Made by a program: the position numbers and the translations under genes. From assembly GCF_964355755.1 (NCBI RefSeq), contig NC_092672.1, positions 12,524,001-12,588,000 on the forward strand: a stretch of 64,000 nt of DNA, written 5' to 3'. The notes under the pieces were generated by a model. It saw only the letters and a list, made by a program, of their open reading frames with translations. It made no database searches and was not told where the DNA came from. The number at the start of each line of letters is the position of its first letter. The first letter of the stretch is position 1. Positions 1 through 64,000 of the stretch are shown here, one piece after another. The stretch is from Antedon mediterranea. Its lineage: Eukaryota > Animalia > Echinodermata.

Positions 1-992
1 CCAACATAATTTATATTGATTGCGTGTGAAATATTGGAGCTATAGAGAGTGTAACCTATTATCTCATAGAATTGTGTCGTTCAATAAGCCTCGCCTTTGT
101 AAATTTTGAAATAAAAAATATTGTTGACCTGTTGAGCATGCCATGTTGCCAAATCCATTTATAGGCCTACATAATAAGTTTTACATCATTCACCCAAATC
201 GCTCATTTTGTTGCACTTTTCTATGTTGAAAATCATAACATTGTTTAATGATTTGTTCATAATCTATTTGGCTTACTCTCAGCCACTAACGAATTCAATT
301 AATGATACTTTGAGTTTGGATAGGGAATTCTCGATATTCTCCACTCACTGCATCACTTGGTGCAAAACTTTCTATTCCTAAAAGATATTTTTATTCTAAA
401 ATCAAAATATAATCCAAGTGGTATGAAGACATTGTTCATCTGCTGGAAAACTACAAGTCAGTCGATGCTACAAACCACAAGGAAATTCATTATATCTCAG
501 ATGGTAGTGAAGTAGTATGTGGTCAATGCACGTATTTAAGATTGATGACTCATGATAATATTCCTTCTATTTCTCTACTATTAGCTAACGCCAAAGTTAC
601 CCCAGCTAAAAAAAACAAGGTATCAAGTGTATGTAGCTAACCGGGTACAACAAATCAACGATGCAACTTCCATAGAAAACATCTTCTAATCCGAGTGATA
701 TAGTCAGTAGAGCCGTGCGTGCTGACAGTAAGCAATCACATACCGGATGGGTGAGTAGTTCAACACTTCTTCACCAGGTACAAAACAAAGGCGGTTGGCC
801 GAAATCGATGACGAATTGCGTATAAGGTAGTTGCTTCAGAACTAAAATATATTCGCTCATTCCACACTAATGTTGACAAAGTTGCTTCAGAATGGGTTTA
901 TAACAGACAGATAAAATGAACTATAAATCACATTAAATGTATTGAATGTTCATTCCCCTTAAAGGAACCAACACGTAGTAAGGCATATTTTT

Positions 993-1591
993 CACGCTGC
1001 TGCTCTAGCCCGCTACTACGTCACACGAGATGACTCATTAATTAGATGAAATCAAGCAGCAGTTATAGTACTACACTTTGACATTTTTGTTAAAATGGAA
1101 ACTCCACTATAATTTATAGGTAGCAGCTGCATTTCTGGTATTTATGAGTCCCATGACAATACTGTATTTCACTGTCAGATCATTGAATTATTATCAAAAC
1201 AGTCCATGAAAGTTTTTGTTTGTAATATGATACTTCACACTTGAAGTATCTAAGGCCTGATGAAGTGACCCCCAGACTTGACCTTAGCAATAAAATAAAC
1301 TAAATTGAGTCTGTTTCATATCAAAGTTATTCACTTCTGTAACAAAATTCACATTATAGAAAGAGAAAAGAAACGTTTAATTATAACTAAAAAACCACAT
1401 TGTCTGACACTGACAGACAATTGAAGTATTTGGTAATTACATTTTTTCAGGTAAAATAACTATTATGTGACAATAAAATGACACATTCAAAAACAAATTT
1501 GAAATAAAAAAATATTTTTCAGAGGGACAATATATCTTTAAAACTGTTACTCAATAAGCGAGGAGCGTTTTTTGTAAGAAATATTTCTTGT
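993..1591. mobile_element. ~600-bp insertion into a T-run, possibly Helentron-type non-autonomous element
   Basis: Absent from the paralog at 60233-60250 (aggcatattttttagatatgcc). No TSD. Ends in the palindrome aagaaatatttctt-gtt. Confidence 0.4.
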
Positions 1592-1620
1592 TTAGATATG
1601 CCTATCAATGGTAAACTTAA

Positions 1621-3230
1621 AGGGGGGTTCCGGGTTTAAAATGAATAGTAAAAAATGTAAAATATATTTGTTTGTCTCTTGAACGGTAAAAGTTTCAATT
1701 TATATAAGCGCCCAGTGAAGCAGAACGAAGGCTGTGAAATGAGGCCAGATTACAAGTGCAGCTACGGCAAAATCACACTGTGGTTACAGAATAGGAAATT
1801 CGTGAAATGGTCAATCTTCCGACGACTCGTTATCATTAACCATATCAATTACTTGTAAAATTATACTTATCTGATGTAATTTTAGTCGGTCTTCCCATTT
1901 ATAAAGTCAATTTTCTATGAAAATCCATCAAAACAGTGAAAAATTAGATAAGTTTGCACTTTACGTTTGCCGATTTTCGCACTGACTTAGGGAAAGCCTT
2001 CAAAATCAATGAAGCGTAACGTATACATTCCTGCTGCTGAGAGCGAGGAGAGCGAGACGACGATACACGTGCTCTCTCTGCCATGCCTGGCATCGTCACG
2101 TGATAAGCAGATACAGTATACAATACCAAACTGGTCGGGTCGAGTATACCCCGTCTATAATCACAACATGAACGATGACGTACAGTATTTGATTGAAGGT
2201 CGACTCAACCTACCGGAATGGTATAGATAATATAGCTCGAATGAGAGAGAATATTTGTAAAAGTACAGCAGTATTGCTAATTTTAACAAGTGTAGCCTAT
2301 AATAGTAAAAGGCCTGGTAGTATCAATTCGCATAGGGTCTACTACACTAGCTAGCTCAATTTTTAACTGGGCCGGATCGGCTAGGTCTCCTTCCTACTAC
2401 CGGTCTACTTGCTTGATGCAGTATCCGCTTTTTTGGAGAGTAAACTAGGCCTACTTATTAGACGATCGGGACACCATACGTGCGGACGGCGATCGGACCT
2501 TGTTTTGCCTCAATATTTACAGCCGATTTTTGTAGAACGTTTTAGGTTTAGATTGTTTAGGAGTTTGGTTGATAGGATGGGTTTGGAATCGTGACTGAGT
2601 TTTGTTATTTATGGGCCAATCGTTTAGTAATAGGCTAGCTAGGCCCATGAATGATGGCCCCAATGTTTTAACGTAGCCATCGTAGCATGGAATCCCTAGT
2701 CAGAAATGGCTCTCACCCCGGCATGAATAAAATGATTTAGGCTAGGCCTAGCCTAGTACGTGAAGCCGATATACGATCTGTACTATTAATTCGAGGTATA
2801 AAAATAGTATAATTTATGACTCCGAATCTGTACTAAATTTTGTATTTCATTAAATGTCAAATAAATATATGCTACTACTGTTATTATTACACTTTAGACC
2901 TAGCTTAGCAAATCTACAAAAAATGTATTTCACAATGATCGGGTGCCATGGCCGTCGTTTGACAGAGGAGAGAGAACAACGTAAGCTTGACGTCGCGAGT
3001 TTGGAATCCACTGATGACGTGCTTTTGTGAATATCTCATGAATATTAATGAGCTTCCCTAAGCTGCTGAAAAACAGACTTTCCATGAGTTTACCCTAAAA
3101 TGTATATGAAATTTAATTTTTTTAATTTCTCGTTATTACTTCTTCATTCTGACATGTCTATATTGTTATAATATTTTTTATTTAATAAATAAACGATATT
3201 TAAAAGCAATTTTAAACCCAGAATCCCCCT
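1621..3230. mobile_element. Kolobok-like non-autonomous DNA transposon
   Basis: TTAA TSD (1617-1620, 3231-3234), TIRs aggggggttccgggtttaaaat / attttaaacccagaatccccct. Empty site ggtaaacttaacagtg in paralogs at ~46290 and ~60272. Confidence 0.8.
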
Positions 3231-3731
3231 TTAACAGTGATATAAGACAACAAAACACATACAATAATTTAATATGAAAAGATTGGTGTAACTATTGCAA
3301 GGAGCCATGTAACGGCAGTATGTGTAACTGAGTTAATGATTATGTAATTGTTGTTGAAGATAAAAACCATGTTAGCCTACGTATATTTGAAATCTCACTA
3401 GCTAGTGTAGTTAGTTGAGACGATTCTATCGTTAGATGTATTGCGATTTCTAAATGTATGTTATGTCTATACTATTATACAATAAATTACCTCCATTGTG
3501 GCATGATTACACGCATTCTGTCTTTCTATTACGTTTTATCTCAACTCAAAGAAGTGGCAAGTGAGACCGTAGTTATAGTATAGAGTAGATTGTTTGTTTG
3601 TTATTGGTTCTTAGTAATGTTGTCATACATTATATAAACGTTTTCGTGTTTTTCACCCTTGAGGTTACCGTAAACATGGTGATGATTTATATCATATTCA
3701 AATTCAAATAAATATAGTTTCTATACCTTAT

Positions 3732-4693
3732 TAGTCTGGGTTCCAGACGGAGTTTTGTCTTAATATTAGTAAAAAGATAAATATTTTGGCACATATGGCG
3801 TTTCATACGTATACTACTTGATTTTGGATACTCCGTCTGGGGAAACACGCACAAGTCACGTGGTTTGACACCAAGAATTCTTGGTGCATACGATTATCCG
3901 GTTGACTAGTTTCAGCTGCATGCGATTGGCTACTCACTCGTACACCGTTTTAATATTCATATTTCAGAATTTCAAAGACTCAACAACAAAGATGATGCGC
4001 ATGCGCTATGTTACGTTTAGACAACGTGTACTTGGGTACATTTATGAAAGTTTCTGAAGGCTAGACATTATTTTATATGCCTAGTAGTCTGGTAAACATT
4101 TGATGGGATTTTTCCCAAGAACATGAAAACTCGTGATATGATAGGCAAGCTTCTCCGCAAATCAAACATTGAATGGATCATTTATTACGCGGAGATAATT
4201 TTGATTTAATTCCCACCCAGACCCTGTCCTGTTCTGTGTGGTGGTGTAGCCCTGTTGTTGTGTGCCGCCGGTGGTGGTATGTAGGCCTACTTTATTGGCG
4301 TTTTATTTGGCAGGTCATACGTGCGAATTGAGTAGGACCTACGAAAGAGGCCTAGGCCAAGGACTAAACAATTAATAAACAAAACAACTTGGCATTACGA
4401 TTTTATATTTCAACAGTCTCGATCGTACATTCAGCACTGTACGTACTCGATCTTTTTCATTTTGAAACAAAATGATCATTGGTTGATTCGAAATCCATAT
4501 TTACATACCGCCCGCCCCATATAGCCAAATACGGTATGATAAACTACGTCATTCTTATCGGATGTTTGCGGTCTGCAAATCGATTTCTATACGTGTTTCA
4601 CAAGTCTGTATTTTCAGACAAAAATCGCGGTCGAAATAAAAACAAATAGGCCTAAATAAAAAAAAAAGATAATACAGACTTGGGGCATGTCTA
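3732..4693. mobile_element. Unclassified element with 9-bp TSD and short terminal hairpins
   Basis: TSD ataccttat at 3723-3731 and 4694-4702. Empty site tttctataccttatctacgg at ~49271-49290. Termini TAGTC.../...GTCTA. Confidence 0.7.
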
Positions 4694-4880
4694 ATACCTT
4701 ATCTACGGAGTTCACAAGATGTGGATATGTTTTACATATTTCTTCAATTTCTTCCAAATATCCATATCCTACAGTTCTTAGCAATACGTTTCTGGAAATA
4801 AAGAAGATAAAAATGAATCATGGCAAGAATACTCGGTCGATGATGTTAATATGTTTGCTTGTCATGTTTCTAAACAATAA

Positions 4881-6168
4881 TCTATATATAAATTTACGTA
4901 AGGGCAAAATTCGGTAAATCGCGCTTTACTTCTAGAATTTTTACTCGATGGAATATAAAGTTGGTTCGTACTTTCGGTACTGATTTTAACCACCTGATGT
5001 AACCCTGTTTACTAATTAAATGGAGTTAGATAATTAGTTATTGACGATTAAAACGAATTTAGGTTCAACGATTTGCCCCGAATAGGGGTGTTTTCTGATC
5101 GTGGTATACACTGTCTAATGGATGTCCAACTTGAAAAATACCCGCACACAATAATACGAGGACGCTTCGCATTTTCCTATCTCCTTCTACGATAATTGTC
5201 TTTAATAGCTGAAAACCGGTTGAACTGCTCGAGTATAGCATCATAATGTTGAAGACAGGCCGATTTTCTTTAAAAAATACTATTTTGATAGATTTAATTT
5301 ACGTTTTTACAAATGTATTTATTTGCGATGAATGGAACATTCCAATCTCTCAGTCTGCCAGTTTGGTTTAACACAAGTAGGTAAATTTATGAGCCCTTGG
5401 AGAATAAACTTGCAATACTTTGACAATACAGTACTGCAAATACCTATGAACCATTTTTGGTCGTCATTTGAATCGAACATTACTGTGAATACTGTTAGAT
5501 GTAAAAAAATATATAGAAACATTTCTTACTGTGAATACTGTTAGATGTAAAAAATATATACAAATAAACTGTATTACTGTGATTATGGGTAGGCTCTACT
5601 GTTAGATATATAAACACGTAATATACAAATAAACTTTATTACTGACAGTTGCTTCTCAACGTTTGCATTAATTAATAATTACAAAAAATATTACATGTAC
5701 TTTACTATTTCAATTAGACAGTGACAGTTTTAACAACGTATTAAATCGCAAATGTTTTACTATATTTAGTCACCGTTAGTGGTATATTATTTATAGGCCT
5801 ATAAAAAAGGAAAACAATATTTCGTTACTAACGTGGATAAAAAATTGTTCCTCTTTGTACCTATCCTCTTTCCCATCCCTCAACCCTAATTGGGTTTCTT
5901 TAAATGAATAAACAATTTGGACTCATTTTGTGGTAAGTTTCTCTTTCGGAAGTAATTCCCAGGGTGCTAATTTTGGTTGACTACATAAATCATTTTGCCT
6001 ACTTATTTGTTTCTGTAAACGACAATGTATTATAGTCCTGCGGTACGTGCATTTGAAATCGCCAGATGTTTTACCCTGAAATTACTGTGTATTCGAGAAC
6101 CATCTGTGGGCACGACAGTAAATTGTATTTACTAGATGGTACGCTCGCTTCGCTCGCGTACCATCTAG
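4881..6168 (+). mobile_element. Non-autonomous Helitron, family A copy 1
   Basis: 5' a|TCtatatataaatttacg, 3' hairpin and CTAG|t, no TSD. Empty A|T site at ~49465. Confidence 0.85.
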
Positions 6169-7103
6169 TAAATACAATTTTCTTTGAACTATTTAACATA
6201 TTATACGTTTGTTGGGTATAAAATATAAAGCTTACTTTGCCATTTAAAAAATGCAGTCCCCCTCAGTTTGAAGATATAACTTATTCATCCATTGAAAGAA
6301 GTGCACTCTGTAGTTGCCAATCATTCAGTGGTTGCTGAAAAATGAAACATAAACTTTAAGCATAATGTATTTTTATTATTTTATTTTCTGTTCATTTTTC
6401 AATATTTCAATATTTTGCAATACTTGAAGTTCTTCTTCTAATATTTCATATTAAATTGAAAACTGAAGAGTAAACAAAAATGAAATACATTTGTATATTT
6501 TAGGCCTAATTGTCTTAGAAGAAATTACAAGAATTGAAATTTATTCGAGTAGGGCAACCATAAACGGCTTTGTTCTAATATTATATCATTTACAATTTTA
6601 GTATTTTTGTCAAAGCATTGTACCAATCATTTAATAAAAACATGTTAGGATTTATATACATTTTTCAAGTTTGTATTTTAACATAAATTATATAATTCTC
6701 GGTTGGAGCTAATACCAAAGGTAAGAAACATATCATCTCTTCTCGCCTTAAGTGAAGTAAGACACTGCCTTGGTCCTGCCAGACCCCAAAATAAAAGTTC
6801 GACTATAAACCCAATTACATTGTAATTAATTACAAATGACCTAAAGATCTATACATATACACTGCTTTGGTTCTTCCGACAACCACACTCCAACAGATAG
6901 ACATCCCCTACAAATTGCTGATAGAATGATCTAGCACATTGTAAGGAATATAAAATAAGCTATTACAAACTATCTACTTTGCATAGTACTGCCTTAGTTC
7001 TATCATCCCCATGTGAATATAGGGTACAATATCTCATCTGAGCTATCTTTTGGTACCAGAATATAAATACCAATATTCCCGCAAGAAATAAAAACAAATT
7101 TAA

Positions 7104-8346
7104 TCTATATATAAATTTACGTAAGGGCAAAATTCGGTAAATCGCGCCTTACTTCTAGAATTTTTACTCGATGGTATATAAAGTTGGTTCGTACTTTCGG
7201 TACTGATTTTAACCACCTGATATAACCCTGTTTAATAATTAAAATTAAGTTAGATAATTAGTTATTGATAATTAAAACGAATTTAGGTTCAACGATTTGC
7301 CCCAAATAGGGGTGTTTTCCGACCGTGGTATACACTGTCTAATGCATGTCCATCGTGAAAAATACCCGCATACAATAATACGAGGATGCTTCGCATTTTC
7401 CTATCTCCTCCTACGATAACTGTTTTTAATGGCTGAAAACCGGTTGAACAGCTCGAGTACAGCATCATAATGTTGAAGACAGGCCGATTTTCTTAAAAAA
7501 ATACTATTTTGATACATTTAATATACGTTTATACAAATGTATTGATTTGCAATGAATGGAACATTCCAAATTATTTGGTTTAACCATAGAGGTATAGATT
7601 TAGATTCATGGGCCCCCTTGGAGAATAAACATAAATAGTATTGCAATGCTGTACAATACTGTTAAGGTATTAACCACTTTTGATCGCAATTTGAATCGCA
7701 AATTTCTTACTGTGAGTGTTGGTACTGTTAGATATAATATAAACAAATATACAAATAAACTTTATTACTGTGAGTGTGGGTAGGCCCTACTGTTAGATTA
7801 TAAACATATAATATACAAATAAATAAACGTTATTACTGACAGTTGCGCTTCTCAACGTTTGTATTAATTAATAATTTAAAAATATATAAATGTACGTAGT
7901 ACGTATTAAATCGTAAATGTGTTACTGTATTTAGTGGTATATTATTATAGGCCTATAAAACATTAAAAACAATATTTCGTTACTGAGTGGATAAGAATAT
8001 ATTTTAAAATGTTTCCTCTTTGTACCTATCTTCTTCCCCCATCCCTCAACCCTTAATGTTACATACAAAACACAAATTGGGTTTGTTTAAATGAGTCCAA
8101 ATAAAAAAATTTGACTCATTTTGTTTCTCTCTCTCTCTAGAAAGTAATTCCCAGGGTGCTAATTTTAGCTGACTACATAAATCATCGTGTATATTTATTC
8201 GTTTCTGTAAACGACAATGTATTATAGTCCTGCAGTACGTACATTTGAAATCTCCATTTTTTTCTCGCTGGAAAATACTGTGTATTCGAGAACCATCTGT
8301 GGGCACGACCTAGATGGTACGCGAGCGAAGCGAGCGTGCCATCTAG
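7104..8346 (+). mobile_element. Non-autonomous Helitron, family A copy 2
   Basis: 5' a|TC. 3' ctagatggtacgcgagcgaagcgagcgtgccatCTAG|t hairpin. Confidence 0.88.
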
Positions 8347-11300
8347 TTGTTTAAAGTTTATGTATATCAGTACATTAATCTATTTGCAAATTAGAGTCAT
8401 CAAAATTATCATAAACAAAAATAGATTAAAACCATTATAAAGGGAATCTTTAACAGTTTCTTTTAAAATATATAAGCTAATAATAAAATCTCACTTTTCA
8501 AAGTATGATGAGGTTGGAATCCACTATCTAACATATTTACTGACCAAACTCAATTTTACAGAAAATAACTTAAAAATAATAGTTGTGTTTAGGTACAGTA
8601 TATATATATTTATATTAAACCGATGGCAACCATAAAATCGGTGAGAGAAATATGGATTATTCTGTAAATTTACACGATTAGATGGTTACCTAAAAACAGT
8701 ATATTTTTACATTTAAAGTTTACTGTCCTAGTCATTGCTCCACTCAGACACAGAACTTGTATCATCTTTACTGTTTTCGGTCACAGATACATCTTCAAAA
8801 AGGTTGTCTGAATGCCTATTTAGGAAACCAGTCAGACATATAAGCGAAATAGAAAGCTGTATTTTACAGTATTGAAACAACTAGTATTTACTAGAACTTT
8901 ACTTTTTTATTTCTAAATAGTAAACAGTATACAAAATAATTATAAATAGTAGAAACTCACACACGTCACTGCATTATAGTAAATGTAGTGTACTATTCAT
9001 TATGTATTCATGTGCGAAATCCTAACATTGGAAGCCGGTGGCATAGGCAATACTGTATCTAATGTAGGCTCCATGGTTCCGGGGGTTTGTAATCGAAATT
9101 TAGCGGGGTCTTTGGTATTCCAATGTGCTAGATCCTATGGTTTCTGATGGTATCTACAATAGAATAGCTTAGTTGGGAGAAAGGGGGTCTCTATAGTCAA
9201 ATTTTAGAGCGTCTGGTACTTGCGGTGCCGTGGACAATTAGTCTGTTGTTACCCATTTAGTACTGTATGAACTCAACTTATTTATTTTAAATTAATTGTG
9301 AGTGGTATCTCACTCATATAAGCTGCCCATTCTTTAGGTCCTCCTTAGGAGATCTGGCGGGCTTATTGCAAGAGATGAAATATCTGTCGTTTGTGAATTT
9401 GGTATGAGAATGTCATAGCATATAGTGATGAGATTACAGTAGGTGGTGTCTAACTGGTACCGATTTGGGGTCCCATACGTCTATACGCAGCAGGGGGATA
9501 CCCGACAGGGCATAGGGAAATACGTAATAAAAAAAATAGATATACAAACAAAAAAGTTAATTGTCTACAATGTATTTGACAAATTTGCGCATAGCAAGAT
9601 ACGATACCTACCCAACCATGTAGCATAGCATTAGCAATAAAATAAATTTAGCGATTCAATATTTAATAACAATAGCAATTTTAAGCTATGGATACGAAAC
9701 TGCATTATGGAATATTTAGATTATTTTTTATACCAAAATAGTAATATTTGGAAATTTGATTTCGTATTATTTACATAATAAGTAGTGTTTACTTATTTAC
9801 TACATAACAAACTTGGTCGGAGATTTTTTGGCGGTTTTCCCCCTCTAAATCTCTTTTCTTTATCTCTCAAGTTATTCTGCATTTGAGCCTATTTTATTGG
9901 ATTGTCATAATCTTTTTCCATTGTATTTATTTTATTTAGTTTTATTATTGATGTTTTATTTGTTTTTGTAATTAGCTATCGTTCTAAACGGTAGTATCCT
10001 AAATGTATGCATAAATAAATCAAGAAATCGATGAGCACCATGTTGCAATAAGCAGAATTCGTTTCTTCTTCGACTTAATTTAATTCAATATTTGGATTCA
10101 ATTCTGTCGATATGTCATTGCCACAGTGACAATTATATTAAATGACTACATATCAACATCATGCCTGTATCTGTCATTCTATGTGGACGAATGTATCTAA
10201 CATTTATTTTCAAAGTTGTGAGAACATCTGTGGGTACTTAACAAAGTTATTTTTAATTTCGTAAACATTCCAAAACCTTTAGGGCAGCCTAAGAATTGGG
10301 CGATGATGTAGGCATAAATGTACCCCAATTTTTAATATGTTGCAAATCTATAGTAGATTTTAACTGTTTAGTGTAATTCATCATTACATTTTAAAAACAA
10401 ATAATTATAAATCATACATTTAACATTATAAGTAACTAAATTATTCAACCAACCGTACCAATTGCTATATTTAATGGACTACATCAGTTACAATCAATTA
10501 TATGTATTTTAGAAACAATTTAATAATTATAATTTAACTCTAAACTAAAACGAATATCCTGTGTGATAATTTAAAGGTCATCTACTGTAAAATTGAATAT
10601 AATATTGTGATTTATTTATCATTATAAAATTGTTTATAAAATATATTGATTTAGTGTTTTGAGAAATGTTTTCGTTTAACGAATCTGTAAAAATTACACG
10701 GTCCGCTAAGAGAAATTTTAGGCTTACCAATCTATAATAGAAAATGTAATTTTTATTTTTATGTCCGTTATCTGTTTATGAGAAGTTTCACCAATTAGGT
10801 CTACTTGTCTACTAAGTAATACATTGTTTTGCTCTATTTTGAATTTAGTAGGCCTATAACATTATGTTCAAAACAGGTGGAAATTCATTTAGTAATGTTC
10901 CAGTATATTTTATAAACAATTAAATTACGTTTATTCATTCTTTGAAAACGTAATATATAATGTATTGATGTGTTCGTCGTCTTCGCATCCTGTCTTTATC
11001 TTCTTACAAAGGAATGCAAAACAAAATGGCTAGCGTATTCCGAATTTAGGTCAACATTAAGACTTGTTATCGTACATTTACAATAGAGTGTGTAATCTTA
11101 CAGTAATCTCTCATGATTATATGTTTACGGTAATACAGTATTTCAATAAAATAAATACTTACAATTCATCTTATAAGTAAATATGATTATTCCTTAATTT
11201 AAATCTTTTATTTCTCCCGTGTTGCCGTGTATGTGTACGACTAGTACAATATCAATAACATTGTTTGTGACTAGATTGGTACAGAGAATACCGAGTCATT

Positions 11301-11431
11301 TGTTCTTGATCTGAAGTACAAGTCTAGTCTAGTAACGAAATGTGTACATGACCTTCAAACTCTAACTGTTCTTTACGCCCTAAAACACTCAATTACATCC
11401 GGGGTTTTAACGGCATTGCATTACCATTCGC

Positions 11432-11988
11432 TAACAGGTATTTTGTGCCAATACAAAAGGCAGCAAAACAAATAATATAGGTGAAATCTCAGTGAATCGA
11501 AACACACTATTACTGTGGAATATATTAATTTCAACTCAATGTGTTTAACAAATGACTAAGCTGATATTGTAAAGACCAACATATACAGGAAAAGAAACAC
11601 AACTGTTTTTATAGGTATATTGTTAAATAAGCACCGTTAAATTAAAAGTTTGATAAATTTTCTAAGAACATCTATGAAAAACAAGAGATATATAGCATTA
11701 CCATTCGCACTTTATAGAAACAGATCAGAGATCAGCTAACAGGTATTTTGTGCCAATACAAAATGCAGCAAAACAAATAATATAGGTTAAATCTCAGTGA
11801 ATCGAAACACACTATTACTGTGGAATATATTAATTCCAACTCAATGGGTTTAACAAATGACTAAGCTGATATTGTAAAGACCAACATATACAGGAAAAGA
11901 AACACAACTGTTTTTATAGGTATATTGTTAAATAAGCACCGTTAAATTAAATGTTTGATAAATTTTCTAAGAACATCTATGAAAAACA
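11432..11988. repeat. ~255-bp near-identical direct duplication (two copies)
   Basis: ctaacaggtattttgtgcc...ctatgaaaaacaa at ~11432-11683 and ~11736-11990. Confidence 0.85.
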
Positions 11989-12410
11989 AAACAATTATTG
12001 TGTGTCGGGCGTTAACGTACTATAATCGATTGTCATTATCGTTTTATGTGTCAAGTGGTTAAAATAAGAAATTGACATTTAGTTTAGGTTCAAGTTTAAT
12101 TTTAATTTTCAAGTAAAAAGCAATTGTTCTTCAAAATGATTCTTCATTTGTTTGAAATACATACCATATATTTTAAATATAATATAATAATAAATAGATA
12201 TGTGTATATTTATTGAACATAATTTCCAGACAAATTTTATTTAGTTAAAAAATTCTAAAATTTAATGAATAGTTGGCCATAAACCTACTGTTGTAGGTGT
12301 GAGTTATCGTAAAGTTAATCAATTACAATAACTACACTGTAGTCACGAGTCAGAGAAAAGATGTTAAATGGAAATGGTCCGTTAAATGGTTAAAGTTATT
12401 CTGCTCTACA

Positions 12411-13938
12411 ATGTATACATGTAGGAATTTACTAGTATTCATATGTCTCATTTTTAAAACGTGTGTTGCACTACAATTTCTTCTAGAACCAGTAGACAGA
12501 GATGCAGTGGAGGATGAAAACAATTATGAACCACTCAAACCGAAGAAGCAAAAACAAACAATTAACAGAACAAGCCTGGAAATACACCAGATTAATAGAA
12601 TACTTAATTAGTTACTCCATTTAACATAATTTAGTATTCACATATTAAATCCCTATTTCAACAAACATTGTTATGATAAATAGTGTATAACATTATAACG
12701 TAATATATCAGTGTACACTGTTACTATAATGAACACACTATTTGCAGCCGTGACATTACAATAAGGCACTATAAATGCCTTATTACAAAAGCCCACATGC
12801 AATAGGTAAATCCTCTTCGTAAGGATAATTATGATTAATTCAAAACTTTAATACAATTTACCAAATTATTAATTAATAATAATTTGTTTTCTCTTTTTTA
12901 TATTAAACAATTCCTAAACATTCGAAGCACATGATTAAAACTATATTCTAATGCTTTATAATTTTTTTAATTCTACTGTTGTAACTGGTTTATATACATG
13001 TATTTTATAAACTGATTTGAATTAATTAAATGGACTAATGGATTTATAAAGTTTGCTATAATTTAAATTCGAATACTAACATTTTTATCATTCTTGTAAC
13101 AATCAAACTATATGTTTCAGCCTATTATTAAATGTACTACGAAAAATTGTATGTACAGAACTAAGAGTAATTTCATTGGATAGCATAATATTATGATCTG
13201 TGGGTACAATCAACCTAACTAAGATGTTTCATGTTAAAAATTAATCCGTTAAGTAATTGAAATTGGGTAAAAAAGTCACACAATACAGATTATTTTGCCT
13301 AACACTTGAAGTGGTCCTCGGTTGTAACCCGTTATCGATTGTTTGTCGCCTCAAATAGTATCATGTGTTACATTTTGTGTTTTACTTACTGTTTCGTTAA
13401 CATTAACATTATTATGCCTATCATCGATCACTTTTTCTTAGTTTTAACATAGCATTTACATATGTCCTATAAATATGATGTTGACGTAGAATATTAATAC
13501 AGATGTTAATAATTGTGATGTTAATTATGAATTTGTATAACAGTGGCATTTCGATGCAATATTACTGGCAATAATGGACATAATGATGTTTTTTTTATTA
13601 AACAAATAAAAAAAATAAAAACATTATTAACAAATTCACAGGTAAATGTGTATAACAAAAACATTGTGTATAATTGGTGCTGTACACATGGTAAAAATTA
13701 TTGTGTGTGTATCACCTATTGTTTATAGAAGATGTATTTTAAAACAAACATTACACTTAAAATAATATAAAAAGATACACCTAAACGTAAAAATAATGTT
13801 ATGTTTGTTATTAAAATGTTATACTTACACCAAAAGGTGACAAGAATGAGGACAAAGAGAGCTCGATATCATCATGTGCATTCTTCTTTTTAAAATTACG
13901 GTCTGTTAACAATTTTGAATTACATTTCAACAGAAGAT
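12411..13938 (+). pseudogene. Possible fragmented secreted Ig-domain gene
   Basis: Signal-peptide-like MYTCRNLLVFICLIFKTCVA then LQFLLEPVDRDAVE (12411-12513), ITVAFRCNITGNNGHNDVF (~13535-13592), RARYHHV...LLTILNYISTED (~13858-13938, with an in-frame stop). These resemble Ig A, B and D/E strands separated by AT-rich insertions. Confidence 0.35.
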
Positions 13939-16900
13939 TTAATTACTCATACATCTTGTACCATTGATTCATTAATGTACGTACTGCTGTCAGTAAGGCT
14001 GAGCTGTAATTAATTACTCATACATCTTGTACCATTGATTCATTAATGTACGTACTGCTGTCAGTAAGGCTGAGCTGTAATTAATTACTCATACATCTTG
14101 TACTATTGATTCATTAATGTACGTACTGCTGTCAGTAAGGCTGAGCTGTAATTAATTACTCATACATCTTGTACCATTGATTCATTAATGTACGTACTGC
14201 TGTCAGTAAGGCTGAGCTGTAATTAATTACTCATACATCTTGTACCATTGATTCATTAATGTACGTACTGCTGTCAGTAAGGCTGAGCTGTAATTAATTA
14301 CTCATACATGTTGTACCATTGATTCATTAATGTACGCACTGCCAGTAAGGCTGAGCTGTAATTAATTACTCATACATCTTGTACCATTGATTCATTAATG
14401 TACGTACTGCTGTCAGTAAGGCTGAGCTGTAATTAATTACTCACACATCCTGTACCATTGATTCATTAATGTACGTACTGCTGTCAGTAAGGCTGCGCTG
14501 TAATTAATTACTCATACATCTTGTACCATTGATTCATTAATGTACGTACTGCTGTCAGTAAGGCTGAGATGTAATTAATTACTCATACATCTTGTACCAT
14601 TGATTCATTAATGTACGTACTGCTGTCAGTAAGACTGAGCTGTAATTAATTACTCATCATACATCTTGTACCATTGATTCATTAATGTACGTACTGCTGT
14701 CAGTAAGGCTGAGCTGTAATTAATTACTCATACATCTTGAACCATTGATTCATTAATGTACGTACTGCTGTCAGTAAGGCTGAGCTGTAATTAATTACTC
14801 ATACATCTTGTACCATTGATTCATTAATGTACGTACTGCTGTCAGTAAGGCTGAGCTGTAATTAATTACTCATACATCTTGTACCATTGATTCATTAATG
14901 TACGTACTGCTGTCAGTAAGGCTGAGCTGTAATTAATTACTCATACATGTTGTACTATTGATTCATTAATGTACGTACTGTCAGTAAGGCCGAGCTGTAA
15001 TTAATTACTCATACATCTTGTACCATTGATTCATTAATGTACGTACTACTGTCAGTAAGGCTGCGCTGTAATTAATTACTCATACATCTTGTACCATTGA
15101 TTCATTAATGTACGTACTGCTGTCAGTAAGGCTGGGCTGTAATTAATTACTCATACATGTTGTACCATTGATTCATTAATGTACGTACTGCTGTCAGTAA
15201 GGCTGAGCTGTAATTAAATACTCATACATCTTGTACCATTGATTCATTAATGTACGTACTGCTGTCAGTAAGGCTGAGCTGTAATTAAATACTCATACAT
15301 CTTGTACCATTGATTCATTAATGTACGTACTGCTGTCAGTAAGGCTGAGCTGTAATTAATTACTCATCATACATCTTGTACCATTGATTCATTAATGTAG
15401 GTACTGTCAGTAAGGCTGAGCTGTAATTAAATACTCATACATCTTGTACCATTGATTCATTAATGTACGTACTGCTGTCAGTAAGGCTGAGCTGTAATTA
15501 ATTACTCATACATCCTGTACCATTGATTCATTAATGTACGTACTGCTGTCAGTAAGGCTGAGCTGTAATTAATTACTCATACATCTTGTACCATTGATTC
15601 ATTAATGTACGTACTGCTGTCAGTAAGGCTGAGCTGTAATTAATTACTCATACATGTTGTACCATTGATTCATTAATGTACGTACTGCTGTCAGTAAGGC
15701 TGAGCTGTAATTAATTACTCATACATGTTGTACCATTGATTCATTAATGTAAGTACTGCTGTCAGTAAGGCTGAGCTGTAATTAATTACTCATACATGTT
15801 GTACCATTGATTCATTAATGTACGTACTACTGTCAGTAAGGCTGAGCTGTAATTAATTACTCATACATCTTGTACCATTGATTCATTAATGTACGTACTA
15901 CTGTCAGTAAGGCTGAGCTGTAATTAATTACTCATACATCTTGTACCATTGATTCATTAATGTACGTACTGCTGTCAGTAAGGCTGAGCTGTAATTAATT
16001 ACTAATACATCTTGTACCATTGATTCATTAATGTACGTACTACTGTCAGTAAGGCTGAGCTGTAATTAATTACTCATACATGTTGTACCATTGATTCATT
16101 AATGTACGTACTGCTGTCAGTAAGGCTGAGCTGCAATTAATTACTCATACATCTTGTACCATTGATTCATTAATGTACGTACTGCTGTCAGTAAGGCTGA
16201 GCTGTAATTAATTACTCATACATCTTGTACCATTGATTCATTAATGTACGTACTGCTGTCAGTAAGGCTGAGCTGTAATCAATTACTCATACATCTTGTA
16301 CCATTGATTCATTAATGTACGTACTACTGTCAGTAAGGCTGAGCTGTAATTAATTACTCATACATGTTGTACCATTGATTCATTAATGTACGTACTGCTG
16401 TCAGTAAGGCTGAGCTGTAATTAATTACTCATACATCTTGTACCATTGATTCATTAATGTACGTACTGCTGTCAGTAAGGCTGAGCTGTAATTAATTACT
16501 CATACATCTTGTACCATTGATTCATTAATGTACGTACTGCTGTCAGTTAGGCTGAGCTGTAATTAATTACTCATACATCTTGTACCATTGATTCATTAAT
16601 GTACGTACTGCTGTCAGTAGGGCTGAGCTGTAATTAATTACTCATACATGTTATACCATTGATTCATTAATGTACGTACTGCTGTCAGTAAGGCTGAGCT
16701 GTAATTAATTACTCATACATGTTGTACCATTGATTCATTAATGTACGTACTACTGTCAGTAAGGCTGAGCTGTAATTAATTACTCATACATCTTGTACCA
16801 TTGATTCATTAATGTACGTACTGCTGTCAGTTAGGCTGAGCTGTAATTAATTACTCATACATCTTGTACCATTAATTCATTAATGTACGTACTGCTGTCA

Positions 16901-19900
16901 GTTAGGCTGAGCTGTAATTAATTACTCATACATCTTGTACCATTGATTCATTAATGTACGTACTGCTGTCAGTAAGGCCGAGCTGTAATTAATTACTCAT
17001 ACATCTTGTACCATTGATTCATTAATGTACGTACTGCTGTCAGTTAGGCTGAGCTGTAATTAATTACTCATACATCTTGTACCATTAATTCATTAATGTA
17101 CGTACTGCTGTCAGTTAGGCTGAGCTGTAATTAATTACTCATACATCTTGTACCATTGATTCATTAATGTACGTACTGCTGTCAGTTAGGCTGAGCTGTA
17201 ATTAATTACTCATACATGTTGTACCATTGATTCATTAATGTACGTACTGCTGTCAGTTAGGCTGAGCTGTAATTAATTACTCATACATCTTGTACCATTG
17301 ATTCATTAATGTACGTACTGCTGTCAGTAAGGCTGAGCTGTAATTAATTACTCATACATCTTGTACTATTGATTCATTAATGTACGTACTGCTGTCAGTA
17401 AGGCTGAGCTGTAATTAATTACTCATACATCTTGTACATTTGATTCATTAATGTACGTACTGCTGTCAGTAAGGCTGAGCTGTAATTAATTACTCATACA
17501 TGTTTTACCATTGATTCATTAATGTATGTACTGCTGTCAGTAAGGCTGAGCTGTAATTAATTACTCATACATGTTGTACCATTGATTCATTAATGTACGT
17601 ACTGCTGTCAGTAAGGCCGAGTTGTAATTAATTACTCATACATGTTGTACCATTGATTCATTAATGTACGTACTGCTGTCAGTAAGGCTGAGTTGTAATT
17701 AATTACTCATACATCTTGTACCATTGATTCATTAATGTACGTACTGCTGTCAGTAAGGCTGAGTTGTAATTAATTACTCATACATCTTGTACCATTGATT
17801 CATTAATGTACGTACTGCTGTCAGTAAGGCTGAGCTGTAATTAATTACTCATACATATTGTACCATTGATTCATTAATGTATGTACTGCTGTCAGTAAGG
17901 CTGAGCTGTAATTAATTACTCATACATCTTGTACCATTGATTCATTAATGTACGTACTGCTGTCAGTAAGGCTGAGCTGTAATTAATTACTCATACATCT
18001 TGTTCATTAATGTACGTACTGCTGTCAGTAAGGCCGAGCTGTAATTAATTACTCATACATGTTGTACCATTAATTCATTAATGTACGTACTGCTGTCAGT
18101 AAGGCTGAGCTGTAATTAATTACTCATACATGTTGTACCATTGATTCATTAATGTACGTACTGCTGTCAGTAAGGCTGAGCTGTAATTAATTACTCATAC
18201 ATCTTGTACCATTGATTCATTAATGTACGTACTACTGTCAGTAAGGCTGAGCTGTAATTAATTACTCATACATGTTGTACCATTTATTCATTAATGTACG
18301 TACTACTGTCAGTAAGGCCGAGCTGTAATTAATTACTCATACATGTTGTACCATTGATTCATTAATGTACGTACTGCTGTCAGTAAGGATGAGCTGTAAT
18401 TAATTACTCATACATGTTGTACCATTGATTCATTAATGTACGTACTGCTGTCAGTAAGGCTGAGCTGTAATTAATTACTCATACATCTTGTACCATTGAT
18501 TCATTAATGTACGTACTACTGTCAGTAAGGCTGAGCTGTAATTAATTACTCATACATGTTGTACCATTGATTCATTAATGTACGTACTGCTGTCAGTAAG
18601 GCTGAGCTGTAATTAATTACTCATACATCTTGTACCATTGATTCATTAATGTACGTACTGCTGTCAGTAAGGCTGAGCTGTAATTAATTACTCATACATC
18701 TTGTACCATTGATTCATTAATGTACGTACTGCTGTCAGTAAGGCTGAGCTGTAATTAATTACTCATACATGTTGTACCATTGATTCATTAATGTACGCAC
18801 TGCTGTCAGTAAGGCCGAGCTGTAATTAATTACTCATACATCTTGTACCATTGATTCATTAATGTACGTACTGCTGTCAGTAAGGCCGAGCTGTAATTAA
18901 TTACTCATACATCTTGTACCATTGATTCATTAATGTACGTACTGCTGTCAGTAAGGCTGCGCTGTAATTAATTACTCATACATCTTGTACCATTGATTCA
19001 TTAATGTACGTACTGCTGTCAGTAAGGCTGAGCTGTAATTAATTACTCATACATCTTGTACTATTGATTCATTAATGTACGTACTGCTGTCAGTAAGGCT
19101 GAGCTGTAATTAATTACTCATACATCTTGTACATTTGATTCATTAATGTACGTACTGCTGTCAGTAAGGCTGAGCTGTAATTAATTACTCATACATGTTT
19201 TACCATTGATTCATTAATGTACGTACTGCTGTCAGTAAGGCTGAGCTGTAATTAATTACTCATACATCTTGTACCATTGATTCATTCATGTACGTACTGC
19301 TGTCAGTAAGGCTGAGCTGTAATTAATTACTCATACATCTTGTACCATTGATTCATTAATGTACGTACTGCTGTCAGTAAGGCTGAGCTGTAATTAATTA
19401 CTCATACATCTTGTACCACTGATTCATTAATGTACGTACTGCTGTCAGTAAGGCTGAGCTGTAATTAATTACTCATACATGTTGTACTATTGATTCATTA
19501 ATGTACGTACTACTGTCAGTGAGGCTGAGCTGTAATTAATTACTCATACATCTTGTACCATTGATTCATTAATGTACGTACTGCTGTCAGTAAGGCTGAG
19601 TTGTAATTAATTACTCATACATCTTGTACCATTGATTCATTAATGTACGTACTGCTGTCAGTAAGGCCGAGCTGTAATTAATTACTCATACATCTTGTAC
19701 CATTGATTCATTCATGTACGTACTGCTGTCAGTAAGGCCGAGCTGTAATTAATTACTCATACATCTTGTACCATTGATTCATTCATGTACGTACTGCTGT
19801 CAGTAAGGCCGAGCTGTAATTAATTACTCATACATCTTGTACCATTGATTCATTAATGTACGTACTGCTGTCAGTAAGGCCGAGCTGTAATTAATTACTC

Positions 19901-20319
19901 ATAAATCTTGTACCATTGATTCATTAATGTACGTACTACTGTCAGTGAGGCTGAGCTGTAATTAATTACTCATACATGTTGTACCATTGATTCATTCATG
20001 TACGTACTGCTGTCAGTAAGGCTGAGCTGTAATTAATTACTCATACATCTTGTACCATTGATTCATTAATGTACGTACTGCTGTCAGTAAGGCCGAGCTG
20101 TAATTAATTACTCATACATCTTGTACCATTGATTCATTAATGTACGTACTACTGTCAGTAAGGCTGCGCTGTAATTAATTACTCATACATCTTGTACTAT
20201 TGATTCATTAATGTACGTACTGCTGTCAGTAAGGCTGAGCTGTAATTAATTACTCATACATCTTGTACCATTGATTCATTAATGTACCTACTGTCAGTAA
20301 GGCTGAGCTGTAATTAATT
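13939..20319. repeat. Tandem satellite, 71-bp unit, about 90 copies
   Basis: Unit ttaattactcatacatcttgtaccattgattcattaatgtacgtactgctgtcagtaaggctgagctgtaa. Period measured 13941->14012. Head-to-tail, no unique spacers. Confidence 0.97.
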
Positions 20320-20390
20320 TCAGTCGCCATTGTTTAAACCTTGCCATCATCTTCGTTTTTCATTTCAAGCACAAGATGGCGTACTACGAC

Positions 20391-21230
20391 CAAAGAATAT
20401 ATATCACAAGAATGAGTATTCCGCGATTTTTGCATGAGAAATTTGTAACAGATAGCTCCAGTGAGTGATGCCCGCCCTCATAAGGGCGGATGTATACATA
20501 CTAAATAAGACTTGATTTAATAGATATTATACATGTCACATTAAATAGAATTATGATAATAGTTTTTGCAATTGTAAACTATTTTATAATACATATTTAT
20601 TAACAAACTAGTGTACATTCACTTTTACAGACAATTATTTACTAACATGCTAAGTTAGTTCACAAAAAAGGCCTAACACAGCAACACCAAAAATCAATGA
20701 ATCGTTACTCAGCACGGCCTATTCTTTACCATTGCCGTGTACTACTCTACGCCCGGTAAATTAAGTATTGTTTTTATGATATAAATTAGTATAAAATACA
20801 TGTTATTAATAGGAAAAAATGTTAAATGTTATTAACATTTATTTGTTTTACCAGAAACAAGTTAAATATAGGTATATTATTAAACAATCCTTCGTGAAAA
20901 CGCGTAAACACCAACACGCCCGGTCACGCTATCGTAGCGCCCGGTTGATAAAGCAAACTGTTTATACGGCAGTTTTTACTAAATAAATTGCATAAAACGA
21001 ACAATTAAATATCCAAATAGTATTTAACATGATGTTGGCATGTAGTTGATAACATTTTTTATCATGAAAATACTACCGGTGGTCTAGCCTTTGATTATTG
21101 AAACCGTCACAAAAAGTTGTATACATCCCAGATACATCCACACTTATGGCGGCGCCCTACCACATGGACAATATTACTGTTACAGGGAAAATCGCGGAAT
21201 ACTCATTCTTGTGATATAATATATTCTTTG
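20391..21230. mobile_element. P-element-like MITE
   Basis: ~40-bp TIRs caaagaatat..atcacaagaatgagtattccgcgatttt, CA...TG termini, 7-bp TSD ctacgac (20384-20390, 21231-21237). Confidence 0.8.
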
Positions 21231-22264
21231 CTACGACTAATTAGAGTCGTTATAATAAGTAGGCGAGGCTTACTTATCCCTCTACGTTCAAATATCTTCT
21301 GAACGATTCAGCCCGCCAGAGGGCTCTATATAAATTTGATATACCATTATGTACATCATTCAAAATTGTTTTTTTTGTCGCATAACGTCTTTTTGTTGAA
21401 TTTTTGAAATCTTTTGATATTCTTTAAACGGATATTATTGCACTATATTCAATAAGCTGGTGATAGCGTCGACAAATAGGTTAGGCAAAAAAAGTGAATA
21501 AATAATACAGTATCATACATACACATACATTCTTTGTAAGTCCCATTCTATATAGGATTTCAGAAATAATCGGTAAATGACATATCTTACTATTATGTTA
21601 TGTGATATAAAAATATGTGTAATTTAATAAATAATACAATTAATTGATTAGAATGATAACTAGAAGAAAACATTTACGTCAATCCGTATTAATAAACAAG
21701 CAATAGGTGTGAAACCGAACTTGTTATAAGTTCAATCAGCTCATTGCTAAGTAAGCAAAACCAGTTTATATTGTTACCATTTCCATGTTTGATTTATTTA
21801 TTGTGATCGCTTTTTAAATTATCAAATAAATAATGACATCACACTTTATGTGGCAGATTTGTTTTTCAAATCTAACATTATGCATATTTTTCGAAAACAT
21901 TGAATTACAATAAGAAGGTGATGCACTGTCTAAATCTTCATTTAAAAAAAAAGAAATAGTTTATATATAAGCTATCTTCAGTTTCTTGTTAATGTTCATG
22001 TTTTAACAAGATTTAACTATTTTATTACAATAAATCTAGTCTTATAACATTACACTATGCAGACATGATATTAATTATATAGTAAATACAGAGTAGGCAA
22101 GATAAGAACAGGAAAAGACAGCGGTACTAAGACAAGACACATCATTGTGAAGTTTATTTACAGGCCGCAAAGATCTGCTGTGATTTCGTAAGGCTAGAAC
22201 ATTTAAGGTAAAACCATGTTATGTTATGGATGATCTACCGGCCGCAGATATCCAGAGGAAATAT

Positions 22265-23800
22265 GCCAAAATTAGCCAAAGTTATTCCTGTTTTCAAAAC
22301 TGGTGATACTAACTAATAGAAAAGCTAATGCATACTCGCCTTTACACATATCTTATTGAATATAATTTATTAAATAACCACCAATATGGATTTCATAAAA
22401 ATCATTCCACTAGTCATGCTATTCTTAAACTTATAAATTATGTTAATATTGCGTTTGAAAAGAAACAATTTTTATTAAGCACTTTTCTTGATTTATCTAA
22501 GGCTTTTGATGTTGTGAACCATGATATTTTACTTTCAAAACTGTTTTGTTATGGTATTAGAGGTGTTTCATGTTCTTGGTTTAAATCTTATCTTAGCAAT
22601 CGCAAACAATATGTTCAAATTGAAAATGTGGTCGTGTGGTGTGCCACAAGGGTCCATTCTCGGACCTTTATTATTTTTAATGTATGTTAATGATTTAACT
22701 TTAGTTAGTGACACTTTGCACACTGTCTCTTTCGCCGATGATACTACTTTATTTTACTCCAATAATAATATTGCTTTGTTATTAATTAATTAATACATTT
22801 AATTATGAGTTGTGCAAGATTAGTGACTGGTTCAAAACAAATAAGCTATTAATTAATACCTCAAAAACAAATTTTATTCTATTTCATAATCGTCATATTA
22901 AGCATAAGTTGCAAAACAAAAATGTTGATGTTTTTCTAAATGGTGAAAGGCTAGAAAGACGGATCGAAACTTTATTTCTTGTGGTATTAATTCATGAAAA
23001 TTTTAATTCGACTGGGCATCAAAAACGTATTTCTAATAAAATCTCTAAATACATAGGTATTATAGCAAACTGAGATATTTTTTTCCTCAACATGTTCTAC
23101 TTTCTTTATATAATAAAGTATATAATAAATATATAATAAATATTCTACCATATTTATTATATTGCAACATTATTTGGGCAGCCGATTACCCTTCAAATCT
23201 ACACACAATTCTTATATTACAAAAACGTGTCGTTCGCTTAATAACTTTTTCGCCATTTAGAACGCCCTCTGAACCTCTTTTTAAGAAGTTAAACATCGTA
23301 AAAATTAATGACCATCACACAATTCAAGTTACTTCGTTTATGTTTCAGTATGTCAATAATTTGTTACCTATATCGATTTCAATGTTTTTTTCTAATCGTT
23401 TATTACTACATACATATAACATAAGGAAACCTAATTTATTATTTGTCCCTTTCGTAAGACTGAGGAAAAGCCACCATTAACGTTAAATCAATTAAACTTT
23501 TTAGAAGAAATATAAAAATGCAATGTTTATCAAAGTATCAGTCAGATGACTGATAATTATTTGCGCAATCTTTATTTTTTTAGTATTTTATATTGGTTTG
23601 TTTTCTTTTTTATTGTTGTTTCTTTTCGTTTGTTTTTTATTTGGGGTCATTATGAGACAAGTATTTTTACTTCTAATCTTGATCCCCTATTTATGGTCTT
23701 TTGTTTATCATTAATTGATTATATTGTATGTATTTTGTTTACATCTATATTGTTATACATTAATGTATTAATTTGACCATATTTACAAATAAATATATTG
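22265..23800 (+). mobile_element. 5'-truncated, frameshifted non-LTR retrotransposon (CR1/L2-group RT relic)
   Basis: [47 protein letters not shown] and WFKTNKLLINTSKT spread over three frames. Confidence 0.9.
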
Positions 23801-24034
23801 AAAGCAAAAATAATAATAATATGATTATGATTAATTTACCGTACCGAATACCGTAGGCCTATTCTACAAAAATAACATTGCTGTATCAAGTTTACAGTAA
23901 GCTTGAGTAAAAAAAAAACGTGCATTTTAAACAACACATAGAAAAACGCATCCAAAAACATTGCAAGCAATACCACCAACTGATAAAGAAATGTTTGTTT
24001 CAGAAATATAAAGTGAAGTGTTTTAATTAATAAG

Positions 24035-24208
24035 AAAATGAAAATGGTATCAGACTTCTTTTAACTAAGAAAATGAAATGGTATCAGACTTCTTTTAACT
24101 AAGAACAAAATGAAATAGTATCAGAATTCTTTTAACTAAGAACATGAATAGTATCAGACCTCTTTTAATGAAGAAGGTGAAATGGTATCAGACCTCTTTT
24201 AATTAAGA
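24035..24208. repeat. ~33-bp minisatellite, about 5 copies, downstream of the ROCO stop codon
   Basis: Repeats of aaatggtatcagacttcttttaactaagaaaatg. Confidence 0.85.
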
Positions 24209-24894
24209 TTTTGTATATACATTATTAGTTAGGCCTTTACGCATTCTTAAAAATTTCTTTTCCGCTGACATACTATATACGAATTTTAAATACCATACCG
24301 ATACTACCCCGTATGCCTGTATCTCATCAAACTTGGCTACAATTATTGAATGAATACTACTAAGTTTAATATTAAAGAGAATAGTGTTTATTAATAATTT
24401 CCACCTATAAAGGACAGTATTTATCTGAATCTCGCCAAACTTACCACAATTATCAATGATCTAAGAGTACTTTTAAATGGAAGGACCAAAGTGCTATTAA
24501 CTATGTAGTGCAATTATAGAGAAAAAAACTTTCTTTAGTAGGATATTTTTTTTTATGTAAGAATAATACTGTAATAGTTATTGAATAATATTTTCTTGGC
24601 TTTTATAAAAGTTTTTTTTTTTTGCATTTGGTGGAAATTTAAATCAATTAATATAACTGGCTTCATTAATATCTATCTACATTATTAAAATTTATGTGTC
24701 AACAAATGTGATGTACCCATATATGGACATGATGATGCGATATCACTACCATATCTTGGCTTATTACACTTTTTTTGTCAAAAAATACTTTGATAGTGTA
24801 GACAGAGCTTTATATTGTTTACATTTAAATATTGGAACCCAAACAGGTGATTGATTTACCGACATTGAGTTTGGTAATATACTCGGCATCAATG

Positions 24895-25424
24895 CTAAGC
24901 CTTATATTCTAACTTTTCAGCAGCAACAGTCATGTTATTCTCCTTTAAAAATGCAATAAATGATTGCAAGTTATCCTCCCTTAGAATCCCCCTTTGTTCA
25001 AGATCTAATATCACAGTCCATTGGTTGTTACTTTGTTTTTTTAGAACACTTTTCAAACGGATGAGATCTCTTGTATTTTCTTTCGAAAGTGCGTCACCGA
25101 ACTGAATTAGTTGTTGTCGATATGTTGAGAAGGATGTGATACCCTGGTTGGTTTTATCAAATGTCTCCTTTAACAGTTTGTTGACCTCCAGAACACCATT
25201 GGTACCAGTGACATTAATTGCGTCAACAAGAACTTTAACGTTTGTACTGGTTAGATAGCCAGATCGTTTCAATAGGTTGAAGAAACGTATGCAGTCAGCA
25301 TCTTGCAAATCATTGTAAGGTGTTATCAGATCTTTGCATAACACCTTCAGTTTATCAATTGAGCCATGTTCATCAAACCAGCTCGATATGTTTACCACGA
25401 TTTTTTCAAACTCTTCGGATGATC
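24895..25424 (-). CDS. Terminal exon encoding two tandem death-effector-like domains
   Basis: Two ~85-aa helical repeats (LKVLCKD...FFNLLKRSGYLTSTNVKVL and FSTYRQQLIQFGDALSKEN...VILDLEQRGILREDNLQSF) resemble the tandem DEDs of caspase-8/c-FLIP prodomains. Confidence 0.72.
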
Positions 25425-28400
25425 CTGTAAAAAAGAAAACCGAAAACAATTACATTCAGATTTTCAAGTTAGAAATTGTAATAATCATATTGCGCAATAT
25501 GATGAATACTATCAATTGAATACACGCATTATTTGGTACACAGTGTATATCGTTGAACACCATGGACATAAACACATTCAATTCACTAGTATCATTCCTA
25601 TTGTGGTGCGTTGGTATATTAGTTACCTGGATAAATTGGTGATGGCTCCACACTACTTCTGCCTGGAAATGAAATGATAATAAATGATGTTATATTTTAA
25701 TTTTAATTCTTCAAAAGCTGTGTAGATATACTTATTATCATTACATAGATATTCACGTACATTTGTCACTGAAATATATCATTGTTATTTATTTGTAGGT
25801 TAAATATATATATAAGTAATATAGTTAGTTGTCATAAAATACATATTTATTTTGTCATTAAACACAATATTGATGAATGTGTAATCCCACCTTCCAAAAA
25901 TAAACGCTTTAAGCGATCAGTTTTCATCGACTTCTCACCACATGGAACAGTGCTGTTGTCTTCTTTTAAACACTCTTCCAGATCGTGTAAATGAATGTGC
26001 TCTGGATAACAGGCGATACACAACACACGTAGGTTGTAACCGATTCCTTCATTAGTTTTCAGCACAGCCTTTAGTTGAAGCTGTAAATAGCTTAGTATCT
26101 AAAACAAAAAATACATAATCAATAAGTTTGAATGAAACGTTTCTTATAACTGCATTCAGATAAGCTATTACATTACAATATTAGAATCTTTACCTCAATG
26201 CATAAGCTCGGTTTTAGTTCAAATATTTCCTCTGTATTATTTTCGTCAACTTTAGTTCGACGGGATATTTCAAGCTGTTAAAAAAGATGTATTGATTTGT
26301 TGAATTATTTAACATATTCTATCTCACACTGCTTACGTCTACGTATATTCATTACTGTACATTTATTTGGTGAATATAATGTATCATTTAATTTTTAGAA
26401 TTTTTCAGAGAATTACAAATACCCGTTGGGCAACCTAGATACCAAAACATTAAAAACTGTAACACAAAATAGCCTCTATATTAATTTTAGTTATATTATT
26501 ATAAAATTATTTGTTGTTTTATTGTCTAAGTTACTTTTATTCTAAGAATCTTAAATGAATACATATTATTAGAATACATAAATTATGTTGTAATCACAGC
26601 TTGTATTATTATCCATCTGTGTAGTCATGATCAGACGTACTTAGCTCTCACTACTGCTAAAACTGATTGAATGTTTAGGAGACCAAATTTCTACATGCAG
26701 AAAATGATCGGAAATAATTGATAATTTGATATTTGTTTAAAATCTTTCTAAAGACATGCTAGCTAATCAACAGAAATAATAAATATTCAAATTATTGTAA
26801 ATAATGAGTTAAATAAATGTTCGTACCTTCAACGCATGCTTGTTTTCATTTTGATGGTCGATTTTCACGGGACCTAAACGAACCTCATGATCTCCAAAGT
26901 CAAAATCACTACGATTTTGAAATACAACTGGGTCCCGTCCTCTACCTTTAAGCTCCACCAGGTTTAGAAATGCAACAACTAATGTATTGTACACAGAATC
27001 AGGAAGGAAGTCCGTAGGTGTAAGATAAAGTGATACCTTCTGTTTCTTGTCCATTTCAACTTTAAGGCTTTCATCCTTAATTTTCATCCGACATGGAACC
27101 AGGAACATCCGGTTATCTTCGCTTTCATGCTAATGTAAAATAAGTATTTGTAGTGTTATGAACAATATAATATATAACATCGAACTATATTACTAAAATT
27201 ATCTCAGATTTAGTTAAGAGCAAATTTGTTCAACTTACTTCTAATTTCTCATAGAGCAAACCAAATGTTTTCATCACTTCAGTAAAAATATCAAAACGAT
27301 TTGGATCTTCTTCTAATTCTCTTTTCCATAAATGCCGTAGCAATTTTTCCTCAAGGATCCCTTCCTTGTTAAGCTTTTTCCAAAGATTTCTTAATTGTTT
27401 CTGTTTCCAAATAATAAATACAAAAACTAATTTGTAAACGTATTCATACAACCACAATACATGTTGACAACAAACAACTAACTAAAAGTAATCATGTATC
27501 CACATGTCAATATTTTAAATCCGTTTTGTGACAATTATTTTGCTGCTAACCTTATCTACTTACCACTTCAATAGTTGGTTCAACTACTGTGATCACTTTT
27601 GTCACCATTTCAATCATCATGTAAAGATTTGTTATCACTGTGTTTCTTAATTTCTTGTTAGTACTTGAATACATGATAACTCCAATGTCATTCAGGTACG
27701 CTATGGCAGTGAATAGCCCATCTTTTGAAATTCCACATTCAGTGCCGATTTTAGATGTCTAATGCAAATTAATAACAAAATAGAATTTATTGAATTTGGT
27801 GAATAAATATTGATATTTTCCTTTAAAATAATTGTAAACAGCTTATTGTTGAATAAAACATAATTTTATCTAACATTCTTCCTTTTGACTAGACATTTTA
27901 GAAATCGCATTGTCAAGAAGGCCTATTTCTGGTTAAATGTAACTGTTTCCTTGCATTTTTTATATTTAATTTACATTATCTTTGTTCAGTTTTTTTAGAA
28001 TGATAACTAGCTTTTATTAACATTACGAAATAAACAATTCAATGTTTGATTTCATTAATAATTTTAATTGCTCATGTTTTGCAGGAACAACTGAAACAAA
28101 AAAAATAGTACAATAATGAAGACTTCCAAATACTAAAAAATGACAAGACATCTATATTTACTTTTGTAATATTAATTCACATCACTGGCTCAACAAAGAA
28201 ATTGGCAACATTACATTGTAGACAGAAATGTGACCTTCAAATTATGACGTTATAAATTATAATTGTTACCGTATAGTACACTATTTTTAATAAGATAATA
28301 AATTATTTTGTACTAGCGTTCATCTCTATATGTGTTTTATAAATCTGTGTTTACAGTTGTGACAACATAAAATAAACGGTTATACATTAAAAACAAAAGC

Positions 28401-31400
28401 TTACCTCAGTAAAAGTAATACACAGTGTTGTTTTTCCAATTTTTTGCAACTGTTCTTGCAAATCCACCCATTTTAATGGAACACTTCTCACCATGGCCTT
28501 CATATAACGACCAACGTTTCTCCTAAGTTGTTTTATACCTTCATGCGATTTTACAGTGTTATCCACCATGTACATCTCACGATCTACATGGTCGGCATAT
28601 GGCATTCCTTCCATTTTTTCAAACATTTTACGAAACTTATCCTCCACTTCCTTTAATAAAAAGAGTTTTCATAATTACAAGCTATAACAACAACAAGAAT
28701 GTAATTATTCTTACAAACTGTTATTTCATATTCTGATTTGAATAAATCTAACAGATAATTAAACTTAATACACGATTTAATTCGTAGGCTACGCTATTTA
28801 AATTTCATCACTGTATCGGTTTTAAATAATTCAGCATTAATCCCGTCCGTGTATACCACATACTGTACCGTTGCAAAATTGTAAGCTTATTTAATGTTAA
28901 TGTACGTCTGTTACCTTGATCCAATTTTTAGATTTTGACTTTTTAATAAATGTGTCCATATGTGTAGCAACCAAACAGATAGGAGGTGACTCGATGATCT
29001 TGCCATCAATATTAATGGGACTTCCTGGACCATGTTGTGCCACAGTATGTTCATAAATGGACCTTATCCAGAACATATTCATTTCCAAATTGGTCATTCC
29101 TAGTGTCCTCTAAAATCACAAATAAAATGCAATCTTATAAAGTAAGCTAAAATATTCTCAATAACAAAGATATGCATATTTAATAAAGTGTATTCGAGCA
29201 AATAAGTAGGTACTGTAGGCACTTACTGTAATTGAATCTCGTGGATTAGCTGGTTCATCCAAGTTATCACACGAATTAAACGCTACACAGTAGGATACTC
29301 GATTTGTGAGGAAAAACTAAACAAAATACAATTAATAATAATAACTTTTTTTATACTCCAGGTCATTCATTAGGGATGTGTTAATTGATACATGTAATAA
29401 TAGATTAGTGAAAATGTTATACCACAACACAATGTCGTACTGTCACTATGAGCAAATCTCTTTATTTTTTAATAATCATTTAACATATGAAACAAAAACT
29501 ATGAACAAAAGAAAAAATACATAAATCAAATAAAATTTAAAATATAATTTAAAGGTCTGTTTAATAAAATAGATACGTAAACAAGCAAATCAAGGCCCTT
29601 TTTTTAAACATGCACCAATAAATTTATTTTTAAATTTTTAAGACATTTTTAAGTAATAGCAAACAACAAAATAGGAACATACCCTATGCGTTATGTAGTA
29701 GTCCAGTTGACCTGCGTAGTCCCATATAGTAGTTACGTCACTTGGAATACTTTCTGAATCATCACTTTTTACAAATAATTTCCTAATCCTTTTCATCGAC
29801 CAACTATCTTTCTGTCTTCGCTTTTTTATTTTAGCAACAACTTTTCTTTGAATGGATTCGGGAATTGTCAGATTTTCTTTTAGTTGACTCTCTAAATTCA
29901 AATAATGACTACAAATCAATGGGGTGTGTGTACATTAGATAGGGATATGGATAGATGGACTGGTCTGATAATGTTGTGAGTAGACATAATGAATGTTAAA
30001 ATGGATAAAAAAAGTTTATACAATAAATAAATACATCAGTCAGGATGATTAAAGAATTGAACGAGCAGCGAATAAATACATTTATTTGTTTGCAACAAGA
30101 AAAGAAATCTCACTCTTCCCTGGTTGGACAAACTTTTTGAGAACAAAATTTTCCAGAATGTTTCATAACAATGGTATAATGCCATACATATTATTTTATC
30201 AAATATAAAGAAAACCAAATAATGAGTCCAACCCTTTCTTGCCGATTCCACTGCCAATGACGTGTAATCAGACTCTCTGGAATCAAATGTAGAAGCCTCG
30301 CCTAAAGAAAAATCGTTGAAAGAAAGAAATATTCTCTGGGTTTGCTTGAATCTGGAGTTTTCTGTCGGCGAAAATGTATAACTAAAAATGATTATTTGTG
30401 TCATGTTGCACTCATAACGAATACAATGTTATATTATTATATACTAGAGCAGTGAAAATCATGTATAGACCTGTATAAACTCCACAGTTTAACAAGTACT
30501 ACTTTATATTAATAATAATGAAACAATAATATAAACAACACTCCTATGAAGTTATAGTGTGCTAATTTTGTGTTTCTTTCAGTATCAGCATGTATAATAC
30601 ACTACATTAATTTATTATTTACATTAAATTGGTTTATTTACTTTTCTTAAGAAAATAAATTATATTTTAGATATTGTCATGCAATTAATTTGTTGTTTAT
30701 TAATTCGTGCGATGACTTGTTAGGCCTATTAGTAAAGTGATTGTATGCGAAACGACCACACTTTATTTATGCAAAATGATCGTCAAAAATATTTTAAAAA
30801 ATAATCAAACCTTCCACTGAAGACACAGAGTCAGAAGATATAGAACATTCCAAATCAGATATTGAAGGTGCTGCACCTTGTAAATGGAATTTGGTTTCAG
30901 TTGACGTTTGTTTTTCCATATTTGCTGTGATGTGTTCAGGCGTTTTCGGGGATGTTCCTGCAATTCATTATAATATATTTTTGATACAATATAATAGACT
31001 GTATAACATTTCACTTTTATGTATGTTTCAATACTCTATGAGTGCATCTTAACTTGATTATTATCACCAATACAGTTTGTTTAGAATAATAAAAATACCC
31101 TTGTAATAGATATTATAGTAGATATTCATCATACCTATTTTTACTGGATCCAAAGAAGAGATTGCTGATGATTCCAGTTGGGAATCAGATTTAGATGTTG
31201 ACATATCTGAACTTCCTTCACCATCATCCATTTCTTCCTTTATTAACTGTGTTGCAAGTTTTTCTGCAAGTGCATCTTCCCGTATTTTCTTGTTGAGCTC
31301 CATAACTGTTTAAAAAAAAAAGGTGAAATAAGATTGTACGATAAACATCATAGAGATAAATTAAAATACTAAAATTAGAGAAATGAGATACATCATCAAA

Positions 31401-34400
31401 TCATCATCATCACCTGTAAAATACAATAAATATGTAGGTAATTTATGTAATTATAGACCAAAATGCATTTTTAAGTATTGAATAAAAATATTATTTCCAG
31501 TGTACCTTACCGGTACGTTTTTACCTTTATTATGATACTAATTAATCTCTATACACAAATTGGCCAAAGCAGGCAATTATGCGTTTGTTGAAGGAAGAAG
31601 AAAGAGAGAGTTTCTCTCTTTTGTGGGGACAGCTCACTTTGAACGAACAGTTAATGTGTTATTTGGTATGGTTGAATTCTTCTTTTCAAACTTACCGTCG
31701 ATATCTTCCTTCTTCCACTTGTCACACTCTTTTCCAATTGCTTGAAACAATGTCGTTGTGATAGCAATACCATCAGTAGATGGTTCGTTGGATTTAAATC
31801 TATAATAATGAATAATGAACTCAAAAAGGTCGGATTTAATGAAAGGAGAATGTATCCAATAGTTCATCTTAAAATATTAATATATTTAAAATAAAAACGA
31901 AGTGAAGATCACAAGTAAATAAGCATATGCTTCACACTTCTTGGGGATATTTAAAACAAACTGAAACTTTCAGCAGCAGAATTTGCATAAACATCACCGT
32001 TAATGTCACCATCATCGTCATTATCATCATAATTGCCATTATAATCATCATCATTATTATTATTCGAAAAGGAATGAAAACCTGTTACTCAAAGACGAAA
32101 CTTCAGGTATCAACTATTTAAAATAAGAACCTCACTAATACCAATTTTTGTATTTTATTGAATAATTACATATCAAAATACTCAGCACCAAACTTATTAT
32201 AAACAAGAAATCCAAACAACTCGTTAAATGTTGTCAATTGCATTAGAGATACTTATGAAAAAAGATAAAGTGTTTTAAATGGTTCAAAGAACAAAAGATT
32301 GATTTTAATATATTTTTTGATAAGGAATGTTTGCCATGACTATTATAGAGAACATGAATACAGGATTAGAAATAAATGAGAACTTAATCTACTGTAATGG
32401 TAAAAACACCATTCAAATTGTATTATAAATACTTTATATTGATGAAGATCATGTATTTTTTTATTGGTGCATCTTATAAAATAACTTTGTTTTTGTGTTA
32501 CCTTTGTCCAAGCATGGCCTTTACACAGCTAGTTTTTCCAGCACCTTCTTTCCCGAGAAACATACATCTTGAATTTACAACTGCAATCTCACCATTTTCA
32601 AGTTCATTTTGAAATGATCTAATTGCGCTCTTACCTCTAGCTAATATTTCAACTGGAACTAAATTGCGATTAAAATAAATGTAAAATATACAAAAACAAA
32701 TGTACAAATACAAATATTTTACATTTAAGAATCAATTCAAAGCCATAGTTTTAAAACTGTCATTATGAGAGCTCATCTTCTTCACATTCATACAGTTCAA
32801 AGGTTCAGTACAATATTCATTGTGTGTCATTAGTAATACACTGTACTTTAATATTCATGATGCAAAACTCAATCAAAGTGTATTAATGAATACAAACTTA
32901 CTGTCAAGTAACTTCAATATCGTATTTTTCTTTTCTTTGGAGATATCACTATTATCCTTCAAAGCAGATGCTGGTGTTTGTCCTCGCTATACAAAAAATT
33001 GTATTAAAGTATTATCCACTGTTACTTTATTAATCTATATATACATTTACGTAAGGGAAAAAATCGGTAAATCGCCTCTTACTTCTAGAATTTTTATTTG
33101 ATGGTATATATAGTTGGTTCGTACTTTCGGTACTGATTTTAACCACCTTATGTAACTCTGTTTACTAATTAAATTGAGTTAGATAATTATTTATTGACGA
33201 TTAAAGCGAATTTACGATTTGCTCCCAATAGAGGTGTTTTTCATAAATTGTTTTACATTATATAAACACATATACAAATAAACTTTATTATTGACAGTTG
33301 CTTCTCAACGTTTTTATTAATTAATAATGTAATTACAAAAAAATATAAACGTCGTAGTGATGTATCGTTACATGTACTGTACTGTACTTCAATCGACTAT
33401 GACGGTGACAGTTTCAACAAAGTATTAAATCGCAATGTTTTAATGTATTTAGTGATATATTATTTGTAAAACATGAAAACAATTAATATTTCGTTACTAA
33501 ATGGATAAAGAATATATTAACAAATTGTTCCTCTTTGCACTCATCCTCTTTTCCATCCCTCAACCCTAATGTTACATACAAAACACAAATTAAGTTTGTT
33601 TAAATTTGACTCAAACAATTGGTCTCATTTTGTGACAAGTTTCTCTTTCGGAAGTAATTCACAGGGTGCTAATTTTAGTTGAGTACATAAATCACCGTTT
33701 TTATTTATTCGTTATTGTAAATAAATGACATTGTCCTGTGGTACGTACATTTGAAATCGCCAGTTTTTAGTCGCGTGGACGCGACTCAATAGTTCACTAT
33801 GTCGGTCGGTCGGTCTGTCTGTCGGTCCGGTATCACTATGCGTTTTATCGCTTTTCTGTACTTTTTGAACTGTTTTGATGTTTTTTCTGAGAGCATGCGA
33901 CTTATGGCTGTTGGCCTTGTTTAACGCTGAAATTACTATGTATTCGAGAAGCATCTGTGGACGACCTAGATGCGAGAGAAGCGAGTAAACTAGTAATTTA
34001 CATAATCCGGATTGTAATAAACACATGCATAAGTTTAAAATAGTGTGCACACGTTAATATGACACAATCTGAGTACCTTTGGACTAACAAACAAAATAGT
34101 AACTGCTCTACCATTTAATGTTTATTGTGATTGAATACACTTTAAAAATCTCTCAAAAGCCACATTTTGAATTTTTAATTTTCTAAATTGTTCTGTCTAT
34201 GTAAAGCGCATTAATGCTTTCAGCATAATGCGCAATATCAAGCACCAGTTATTATTATTATTATTAAAAATGCTATTAAAAAAAATATTATAAAAGAATA
34301 GTCGATACTGTATTAAATGTACATGTTAATTATCGCATCTATGAGAATTTACCACCACTAGCAGTAACCCGTGCTCCGCGTGGTCTTTGTCTGCTTTAAT

Positions 34401-37400
34401 ATATGATTATATACTAATTCGCATGGGATGAGTAAGTATCATATAAGCGCACTCTTCCCTCATAAAAAGCCATGGATGTTGTTATACACCAAGTATTCCT
34501 TCACTTTTAAGTAACCATGAGCTACAAAATGAAAGCAATACTGGATATGGGACTTTACGAAAATGGAAAAATGGTGCTGTGTGAATACCATGATGCGCGC
34601 AATAACATAACGAAAGTATGTTAATGAAGTATTGGAATAAATCAACACAAAAAGTAGTCGAAATTTGACGATGCGCTCGGACACAAACTATTACTTTTTG
34701 GGTGTATTTTTTCTTTGAGACGTCAAATTACTGCTATTGTTTGCTTTTTTTAGTGTTTATCCTTAAAATTCAGCAAAGTGACATAGCCTATCGTGTGCGG
34801 CCCATCAATAAACATCAGTGTGCCAAATGTGAGCACGTACCGTTCGGTGGCTTTGGAAGAGATACATAAAATTAAAAAAATTTAGTAGCATTAATATTTA
34901 GATGCTAACATAATGTCTTTAAACAATTGGCGCCCTTTCTGATATTCTTTGGCTCCATCAAGATGATGATTATTGTGTATTAGTTAACAAAAGATTTGTA
35001 ATATTAGTTAAGTTAATAACATACTCCTAATCAAAATAAGAGTATACCTTGGATATAGGCGTACAGTAGTGGTTTGCTTAATAAGCAAAATTTAAAAATG
35101 CAAATGCAATGTTGCTGCATTAATTTACGGTACCTTGTTTCTTGCTTTAAGTGATGCTCCGTGGGCTATGAGACTGTTCACTATTTCTAAATTACCACCA
35201 AACCTAACGTGTCCATGTAGCGGTGTGTTTCCCTCCTGGAGAGCAGAAAGTTTTATGTATTATAATATACATTTTACACTTTAGATACTAGAACTAAGGT
35301 TTAAACAAATTTAATATTGTATTCGTTCTGCTCCTACAATTATAACAAGCAATTAACTACTACATCTAATTATTGTATATTTTGCTTCTCGTGGGCTACT
35401 CGTCTTTCAGTAGGTAACTTCGATGATCATCCCTGCCAAATCGCCAGGACTTGTCTGGCGGGTGTAGGCGATTATACAAGTACAATTATTTAAACTCTGG
35501 AGGCAACTGGAAATGCGTCTGGCAGGTGGACAGCCGGGAATGACAGCCGGGGTGTGAAGCATATGTTTATCGATTATAGATTGAAAGTTCGATGATAAAT
35601 CAGAATTAGGGTAAAAAATTGACTTCAGTAATGTAAACGGGGTCCCATCGTTTTATTACTTTTTATGAAATCATACACATAAGCGACATTATTGGTTCGG
35701 CATCATAGTCCGCAAGGTCTATGGTCAAAAAATTGTTAAGTAAATAGAGTATTTTGTTATTTATCTACGATAGACAACAGTATAACAGTACTGTAAATAA
35801 TACAACTAGTTGATTTTAATTGGGACGTGGAGAGGTGTTAGCAATGAACATAATTTTGAAAGTATTGGTATTAACGTGACAGCTATATGATGCTTAAAAT
35901 ACTTTAAACTTATATTTACTTTGATAAATAAATATGACTTTTCACAATTAAAATAAATTAAACAACTCCAAGGTTTGTTTATACGGGAGCTTATTTAGAT
36001 TAACTTATATTGCTGACTAATACGAATAATAACGTAAATGATTTTTTAAATTATTTTAAAAGAGTAATTTACATTGTTTGTTATATAGATACAGACGGGT
36101 AAGCACTGAACACATTTTAAAGTATTAATTTAGCGTCTTGTTCAATCTAAAACGCTACAGCTACACGATTTTTAATATATTTTAAATTATACTTAATTTG
36201 CTTTGATAATAACTATAGGCTACACTTGTTCACAATGAAAAGCACATTAAACGAATCTATGGGATTTGCTTATAATGGGACATAATTTAAATTAACTTTG
36301 TAAAAAAGAGTTTTTTTGTGTAAAAGAGTAATTTACATTGTCTGTTGCTGTGACTGATGCTCCGTGAGCTATGATACTGTTCAATATCTCTACATTACCA
36401 TCGGCAAACGTAACGTGTTTATGTAGCGGTGTGCTTCCAAGCTGATGGAAAGAAGAAAATTAGATTATTAAACTTGAGGCATTTTTTAAGAATATATGTA
36501 TTATTATATTATAATATTTATCCTTTTCTACATTCATTTTCTAATTAATTAAGAGTGAATGTAAATTATATAGAAAAACCTATTAAGAAAATAATAAAAC
36601 TTGTTGATTTTAATTATTATTATAAATACAGAAGGGTTAGCACTGAACACATTTTAAAAGTATTGATTTAGCGTCTTGTTCAATCTAAAACCCTACAGCT
36701 ACACGATTTTCAATACATTTTAAATTGTATTTTTGCTTTGATAATATAAACTATACATTTTTTCCAAGAAAAACACATTAAACGAATCTAGAGTTTACTT
36801 ATAACAGGAGACAATTTAAATTCACTTGTAGTGTTAACTAATACGAATAATTACGTTATTGATTTTTAAATCATTGTAAAAGAGTAATTTACATTGTTTG
36901 TTGCTGAGATTGATGCTCCATGAGCTATAAAACTGTTCACTATCTCTACATTACCACGGCCACACTCAACGTGTCCATGTAGCGGTGTGTTTCCTCTCTG
37001 GAAAGAAGAAAGTTAGATTAAACTTGACGCATTTTGTTAAGAATACAGGTATTTATTACATATTTATCCTTTTCTACATTCATTTTCTAATTCATTTTCT
37101 AAGTCCTTTCGCCGACTGCAAAAGAACACAGCGCCATAAGTACTCATTTTTCTAAATTAAAATTATGTGTACTTAATGCTCGATCCACGCAACGCAAAGC
37201 CTCAAGAAAAGGAGTGGAGCAAGTATCTGGAAATGGTGAGACGAGTACTAAATCCACAGAAAAGCATAGGTCTATAGAAAAAGCACATCTTAATTTTGGC
37301 ATTCTAAATGCACGTTCACTGCGTAACAAGTGTGATGAATTTGTGGACTTAGTTGTTAGCTATAATCTAGATGTAGTGGCGGTGTCTGAAACCTGGTTAA

Positions 37401-40400
37401 GACCAGATGATGATTTTGTGATTGGAGATTTAACTCCACTAGGATATCGCTTTGTGCATGTCCCTAGGGTGGACAAAACTGGGGGTGGTGTTGGAATTCT
37501 GTCTAAGTCAAGCCTAGTTGTTAACTTGAAAACGGATGTACATACATATGCATCATTTGAGGCTATACATGTGCATATTACGTCTAACTCGAAATCTCTT
37601 CGTTTAGTTAACATATATCGACCACCAACCTTGTCTGTTACAGAGTTCCTAAATGATTTTGAAAAAATGTTGTTTGACTTTATTCTCTTTTCGTCTGAAA
37701 TTGTTTTCTGCGGAGACTTTAATATCCATATGGATAATAAAAAAAATGTGGCAGCGGATAGATTTAAAACACTGCTTAGATCGTTTGGTCTCCAGCAGCA
37801 TATAAATGAACCCACACACTGTAGTGGGCACTGCCTCGACCTTATCATCACTAGAGATGATCTACTTCTCTCGGATGTAAAGATACACCCTGGCCTGTCA
37901 GATCATTTTGCCATATTTTGCAAGTTTGATCTTAAACGGCCCACAACACACAAAAACTGTAAGAAAAAGTCGCAACCTAAAACAAATTGATATTGAGAAA
38001 TTCACAAATGACATTAAAGCCTGTGTGTCTAAAGCCCCTTTCTCACAGATGTGTCTGCAATATACCGGTACAGTGCTGGCGTCGTGCTGGTATCGTTACC
38101 GGCATATACCCATTCTCATCGGACTATCGTGCCGGAAATATAACCGGTATATACCGGCTTTCTGTGAGAAAGGAGTCGGGCATATTCGGCCAATAAAAAG
38201 TCTCTGACAAAATAATTATTGAGGGCGTCCTTTATTGTTATTATTTTTGTCTAGGGATATATGGCGGCGAATGTTAAGTTACAGATTATTATCTTCCTTT
38301 ATAGCATATTTATGCAATAAATGCTATGTACAGTATATTGTGCATATATTATACAGGTACAGCAATTAATTAGTCGTCATCGGCAATCTGTAAAACACCT
38401 TAGAAGGCTGTACAATTTACAAGGCGACGAAGGGTCAGGCTAGTTAGGCACCAACAAAGAGCTATATGGCCTAGGCCTGCTATAGATTATGCTACAAATT
38501 TCTTCTTGTCCCTCTCTCTCTCTTATCTCATTATCCCTCCAGTTCGACATTATTATTGTTAATTGAATTGAATCGGCGCCAAAGTGATACAACCATACAC
38601 TTTACCGCGCAAGGTGTCTGAAGCCTCGACAGGGAACCCGGGAATATAACGGCGTTACGTTCTCACAGAATGCCCGTCTGGCATTGCGGGGAATATCCCT
38701 AGAATATTACTAGGTCTAAAGCAGGTCATGTCGATGCCGGCATGGTGCCGGCATGATGCCGAGACGACCCGTTCTCACAGAAATCCATACCGGCATGGTA
38801 ATGGTATATTCCCGCAATATTCCTGGCACTCAGCTCTGTGAGAAAGGGGCTTAATATAACTGATTTAAGTGTAATTCTTGAAGACAGTGTAGAAAGCTAT
38901 TCTGATCTCAGAGCTGTACTTGATTTACATGCGCCAGTTCAGAACAAAACAATTAGGCAAAAGGACGCTAAACCGTGGTATACCGATGAAATTCGATCTG
39001 AAAGGAAAGTACGTCGTCAACTTGAACGTAAATGGATGAAATCAAAGCTTCCTAAGGATAGACAGGAATACTGTGTTCAAAGATGCGTTGTAAATGGACT
39101 GATTGAAAAGGCCAAGACGCGGTATTACTCTAGTCTGGTTAGTGACTGCACAGGTGATCAAAAGAAACTTTTCAATATAGTAAATAAACTTTTACATCAC
39201 TCCAAGTCATCGGTCCTTCCTTCGTCTGTCTCCGATGAAGCTCTTGCTGAAAGATTTTCTGTGTTTTTTGTAAATAAAATTAAATCAATTCGTGATTCAC
39301 TAGAAAATGAAAATACTGGCGAAGTTATAACTGCTTCTGATAAATGTAATATATCTTATGGTTTAACTAGGTCTATACGGTTTTCTCAGTTCGAACCTGC
39401 AAGTGATGAGGAAATTTTAAAAATTGTCAAAAATTCTCCCTCTAAATCATGTGCACTTGACCCGGTACCAACTTCACTGATAAAGAAATGTACTTCTGCA
39501 TTTATTCCATTAATCACACATATTGTTAATAAGTCTCTTGAAAGTGGTTCTTTCCCAGAGTCTCTAAAAGTCACCCATGTTCGACCCACATTGAAAAAAA
39601 CAGGTCTAGATCCCGAGATTCTGAAAAACTACAGACCTATCTCGAATCTTAGTTTTTTAGGAAAAATAATTGAGAAGGTTGTTTCTAAACGGATTTTGTC
39701 GCATGTACAAAAACATGGCCTACTTGATCCGTATCAATCTGCCTACAAAGCGCATCACAGTACTGAAACGGCATTACTTCGTGTAAATAATGACATCCTA
39801 CGTGGGATGGATGATGGAAAGCTAACTGCTCTAGTATTATTAGATTTAAGTGCAGCATTTGATACGGTTGATCATTCTGTGTTGCTAAATAGACTCAGTA
39901 CTTATATTGGTATTGAAGGAAATGCACTTGATTGGTGTCGGTCATATTTGGAAAAACGACCTCAACACGTATGTATTGGTGATGCTATTTCAAAAGCTTC
40001 TTTTCTAAACTTTTCGGTACCACAAGGATCTGTTCTTGGGCCGCAATGGTTTTACTATTTATTTACACCCGATACGGGATATCATAAGTAAATATGATCT
40101 GTGCTATCATGTTTATGCTGATGATACTCAGATTTATATTTCTTTTAAACCTACTATGAAACACAGTGACATTTCTTTGGAATTGCTCCAACATTGTATC
40201 TATGAATTGCGTGTCTGGATGAAAAACAACTTTCTTAAATTAAATGATGAAAAAACAGAATTTGTTCTCTTTGGATCAAAACAGCAGTTGGAAAAACTGC
40301 CACCAAGCTTTATTCACATTGGTGAAACCCAAATGGACCCGGCTAGGCAGGTTAGAAATCTTGGGGTTGAAATGGATGTGGGTATGACTATGATTTCTCA

Positions 40401-43400
40401 TATCTCAAAAACTATTTCTGCGTCGTCTTTTCACTTGCGAAACATTCGAAGGATTCGTAAGTTTATAAATGAGACAGCAGCTAAACAACTTGTTCATGCT
40501 TTTGTCACTTCACGACTAGATATGGGAAACTCTTTGCTATACGGGCTACCACAAAAACAACTCCACAGGCTCCAACTGATTCAAAATACAGCGGCACGAG
40601 TTGTTAAAAAATTACCAAGATATGGACACATATCAAACACTTTGGAAATATTGCATTGGCTCCCTGTTAGGTACCGCATTGTTTTTAAAATATTACTTTT
40701 TGTTTTTAAGTCTATAAATGGCATGGCTCCTGAATATATTTCTGACATGCTTAGGCTGTATGTTCCCGGACGTAATCTGCGCTCTAGTGACTCGCTGCTT
40801 CTACATCAGCCTAAGTCTCACCACTCATGGGGTGACAGAGCATTCTCCGTTACTGCTCCTCGTCTGTGGAATGCTCTACCGAGCTCTATAAGATTTTGCA
40901 AAACTGTTGATACTTTTAAAAAATTATTAAAAACACATTTATTCATTAAGGCATATGGAAATCATGAGGTTTCTTAAAGTTGTTTAGACTTAGAATTGTT
41001 TTGTATACCTTTTCCTGGCCAGCATTATCTTTGGGGTGCCTCTGTCTTGGTTGTTGTCTCTGAGCACCCGGTCGTCTGTGGCAAGGCAAATGTGTATCCT
41101 GCTCCTTTGTTTGGTCACCTAGGTAGGGGTCCGGGACCGCGACAGAATAACAACGGATGGGGACCCTCCAAAGAAATTGCATTTTATTTGCCAGGAATTT
41201 GTATGATTTATTTCTTTTTTATTTTTAAATGCGCCTTGAGCACTCTGGAGTGGTATGTGCGCTATAAAAATCTTATTATTATTATTATTCCCCCCCTCCT
41301 AAAACGCTAATCGTCGTTAGACATTGCGCGTCTCACTTGTGTTCGCCACTCAGTACGTTTTTGAGCTAGCATGTGTATAGGTCCGCGTGTGAAAAGTTCT
41401 GTTTCCTTTTTTATGTTTGCCATCCATGTTGTTTTTCTATACATACAACATTAATTATTAAAATAAAGACGGGCTATGCAATGAACAGAGTTATTAATTT
41501 AGCGTCTTGTTCAATCTAAAATGCTACAGCTACACGATGTTTAATATATTTTAAATTGTATTTTTGCTTTGATAATAGGCCTAACTATACATTTTTCAAA
41601 TGAAATACACATTATACGAACCTAGGGTTTGTTTATAACGGGAGACAATTTAAATTAACTTGCAGTGTTAACTAATACGAGTAATTACGTTATTGATTTT
41701 TAAATCATTGTAAATGAGTAATTTACATTGTTTGTTGCTGTAACTGATGCTCGGTGAGCTATGAGACTGTTCACTATCTCTACCTCACCATAGCCAAAAT
41801 AAACGTGTTGATGTAGCGGTGTGTTTCCATCCTGGAAAGAAGAAAGTTAGATTAAACTTGACGCATTTTTTTTCAAGAATACAGGTATTATTATTATTAT
41901 TACATATTTTTCTTTTCTATATTCATTTTCTAATTCATTGAGAGTGACTGTAAATTATATAGAAATACTTGGTATTAAGAAATAATACAACTTGCTGATT
42001 TTAACTATTATAATACAGATGGGTTAGCAATGAACATATTTTAAAAGTATTAATTTAGCGTCTTGTTCGATCTAAAACGCTACAGGTATACGATTTTTAG
42101 TATATTTTCAATTGTATTTTTGCTTTGATAATAACTATACATTTTTTCCAATGAAAAACATATTAAACGAATCTAGTGGTTACTTATGCAGTAGTAGAAA
42201 AGTATTAATTTCGGTTCTTGTTAAATCCAAAATGCTACAGCTACACGATTTTCAATATAATTGTATTTTTGCTTTGATAATAACTATACATTTTCCAATG
42301 AAAAACACATTAAACGAATCTAAGGTTTGCTTATAACGGGAGATAATGTCAATTAACTTGTAGTGTTAACTAATACAAATAATTAATGCTTTTTAAATCA
42401 TTGTAAAAGAGTAATTTACATTGTTTGTTGCTTTGATTGATGCTCCGTGAGCAATGAGACTGTTCACTATCTCTACAATACCATCGCCAAGCGTAACGTG
42501 TTTATGTAGCGGTGTGTTTCCCTCCTGGAAAGAAGAAAGTTAGATTAAACTTGACGCATTTTTTTTAAGAATAAATGTATTATTATATTAAATATTTTTC
42601 TTTTCTATATTCATTTTCTAATTCATTAAGAGTGACTGTAAATTATATAGAAAGACCTGGTATTAAGAAAATAATACAACTTGCTGATTTTAATTATTAT
42701 AATACAGAGGGGTTAGCACTGAACACATTTTAAAAGTATTAATTTAGCGTCTTGTTTGATCTAAAACGCTACAGCTATACGATTTTCAATATACTTTAAA
42801 TTGTATTTTTGCTTTGATAATAACTAAACATTTTTCAAATGAAAAACACATTAAACAAATCTAGGATTTGCTTATAACGGGAGATAATACAAATTAATTT
42901 GTAGTGTTAACTAATACAGTACAAATAATTACGTTAATGATTTTTAAACAACATTGTATAAGAGTAATTTACATTGTTTGTTGCTGTGATTGATGCTCCG
43001 TGAGCTATAAGACTGTTCACTATCTCTACATTACCATCGCCAAGCGTAACATGTCTATGTAGCGGTGTGTTTCCATCCTGGAAAGAAGAAAGTTAGATTA
43101 AACTTGACGCTTGCCAACGTCGCATAATCCATCTGTTTTTACGATCCATTGTTGGGTTTACGCTTCCGAAAACTTACTTCAAGTCAAGTGCATCTACAGT
43201 AACAGTTATTATATTACCATAATGCCGTCTCTGTTATTAATCTTTCTCTTTTATTTTCCAGTTATCATGTATATGCATGTTAAACATTTTATTTGTTGCT
43301 TGTATGTATTCTAAAAGATACTAATAAATAGATAATATAGATGAACTATTTTAGATATTATTTGTTCAATTTATGATCCATTGGGATTCGCAGCTCCCGT

Positions 43401-46400
43401 ACTTTACATGAATGAACGTTTTACAGGCTAGGTGCAAGCAGAATTTACACTAGACGAACCGTTAGCATCTGAATTGTTGGTTGGTTGGTTAATTTCTTTC
43501 CTTTTGAATGATCCAAGAAACAATTATTATTATGGTCTTTGGCCGATATAATATACATGTGCCGGTGCCAACCCGAGGTAAGGTAAATAAAGAAACACAC
43601 TATGTATATGACATATACGGAGTATAGGGTCTCACAATTCGGCTAGCCTCTAGTAGGCCTAGGGCCTAGGCCTAGGCTAGGGGAGGGCTAAAATGCTCGT
43701 TAACTATTAAATAACATAAACAAGTAACAAAATCTGTCTCACCACATTTGGCCAGTGTCATAACAAACTTCTTGGAAGAGAGATGAGGATCTCAAAATCA
43801 CAATAAATGCGTTAAAATTAAATCAAACAACAATAACAAACTACTATTTATCAACAGTGAGATTTAAATCGGTCAGTCTAATTACCGAAAACAACCGAAA
43901 ACAACCCTAAACAACCGAAAACAACCACAAACAACGGAAAACAACCATAAACAACCGAAAACAAACCGAAAACAAAATAAAATAATCTAAATACCGAAAA
44001 CAAATTTGTATAATATTTTTTAAATGTCGCCCTCTATTGATGGGTGTTTCTAAATCTAAGACCATAACAGAGACAAAACCGCGCGCGCAAAAGCCAAGGA
44101 AGACCCTACGATGGTAGTGTGCACAAAATACAACTAAAAATCGTGCAATCAATCAACGATAACATCGCATTTACTTACAGAATCTATAAAAATATTTTAA
44201 TTTTAGTCTTTCGATTTTTGATCCAGAAACCAGCGCATTGCTCCTACAATTTGTGAATATGTTAATCCATAGTATAGAAAGTAAATTGACTATGGTTAAT
44301 CATGATCGATTTAATTATAGATTTTCAAAGATAATTATACAAAGATACTAGGGACTATAAAGTATACATAAAACAAGCTCACTATAAAGGATTCACAATA
44401 AAATCTATTCAGTAAAATTACTGTAGTCGAGTAAATAACGTTTTTATCCTTAATCGCTTCAGTATTCACTTAATAAGTGACGAAAACCGGGGACGAAAAC
44501 GCAAAGTTAGGTAAAATCATGCTTTGTTTTTGAAAAGACTAAAAACGAAATGTGTTTATAGATTTTGTAAGTAAATGTAATCTACGGTGTATTGAATTTG
44601 TACGATTTTGAGTTGTATTTTGTGCACACTACCATTTCTTAGGGTCTTCCATGACTTTTGCGCCTCTGTAAGGTCTTAGCTTTAGAAACACCCATCAATA
44701 GAGGGCGACATTAAAAAAAATATTATACAAAATTTGTTTTCGGTATTTAGATTTTTTAAATTTTTTTTCGGTTTGTTTTCGGTTTGTTTTCGGTTATTTG
44801 TGGTTGTTTTCGGTTATTTTCGGTTGTTTTCAGTTGTTTTCGGTAATTAGACTGACCCGAATTAAATGCATGCTTGAGTTGAGAGCAATCAAAACCATCA
44901 ACAACAAAAATGTATCTCGCCTCTTTCCCTCTCTAGTTAGCTTGCCGTTAAATAATTATAGAGGGGGTAGTTTCAATCAACTTTGGCAGACGGCAAACAT
45001 ACAATGTATAGAGTGCGTTTAAATATTTTCTGAGTTTAGTAATGAGATCAGTATTTGTAGTAGACATAAGGACAATATATTTTAATTTAGATGGATTATT
45101 TGTGTAAGAGGAACTTAGTTCTACTATCTGAATAAATTAAAGGGAATTCATCTTCAATTGATTGTAGAGAGCATAATTTGCATAGTCTATCATTTCTATT
45201 AGGCCTAATACGATTCCATCTTCATTTTTCTAATTATAATATTCCTAGTCTTAGTTTAGTCACAATGTGTCTATGTTTGTAATTTTAATTAAGTATTCTT
45301 CCATTCCAACATAATTTATATTGAATGCGTGTGAAATATTGGAGCTTATAGAGAGTGTAACCTATTATCTCATAGAATTGTTGTCGTACCAATAAGCCTC
45401 GCCTTTGTTTAAATTTTGAAATAAAAAATATTTTTGACCTGTTGAGCATGCCATGTTTCCAAATCCATTTATACATAATAAGTGTTACACCATTGACCCA
45501 AATCGCTCGTTTTGTTGCGCTTTTCTATGTTGAAATTCATAAAATTGTTTAATGAATTTTTCATAATCTATTTGGTTTAGGCGCCCTACTCTCAGCTACT
45601 AACGAATTAAATTATACTTGGAGTTTGGATAGGGAATCATCGACATTCTCCTCTCATTACATCACTTGGAGCAGAATTTTCTATTCTTAAAAGATATTTT
45701 ATTCTAAATTCGAAATATAATCCAAGTGGTATGAAGACACTGTTCATCTGCTGGAAAACTGGAAAGTCAGTCGATGCTACAAACCACAATGGTTCAGAGA
45801 AGTCAAGCAGGCAGAAATTCATTATATCAGATGCTTGTGAAGTAGTATGTGGTCAATGCACGTATCTGCTAAAAATCTAAAAAGATATCAAGTTTATGTA
45901 GCTACCCGGGTACAAAAAATCAGCTATGCAACTTCCATAGAAAACATCTTCTAATCCGAGTGATATAGTCAGTAGAACCGTGCATGCTACAGTAATCAAT
46001 TGATTTCAGATACCGGATGGGTGAGTAGTTCTACATTTCTTCACCAGGTAGGTCTTACCAAAAAAGGCGGTTGGCCGATTAAATTGATGACGAATCAAGT
46101 AAAGTTGTTGCTTCAGAAGTAAAATATATTCGCTTATTCCACACTAGTGTAGATAAGACTGTTTTTCAGTATGGTTTTATTAACAGACAGATAAAATGAA
46201 CTATAAATCACATTAAATGTATTGAATGTTCCCCTTAAGCCAACACGTAGCAATGTATAATTGTTAGATAGGCCTATCAATGGTAAAACTTAACAGTGAT
46301 ATAATACAAAAAAAGAGATAAAATAATCTAATATGAACAGATCTGTGTAAACATTGCAGGGAGCAATGTAACGCTCATCTGGAATAATTTGCATGAAATA

Positions 46401-49400
46401 ACATGTGGCGTATATTAGAAATAAAATCTCCCTAGCTAGTGCAGTTAGCTGAGACGATACTAGCGTATAATCCATAGGTCTTATTGCGATTTCTACATGT
46501 TATGTCATAGGCTACTATTGAGAAGTTATATTATACAGATATTGACTGTTTAGAGGTTAAATATAAGATTTGACATCCCCGAGGGAATGATATTAAGTTC
46601 GAGGGAATATATATTTCCCGAGAACTTAATATCATTCCCGAGGGGATGTCAAATCTTATATTTAACCGATATAAAAGGCAATATCTGTTATATTATATAG
46701 CCAAGAACAAGTCTGCTGGGTTGGGTGAAGCTAGGCTAGGCCTCCTATGTATTTGTATTGTATTTAAACAAGCCTGCCTAGACACCTTACCTTGCGAAGA
46801 ATAATATACAGATAATTACTAATTAATGATTCCTTGGCAATAAAATATTCACTTAGGCCTAGGTCGTTTAAATTAACAGGAGAATTTCCATCAATAAGCC
46901 TATTAATAATAATATTAAATCAGGTAGGCCGAATAAACAATTTGTCTTCTTCTGTTCGAGGAGCCGAATCAACGGATGTTCAGCGCGTACTAGTTACTAG
47001 GTTACTACCGTGAGTATTGACCAATCACAAACTGTGTTTCATCACATTTAGGGTGGACTAAAAACAAATGAGGGCGCTATGTATGCATAGCTTAAATAGT
47101 TTAGAAGATTAATTTCTTCAAGCAACTTCCGTGGCGCAGCGGTTGAAGCGTTGTCTTGCGATGGAGTGGCAATTCCACCCGAGTTCAAGATCGAGTAGAT
47201 GACTTTTGTTTATTTATCGGCAAACGCGAGTGTTGCCACATGAAAATTACACAGTCAATATCATCGAACTCGAGAATGTTTATGTTTAATGACAGGGGAC
47301 ACGATAATTACGCAAAAATTACACAGTCAATATCATCGTTCTCGAGGATACATATATACGATTTACGATCCTCGCAGCGGTAGTCATGTGATGCAGTTTC
47401 AACCAATCACGTTCGCGTATTTACATAGGCTATGTAATCTATATATAAATTTACGTAAGGGCAAAATTCGGTAAATCGCGCTTTACTTCTAGAATTTTTA
47501 CTCGATGGTATATAAAGTTGGTTCGTACTTTCGGTACTGATTTTAACCACCTGATGTACCCTGTTTACTACTTAAATTAAGTTAGATAATTAGTTATTGA
47601 CGATTAAAACGAATTTAGGTTCAACGATTTGCTCCAAATAGGGGTGTTTTCCGATCGTGGTATACACTGTCTAATGGATGTCCATCTTGAAAAATACCCG
47701 CCACTAAAATGCGAGGATGCTTCGCATTTTCCTATCTCCTCCTACGATAATTGTTTTTAATAGCTGAAAACCGGTTGAACAGCATCATAATGTTGAAGAC
47801 AGGCCGATTTTCTTTAAAAAAATACTATTTTGATAGATTTAATATACGATTATACAAATGTATTGATTTGCGATGAATGGAACATCCCAATCTCTCAGTC
47901 TGCCAGAGTTTGGTTTAACACAAGTAGGTAAATTTATGAGCCCTTGGTTTAACACATACGGTAGGTAAATATATGGGCCCTTTGAGAATAAACTTGCAAT
48001 ACTTTGACAATACTGTAAATACCAACTATTTTTGGTCCTCATTTGAATCGAACATTTCTTACTGTGAATGTTCGTATACTGTTAGATGTAATTATAAAAA
48101 TATATACAAATAAACTTTATTACTGAGATTGTGGATAGGCTCTACTGTTAGATATAAACACATTATTATATACAAATAAACTTTATACTGACAGTTCGTT
48201 CTCAACGTTTATATTAATTAATAATTACCAAAAATATAAACGTCGTAGTGGTGTACCATGACATGTACTTTAATATTTCAATCGATTATGACAGTGACAG
48301 TTTTAACAAAGTATTACGGTAAATCGCAAATGTTTTACTGTATTTAGAGTATACTATTTATAGGCCTATAAAACATTGAAAAAATAGTTCGTTACTGAGT
48401 GGATAAAGAATATATTTAAAAATTGTTCCTCTGTGTACTTATCCGCTTTCCCATCCCTCAACCCTAATGTTACATACAAAACACAAATTGGGTTTCTTTA
48501 AATGAGTCCAAATAAAAAATCTGGACTCATTTTGTGATAAGTTTCTCCTTCGGAAGTAATTCCCAGGGTGCTAATTTTAGTTGACTACATAAAACATCGT
48601 GTCTATTTATTCGTTTCTGTAAACGACAATGTATTATAGTCCTGCGGTATTTGAAATCGCCAGTTTTGTTACGCTGAAATTACTGTGTATTCGAGAACCA
48701 TCTGTGGGCACGACCTATAGTATAATAAATTATCTCTATTGTGGCTTGATTACACGCCTTCCGTTTTTTTTTCTTTTACGGGTTATCTCAACTCAAATAA
48801 GTGTAGTGAGGCCGCAGTTATAGTCTATTAGTAGAGTAGATTGTGTCTGTTATTGTTTATTAATAAATGTTTTCATACCCATTAATCAACAGTTTAAAAA
48901 AGGGTTCTTGTTTTTCACCCACTTAATTTCACCGTAAACGTTTTATATCATATTTCTTTTAGTATAAAACACTTTGCAAAGATTTAGTAACTTTTTGCAG
49001 GGTGTATTATTTCATAAATAAGTCATATTCACTTGACAAGCTAGTATAACTTATAGAAAAGATCATATTCAACGCAATTAGAAGTACGGTATCTCTGAAG
49101 ACCTTTTTGAAGCTCCGGTTAATCCTTATGAGAAAGCTCATACCGAACGTTGTATGCATATTAATCCGCTGAGTCAGTTTACTGTATGTCTATTAATCCG
49201 CTGGATTCAGTGTTCAGTGTGAATAATATCCTTTTAAAAATATATGGATTGTATAATTATATATATATAGTTTCTATACCTTATCTACGGAGTTCACAAG
49301 ATGTGGATATGTTTTACATATTTCTTCAATTTCTTCCAAGCCTGTATAGCTTGATACAGCTCTTAGTAATACTTTTCTGAGAAAAAAAAAGAATATAAAA

Positions 49401-52400
49401 ATGCATCATGGCAAGAATATTCGGTCGATAATGTTAATATGTTTATTGTTCATGTTTCTAAATAATAATAAATACACTTTTCGTTGAACTATTTATAATA
49501 TTAAAAGTTTGTTGGATATAAAATGTAAAGCTTTCTTCTCCATAAAAAAAAATGCAGTCCTCCACAGTTTGAAGAAATAACTTACTCATCCATTGAAAAA
49601 ATGCACTCTGTAGTTGCCAATCATTCAGTGGCTGCTGAAAAATGAAACTCAACATTTAAGCATATATTAATAAATAAAATTAATTTACCTGTTAATTACG
49701 TAAAATTGTTGTTTTTTGTTTGTTTTATTTAAACACAAATTATTTTAATTCTCTGTTGGAGCTAAACAGTATAATTATATTAAGTCTTAAAAATCTTAAA
49801 AAACATTATGGTTTTGAGCTAATTTTTATTGTATTACACTTTATTTGTAGGAATATTTTCTGGGCAATTCCATGGTCACTCGCATTACACATTACAGTCA
49901 TTTTTGTTAGTCTAAGCTTTGTACTTTCTATACTAATTGGATTTTTAAGTCAATGTTTTATATGAACATACTTTAGGTGCAAGTCTTTAATAAAATACTT
50001 TAAAAAAAATTGTATGTCTTTTACTTCGACAATGACGCCATTGCGAAATTCTGTCACACGCATTACACAAAAAGGACACAACAAAAATTTGATTAGATTT
50101 GATAAGAACGTGTCCTTAAACTAAAAATATATGAATCAAAAGATCTTATATTTTTAATTGCTATACTTTTAAAGTATAAAATAGGATAATAAAAAAATTC
50201 AACATTACACAGATTTTAAAAATATTTGACATTTTAACAAAAAAGTCCTGTCACTCGCATTACTGTCACTCGCATTACCGTAAGAAATGAACTTAGTATT
50301 TACTAAACAAAGCAGATTTTAGAACGAAGAAAAGTATACAATAATTAAATAATGCAACATTAAACCACTCAAAGGATTTTATATCAATTTTCAAGTAAAA
50401 ACTTTTATTTCAACTCATTTGGATGAAGTTCTAAAGGACATCATCTATTTTTAACACTAACAGAACATCTTGTTTTTTTATAAACACAGTAACACTTTAA
50501 CGGTCACTAAAAATGAAAATAGAAAATTCAAACAGCCATTTTACAAATTATGGAACTCAAAGTTCTTCGCAAACCAGCATCAAGCCTTCTTTTTGCCCTG
50601 GTAGTGGCTTTAGCAAAAGCTATAGCACTTCTAAAAGGTGATGGCCCGTCTGATGCCAAAGCAGCCTTCTTTGCTCTGAACTTAGCCACACGTTTTCTAT
50701 TAGCAACTTTAAGAGCATCAATCTTCTGCTTCTTCAAAGCTGGTGGCAGAGCTAGAATTTTCTCTTTTCTTTCACTTTTTTACTTCTTTTCGAAATTTCA
50801 TTTTGTTTGTTTCTGTATGAGGTGTATTTTCCCTCGGCTTTCAGTTTTTCTAGGTACTTTCTTTGTCGTTCGGCCATTTCTAAAAGCAGGATGCAAATGT
50901 GAATGATATTTTAAAATTATTTTTAAATAATAATAGTGCTTTAGACCTGGTGGTGTAAAATATGCCTAGTAAATAATAATATATAAATAAATTATTATAG
51001 CCTAGGCCTATGCAGTGTTTTCAAATTATAGAATTTGAAATAATTAACACTAACAATATAAGAAAAAAAAACTTAAAAATTGTGATTAAATAAAAATGTA
51101 TACTTATTCTTATCTTCACAAAAGATTGTACCAAATTTGATAAATTTTTTATTTAATGAGCTCTTATAATGATTGATTTTTCAAATGATTTAACTGCAAA
51201 AAGGTCATTGCTAGGGATTGTGCTGCCCTCAACAAACCTAATGCTATAATTATTATACTGTACTGCCTCCAAATAAGGGCTAAATCACACATTGTATTAT
51301 GAAATTAATGTATATACTAATTCTGGGACTAATTCATAACTAATTATAGATTAATTACTATTTTACTTTACAAAAAAAAGAGTTTTAGTAATGTCACTCG
51401 CATTACATTGTCCATTTTTTAACGTCACTCGCATTACATGTCACTCGCATTTCACTTGTCAATGTCTCAACAATTTTGTATTTACGGGGATTTTTTATTT
51501 TTATTTATCAAATTTTAATTGTTCAAAGTAGTATAGCTAAATTATAAAATTTCATTAAAAAAAAATTATCATCACGATGGTATAAAAAAAAAAAAAATTT
51601 TTGTTGTCACTCGCATTACATACCCTAATATATAACAGAATATATATATATATGGGATATTCAACATTTGTAGTTATATCATATTTTCCATACATCTTAA
51701 GTGTACTATTACTTAGAAATGTTACTTTATAAATATTGCTTTGTTGGGGAAATAATAATCAGTTAACGTAATTACCTATTTTTCACACCTAAAAAAAAAT
51801 ATATATTCAACATTGAATAAACGTAATTTTTTGGCTGCAAAAATTCATAAATGAATTGAAAAAGTTAAAAACCTAGTTCCCACATATTCAAAGAGTAACA
51901 TAAACACAAATTTTGAGCTGACTAATTAATTTGAATTTTTTTGGTCATGTCCATGTTTGCATGGAATTGCCCTTCTTAGTTTTCCTAGCTTCTACAGTAG
52001 GAAGGCTAAGCATATGCTGTTCCACCAAAGTCAAGCGATTTGGAAGGGCCCACGCCACGAGACAGGGGATGATTGGGAGAGAGATACTGCCGGTCGTTGT
52101 CTTTGCGTGCGCAAGGGTGTGTAACTAATAAAACGGCTATTTTATGCTCTAGCAAACACAGGATATTCGTCAAAATAGTTAAATTGCTATTATTTAATAC
52201 ATTTGATCATATCAATAAAAATAAAATAAATTTAACTTAAAATAAATTTAACAATTCAATATTCAATTATCAATTGTCTAAAAAGAAAAAGAATCAATAA
52301 AATTTAATTAAGAAATACACAAGAATAAATATAAACGTACGGCATACAGTATATATTCTTGAGTTTAGATCCATTGTTAGTTTACCATTATTATTATATT

Positions 52401-55400
52401 ATTGTTTTCTAGGAGGCGCCCGAGTCCGGGATGACCGAGACACAACTGATGCTAGCAACAACTTTAAAAATAAACCTAGCTAAAGACGAGGGCGTATTCC
52501 CATACTTCGGTTTGGGTTTAGCTTTGCAATATTTATTAGTATGTTATTTTATCATATAATTCAAGTAAATAATGAAAGTAATATTACTGTATGTTCAAAA
52601 TGTCTTTATCAATGTAAAACTATACAATTTTATCAAAGTATTCAAACAAAGCACAATCTTTGCAATATATACCATTTTATCATTATTATACCGAATCTCA
52701 ATTTGTAATACTGAATATCAATCTTTATATCGTTTTGGCTCTGTTATATAAATTTTCTCTGTATACATATTTGTTTTATCCTATTTAGATTTCAACACAA
52801 TATCAAAATATTTATAATCTTTTAACCTCAGACTGTGTAATATCACTTAAATATTCATTGATAGATAGACAGACAGACAGACAGACTAAGAATTGGGCGA
52901 TGATGTAGGCCTAATGTAACCCAATTGTTAATATGTTGCAATAGTAGATATGTTAACTGTTTATTGTTATTCATCATTACATTTTTTAAACAATAAATAT
53001 AAATCATAAATTTAAAATTGTCAGTAACTAAAATATATAACCAACCGTACCAATTGATATTTTTAGTGGACAACAGCAGTTACAATCAATTGTAAAGTCT
53101 TTATTATAAAAACAATTTAATCTATATATAAATTTACGTTTAAGGGAAAATTCAGGAAATCGCGCCTTATTCTAGAATTTTTAGTCGATGGTACATAAGT
53201 TGGTTCATACTTTCGATACTTTTTTTAACCACCTGATGTAACAACCATGTTTACTAATTAAATAGAGTTAGATAATTACCGTAGTTATTGACAATTAAAA
53301 CAAATTTAGGATCAACGATTTGCCCCAAATAGGGGTGTTTTCCGATCGTGGTATACACTGTCTTATGGATGTCTATCTTGAAAAATACCCGCACACAATA
53401 ATACGAGGATGCTTCGCATTTTCCTATCTCCTAAATACGATAATTGTTTTTAATAGCTGGAAACCGGTTGAACAGCTCGAGTACAGCATCATAATGTTGA
53501 AGACGGGACGATTTTCTTTACAAAAATACAATTTTGATGTATTATGCCTTTATACAAAATTTATATATATACAGTATAATGTATTGATTTGCTATGAATG
53601 GAACATTCCAAACTATTTGGTTTAACCATAGAGGTATAGGCCTACCTCCATGGTATAACACAAGTAGGTACATTTACGGGCCCTTGAGAATAAACATAAA
53701 TATTATTTCAATGCTGTAAAATACTGTAAATAGGTATTAACCACTTTTGATGGCCATTTGAATCGCAAATTTCTTACTGTGAGTGTTGGTACTGTTAAAT
53801 ATAATATAAACAAATATACAAACAAACTTTATTACTGTGAGTGTGGGTAGGCCCTACTGTTAGATTATAAACACATACTTTATTATTGACAGTTGCTTCT
53901 CAATGTTTGTATTAATTAATAATTAAAAAAATATATAAACGTCGTAGTGGTGTATCGTCACATGTACCGTACTTTACAATTTCAATCGACTTAGGAAGGT
54001 GACAGTCTCAATAAAGTATTCAATCTGAAATGTTTTACTGTATTTAGTACTATAGTAGTATATTATTTATATTATAGGCCTATAAAACATGAAAAAAAAA
54101 ATTTCGTTACTGAGTGGATGCAAATATATTTAAAATTGTTCCTCTTTGTACCTACTGTATCGCCTTCCCCATCCCTCGAACCTATGTTACATACAAAACA
54201 CAAATTGGGTTTGTTTAAATTGAGTCCAAATAACAAAATTAGTTACTTTTGATATCGGTCGCGTTTTATTTTGGTCGCGCTAATTTGATGGCGCATTAGA
54301 TACATTTTTAATGAAAACGCTCATTATGTTTTCAATTTTGAATCAGAATATTAGAATTTCTATTTAATATGCCTACTATTTGACGTTATTTTTTAAGTAC
54401 AGTAAATATAAATATTTATCTCATTATTTATAAATAATTTGTGTTTTCATTTTATCTTACACTCAGGTTTTAATGAAGTGTAATGTGTTCTTTTAGAAAA
54501 TCGTTTTAAAAATGTTTTGTTTTTGTTTTATTGAATGTTGTGCAAGCTTTTGAAAAGATTGGCATGCCACTGTTTAAAGTTTTGAAAATAATAAATAGTA
54601 GACGCGCCTATTGCGTATTTTTTAATCACTTAGGAGGTTTATGCAATAAAAGAAGATGATGCATGGATTATGATTTTTGCATTCGATATCCGCCACTCTG
54701 AAGTGAGCATGGTTTGGGATAATAATAAAATATATAGATACTATGCCGTTATAAATCAATCTACCGGCCCTACAGTAGAACTATGATGTACAATTAATGA
54801 TAGATGTGAGAATAAATGTATGGATAATAAGGTGAACACGATTCAAGAGGTAATCTGTACTGATATTTAAACATTGAGATTTACGAACGGCATATGAATG
54901 TGAGACACTAAGTTGCACTTACTTACTTAATTATTTGGTTTACGATGAAATCGGTCGCGTCTGAAATCGGTCGCGTTTGAAATCTTTCGCGATAAAATCA
55001 ACTTCCGGTATTTTGTATGGCGCGCCGCTAGAGCTATACTTTTGATGATATCGGTCGCGTTTGAAATCGGTCGCGTTTGAAATCGGTTGCGCTATTTTGA
55101 ATGGATCGAGCGGGATGCATGTTAGAGCGGGATATACATTTTTCGTTTATATAGATTTAATTGATATTTTTTAGGAACTAGATTATTTATGTGGATATTC
55201 TTTACTTGGTAATTTTTATTATCAATCATTAAATTAATTTTTTTGGTATTTCACAGGTCTCGGAGAAGGACTGTGTCTTTTCAAAATGGCCATTTCTAAA
55301 CACGTTTAAATATTATATTAGGCATAATGTTATATTAGGCATATAATAATTTACCTCTATTTATATGTACTGTAATTAATATATTATATAGAGAATATAC

Positions 55401-58400
55401 GTCTATCGTGTCTTATATTATGCAAACAATTACGTATGGTTTTAGGATATTAATAAAATATATAGATAATATGCCGTTATAAATCAATCTACCGGCCTAC
55501 AGTAGGACTATGATGTACAGTGATAGATAAAGGTGAACACGATTCTCAAAGAGGTAATCTGCACTGATTTACTAAACGGCATATGAATGCGAGACACTGA
55601 GTTGCACTTACTTAATTTTTTACATTAAATGATTATTATAAATGAAGAAATAAAAGATATTCAAATTAAAATCTATAGTATCGCCGACGTATTTTATACG
55701 TAAATTATATATAAATCATACTGTCAAATTATAGAAACAGTACTTTATTCGGAATTATTATGGATATAGCAAGCCTGTGAGCTACAGCGACTTTAATTGC
55801 TTTTGCTTATCCTTGCCTCCTTAGATTTCCACGTGTCTTGATTTTGTTACATATGTTTTAAATGTATTTCGATTTTAAAGGCTAAATAAAGAATGAATGA
55901 ATGAATGAACATAATCTCATAATCGCGTCGAGCATCTATAGCTCATTGAATCGTTTCACAAAAACACGTGCAGGAGGCCTATAGACGTTTCAAACGTATG
56001 GTTATTAGTAATAGACGTCATCTTTATCTCGCCATGGACAACGATCGTACGTGTTTTGTCCATGAGTTGACACACTAACAAGTGCGTGTTTTTTAAAAAG
56101 GGGAAACCCCGTCAGCAAAATAACGTATTGTTAGAGGAAACAGCTTCACGATCGTAGAAGGCGCATCTCCGTCGATATGGCTTATTCGGGGGTTTATTTC
56201 AGTAACTCGCTTTTTAACCATCCGCATATAATGATCATTTTACTAAAAACTATTTTAAACATTAGAAATAAAAATATACACGTGATTTGCCTCAACAATA
56301 ATCATTATATACTTAATATTATCCTACATAACGGATAGAAATAAAATAAGGTGATCGAATAGTATGTTGTTAACGACATGGATGATATAATCTGCCACAT
56401 ATTATTATGCATAAGTATAAAAATGGATACGCTGGCTTTACGGGCTATATTGTAAAAATTATTGTTTTTAAATAAATTGTTCTCTTTTACGTAATTGTTT
56501 GCATAATAAAAGACACGACAGACGTATATTCTCTATATAATATATTAATTACAGTACATATAAATAGAGGTATTTTATTTTTATTTCTTTATTCTGATAT
56601 AAAATCAATAGGATAAAAACACAAAAAAGTACCGAGACGGCAAACTTATTTCCATTGTGGTCCTAAATTTCCATTGTGGTCCTAGGTAAATTATTATATG
56701 CCTAATATAACATTATGCCTAATACATATAATACATATAATACATATAATATTTTTAAGGACTGTGTGTTTTCAAAATTAAAATTTTGAAAACACACAGT
56801 CCTTCTCCAAGACCTGTGAAATACAAAAAAAAAATTAATTTAATGATTGATAATAAATATTTATTAACCAAGTAAAAAATATCCACATAAATAATCTAGT
56901 TCCTAAAAAATATCAATTAACTATATAAACGAAAAATGTATATCCCGCTCTAGCATGCATCCCGCTCGATCCATTCAAAATAACGCGACCGATTTAAAAC
57001 GCGACCGATTTAAAAAAAACGCGACCGATATCATCAAAGGTACAGCTCTAGCGGCGCGCCATACAAAATACCGGAAGTTGATTTTATCGCGACCGATTTC
57101 ATCTAACACCAATTATTTACATTAAATGATTAGGCCCCTATTAGGCCTATTATACATGAAGAAATAAAAGATTTTTCAAATTAAAATCTATAGTATCGCC
57201 GACGTATATATACGTAGATTATATATAAATCCTACTGTCAAATTATAGAAACAGTGCTCATATTCGGAGCCTAAGGCTAGGCTAGGCCTAGTAGCCTGTA
57301 AGCTAGGCCTAGGCTAGGGGCTAGGCTAAAATGCTCGTTTAACTAGTATCAATCAAAATAACAAATAAACAAGTAACAAAATCTGTCTCACCACATTGGC
57401 CAGTGTCATACAAAATTCTTGGAAGAGAGATGAGGATCTCAAAATCACAATAAATGCGTTAAAATTGAATCAAACAACAATAATAACAAACTACTATTTT
57501 ATCAAAAACTGAGATTTAAATGCATGATGCTTGAGTTGAGAGCAAGCAAAACCGTCAACAACAACAATGTATTTCGTATCTTTCTTGCCGCAAAGATCTT
57601 ATTACTAAAGATAGGACACTCTCGGAATTTTACGTGCAATTTATGTAACACACATGGAGCTCATTTTATAGGGCGCCCTCTCGCTCAAACAAGTAGATTT
57701 ATGGATCAGATATGTCTACTGTATTGTAACTGAATACTCAATTTTTTTCATCACAATAATTGCGGTAATGTGCGATTAAATTATAATAAATTATTTCCTG
57801 TAATTTGTATATCTCTATTTGTTTTAATTACTGAATAATGTTGTTATTATTGAATGTTTATCATCATCCTCAAAATCATCATCTAGGAGTAATCATCACT
57901 CACATCACTACTACTTATTTATGCGAGTCGGTCCCTCTGGTATTAACAACACTAAGCGCATCGTATTCCGTTTTTGTTCTTGATATGTTCTTCCTTTTCA
58001 TCCAGCAGCAAAACAGTACAGATTAGGAAAATATAGTAGTCAAATAGTGTGTTATAAACAATTAAAAAAGAACAAGAAGTCACTTTTTGAAAATCACTAC
58101 TTCGACTATTATTTTTATTGCAGTAATTTTTAGGAATATATTATAAACAATCATAGGCTTAAGCCTACAGTCATGACATGAAACAGATTATGATAGTCAA
58201 TTCTGAGACAATTCATACTAGGACTACTGCATTATGTACCCATCATTCGCCATGACATTTATTTGTTATTATAATTTATTTAAAACCTGAGATAGCAATT
58301 AGTTATGTTATAGTAGTCTCAGTTTAAAATTAACTCAATAACTATTGCAAAATGATGCACGGGCCACCCAGAGGAAATATAAAAAATGTAGAAACATTGA

Positions 58401-60805
58401 AATAAAATCATCATATTTACAATTATTCAATCATCATACCAGACCGTCGTAATGATCATCATTTCTAGCCGATAATGCACAGACCGAGGCGCGTACAGAC
58501 CTCCTACAACTTTATGGCATACCTCATAAATGTGATACTTTAATTAATTTTTCACTCTTCTTCTTATCACTGATTATGTCTCTGTTGAAGAATTTAACAG
58601 CATAGAATATGCGTAGGTTTACGTACGTTTCAATTAGCAATGTTTCAATTGCTGGTGAACAAACATTCAACTTCATAAAATGTGTTAGGAACTAGCTGCT
58701 TTGGGTCTTCCAGTTTTCGATTGGTTTCTCGCATCGCACTGTTACAGATATCGCAATTGTGCTTTACACTTGCTTTCTTGACGACGTAACCGGCTACATA
58801 TACTAAAGTATTTAGCTGAGTCATCTCAAAGTCTTCTAAGCAGCAGTCGTCGTCAGTGGTGGCATCGTTGTCTTCTTGATCGGCAACATGATGCGATTAT
58901 GAGGTAATTTCCCGGTTGATCGTAATCAAAACGGTACTGGATTTGGTCTACTAGCGTTCCTGCTCCCAACCAGTACATCCATTCATAGAAGTCTTAATGA
59001 AGTAAGCCTACCTGGTGGTGGCCATAGAACGGTCCCGAGATAACGACTATACTTCGGCTTTAGTCGATAGAAGATTGAATAAATTGTTAGAGATAGAGTA
59101 TACGATATTATGATTATGTGTAGATATGTGATTTGTTCTTTTTATTCAAATGATGTTATGTATTTAATAAATTTGTTATATCAATTAATTAAATTAGCGA
59201 AGATTGCATATTATGCGATGAATATTATTTAATAAATGTTTGATATATTATTATTATTATATTAATAAAAAAAAAACAAGGTCTAACCTAAACAACCTAA
59301 AACCACTAACTAACTAACGGTTGAATTTTATAAGATTCAATTAAAAATTGTTTGTTAGGGCTACTCAACGGATAAGTAATATACTGTAATGTATGTAACG
59401 GCTAGTTAATTAATTAAACGAAATAAAATAACCATGAGACAGAAAGCAAATATTAACCATGAGACAGAAAGCATGAAATAATCAAGATCACAATTTGTTT
59501 ATACTGTATTAAGTATTATTATTATTATTATTTGTATAATATAAAAAGAGGGACTAGGCCTCCTACAGCGACATGCCAATTGGGCTTCTTGTAGTCGTTC
59601 GACCAAATTTTTACTTATATGCCAACAATTGTAATGATATATATTTGGTCAATAAATGTTTCTTGAATTGAAAGTAGTAAAAATTGTTTGTTAAGGGTAC
59701 TAAATGTTAAAAGATAAGTAATATATAACCAGGGAACAGTGAAATTAGTGTAATTTCACTGTTATATTCATTCATTATATCTCAGATGCTAGTGAAGTAC
59801 GGTAGTATCTACTATTAGCTAACCCCAAAGTTACCCCAGCTAAAAAAAACAAGGTATCAAGTGTATGTAGCTAACCGGGTACAACAAATCAACGATGCAA
59901 CTTCCATAGAAAACATCTTCTAATCCGAGTGATATAGTCAGTAGAGCCGTGCGTGCTAACAGTAAGCAATTGAGTTCAGATACCGGATGGGTGAGTTGTT
60001 CTACACTTCTTCACCAGGTAGTTCTTACCGTACCAAACAAAGGCGGTTGGCCGAAATCGATGAGGAATCGCGTATAAGGTTGTTGCTTCAGAACTAAAAT
60101 ATATTCGCTCATTCCACACTAATGTTGACAAAGTTGTTTCAGAATGGTTTTATAACAGACAGATAAAATGAACTATAAATCACATTAAATGTATTGAATG
60201 TTCATTCCTCTTAAAAGAGCCAACACGTAGTAAGGCATATTTTTTAGATATGCCTATCAATGGATGGTAAACTTAACAGTGATATAAGACAACAAAACAG
60301 ATGCAATAATTTAATATGAACAGATTTGTGTAAATATTGCAAGGAGCAATGTAACGGCACTATGTGTAACTGAGTTAAGGATTATGTAAATGTTGTTGAA
60401 GATATGCTCATCGGGAATAATTTGCATAAAATACCATGTTAGCCTACGTATATTAGAAATCTCACTCGATAGTGTAGGGTAGTCAGTTGAGACGATGCTA
60501 TCGTCAGCTGCACGATTTTTAATATATTTTAAATTGTATTTTTGCTTTGATAATAACTATATATTGTTTCCCAATGAAAACACATTTAAACGAATCTACG
60601 GTTTGCTTATAACGGGAGATAATGTAAATTAACTTGTAGTGTTAACTAATACGAATGATTACGTTAATGATTTTTAAATCATTGTATAAGAGTAATTTAC
60701 ATTGTTTGTTGCCGTGATTGATGCTCCATGAGCTATAAGACTGTTCACTATCTCTACATTACCACGGCCAAACTGAACGTGTTCATGTAGCGGTGTGTTT
60801 CCATC
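24895..60805 (-). CDS. Spliced ROCO-family gene: ankyrin repeats - Roc GTPase - COR - tandem DED-like domains (5' end not located; inclusion of the 60701-60805 exon uncertain)
   Basis: Exons 5'->3': 60701-60805, 42973-43077, 42420-42524, 41727-41831, 36893-36997, 36337-36441, 35134-35235, 32902-32986, 32502-32658, 31696-31799, 31135-31305, 30811-30957, 30233-30301, 29683-29891, 29227-29316, 28915-29109, 28405-28650, 27564-27758, 27239-27400, 26827-27129, 26194-26274, 25891-26098, 25627-25662, 24895-25424. All have AG/GT boundaries and phases that join into one open frame ending at TAG 24895. Motifs: GxTPLH ankyrins, P-loop GKEGAGKTS, STDGI, WDYAGQ, LVATHMD. Confidence 0.85.
25891..28650 (-). 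CDS. COR domain and C-terminal Cys/His-rich segment exons
   Basis: VPLKWVDLQ, AIAYLNDIGVIMY, LRNTVITN, GILEEKLLRHLW, MKTFGLL, FLVPC and LPDSVYNTLV are typical COR-region motifs following Roc. Followed by CIAC...H...C...C. Confidence 0.8.
28405..32658 (-). CDS. Roc (Ras-of-complex) GTPase exons with a long Ser/acidic insert
   Basis: G1 MFLGKEGAGKTS (32502-32658), G2 STDGI (31696-31799), G3 IWDYAGQLDYYITHRFFL (29683-29891 plus 29227-29316), G4 PPICLVATHMD (28915-29109). Confidence 0.88.
33034..33993 (+). mobile_element. Non-autonomous Helitron, family A copy 3 (internally deleted), in a ROCO intron
   Basis: a|TCtatatatacatttacg start, homologous body, CTAG|t at 33990-33993. Lies only ~46 bp from the acceptor of exon 32902-32986. 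Confidence 0.8.
33764..33921 (+). mobile_element. Helentron-associated (DINE/HINE-like) mini-element nested in a Helitron
   Basis: ttttagtcgcgtggacgcgact hairpin, (gtcg/gtct)n microsatellite, ends cttgtt, inserted at TT. Absent from the other family A copies. Confidence 0.65.
34358..34902 (-). mobile_element. Short non-autonomous Helitron-like element
   Basis: On the minus strand: a|TCtaaatattaat start, GC-rich imperfect hairpin ccacgcggagcacggg, then CTAG|t. Confidence 0.55.
35134..35235 (-). CDS. Last ankyrin-repeat exon: EGNTPLHGHVRFGGNLEIVNSLIAHGASLKARNK
   Basis: 102 bp (one codon shorter), phase 0-0, more divergent flanks. Splices to the capping exon 32902-32986 (RGQTPASALKD...). Confidence 0.88.
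36061..36100 (-). pseudogene. Collapsed ankyrin cassette: donor site and last 10 nt of the exon retained, exon body deleted
   Basis: agagtaatttac|attgtttgtt matches the other cassettes, then jumps almost directly to the cassette intron motif atacagacgggtaagcactgaacacatttt. Confidence 0.7.
36337..36441 (-). CDS. Ankyrin-repeat exon: LGSTPLHKHVTFADGNVEILNSIIAHGASVTATDN
   Basis: 105 bp, phase 0-0, acceptor ttctttccatcag|, donor |gtaaat, 556 bp from the previous exon. Confidence 0.88.
36893..36997 (-). CDS. Ankyrin-repeat exon: RGNTPLHGHVECGRGNVEIVNSFIAHGASISATNN
   Basis: 105 bp, phase 0-0, canonical splice sites. Confidence 0.9.
37103..41289 (+). mobile_element. L2-clade LINE ORF2 (APE endonuclease + RT), disrupted, antisense within an ankyrin-cassette intron
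   Basis: APE motifs LNARSL, VSETWL, GGGVG, IYRPP, GDFN, SDH. RT motifs NYRPISNL, LDLSAAFDTVDH, VPQGSVLGP, YADDTQ. L2-type C-terminus HWLPV...GDRAFSVTAPRLWNALP. (TTA)n tail at 41274-41289. Frameshifts near 37950 and 40050. Confidence 0.92.
38033..38851. mobile_element. PIF/Harbinger-like MITE inserted in the LINE
   Basis: TIR agcccctttctcacaga / tctgtgagaaaggggct, TAA TSD. Removal restores the LINE frame ...DIKACVS|NITDLSV... Confidence 0.88.
41727..41831 (-). CDS. Ankyrin-repeat exon: DGNTPLHQHVYFGYGEVEIVNSLIAHRASVTATNN
   Basis: 105 bp, phase 0-0, canonical splice sites. Confidence 0.9.
42420..42524 (-). CDS. Ankyrin-repeat exon: EGNTPLHKHVTLGDGIVEIVNSLIAHGASIKATNN
   Basis: 105 bp, phase 0-0, canonical splice sites, 553 bp from the previous exon. 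Confidence 0.9.
42973..43077 (-). CDS. Ankyrin-repeat exon: DGNTPLHRHVTLGDGNVEIVNSLIAHGASITATNN
   Basis: 105 bp, phase 0-0, canonical splice sites, ankyrin consensus GxTPLH...G..EIV..LI.HGA. Confidence 0.9.
43870..44858. mobile_element. Foldback/Mutator-like MITE with ~340-bp TIRs containing (ccgaaaacaa)n
   Basis: Termini cggtcagtctaattaccg / cggtaattagactgaccc, imperfect 9-bp TSD gatttaaat/gaattaaat. Empty site gagatttaaatgcatg at ~57511. Confidence 0.8.
46521..48724. mobile_element. Unclassified element with a large subterminal hairpin, carrying a nested Helitron
   Basis: Absent from the paralog at ~3470-3485. 46-bp-arm hairpin at 46555-46667. Boundaries approximate. Confidence 0.55.
47438..48720 (+). 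mobile_element. Non-autonomous Helitron, family A copy 4 (terminal hairpin missing)
   Basis: a|TCtatatataaatttacgtaaggg start, homologous through gggcacgacct. Confidence 0.85.
49862..51972 (-). mobile_element. Sola2-like DNA transposon deletion derivative
   Basis: TIR gggcaattccatg / catggaattgccc, 4-bp TSD ttct, repeated tgtcactcgcattac motifs. Basic coding remnant 50528-50737 (ANRKRVAKFRAKK...SPFRSAIAFAKATTRAKRRL) resembles Sola2 transposase N-termini as I recall them. Confidence 0.7.
53121..54240 (+). mobile_element. Non-autonomous Helitron, family A copy 5 (3' truncated)
   Basis: a|TCtatatataaatttacg start. Empty A|T site at ~10523. Homology stops ~250 bp short of the 3' end. Confidence 0.82.
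54937..57110. mobile_element. Long-TIR DNA element (Merlin- or Mutator-like)
   Basis: GG...CC termini, 8-bp TSD aattattt (54929-54936, 57111-57118), inverted arms ~54937-55436 and ~56487-57110 with aaatcggtcgcg repeats. Confidence 0.75.
57591..59000 (-). mobile_element. P-element relic with transposase C-terminal fragments
   Basis: Minus-strand NTLVYVAGYVVKKASVKHNCDICNS (~58735-58815) and ETYVNLRIFYAVKFFNRDIISDKKKSEKLIKVSHL* (stop 58524) match P-transposase C-terminal patterns. Terminus caaagat at 57591 resembles the 20391 MITE. Other end not found. Confidence 0.7.
60701..60805 (-). CDS. Ankyrin-repeat exon (distal cassette): DGNTPLHEHVQFGRGNVEIVNSLIAHGASITATNN
   Basis: 105 bp, phase 0-0, ctttcttctttccag| acceptor and |gtaaattac donor. 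Flanking cassette intron is homologous to the other units. Confidence 0.8.
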
Positions 60806-60910
60806 CTGGAAAGAAGAAAGTTAGTATTATTATATTTCATATTTATCCTTTTCTACATTAATTTTCTAATTCATTAAGAGTGAATGTAAATTATATAGAA
60901 ATACCTGGTA

Positions 60911-62236
60911 TCTATATATAAATTATGGTTAATTCTGACATAGGCGAGCACAATGCAAAAACTTCGGTACAAATCTCCGCCTTGGATACCTACCTTATCT
61001 ATCCGAGATGTACCGCGAAACGTAGATTTGATAACATTAGTGTGCACGCCGACGCTATTGTTCCATATTTATATCTTAGGAAGATATTATAAAGAGTTTT
61101 TTAACAACATTTATGATTTCAACATTGGATTTTCCTCTCAATTTCAATTCTTCCCGGTCAAAGTAATTTCCGGGTTTAAGATAAGTTCACCTTAGTTTCA
61201 AATATTTTCTCTCTTTTATACACAAGGGAGCAGTTAAAATAATAGATTTGACCCTAAAGGTGACTGGAAACAGGCACTTTCCATCAATCAAAACAGTGTC
61301 CCTTTGGAAGATGAAAAAAAAATTGGCCATTAATCATAGCCATTTCAGTTTTTTGTTTATTTTAAAACATACCACACGTGTGTGAAGGTACAGTAGTTAA
61401 ATAATAGGAAATATACGGCAAATTAATAAAGATCAAATTAAATATACGCCATAAAGAATCAGAATATATTGTGGGGAATAGTATTATAAAATTACATAGG
61501 GAGATTTGATAAGACATTTTTCGAGTGAAATCCCGATAGCTGAGTTTTATTGAGTAAGTTTGCAGGAATAACTGTAGGCTATCTTCCTGTGTCCCGTTAG
61601 GACCGAGATGTCTGCCCATGTTGCAAGCCGTAATGTCTTCTTTCTTGGGCCCACTCTGTCACGGCAGTTAGTTTCAAAAGATGATTAAATTAAATAATGT
61701 ATTAATAATTATTAGGATGGTATTCATTTGAATAAACGCCTCTCCAATAAAACATCACTTTGAATAATAACCCCTCCCCCCCCCCCCACAACCCAACTAT
61801 CTAATAAACGTCCATCCACATATTTATAATAACACAATTATACTATTTGTAGTAGAATTCACCGCACTGTTATCTGCAATTTACCAAGCATTTGTTATTC
61901 TTTTTTACCACTTTTCATATCTATGAGAGGATTTCATTTGATTATAAATGTTACCATATTATTAGAACTAAAAAATTTAACATATATCCCCCGAATAAGC
62001 ACCTCCCTCAAATGACCTCCGCCTCCCCAAAGGGCCCTACCAAACAATAAAAACTATACTTTAAAATGTTATTAATCATCTAAAACACTGTGAAACAAAG
62101 TAGTTTAGTTTTACGAATGTCAAGCATTTTCAATAATGGTAACCGACAGAAAATGTATAAGGAGAACATTATCATTCCGAGAACCATCGTCTACACTTCC
62201 TAGAGGGGGAGCGAGCGAAGCGAGCTCACCCTCTAG
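60911..62236 (+). mobile_element. Non-autonomous Helitron, family B, inserted in an ankyrin-cassette intron
   Basis: cctggta|TCtatatata ... ctagagggggagcgagcgaagcgagctcaccctCTAG|ttaagaaaataat. Empty site cctggtattaagaaaataat at 42656-42675. Confidence 0.88.
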
Positions 62237-63129
62237 TTAAGAAAATAATGACTAACTGATTTCAATTAAGACATTCAGAGGATTTAGCAATGAACATCAT
62301 TTTGAAAGTATTGATGTTAGCGTCTTGTTTAATCTAAAATTCGACAGCTGTATACATGATATTTAAATATCGTAAATTATATGGTGATGGTTAATAACTA
62401 TAAATAATATAATTTATTAAATTATTAAACATATTCCTACGCCTAGACATTTCGTTTAGATTCAATTAAACTTTCATGAATACTGAATTTGTAGATCTGT
62501 ATGTATTTACCAAACCGCCTTCAAAACATAATTGCAAATTCCAACAATACACTCTACGGTGAATTCAATAAATATTTTGTTATATTATTAATCTACTATC
62601 CATCCCACCTTCATCCTACAATAAAAAAAAATATTACGTAATTCATTTCTCCCATTTGCTATGAGGCTTTTGAATGCAAGCTATGTGTATGTATCGTGTT
62701 ATATGACATTTGCCTTTTTGTTATATTTGTTGCATTTGTATTTTATCCTATAGGTGACGTACTGTCTGTAGTTTACCATTTTTTTCTACTACGAATAATA
62801 ACGTTAATGATTTAAATAATAGTAAATCTTTGTCAGCGCTACCAAACTGTATCAATAAAGTGTCGTACTGTCTGTATTTTACCAATTTTATCATATCTTT
62901 ACTATATTTATTTAATATGTGACAAGCAGGACAATTTGTTTTACATTTCTCAGAGCTTGTTGGTATTTCATCATAATTACATTTTTCACAAATTAAAATA
63001 TTGTGGTTTAGGGCCTACATAGTTATTATCAAACATTCTCATATACAGTACTTCATTGCCTCTTTGTACTGTATTTCACCTTTCCTAGCTGTGGATGCTT
63101 GCCAACGTCGCATAACATGCTCGTTTAAC

Positions 63130-63165
63130 CATGGATTAAAGAATAGATCTATTCTTTAATCCATG
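63130..63165. mobile_element. 36-bp perfect palindrome with 7-bp TSD, probable P-element excision footprint
   Basis: gtttaac|catggattaaagaatagatctattctttaatccatg|gtttaac. Single gtttaac in the paralog at ~57337. Confidence 0.7.
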
Positions 63166-64000
63166 GTTTAACTAACAAATAAAGAAGTAGCAAAATCTGT
63201 TTCACCACATTTGGCCAGTGTCATAAAAAAACTTCTTGGAAGAGAGATGAGGATCTCAAAATCACAATAAATGCGTAAAAATTGAATCAAACAACAATAA
63301 CAAACTACTATTTATCAACTGTGAGATTTAACAACAACAATGTATCTCGTCTCTTTCCCTCAAGCTTGCCGTTAAATAATTATAGAGGGGGTAGTTTCAA
63401 TAAACCAGACGGCAAACATACAATGTATAGAGTGCGTTTAAAAATATTTTCTGAGTTTAGTAATGAGATCAGTATTTGTAGTAGACATAAGGACAATATA
63501 TTTTAATTTAGATGGATTATTTGTGTTAGAGGAACTTAGTTCTACTATCTGAATAAACTAAAGCGAATTCATCTTCAATTGATTGTAGAGAGCATAATTT
63601 GCATAGTCTATCATTTCTATTAGGCCTAATACGATTCCATCTTCCTCTTTCTAGTTATAATATTCCTAGTCTAAGTTTAGTCACAATGTGTCTATGTTTG
63701 TAATTTTAATTAAGTATTCTTCCATTCAAACATAATTTATATTGAATGCGTGTGAAATATTGGAGCCTATAGAGAGTGTAACCTATTATCTCATAGAATG
63801 TGTAGTTCAATAAGCCTCGCCTTTGTTTACATTTTTAAATAAAAAATATTGTTGACCTGTTGAGCATGCCATGTTGCCAAATCCATTTATACATAATAAG
63901 TTTTACATCATTCACCCAAATCGCTCATTTTGTTGCGCTTTTCTATGTTGAAAATCATAACATTGTTTAATGATTTTTTCATAATCTATTTGGCGCACTC

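Follow-up and report, generated by a model that had tools for sequence, protein, structure and literature searches.

A candidate intracellular sensor in a feather star: a kinase-free Roco gene with ankyrin exons and a predicted tandem DED tail

Introduction

Could a Roc-COR GTPase stand, in an animal, where NLRs have their ATPase, and what would such a protein switch on? Roc-COR immune sensors have been proposed in bacteria and in brown algae, in proposals with an output that is either untested or not obvious. The question is raised here by a gene of Antedon mediterranea (NC_092672.1, 12,524,001 to 12,588,000, forward strand; this whole 64,000-nt stretch is called the window, and all coordinates are positions in it), for which a sequence-only reading had claimed ankyrin repeats, Roc, COR and a tandem DED without a kinase. 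Since a sensor that evolves fast, an intact Roc-COR and an output with a recognisable death fold are combined in one animal protein, and since a candidate caspase occurs in the same animal class, the idea that Roc-COR replaces the NLR ATPase becomes testable in cell culture. The gene also offers a way to read out, without a kinase, the Roc-COR switch common to LRRK2 and DAPK1.

Results

Gene structure and spliced contigs

The gene occupies the minus strand from 49593 to 24895, and its 25 coding exons (3,780 nt) encode 1,259 amino acids followed by one terminal stop. In this coordinate-based splice model all splice sites are AG/GT and the frame is intact, the domain order being N-cap, six ankyrin repeats, Roc, COR, tandem DED and stop. 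The intact Roc-COR frame ending in a DED exon and the kinase-free architecture, both claimed by the sequence-only reading, are borne out, the former by this model, the G motifs and Pfam, the latter by the domain order and the lack of a kinase-like exon in the window. The extent it had given, 24895..35235, comprises real core exons and only one of the six ankyrin exons: this interval is the 3' part of the gene, beginning at the last ankyrin exon, and the sequence upstream of it, out to 14 kb, holds the likely start, the N-cap and five further ankyrin exons. The exons are as follows.

49586..49593, minus strand: likely start, a micro-exon with 8 coding nt and a phase 2 donor, GTAAGT (inferred; its phase fits the next exon)
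49280..49376, minus strand: 97-nt exon of the ankyrin N-cap, entered in phase 2 and left in phase 0 (E 3e-7 with a profile built on seven N-termini of the family; AG/GT)
42973..43077, minus strand: ankyrin exon 1, 105 nt, one repeat, phase 0-0 (Pfam Ank E 7e-7)
42420..42524, minus strand: ankyrin exon 2, 105 nt (splice model)
41727..41831, minus strand: ankyrin exon 3, 105 nt (splice model)
36893..36997, minus strand: ankyrin exon 4, 105 nt (exon-exon joints in contigs)
36337..36441, minus strand: ankyrin exon 5, 105 nt (exon-exon joints in contigs)
35134..35235, minus strand: ankyrin exon 6, 102 nt (Pfam Ank E 1.5e-6; contig joint to the 32986 exon)
32902..32986, minus strand: C-capping ankyrin-like exon (splice model; contig joint)
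32502..32658, minus strand: exon of the Roco alpha0 helix and the G1 P-loop (motifs, profile)
31696..31799, minus strand: Roc G2 (switch I) exon (motif)
31305-31135, 30957-30811 and 30361-30233, minus strand: low-complexity insertion between G2 and G3, three exons (spliced contig)
29891-29683 (G3), 29316-29227 and 29109-28915 (G4), minus strand: three Roc exons (motifs)
28650-28405, 27758-27564, 27400-27239, 27129-26827, 26274-26194 and 26098-25891, minus strand: putative G5 and COR, six exons (Pfam COR-A; fold of paralogue P0002)
25627..25662, minus strand: linker exon, 36 nt (splice model)
24895..25424, minus strand: terminal exon with the tandem DED and the stop codon (Pfam, fold model, profile)

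The likely start lies 35 codons before the first ankyrin repeat, in a region that shares a 200-nt block, 87% conserved, with the neighbouring paralogue. With the N-cap and the start placed at 49.3-49.6 kb, the ankyrin exon at 60805 was dropped as first exon. In sequence the gene is a patchwork of two annotated paralogues, and it carries an in-frame 45-nt deletion relative to paralogues P0002/P0004; a pseudogene reading was rejected, since the frame and the splice sites are intact throughout the 25 exons. About 200 relatives, including ones with kinase, caspase, TIR, HEPN, Death, ZU5 or NACHT domains, revealed no homologous exon elsewhere in the window (tblastn, E<1e-3), and a downstream kinase exon was rejected because the window holds no such homologue and a stop follows the DED exon.

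Public contigs contain spliced ankyrin-ankyrin and ankyrin-Roc junctions, one of them joining ankyrin exon 6 to the 32986 exon (with a loose end at 35134); no contig set is on record as RNA, but two of them are taken to contain spliced RNA on account of their joints, one of the two also covering introns. Transcripts continuing into further domains, which the sequence-only reading had considered, were not seen: in a close copy of the gene, one contig continues past the stop and into the 3' flank without being spliced. Skip-like and out-of-order ankyrin joints occur in contigs from other individuals, and may reflect alternative splicing of the repeat exons or stem from alleles or paralogues.

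Two neighbouring copies also lie in the window.

60701..60805, minus strand: seventh ankyrin exon, intact, 11 kb upstream of the likely start (Pfam Ank E 3e-7)
4698..6292, minus strand: 5' end of a tandem paralogue that runs past the window edge (N-cap exon 4791-4698)

The flanks of the former are 75-88% like those of the in-gene ankyrin exons, and it may be either an orphan copy or a piece of an upstream paralogue. In the latter, the start micro-exon at 6292 has lost its donor GT.

The Roc-COR switch

The Roc motifs G1 (GKEGAGKT, aa 308), G2 (PSTDGI, 331), G3 (WDYAGQ, 565), G4 (ATHMD, 656) and a putative G5 (VDN, aa 702) are intact, in keeping with the Roco pattern of G1-G3 followed by variant G4-G5 motifs. 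Between G2 and G3 lies a Ser/Lys/Glu-rich insertion of 224 aa, mostly disordered in the predicted model of the close paralogue P0002. Pfam Roc is matched in P0002 (E 2e-10) over a region 97% identical to the gene, and Pfam COR-A is matched by two single exons (E 1e-5 and 5e-4) and by full-length paralogues (E 1e-15), with COR directly after Roc, as in Roco proteins. The family profile reaches the bacterial/archaeal Roco proteins MbRoco2/CtRoco at E 1e-25, and the P0002 model matches LRRK2 (fold E 4e-15), LRRK1 and CtRoco over 540-600 columns. The gene fits neither Roco group 1 nor group 2, both of which are LRR-Roc-COR proteins, in group 2 with a kinase after COR: its N-terminus is ankyrin rather than LRR and a stop follows the DED exon. 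No kinase-like exon occurs in the 64-kb window, and no NACHT or NB-ARC ATPase was matched by Pfam in close paralogues. As judged from these similarities, the gene encodes a kinase-free relative of LRRK2.

The tandem DED tail

The last exon is predicted to encode a caspase-8-type tandem DED made of two packed folds. First, Pfam detects two DED stretches (E 7e-8, 33 bits, just missing the curated cut-off of 35.9), and a DED-only profile recovers caspase-8 (E 6e-7). Second, the model of the exon (pLDDT 85) aligns with the caspase-8 tandem DED over 164 residues (Z 16.7, rmsd 2.7, 17% identity), its fold matches including the tandem DEDs of caspase-8, c-FLIP and vFLIP (PDB 8ym4 and 4zbw among the comparisons). 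Third, that Z of 16.7 compares with 5-7 for death domains. These values dispose of the doubt, raised with the original claim, that the last exon may not be a death fold. A single-sequence PDB search with this exon returned only myosin light chains (E about 0.5), and a full-length profile search did not detect the DED.

The RxDL charge-triad motif is a hallmark of DEDs; the RLDL of caspase-8 aligns to unrelated DED1 residues, and the last exon contains no RxDL string. DED1 retains the hydrophobic K-V-L patch, while the FL motif of DED2 (F122/L123) is absent, Arg-Leu standing at that site. It is worth noting that this motif is missing clade-wide, crinoid caspase and NLRs included, a Phe occurring at the F122-equivalent site in only 3/209 DED units. 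Part of PMC7864959 reports that F122/L123 is needed for caspase-8 filaments. The loss of the motif counts against a caspase-8-like filament.

The crinoid Roco family and its DED network

The gene is part of a Roco family that has expanded in crinoids and whose tails are swappable. Among 34 crinoid Roc-COR relatives, the tail is a tandem DED in 18, Death or Death-like in 4, HEPN in 2, membrane in 1 and low-complexity in 1, the 8 other models stopping at COR; none of the 34 matched a kinase. In a quick family tree, from which 14 partial sequences were left out, the HEPN tails and the Death tails fall within the family at separate points.

The same DED type occurs in many other settings. Among the 104 DED relatives scanned are 23 with NACHT, 8 with Roc/COR, 6 with TIR, 2 with caspase, 1 with RIG-I and 1 with Rel domains, and this type is also borne by one kinase and one UCH (deubiquitinase); 19 of the 20 relatives looked up were crinoid. 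Only one crinoid caspase was found among the 104. It is from Anneissia, not Antedon, and carries four DEDs, that is, two pairs; the DED of our gene is only 34% identical to its DED, NLR or kinase copies being at least as close. These proteins, DED-RIG-I and DED-Rel among them, make up a DED network of crinoids, of which we found no description in the literature searched. Likewise, the text searched, largely open-access, yielded nothing on Roco proteins of crinoids or on ANK-Roc-COR-DED. Fig. 2 of PMC11378527 is devoted to some forty architectures from animals.

Duplication and diversification of the ankyrin exons

Each ankyrin repeat is one phase-0 exon, duplicated together with its intron flanks in blocks of 330-640 nt, the flanks being 75-88% identical. 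Codon tests were run with purpose-written code on six 35-codon sequences, the six in-gene exons, with position sets fixed after the repeats had been seen, and gene conversion can inflate such tests. Under these conditions, omega was 4.0 (p 1e-3) at the positions of the classic DARPin set, and M2a against M1a gave p 1e-4, with the same outcome on a star tree. At library positions 2,3,5,10,13,14, a set taken from part of PMC3308923, omega was 5.3 versus 0.73 elsewhere (p 4e-5, six exons). It was about 1.3 across the ankyrin exons overall and 0.73-0.89, a high value, for the framework. Furthermore, when the 60805 exon is included (seven exons), 15/31 extra residues fall at the 6/35 positions of the face (permutation p 5e-4), and the seven-exon selection tests agree with the six-exon rerun. 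The non-synonymous distance of the face (0.32-0.35) exceeds both the synonymous distance (0.14) and that of the downstream intron (0.11). The flagged codons 23, 30 and 31 sit off the binding face. Together, these data suggest, on a small sample, that the ankyrin exons are diversifying at their predicted binding face.

Discussion

Proposed function and its rivals

We propose, with a probability of roughly 55%, that the gene encodes a Roco-based, NLR-like cytosolic sensor that would signal via DED-DED contacts to a crinoid caspase. Ankyrin exons that diversify on their face, combined with a caspase-8-like DED tail, make an intracellular immune receptor likely. The pathway would operate as follows. 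First, the ankyrin groove would bind a variable foreign or modified-self ligand. Second, this binding would shift the nucleotide and dimer state of Roc-COR. Third, the shift would free or cluster the tandem DED. Fourth, the tandem DED would recruit the caspase-8-like protein and set off cell death, using a surface peculiar to crinoids instead of the FL motif of vertebrates. New specificities would come from the duplication and loss of exons and from recombination between tandem paralogues. The sensor-switch-effector layout put forward by the sequence-only reading is supported in part, by the diversifying ankyrin exons, the swapped tails and a crinoid caspase that bears DEDs of this type. GTP-bound CtRoco is monomeric, according to part of PMC6337361, which does not match an NLR-like oligomerisation on activation.

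Alternatively, the same sensor might have a non-caspase output, in which DED-Rel, DED-TIR, DED-kinase, DED-deubiquitinase and NLR partners lead to a transcriptional or NADase defence. The spread of the DED type over Rel, six TIR, kinase, UCH and 23 NACHT proteins, with one crinoid caspase among the 104, and the missing FL motif agree with this view, which we nevertheless regard as rather unlikely, as DED pairs with this fold are well known to recruit caspases, the crinoid caspase has two such pairs, and in a sponge protein Roc-COR-DED and a caspase share one chain. Improbable, too, is a dispensable birth-and-death paralogue or non-immune scaffold in which exon duplication and gene conversion create the variation: the overall and framework omega values, the mosaic of two paralogues, the 45-nt deletion, the orphan exon and the neighbour's lost donor would suit it, but the 25 exons and the G motifs are intact, the contigs are spliced, and change is concentrated on the face, where the non-synonymous distance exceeds those of synonymous sites and intron. 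A regulated decoy of the c-FLIP/viral FLIP kind, whose empty tandem DED would cap or block DED assemblies with the GTPase timing the brake, is quite improbable: the fold matches include c-FLIP and vFLIP, and DED1 keeps its K-V-L patch beside a DED2 without the filament-extending motif, but FL is absent across the clade, including caspase and NLRs, so that its loss is no marker of an inhibitor, the tails are swapped for HEPN, an effector in conflict systems, and a diversifying sensor suits a trigger better than a brake.

Beyond the caspase-linked sensor that we favour, it is possible, though we would not count on it, that crinoids have a second, GTPase-switched class of receptors, with DARPin-like ankyrin libraries diversified by exon duplication, tandem-paralogue recombination and possibly exon skipping, in which one lineage-specific tandem DED, replacing CARD/Death adaptors and using a non-FL interface, would link caspase, NLR, RIG-I and Rel.

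Comparison with known systems

The candidate LRR-ROCO receptors of brown algae, as described in parts of PMC3341825 and PMC11378527, also have Roc-COR behind a one-repeat-per-exon array, exon duplication, stray repeat exons, positive selection at the binding face, and clustered genes that turn over by birth and death; their repeats are LRR, whereas those of the feather-star gene are ankyrin. The latter gene shows one repeat per exon in the same phase, recent duplication, stray copies and, in a small sample, selection on the face. An animal has apparently converged on brown-algal exon shuffling, using another repeat.

A repeat sensor, Roc-COR and a variable C-terminal effector are shared with the AP-GTPase (Roc)-COR counter-invader proteins of PMC8195603, as far as its searched parts go. 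Its supplement file 4 has a sponge single chain, APGTPase+COR+DED+TRADDN+caspase, and also DED+TRADDN+Ankyrin+APGTPase+COR+Death; ANK-Roc-COR-DED-DED, a crinoid Roco and exon-level diversification are absent from the parts searched. Kinase-less Roc-COR-death-fold proteins are already listed for sponge and coral (part of PMC8195603) and for a placozoan (part of PMC4104024). In the text seen of the latter, Trichoplax has at least 17 Roc-COR genes with CARD, death, TPR and LRR domains, an independent expansion, and DED and ankyrin are absent. For the precise ANK-Roc-COR-DED-DED order we found no precedent in the text searched; the gene belongs to a large family of crinoids.

DAPK1 has ankyrin repeats. 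As a Roco group 3 protein (part of PMC6337361), it likewise has Roc-COR, a C-terminal death-fold module and no LRR, whereas the present gene is without the N-terminal CaM kinase, has a tandem DED where DAPK1 has a single death domain, and belongs to a multi-copy, fast-evolving family. Orthology to DAPK1 was rejected, as the gene model from its likely start has no N-terminal kinase and the tail fits a tandem DED better than a death domain.

With caspase-8 and c-FLIP the gene shares the two-domain fold and its packing; unlike theirs, its pair is C-terminal, has no caspase domain and lacks the DED2 FL and RxDL motifs. The invertebrate DED-NACHT-LRR NLRs (part of PMC2575513) also combine sensor repeats, an NTPase switch and a DED, whereas here a Ras-like Roc-COR takes the place of the STAND ATPase as switch and the domains come in the opposite order. 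The NLR-like layout is nevertheless seen in the repeat sensor, the NTPase switch, the swappable death-fold effector and the lineage-specific expansion. As a separate observation, a protein atlas lists for P0006 ANK-Roc clusters in molluscs, sponges and arthropods, which we mention as a lead only.

Gene structure and transcripts

The region is AT-rich, eukaryotic and multi-exon, and the minus-strand Roco gene it contains is real and intact: our final model spans 49593 to 24895 and comprises 25 coding exons that encode 1,259 aa ahead of a single stop, with AG/GT splice sites at every exon, placed by coordinate with eight Antedon mediterranea proteins as guides, which match the last exon at 51-93% identity. 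At the 5' end, the positions of the start micro-exon and the N-cap exon are predicted: a family profile (E 3e-7), the fit of the exon phases and sequence conservation in the neighbouring paralogue point to them. Read from its N-terminus, the protein has an N-cap, six ankyrin repeats, a C-cap, Roc, COR, a short linker and a tandem DED before the stop, an order that bears out the ANK-Roc-COR-tandem DED architecture of the sequence-only reading; its interval (24895..35235) held the 3' portion of the gene, and only the last of the six ankyrin exons.

Although none of the sequencing runs is listed as RNA, assembled contigs from the public runs X8 and X9 show splicing; because they come from other individuals and possibly from paralogues, they support this exon structure, not exon skipping in the window allele. 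In X8, the donor of ankyrin exon 6 (35134..35235; exons numbered 5' to 3') is joined to the exon ending at 32986 (30/30 bases), and an exon-4-like end is joined to exon 5 and also to exon 6 (short sides of 21-23 nt, likeness threshold 84%). Ankyrin joints in the wrong order were seen in both X8 and X9; none of these ankyrin joints occurs in run X1, which spans the introns. An X9 contig places 330 nt between the 31305 and 29891 exons, the genome interval being 1,246 nt. Another X8 contig, from a copy with about 90% identity, continues past the stop for 277 nt of 3' flank, in keeping with the last exon being terminal, with no further domains downstream.

Tandem DED tail and Roc-COR core

Pfam finds two DED stretches in the last exon, at a score slightly under the curated cut-off. 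The predicted structure (pLDDT 85) has the death fold that had been anticipated for this exon: among the matches listed, Foldseek returned caspase-8, c-FLIP or viral FLIP tandem DEDs throughout, and a second structural aligner gave Z 16.7 against tandem DED (rmsd 2.7, 164 residues) versus Z 5-7 against Death, CARD and PYD domains. A profile built from 12 DED sequences matches caspase-8 at E 6e-7.

The Roc domain contains G1, G2, G3 and G4, plus a putative G5, motifs which recur family-wide. Between G2 and G3 lies a 224-aa low-complexity insertion, where the exon 30361-30233 (minus strand) carries a 45-nt in-frame deletion relative to paralogues P0002 and P0004. A family profile (42 sequences) hits Roco proteins of archaea and bacteria at E 1e-25, helix preceding the P-loop included, with LRRK2 next, and the AlphaFold model of P0002, standing in for the window protein (mean pLDDT 73; insertion mostly <50), matches the fold of LRRK2, LRRK1 and CtRoco (E 4e-15 to 5e-14). 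At the COR end, a CxxC...H...C cluster (26098-25891, minus strand; three Cys of the stretch nearly invariant in 42 relatives) is a possible zinc site.

Relatives and known systems

The window protein belongs to Roco, yet outside the three textbook groups, and is not an NLR. A COR-region search returned 44 proteins, including 34 from crinoids (16 Antedon, 18 Anneissia), one from a brittle star and one from a mussel. The crinoid proteins end in tandem DED (18), Death or Death-like (4), HEPN (2), a membrane tail after two Roc-COR units (1) or low-complexity repeats (1); eight models end at COR, and a kinase match was found in 0/34. A quick tree built on 55 cores puts the window gene inside a clade of 16 made up of Antedon alone (support 100); the HEPN and Death tails are nested at different points of the tree.

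Kinase-less animal Roc-COR-death-fold proteins and exon-diversified Roc-COR sensors are already in print. Sections of the relevant papers report Rocos without kinase, with death-fold or TIR domains, from Trichoplax (PMC4104024), sea anemones (PMC5094078) and Aplysia (PMC9334734); sponge Roc-COR-DED-caspase and DED-ankyrin-Roc-COR-Death are rows in the supplement of PMC8195603; and brown algae have Roc-COR sensors with one LRR per exon under positive selection (parts of PMC3341825 and PMC11378527). The window gene shares with the latter one repeat per exon and a sensor with signs of positive selection, although its repeats are ankyrin instead of LRR. The literature searched (incomplete coverage, text without figures) yielded no description of the crinoid Roco family or of the ANK-Roc-COR-DED-DED architecture, and no account of ankyrin exon diversification in any animal Roco; the paralogues stand in public databases as uncharacterised proteins.

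Proposed mechanism

We infer, with a probability of roughly 0.55, a sensor-switch-adaptor of four steps: the ankyrin groove would take up a ligand, binding would alter the nucleotide and dimer state of Roc-COR, this change would expose or cluster the tandem DED, and the DED would then recruit a caspase. The switch could run in either direction, since CtRoco is a monomer with GTP bound and a dimer when nucleotide-free (section of PMC6337361).

The coupling of sensors to effectors via common adaptor domains is a principle put forward in part of PMC8195603. Queried with the window DED exon, databases gave 148 clusters at 50% identity, 141 of them new; the 104 longer than 299 aa were scanned for domains and contained NACHT (23), Roc or COR (8), TIR (6), caspase (2) and, one each, RIG-I helicase, Rel, kinase, UCH, ubiquitin, ZU5, HEPN, Death, fibrinogen and TPR/NB-ARC. 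Among 20 relatives chosen by architecture, 19 are crinoid and the other is a weakly matched frog caspase-8. The crinoid caspase, a caspase-8-like protein of Anneissia, carries two DED pairs, at best 34% identical to the window DED. That output runs through something other than a caspase we regard as unlikely. Outside the window, we also noted a crinoid RIG-I-like helicase and a Rel protein (P0114, P0153), each with an N-terminal tandem DED, an NLR with five DED pairs (P0056) and a TAZ-KIX-Roc-COR-DED model (P0189).

As to the sensor, each ankyrin repeat occupies one phase-0 exon of 105 nt (the last 102 nt). Blocks of 330-640 nt, 75-88% identical and extending into the intron flanks, are common to five of the six in-gene exons and a stray copy at 60.8 kb; spacings of 553, 693 and 556 nt mark out the repeat unit. 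The array is split in the intron between exons 3 and 4 by a near-complete, frameshifted LINE (37103-40977, plus strand, antisense to the gene; endonuclease E 4e-15, reverse transcriptase E 2e-17).

Ankyrin copies outside the gene
60805-60701, minus strand: intact ankyrin exon, upstream of the likely gene start
62237-62405: leftover piece of the ankyrin-intron repeat unit, 1.5 kb beyond the 60.8-kb exon

Variation is concentrated at exon codons 1, 8, 11, 12 and 14; the first four correspond to ankyrin consensus positions 3, 10, 13 and 14, part of the binding face randomised in a published library (section of PMC3308923), and codon 14 falls within a two-residue loop insertion. In a test on the six short in-gene sequences, with codon code of our own, naive Bayes site calls, position sets chosen after the repeats had been inspected, a weakly constrained framework and gene conversion likely, omega (non-synonymous to synonymous change) was 5.3 at the six library positions versus 0.73 at the rest (p 4e-5). 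With the classic DARPin position set, the same six exons gave 4.0 versus 0.89 (p 1e-3); M2a was better than M1a (p 1e-4), and a star tree reproduced the selection result. A near-neutral paralogue or non-immune scaffold appears improbable.

Caspase-8 filaments require F122/L123 (section of PMC7864959). In a profile alignment, the F122 equivalent is Arg in the window DED and Phe in 3/209 related units; the Anneissia caspase-8-like protein lacks the motif as well (His and Thr). As the motif is absent from both the window DED and the crinoid caspase, a vertebrate-type filament cannot be assumed for the window tandem DED, nor, since that caspase also lacks it, would the loss mark the window protein as an inhibitor; a brake of FLIP type, whose tandem DEDs occur with caspase-8 among the structural matches, is the least probable reading.

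Tandem copies and flanking features

Just before aa 820, the window gene scores 97/100 to paralogue P0004 and 89/100 to paralogue P0001; after about aa 820, it scores 54/55, 125/127 and 68/69 to P0001 versus 46/55, 100/127 and 57/69 to P0004. This mosaic likeness points to recombination between tandem copies in the shaping of the gene.

Other features in and around the gene
6292-4698, minus strand: 5' end of the tandem paralogue (second copy), start micro-exon without GT donor, 1.2-kb repeat in the first intron
13939-20319: satellite array (71-bp unit, 90 copies, 96% matches) separating the window gene from the downstream paralogue
22313-23480, plus strand: degraded fragments of LINE reverse transcriptase, lying downstream of the window gene
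24700-24812 and about 33000-34900: repeats with a very high genomic copy number, judged from contig depth

From its lost donor and intron repeat, the second copy may be a pseudogene or use an alternative start. Upstream of the window gene, the minus strand of 50900-50523 has an interrupted frame rich in Lys and Arg; the plus-strand frame there has no Pfam match.

Follow-up and report, generated by a model that had tools for sequence, protein, structure and literature searches.

A recently copied one-repeat-per-exon ankyrin array in a Roco-DED gene of the crinoid Antedon mediterranea: a candidate fast-diversifying sensor

Background

The closest described systems to the locus presented here come from brown algae and fungi. 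Brown-algal LRR-ROCO genes (PMC3341825, PMC11378527) carry a repeat sensor N-terminal to Roc-COR with one repeat per symmetric exon, as does the gene described below. Fungi possess NLRs of high internal conservation, such as the Podospora NACHT-ANK protein Pa_3_8560 (Dyrka et al. 2014, PMC4986451), for which the criterion has been 85% identity over at least 100 residues. Other systems resemble the locus in part. The 90-bp-exon LRR genes of Tetrahymena (PMC6564038) likewise consist of tandem exon-plus-intron units with LINE elements beside them, and unequal crossing over has been proposed for them; these, however, are LRR genes with phase 2 exons, number in the thousands and belong to a ciliate, and a Roco-DED part is not stated in the available text. 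Within animals, the ROCO expansion of Trichoplax (Civiero et al. 2014, PMC4104024) also combines Roc-COR with repeat and death-fold domains, but the repeats are TPR or LRR and the death folds CARD or Death, and the available text of that paper neither mentions ankyrin nor describes cassette diversification.

Mouse Ank3 (PMC4449188) shows how far an exon layout can be taken as informative. Here too there is one ankyrin repeat per exon, each exon being a multiple of three bases and cut at the same place, and single repeat exons are occasionally skipped; however, the exons are of 99 bp, the introns range from 89 bp to 25 kb, so that there is no repeated cassette, and the product is a cytoskeletal adaptor. 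The original prediction for the crinoid locus had regarded the one-exon-one-ankyrin arrangement as special. Since the phase-0 layout is ordinary in animals, and exon skipping occurs even in Ank3, the layout by itself does not point to a diversity system, and what does distinguish the locus is the copying of a cassette together with selection on the repeat. How receptor diversity arises in invertebrates, which have no antibodies, remains to be explained, and very little work exists on crinoid immunity.

Results and discussion

An intact gene split in the annotation

The window, i.e. the whole stretch of 64,000 nucleotides that was analysed, contains an intact ANK-Roc-COR-DED-DED frame of Antedon mediterranea (Table 1). 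The full model has 25 exons, all GT-AG, and 1259 codons, with no internal stop or frameshift. This gene was missed by annotation because it is split in two RefSeq models inside the Roc insertion: P0009, which is identical to the first 443 amino acids of our model, begins at the N-cap and has six repeats in order, and P0010, which is identical to the C-terminal 719 amino acids. Since the paralog models P0002, P0004, P0011 and P0013 continue across the junction, we read the split as an annotation artefact; it suggests weak transcript support at the junction, of which weak expression could be the cause. A search with the last exon returned eight A. mediterranea proteins.

Table 1. Features of the locus, in the order in which the minus strand is read (positions are those of the window)
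Feature	Position	Strand	Remarks
Rearranged relic of a paralog's 5' end	57280..64000	-	Intron 2 copies, cassette-intron fragments, orphan exon
Orphan cassette ankyrin exon, intact	60701..60805	-	105 bp, phase 0-0; upstream of the gene's start codon
First coding exon	49586..49593	-	Met-Asp + 2 nt, phase 2 donor; matches P0009 start; GT donor
Ankyrin N-cap exon	49280..49376	-	Enters in phase 2, leaves in phase 0; identical (100%) to P0009 residues 4-35
Ankyrin repeat exon 1	42973..43077	-	105 bp, phase 0-0, cassette
Ankyrin repeat exon 2	42420..42524	-	105 bp, phase 0-0, cassette; spacing of 553 bp to exon 1
Ankyrin repeat exon 3	41727..41831	-	105 bp, phase 0-0, cassette; 693 bp spacing
LINE retrotransposon, broken frame	37100..41450 (ends approximate)	+	Pfam Exo_endo_phos + RVT_1
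Ankyrin repeat exon 4	36893..36997	-	105 bp, phase 0-0, cassette
Ankyrin repeat exon 5	36337..36441	-	105 bp, phase 0-0; cassette with the highest divergence; spacing of 556 bp to exon 4
Exon-less cassette remnant	35795..36082	-	Exon's last bases + donor site + 5' part of cassette intron
Ankyrin repeat exon 6, terminal	35134..35235	-	102 bp, phase 0-0, own flanks
Ankyrin C-cap exon	32902..32986	-	
Roc GTPase domain, 8 exons	28915..32658	-	G1-G4 motifs; Ser/acidic insertion
COR domain, 6 exons	25891..28650	-	Pfam COR-A on P0010
Linker exon	25627..25662	-	36 bp, phase 1-1; required for exact P0010 match
Last exon, two predicted death effector domains + stop	24895..25424	-	Weak Pfam DED matches
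Further paralog's 5' end, first exon + N-cap exon	4698..6292	-	Runs off the window's left end

Six repeats and a shared exon-plus-intron cassette

Repeat finding returned seven related exon-sized copies and a longer cassette family between 35.1 and 60.9 kb. As had been predicted, these copies are phase 0-0 ankyrin exons, six of 105 bp and one of 102 bp; all seven are on the minus strand, bounded by AG and GT, and open, and the three that were scanned all passed the Pfam Ank cut-off. A tblastn search with all seven on both strands of the window gave neither an eighth nor an inverted copy. What did not hold was the assignment of all seven to one gene. The start codon and the N-cap exon stand between the exons at 60805 and 43077, and P0009 has six repeats; thus the array is of six repeats, not seven. 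A seven-repeat frame reading through the N-cap could also be ruled out, as the N-cap acceptor is in phase 2.

The six 105-bp exons do lie in a duplicated exon-plus-intron cassette with undisturbed spacings of 553 and 556 bp, as originally described. Their shared introns have a mean difference of 0.128 over about 190 nt (about 87% alike) and the exons themselves one of 0.132, while the three whole cassette introns differ at 31-40 of about 435 columns; blastn E-values to 1e-142 or lower place this similarity far above chance. Single repeats are 71-89% identical to the orphan repeat, with a mean of 0.74 among the six and 82-93% at the DNA level. From upstream to downstream the seven exons are spaced by 17728, 553, 693, 4834, 556 and 1206 bp, where the 693 bp is due to an internal duplication of about 150 bp in the intron and the 4834 bp to a LINE that sits in the cassette intron separating repeat exons 3 and 4. 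This element encodes an endonuclease and a reverse transcriptase, and around it cassette homology breaks off at 41451 and resumes at 37096. It carries a nested insert of 822 bp (38030-38851) that is skipped by contigs in four of four sequencing runs. Contig depth was left unused, since it does not give copy number, as were contig joints skipping 559 or 1107 bases, since they may derive from paralogous cassettes, and one run that had been guessed to be RNA looks like DNA, its contigs covering introns. The exon-less remnant matches the cassette at 72% over 316 nt (blastn) and has a donor-like sequence. The terminal exon 6 clusters with the terminal repeats of the paralogs P0002 and P0013.

An array of this kind could in principle generate variety by splicing, with combinatorial skipping as the main source of diversity and subsets of repeats (perhaps including the orphan exon, from an upstream promoter) joined to a constant Roc-COR-DED part. 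All the exons are phase 0-0, so that the predicted in-frame skipping of any subset is arithmetically correct for the six; the six cassette donors are identical over 8 nt and four acceptors over 32 nt, and the donor of the orphan exon is in phase with exon 43077. The annotated RefSeq isoforms X1 and X2 of one paralog (P0159 and P0060) differ by exactly one 36-amino-acid repeat, and brown-algal ROCO genes do skip repeats (PMC11378527). However, skipping was not observed for this gene, whose sole annotated model includes all six repeats in order, six exons yield at most 64 subsets, and occasional skipping of single exons is also seen in the ordinary mouse Ank3 (PMC4449188). We consider it fairly unlikely that splicing is where most of the diversity comes from, although it may add to variation created at the DNA level.

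The orphan exon and its surroundings

The start codon is 11 kb downstream of the intact orphan exon at 60805, which is surrounded by copies of the gene's intron 2 (63993-63168, 60504-59839 and 57584-57280); in place of the first ankyrin exon there are about 280 bp of other sequence, followed by cassette-intron fragments. No second copy of any Roc, COR or DED exon is present in the window, and, given the intron 2 copies around the exon, we regard the region as a relic of a paralog's 5' end. At the other end of the window, the first exon of the further paralog, at 6292, has a changed donor GT, and its N-cap exon ends at 4698.

A spare cassette exon may bring to mind somatic rearrangement in immune cells, in the style of the lamprey VLRs, with orphan exons serving as donors. 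The long intron homology could guide conversion, and the same idea has been raised, unproven, for brown algae (PMC3341825). Nevertheless, there is one spare exon in 64 kb, which is explained as a duplication relic, and the gene is complete in the assembled DNA, so we view such rearrangement as highly improbable.

Change concentrated around the predicted binding face

For the analysis of selection we used the six 105-bp exons, five from the gene and the orphan. Change concentrates at repeat positions 1, 8, 11, 12 and 14, while 21 of the 35 residues are invariant, against 14 expected (p 0.018); for whole exons pN/pS is 0.139/0.111. Model M2a was preferred over M1a in all four runs (2dL 13.8-20.7, p 1e-3 to 3e-5, omega 5-8), two of which used trees with the same result, and sites 1, 8, 11 and 14 exceeded 0.9 under M2a in every run, site 12 in three. 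Since recombination can inflate site-model tests, columns were also compared directly with the introns of the same cassettes. At first and second codon positions, sites 1, 8, 11 and 14 have a difference of 0.60-0.70, versus 0.134 in 149 intron columns; the top-3 and top-5 statistics were reached in none of 20000 resamplings, and codons 1, 8, 11, 12 and 14 vary 3-5 times more than introns. A cruder test, based on three sites with at least four residues, gave a borderline outcome, with p 0.05 when the intron rate was assumed and p 0.29 under a higher one; at least four states are found at 5 of 35 codons versus 3 of 49 intron triplets.

These comparisons bear on whether the array may simply be the outcome of neutral, repeat-driven growth of a tandem cluster that is unstable and rich in transposons, with the gene as a drifting duplicate or young pseudogene whose surface residues are unconstrained. 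The gene has two broken 5' relics and several transposons on its flanks, its RefSeq model is split, and exon 30361-30233 lacks, in frame, about 15 residues that paralogs have, all of which would fit such a history. However, the 1259 codons are free of stops and frameshifts, the repeat framework is conserved, and four codons at about five times the intron rate go beyond what relaxation alone would give; moreover, in half of the neutral simulations a stop arises in the six exons. Neutral expansion is therefore disfavoured, and we rate it improbable.

A published ankyrin library randomises positions 2, 3, 5, 10, 13 and 33 of DxxGxTPLH-type repeats, which make up a binding surface that runs without a break over the beta-turn and helix 1 (PMC4308713); in our numbering these are positions 35, 1, 3, 8, 11 and 33, respectively. 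This set, fixed beforehand, scores 0.35 (p 5e-4), driven by positions 1, 8 and 11, whereas 3, 33 and 35 are nearly or wholly invariant in the array. Evolution thus varies three of the six positions that engineers randomised in designed ankyrin binders (PMC4308713). Structure prediction from a 28-row alignment gave a confident ankyrin solenoid (pLDDT 81-97), with DARPins and ankyrins as the nearest structures, in which helix 1 corresponds to repeat positions 5-11 and the turn to 12-16; the turn is two residues longer than in DARPins, and the N-cap exon is helical (pLDDT 81-95). A fold computed without an alignment was a beta-strand artefact (pLDDT 43) and was discarded. Codons 1, 8, 11, 12 and 14 are at or beside the predicted ankyrin binding face. 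In contigs of the sequencing runs over 34500-43600, two of 40 variant rows (of 399) lie within ankyrin exons, the residues altered being 8 and 11; these variants may be alleles or paralogs.

Signals of recombination

It had been predicted that intron homology drives crossover or conversion, and homology accompanied by a recombination signal is indeed present. The introns are homologous, and in a PHI-like test compatibility was higher between neighbouring informative sites than between sites far apart (11 of 12 settings with p under 0.01), a signal that persists with the hypervariable codons removed; in contrast, Sawyer-type tests of tract length gave no support (p 0.98 and p 0.31). The intron tree was rejected by the exon data (AU p 0.01), and the exon tree was not rejected by the intron data (AU p 0.12). 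Exchange also seems to extend beyond the array, as identity to neighbouring paralogs is a patchwork along the exons: to P0002 it is 1.00 in Roc, 0.52-0.59 in COR-B and 0.91 in DED, to P0004 0.97 and then 0.83-0.67, and to P0011 0.92 and then 1.00. This pattern points to exchange between genes of the cluster. Taken from the sequence, diversification of the repeat array in the germline is supported.

Paralogs with their own arrays

A search of cluster representatives with P0002 gave 3141 matches, of which the best 150 were taken. A repeat profile matched 16 of 159 proteins, and seven of these have at least two repeats at a mean identity of 0.66-0.92; all seven array-bearing proteins are from A. 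mediterranea, on four contigs. Four have homogenised arrays of their own, on three other contigs: P0006 (4 repeats), P0014 (8), P0158 (7-8) and P0159 (3). The repeat unit differs among paralogs (35, 36 or 37-38 residues), and repeats cluster largely by locus. Comparison of the paralog protein models, along the lines suggested for this locus, thus shows that both repeat number and unit differ among them. The arrays of P0006, P0014, P0158 and P0159 vary in the same helix-1/turn zone; in P0158 the recent duplication of a block has left identical repeat pairs, and its homogenised array varies little, so that the selection-type signal is not found in every array.

In the Roc-COR tree, built from 26 of 33 chosen rows (seven were without the cut region), the array-bearing proteins and 5'-truncated models share a single clade with good support. 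An apparent four changes of the array label on this tree were dismissed, since they reflect those truncated models rather than losses. Protein searches with the ankyrin region, of limited sensitivity, gave only P0002 (one of 229 candidates) and P0009 (one of 16), and hence no close relative of this repeat unit beyond the locus. With a profile made from Antedon repeats, no homogenised array was detected in four relatives from Anneissia (P0053, P0067, P0097 and P0118), which came from a query with one repeat.

The predicted signalling part

The four motifs at model positions 308, 330, 565 and 656, which we take to be G1, G2, G3 and G4, are intact, and a long Ser/acidic insertion with pLDDT under 50 separates G2 from G3. 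Pfam Roc matches P0009 at E 9e-5 and P0002 at 2e-10, passing the cut-off in the unsplit P0002 and P0013, and COR-A matches P0010 at E 5.6e-17. Since Roc and then COR occur in order across P0009/P0010, the protein is by sequence a ROCO family member. DAPK1, a conserved single-copy gene, combines ankyrin repeats, Roc-COR and a death domain with a kinase. In DAPK1 the kinase is N-terminal, whereas our gene starts at the ankyrin N-cap and there is no kinase match in P0009/P0010.

The last exon matches Pfam DED at E 6e-8, its 33.3 bits being below the 35.9 cut-off, and each of its halves matches DED (PF01335) weakly, also below cut-off (E 2e-4 and 9e-3); the two halves align weakly to each other (hhalign probability 12%). 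A PDB search with its sequence gave only myosin light chains (E 0.5) and none of the chains that contain a DED. The last exon is, however, 37% identical (E 3e-26) to a module found at the N-terminus of P0032, a DED-NACHT-LRR protein in which that module is repeated five times ahead of NACHT-LRR. Judged by sequence similarity, this DED pair is common to our gene and an NLR-type protein, and the last exon likely encodes two death-signalling domains. The open frame and the Roc, COR-A and DED matches bear out the prediction of a downstream Roc-COR-death-fold protein. Relatives, among 25 proteins scanned, pair Roc-COR with DED, Death, HEPN, TIR, kinase, ZU5, KIX-TAZ, Macro or fn3, and modular domain swapping of that type has been described for conflict and immune systems (PMC8195603).

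A proposed mode of action

We propose that the gene probably encodes a cytosolic sensor of non-self, re-tuned through germline change, its six repeats having arisen by recent copying of an exon together with its intron and its predicted binding face having been diversified. The long homology of near-identical cassette introns would let cassettes misalign, unequal crossover and gene conversion would add, remove and remix repeats, the symmetric phase would keep each recombination product in frame, and selection would retain new binding surfaces. Going by the domain families, a ligand on the concave ankyrin face may switch the Roc-COR GTPase dimer, which in turn may cluster the tandem DEDs; these could then recruit DED adaptors or a caspase-8-like protease, leading to cell death or inflammatory signalling. 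Exon skipping could add variants, in a secondary role. That the gene is likely a fast-diversifying immune-type sensor is argued from analogy and from the selection pattern, which are the grounds for proposing an immune role.

The diversification might instead serve self/non-self recognition between individuals, or a conflict with selfish elements or gamete partners, rather than pathogen sensing; we judge this unlikely. Feather stars are solitary, which counts against it, neither the model nor the sequence shows an evident N-terminal signal peptide or membrane segment, which fits a cytosolic ligand, and the DED module is common to an NLR-type protein. Nevertheless, positive selection does not identify the partner, and the closest ankyrin precedent, the fungal conserved-repeat NLRs, is known functionally from allorecognition (PMC13449251, PMC4986451).

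A bolder form of the non-self sensor proposal, which we put forward tentatively and hold to be doubtful, is that the paralogs constitute an undescribed receptor family equivalent to a natural DARPin library, with arrays that recombine per locus, differ between individuals and undergo exon skipping that multiplies binding surfaces within one animal, and that feed a DED death pathway shared with NLRs. With its short length, the array is within reach of long-read amplicons from DNA and cDNA.

Comparison with known systems

In the literature, mostly open-access papers, we found no description of ankyrin-Roco-DED cassette arrays in crinoids or other animals, and no precedent was found for an animal Roco-DED protein in which a cassette has been copied recently and is under diversifying selection; the available text of PMC6321704 does not mention Roc. 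The likeness to brown-algal LRR-ROCO genes (PMC3341825, PMC11378527) includes selection on the concave face and tandem clusters with broken copies. The repeat-coding exons are 72-bp phase-2 LRR exons in the algae but 105-bp phase-0 ankyrin exons here; introns of the algal genes hold spare repeats on the non-coding strand, whereas the tblastn search gave none here, all seven copies being on the minus strand; the algal proteins have a simple LRR-Roc-COR architecture, whereas a predicted tandem DED follows at the C-terminus here; and splicing variants are documented for the algal genes (PMC11378527), whereas here there is an annotated pair in a paralog only. Still, with symmetric exons, Roc-COR and a selected face, the idea of an animal, ankyrin-based analogue of the algal one-repeat-per-exon ROCO genes agrees with our results.

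The Pa_3_8560-type NLRs share homogenised ankyrin repeats with positive selection on the inner helix and hairpin, and recombination between their repeats has been inferred (PMC4986451). They differ in having a NACHT or NB-ARC core with C-terminal repeats, as opposed to a Roc-COR core with N-terminal repeats, and in that repeat-number polymorphism has been shown for them (PMC4986451), whereas here the paralog models differ in repeat number; the available text of that paper does not contain the word "exon", while the copied unit here is an exon with its intron. By analogy, then, the crinoid gene works like brown-algal LRR-ROCO genes and fungal conserved-repeat NLRs and is a member of neither group. 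If this is true, the strategy of brown algae and fungi, a recombining repeat array on an NTPase switch, would also be in use in a deuterostome animal.

Repeats and transposon-like elements around the gene

The window contains several repeat classes, listed below. Among these is a region of repeated short motifs that also holds a short basic ORF, in which a Pfam scan found no match, and this region is probably the relic of a DNA transposon. The first of the two long inverted-repeat elements is absent from the copy of the gene's intron 2 that is found in the relic, i.e. the rearranged copy of the 5' end of a paralog. The five copies of the non-coding repeat in the window share 72-88% likeness, and the satellite separates the 3' end of the gene from the next paralog.

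Repetitive and transposon-like features of the window
Feature	Position	Strand	Details
Non-coding repeat (n=5)	4872-6169, 7092-8347, 33030-33779, 47432-48717, 53110-54240		1.1-1.3 kb
Satellite	13939-20319		71-bp unit, 90 copies, 96% matches
LINE reverse-transcriptase fragments	22313-23480	+	broken; Pfam RVT_1
Long inverted-repeat elements (n=2)	43862-44867, 54978-57101		MITE-like
Repeated motifs with ORF	49234-51640		15-16 bp motifs
Short basic ORF	50528-50779

Length variation and extra domains in related proteins

The annotated N-termini of two A. mediterranea paralogs, P0002 and P0013, come from translating, out of frame, a cassette exon together with part of the array's final intron, and because of this misreading the arrays at both loci are under-annotated. 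A second type of length variation in the family is provided by low-complexity tandem repeats, variable in number, that lie within Roc or the COR-DED linker of P0003, P0006 and P0014. At the N-terminus of P0032, a NACHT-LRR protein, the predicted DED-pair module of the gene's last exon occurs five times in tandem. The related Roc-COR proteins P0017, P0019, P0042 and P0044 carry extra domains, either a HEPN effector or TAZ-KIX or Macro, and where the domains are TAZ-KIX or Macro these may possibly represent integrated decoys.

Follow-up and report, generated by a model that had tools for sequence, protein, structure and literature searches.

The minus-strand gene of the feather star Antedon mediterranea described here is, as read from its sequence, an ankyrin-Roc-COR-DED gene with an intact frame. 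Each of its ankyrin repeats is encoded by one duplicated in-frame exon, and we consider it probable that the few codons on the predicted target-binding face are under diversifying selection, as in a likely intracellular pathogen sensor. Omega values above 1 were supported statistically at codons 1, 8, 11, and 14 of the repeat exon, and more weakly at codon 12.

Gene architecture and ankyrin exons

In the window, which is the entire stretch of 64,000 nucleotides analyzed, the gene model comprises 25 exons on the minus strand that encode 1259 amino acids in an uninterrupted frame (features below are on this strand unless stated otherwise). The first coding exon (49586-49593) provides 8 coding nucleotides, with the start codon at 49593, and equals the start of P0024 (XP_071944626.1). 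The ankyrin region is delimited by an N-cap exon (49280-49376; gene model), which is in phase 0 at its end, and a C-cap exon (32902-32986) that is based on the gene model and on its joint to a terminal-type ankyrin exon in a putative RNA contig (run X8). The Roc GTPase exons (28915-32658) encode all four Roc motifs, namely, the P-loop (residue 308 of the gene model), switch I (332), DxxG (565), and G4 (656), and are interrupted by a Ser-rich insert of ~220 amino acids. Pfam Roc was matched on the near-identical paralogues P0002 and P0026; taken by itself, P0024, a truncated model, stayed short of the E threshold of 1e-5. The COR exons (25891-28650) directly follow, with a Pfam COR-A match (E 5.6e-17) on P0027, which corresponds to model residues 541-1259 with 100% identity over 719 amino acids. 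The last exon (24895-25424) contains the stop codon and a putative death-effector-domain (DED) region, for which the Pfam DED match (E 7e-08, 33 bits) was below the curated cut-off of 35.9. RefSeq splits the gene into two models, paralogues are present in the same genome, and a broken paralogue start is found nearby.

Six phase-0 exons of the gene encode one ankyrin repeat each. These are e2 (42973-43077; 35 codons, phase 0-0), identified in the sequence; e3 (42420-42524), which is identical to P0024 residues 71-105; e4 (41727-41831), e5 (36893-36997), and e6 (36337-36441), all based on the sequence and the gene model; and the terminal-type exon e7 (35134-35235; 34 codons), which has a loop shorter by one codon and an unrelated downstream intron. 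The e4-e5 intron harbors a broken non-LTR retrotransposon with endonuclease and reverse transcriptase on the plus strand (37103-41290). A seventh, orphan exon, e1 (60701-60805), has intact splice sites and is located upstream of the start codon at a distance of 11 kb; it is absent from the gene model, and its cassette intron (60505-60911 and 62237-62405) is interrupted and truncated. A preliminary description had given 36337-43077 for the seven exons; five of them are located in this span and six in the gene. Both e7 and e1 fall outside the span, and e1 is also outside the gene model.

All seven exons are bounded by AG and GT and measure 105 nucleotides, except for e7 with 102. Cassettes of exon plus intron repeat every 553-693 bp, with 77-89% identity, and loop-length variants of 34, 35, and 36 codons occur. 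The exons share 74-89% amino acid identity with e2, and 18 of the 35 columns are invariant. Pfam Ank scored above its cut-off on both exons scanned, and the TPLH motif is present. The scaffold codons ACA CCG CTA CAT are invariant, as had been claimed, and helix 2 codons 18, 21, 22, 25, and 26 show no amino acid change across the exons.

Probable selection on the predicted binding face

The codons quoted in the preliminary description were confirmed letter for letter. Codon 8 reads GAA/AGA/AAA/CAA/GGA/AAA/GGA and codon 14 CGT/GAT/GAT/TAT/CGT/GAT, and the encoded residues are Q,T,T,Y,E,T,R at codon 11, F,L,L,F,C,F,F at codon 12, and D,D,E,D,R,L,E at codon 1. In e2, the variable patch of codons 8-14 corresponds to 43036-43056 and codon 1 to 43075-43077. 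By eye, a small palindrome was noted near codons 8-11 of e1, which is not kept in the other exons.

An alignment-based AlphaFold2 model, with pLDDT values of about 86-98 over the repeats and an unreliable Roc part, predicts helix 1 at codons 5-11, the turn at codons 12-16, and helix 2 at codons 17-25; its best Foldseek matches were DARPins and ankyrins, in agreement with a helix-turn-helix-hairpin stack. A beta-rich single-sequence fold (pLDDT 43) was discarded as a low-confidence artefact. In the alignment, exon codons 1, 8, 11, and 12 equal ankyrin consensus positions 3, 10, 13, and 14. According to the available excerpt of PMC3308923, the library reported there randomizes six surface positions, 2, 3, 5, 10, 13, and 14; positions 3, 10, 13, and 14 vary in the cassettes, whereas 2 and 5 are nearly invariant. 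Four of the five top codons thus fall within this set (P = 0.0014), a surface clustering that was derived by aligning the exons with the consensus, as opposed to measuring geometry. The earlier assignment of the variable sites to the binding face is matched at these four; codon 14 is located in a two-residue insertion at the helix 1-helix 2 turn that DARPins lack. The positions randomized in classic DARPins are 2, 3, 5, 13, 14, and 33, a set that matches three of the five top codons.

Site models were fitted with our own GY94 code and naive empirical Bayes to the seven exons with full codon data. The comparison of M2a with M1a was run with four combinations of tree and codon frequencies and gave 2dL values of 16.1, 15.3, 22.7, and 20.7 (P = 5e-4 to 1e-5), and that of M8 with M7 gave 17.3; omega was 4.8-7.6. 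Posterior probabilities were at least 0.98 at codons 1, 8, 11, and 14 under all settings and 0.79-0.94 at codon 12. In a fixed-site test, in which codons 35, 1, 3, 8, 11, and 12 (consensus 2, 3, 5, 10, 13, and 14) were taken beforehand from the excerpt of PMC3308923, omega was 4.3-5.0 at these six codons, as compared with 0.6-0.7 elsewhere (2dL of 15-17, 1 df, P ~1e-4, not recalibrated against a free-recombination null). Convex-helix control codons, a set of our own choice based on ankyrin structure, had an omega of 0 in the exon-tree fit, the one usable fit of this control. The comparison with the flanking cassette introns agrees: at the five top codons, which were chosen after the fact, pN was 0.54, as opposed to a pS of 0.11 and an intron divergence of 0.126.

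A further argument of the preliminary description, that third positions are conserved, was not borne out. A comparison of the six internal cassettes shows no variation at 26 of their 35 third positions, and, given these, invariance is expected by chance with P ~0.55 for two positions and P ~0.30 for four. Exon pS (0.113) equals intron divergence (0.126), and within the window, codons 1 and 11 differ between exons at their third base. In other sequencing runs, third-position changes account for 7 of the 29 variants listed in codons 8-14; two of them are at codon 14, and none of the listed variants changes the third position of codon 8. The apparent conservation is accordingly put down to chance.

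Several controls weaken the selection signal. The cassettes appear recombined, with 62 of 105 informative site pairs being incompatible, a pattern that recurrent mutation can likewise give. Under a free-recombination null, the 2dL of 22.7 was reached in 0 of 62 simulations, but the six-exon value of 18.75 was reached in 3 of 62, and one simulation attained 22.0. Model-free neutral simulations gave P values of 0.02-0.09 at the intron rate and of 0.08-0.18 at 1.3 times that rate. Among 142 sliding intron triplets, the top one shows 1.67 differences per pair; codons 1 and 11 are at the same level (1.8 and 1.73), and codons 8 and 14 are below it (1.27 each). With the exon tree, scores of 0.88-0.98 were likewise obtained for four codons that are not on the binding face (16, 23, 30, and 31), and their addition leaves four of nine sites on the face (P = 0.027). 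Amino acid change is thus concentrated beyond chance according to codon models, and less clearly so according to model-free controls.

These results bear on relaxed constraint combined with gene conversion. Under this reading, young duplicated exons diverge by drift, their surface and loop codons being free to take up any residue, and the likelihood tests are too high owing to mosaic ancestry. We regard this explanation as unlikely. It would account for the omega of 0.6-0.7 outside the face, the exon-wide pN/pS of 0.97-1.22, the incompatible site pairs, the recombination null reaching 2dL values of 18-22 in 4 of 62 runs, and the intron triplets that can vary equally; the split RefSeq models, the orphan exon, and the broken paralogue start are also in line with it. 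However, relaxation cannot raise pN 4-5 times above pS and intron divergence, and the positions selected in advance from published work yield an omega of 4-5. In addition, the frame is intact, the listed indels seem to keep it, and the variants of four runs cluster in the same codons, whereas the equally central codons 15-23 are quiet. Diversifying selection on the predicted face is supported by site models, the fixed-site test, and the wider contig sample, with a margin that shrinks under the recombination null.

Variation in other sequencing runs and paralogues

The wider sample consists of contigs from four other runs, and the counts refer to listed variant rows, which are not independent events; a further 26 rows are outside this listing. 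The assembly may itself derive from the sample of run X1, which therefore does not represent independent support. Contig depth was not counted as copy number or expression, nor was a depth dip over codons 8-14 taken as evidence. Of 40 listed variants, 29 are in codons 8-14 (21 nucleotides) and 6 in codons 15-23 (27 nucleotides); 23 of the 29 alter the amino acid relative to the e2 codon, and all four bases were observed at several first and second positions.

Such clustering could also arise if codons 8-14 were a local mutation hotspot, generated by slippage, multi-base changes, or short conversion tracts, and thus a matter of rate and not of selection. Third-position variants do concentrate there, as do silent changes (six rows in these seven codons, compared with two in nine codons) and indels; 8 of 10 listed indels are in codons 11-14, with a net change of 0 or 3 bases when grouped by matching depth, a grouping that is itself inferred. 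Yet 22 of the 29 variants affect the first or second base of a codon, one row each is listed for codons 9 and 10 within the patch, codon 1 is variable outside it, and the introns show little rate variation (gamma alpha of 12). Silent changes can also hitch along with selected multi-base changes. We judge a hotspot to be quite improbable.

Even less credible is enzyme-directed or somatic diversification within an individual, by a deaminase, editing, or retroelement templating. AID/APOBEC-like genes are reported from echinoderms (PMC5889660), and orphan cassettes could serve as donors. The biased substitution spectrum that marks deaminase or retroelement hypermutation was not observed among the listed variants: each of the 12 kinds of substitution is represented in X1, X5, and X8 (three of the four runs), and the changes in codons 8-14 comprise 11 transitions and 18 transversions. 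Furthermore, identical variants are seen repeatedly in different samples and under both organism labels, and a single divergent exon variant is present in X5 and X9, which are different samples, indicating that it is inherited.

Exon-to-exon joints, showing splicing of ankyrin exons, were detected in short contigs of other individuals in the putative RNA run X8 and in X9, which was judged to be RNA from these joints and empty intron flanks only; none were found in X1, X5, and X6. These joints are compatible with exon skipping as well as with regular splicing.

In the paralogue P0009, variation is greatest at the equivalents of codons 11-12 and in the loop, which has seven variants among eight repeats, and codon 8 is nearly constant in P0009 and P0006. 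A profile search of cluster representatives gave no close relative of the repeat type besides P0024 among the matches inspected; the other four of these, out of 150 listed, are unrelated ankyrin proteins. NACHT/NB-ARC had no match on P0001-P0008, P0024, P0026, and P0027, and the domain scans gave no LRR family match, the sensor repeats being ankyrins.

Proposed function and comparison with known systems

The changeable codons are located on the predicted binding surface likely because selection favors new recognition specificities. Unequal crossing-over and gene conversion would copy and homogenize the cassettes in the germline, and selection would retain new residues at helix 1 and at the helix 1-helix 2 turn. 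Ligand binding to the ankyrin arm may then switch Roc-COR, and the DEDs may recruit a caspase or an adaptor; a ligand and an immune role of the protein are accordingly proposed. A broader scenario, which we consider unlikely, is a genome-wide pool of in-frame cassettes, swapped between loci and combined by exon skipping, that would provide each animal with a DARPin-like repertoire of cytosolic receptors linked to Roc-COR and DEDs and form an unrecognized recognition system of invertebrate deuterostomes. Should the sensor reading be correct, the gene would offer a testable animal case for the long-suspected immune role of ROCO proteins, and exon-per-repeat receptor diversification, as with LRRs in brown algae, would have arisen also with ankyrins in an echinoderm. 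The joint duplication of exon and intron also supplies an internal neutral reference with which selection can be compared.

Among animal ROCO proteins, DAPK1 and LRRK1/2 contain ankyrins, and DAPK1 has a death-fold domain. The feather star gene shares ankyrins plus Roc-COR with them, but it has no kinase and differs by a lineage-specific expansion and recently duplicated hypervariable repeats. Our literature searches gave no description of such a gene, although animal ANK-ROCO genes might be included in the supplements of PMC3341825, PMC11378527, and PMC4986451; PMC6321704 does not mention ROCO, and PMC8195603 does so in a reference only.

The LRR-ROCO genes of the brown alga Ectocarpus undergo exon shuffling (excerpts of PMC3341825 and PMC11378527). 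As presented there, they have in common with the feather star gene a Roc-COR core, repeats that each occupy an exon between symmetric introns, isolated repeat exons nearby (here the orphan at 60701-60805), clustered paralogues, broken copies, and positively selected residues on the predicted ligand face, and they are likewise proposed immune receptors. Alternative splicing of the algal repeat exons is reported. The algal genes employ LRRs in phase 2, whereas the feather star gene has ankyrins in phase 0 and a C-terminal DED region and belongs to an animal. It works like the algal group without being a member, and its origin is probably independent.

Fungal NLRs carry repeats of high internal conservation, such as the WD40 repeats of Podospora het-d/het-e and the ANK locus Pa_3_8560, and five selected positions in the ANK repeats are on inner helices and the hairpin/loop (available parts of PMC4986451 and PMC13449251). 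Near-identical repeats, few hypervariable positions, and probably concerted evolution are common to both systems. The fungal proteins use a NACHT/NB-ARC switch and an N-terminal effector, in contrast to Roc-COR and a C-terminal DED. Unlike in the fungal repeats, as far as these excerpts describe them, the duplicated unit in the feather star is exon plus intron, so that silent and intron divergence are comparable.

The cassettes resemble DARPins and artificial ankyrin libraries, as outlined in the excerpt of PMC3308923, in their constant scaffold and variable consensus positions 3, 10, 13, and 14. They differ in nearly fixed positions 2 and 5, in His-Val instead of Ala-Ala in helix 1, and in a two-residue, length-variable inter-helix insertion with extra variable sites; for protein engineers, the latter may be worth examining as a naturally occurring enlargement of the surface by which DARPins bind. 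The earlier image of a natural DARPin library can be kept as an analogy, with four of six randomized positions varying, but the pattern is already known from fungal NLR ankyrins (excerpt of PMC4986451). The feather star gene is an animal, ankyrin version of designs known from brown algal LRR-ROCO arrays and fungal NLR repeats.

Ankyrin exons and the gene that carries them

A motif scan of the window returned eight matches, seven of which were ankyrin exons on the minus strand (e1 to e7), and the codons quoted for them in the preliminary description agreed exactly with the sequence. The span proposed there, 36337-43077, holds five of the seven; the other two, e1 (60701-60805, minus strand) and e7 (35134-35235, minus strand), lie outside it. 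All exons are modular, in frame, and bordered by AG and GT, with a length of 105 nt, or 102 nt in the last exon, e7. The unit of duplication is the exon with its intron; these cassettes are 77-89% identical and, where uninterrupted, are spaced at 553-693 bp. Since e1 is located 11 kb upstream of the start codon and its cassette intron is interrupted and truncated, it is an orphan or part of something outside the window.

The gene is intact: our model comprises 25 exons (49593 to 24895) with canonical splice sites and a single open frame of 1259 aa, in which an N-cap and six repeats precede a C-cap, followed by Roc, where all four GTPase motifs are present, then COR and finally a DED region. 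RefSeq divides it into P0024 (XP_071944626.1), which includes e2-e7, the N-cap, and the beginning of Roc, and P0027, which is identical to the model across 719 aa. The join across the donor at 30233 is predicted from sequence and backed by the full-length paralogues P0002, P0004, and P0026. This donor (GTTGGA) is far from consensus and coincides with the RefSeq split point, and P0002 and P0004 have about 15 more codons in the same exon. The last exon matches Antedon mediterranea proteins, and paralogues are spread over at least four contigs of this genome; Anneissia japonica has related proteins. The Antedon ROCO paralogues P0005, P0006, P0009, P0010, and P0011 bear ankyrins of other subtypes; further features among them are a ZU5 domain, a pair of Roc-COR units, and proline-rich tandem repeats ahead of the DED. 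On the minus strand, 4698-4791 and 6285-6292 hold the N-cap exon and first exon of a second paralogue; the donor of this first exon is AT, leading to an in-frame stop, and the window has no ankyrin cassette exon downstream of it.

A broken non-LTR retrotransposon lies between e4 and e5, with its reverse transcriptase (38802-40977, plus strand) split across two frames and an ATT-repeat tail near 41275-41290. Inserted inside it, an element with terminal inverted repeats of ~17-20 bp (about 38030-38855) separates the endonuclease and reverse transcriptase parts. The window also contains a second, more decayed reverse transcriptase (22313-23480), a tandem array of ~90 copies of a 71-bp unit that are up to 99% alike (about 13774-20400), inverted-repeat elements (43862-44867, 54978-57101, and 46555-46667), and several recurring dispersed repeats (4872-6169, 7092-8347, 33030-33985, 47432-48717, and 53106-54240).

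Replacement change in the ankyrin exons

Replacement change is concentrated, with a pN of 0.54 at codons 1, 8, 11, 12, and 14 of the 35-codon exon versus 0.066 at the remaining 30. In the six internal cassettes, silent divergence of the exons (pS 0.113) is on a level with that of the introns (p 0.126), and the silent identity among cassettes thus reflects recent duplication. Third positions are invariant at 26 of the 35 codons in these cassettes; the unchanging third base of codon 8 and of codon 14, which had been read as conservation, is therefore expected by chance (p = 0.55).

Whichever of four settings was used, site models rejected neutrality (2dL 15.3-22.7, omega 4.8-7.6), with posteriors of 0.98 or more for codons 1, 8, 11, and 14 and of 0.79-0.94 for codon 12; the scores of codons 16, 23, 30, and 31 were high with the exon tree but dropped with the other trees. 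To avoid post hoc site choice, a fixed-site test was set on the six positions randomized in the library of PMC3308923 and yielded an omega of 4.3-5.0, with p at or below 1e-4 for each of three trees. Both analyses favor the diversifying selection initially proposed, but three further results reduce this support. The cassettes appear mosaic, with 62 incompatible pairs among 105 pairs of informative sites, and under free recombination among five-codon blocks the seven-exon value of 22.7 was reached in 0 of 62 simulations and the six-exon value of 18.75 was exceeded in 3 of 62. With the intron rate, model-free neutral simulations gave p values of 0.02-0.09; raising that rate 1.3-fold gave 0.08-0.18. 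The intron triplet of greatest variability had 1.67 base differences per pair, near codons 1 and 11. Support for selection from the window alone is therefore moderate, not overwhelming. Relaxed constraint with conversion is an unlikely alternative, and a mutation hotspot is improbable; the codon pattern is real and probably selected.

Variants in other sequencing runs

Nine sequencing runs contained part of the region, and five were examined (X1, X5, X6, X8, and X9). Among the 40 variants listed on e2, with 26 further entries lying beyond this listing, codons 8-14 account for 29, against 6 for codons 15-23, which are just as central. The amino acid was altered with respect to the e2 codon in 23 of these 29, codon 13 was variable too, and codon 9 was crossed by ~20 different contigs in X1 alone. 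Seven of the 29 were third-position changes, so conservation of third positions does not hold as a general rule, contrary to the preliminary description. Of 10 listed indels, 8 lay within codons 11-14. When those that match in depth are grouped, indels appear to net to 0, +3, or -3 bases, in agreement with the lengths of e7 (34 codons) and of the exons in P0002 and P0026 (36 codons).

The exons are spliced: exon-to-exon joints and the joint to the C-cap exon were present in the putative RNA runs X8 and X9, and neither was found in X1, X5, or X6. Because all 12 substitution kinds occurred in three of four runs and transitions made up 11 of 29 listed variants, the spectrum carries no deaminase or editing signature in these data. 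X5 and X9 share one divergent exon variant, an indication that it is encoded in the germline; somatic change as the source of the variants is very improbable. At 43012-43028, loose ends in X5, X6, and X9 exit the exon midway into other sequence, which suggests that the second organism label has broken copies or one more divergent type of exon.

Predicted binding face and known systems

Alignment to DARPin sequences placed codons 1, 8, 11, and 12 at consensus 3, 10, 13, and 14, with a two-residue insertion following the first glycine. The alignment-based structure model (pLDDT ~86-98 across the repeats) assigns codons 5-11 to helix 1, 12-16 to the turn, and 17-25 to helix 2, and resembles DARPins and ankyrins in a fold search. 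The proposed location of the variable codons on the binding face held for four of the top five, which belong to the six-position set (p = 0.0014), but less clearly when all high-scoring sites were counted (4 of 9, p = 0.027). The paralogue P0009 varies at the same helix end and loop, and scarcely at codon 8. Cassettes may be duplicated and converted in the germline, selection would favor new binding faces, and ligand binding could govern Roc-COR and DED signaling in innate defense or self/non-self recognition.

Literature searches, whose coverage excluded subscription papers and supplements, retrieved no paper describing ANK-Roc-COR-DED genes in crinoids, nor any animal case of hypervariable ankyrins with one repeat per exon. 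The pattern of near-identical ankyrins with few variable positions is itself not rare, since the unrelated P0029 shows it (consensus 1, 5, 9, 10, 13, and 14). P0029 combines ankyrins, a kinase, and an RNase in a layout like that of RNase L, and its near-identical repeats number at least 17. The product of the window gene is a ROCO protein. Brown algal LRR-ROCO genes have the same design (PMC3341825, PMC11378527) and fungal NLR ankyrin repeats the same selection pattern (PMC4986451, PMC13449251); the window gene is a member of neither group, since its repeats are not LRRs and its switch is not NACHT or NB-ARC.
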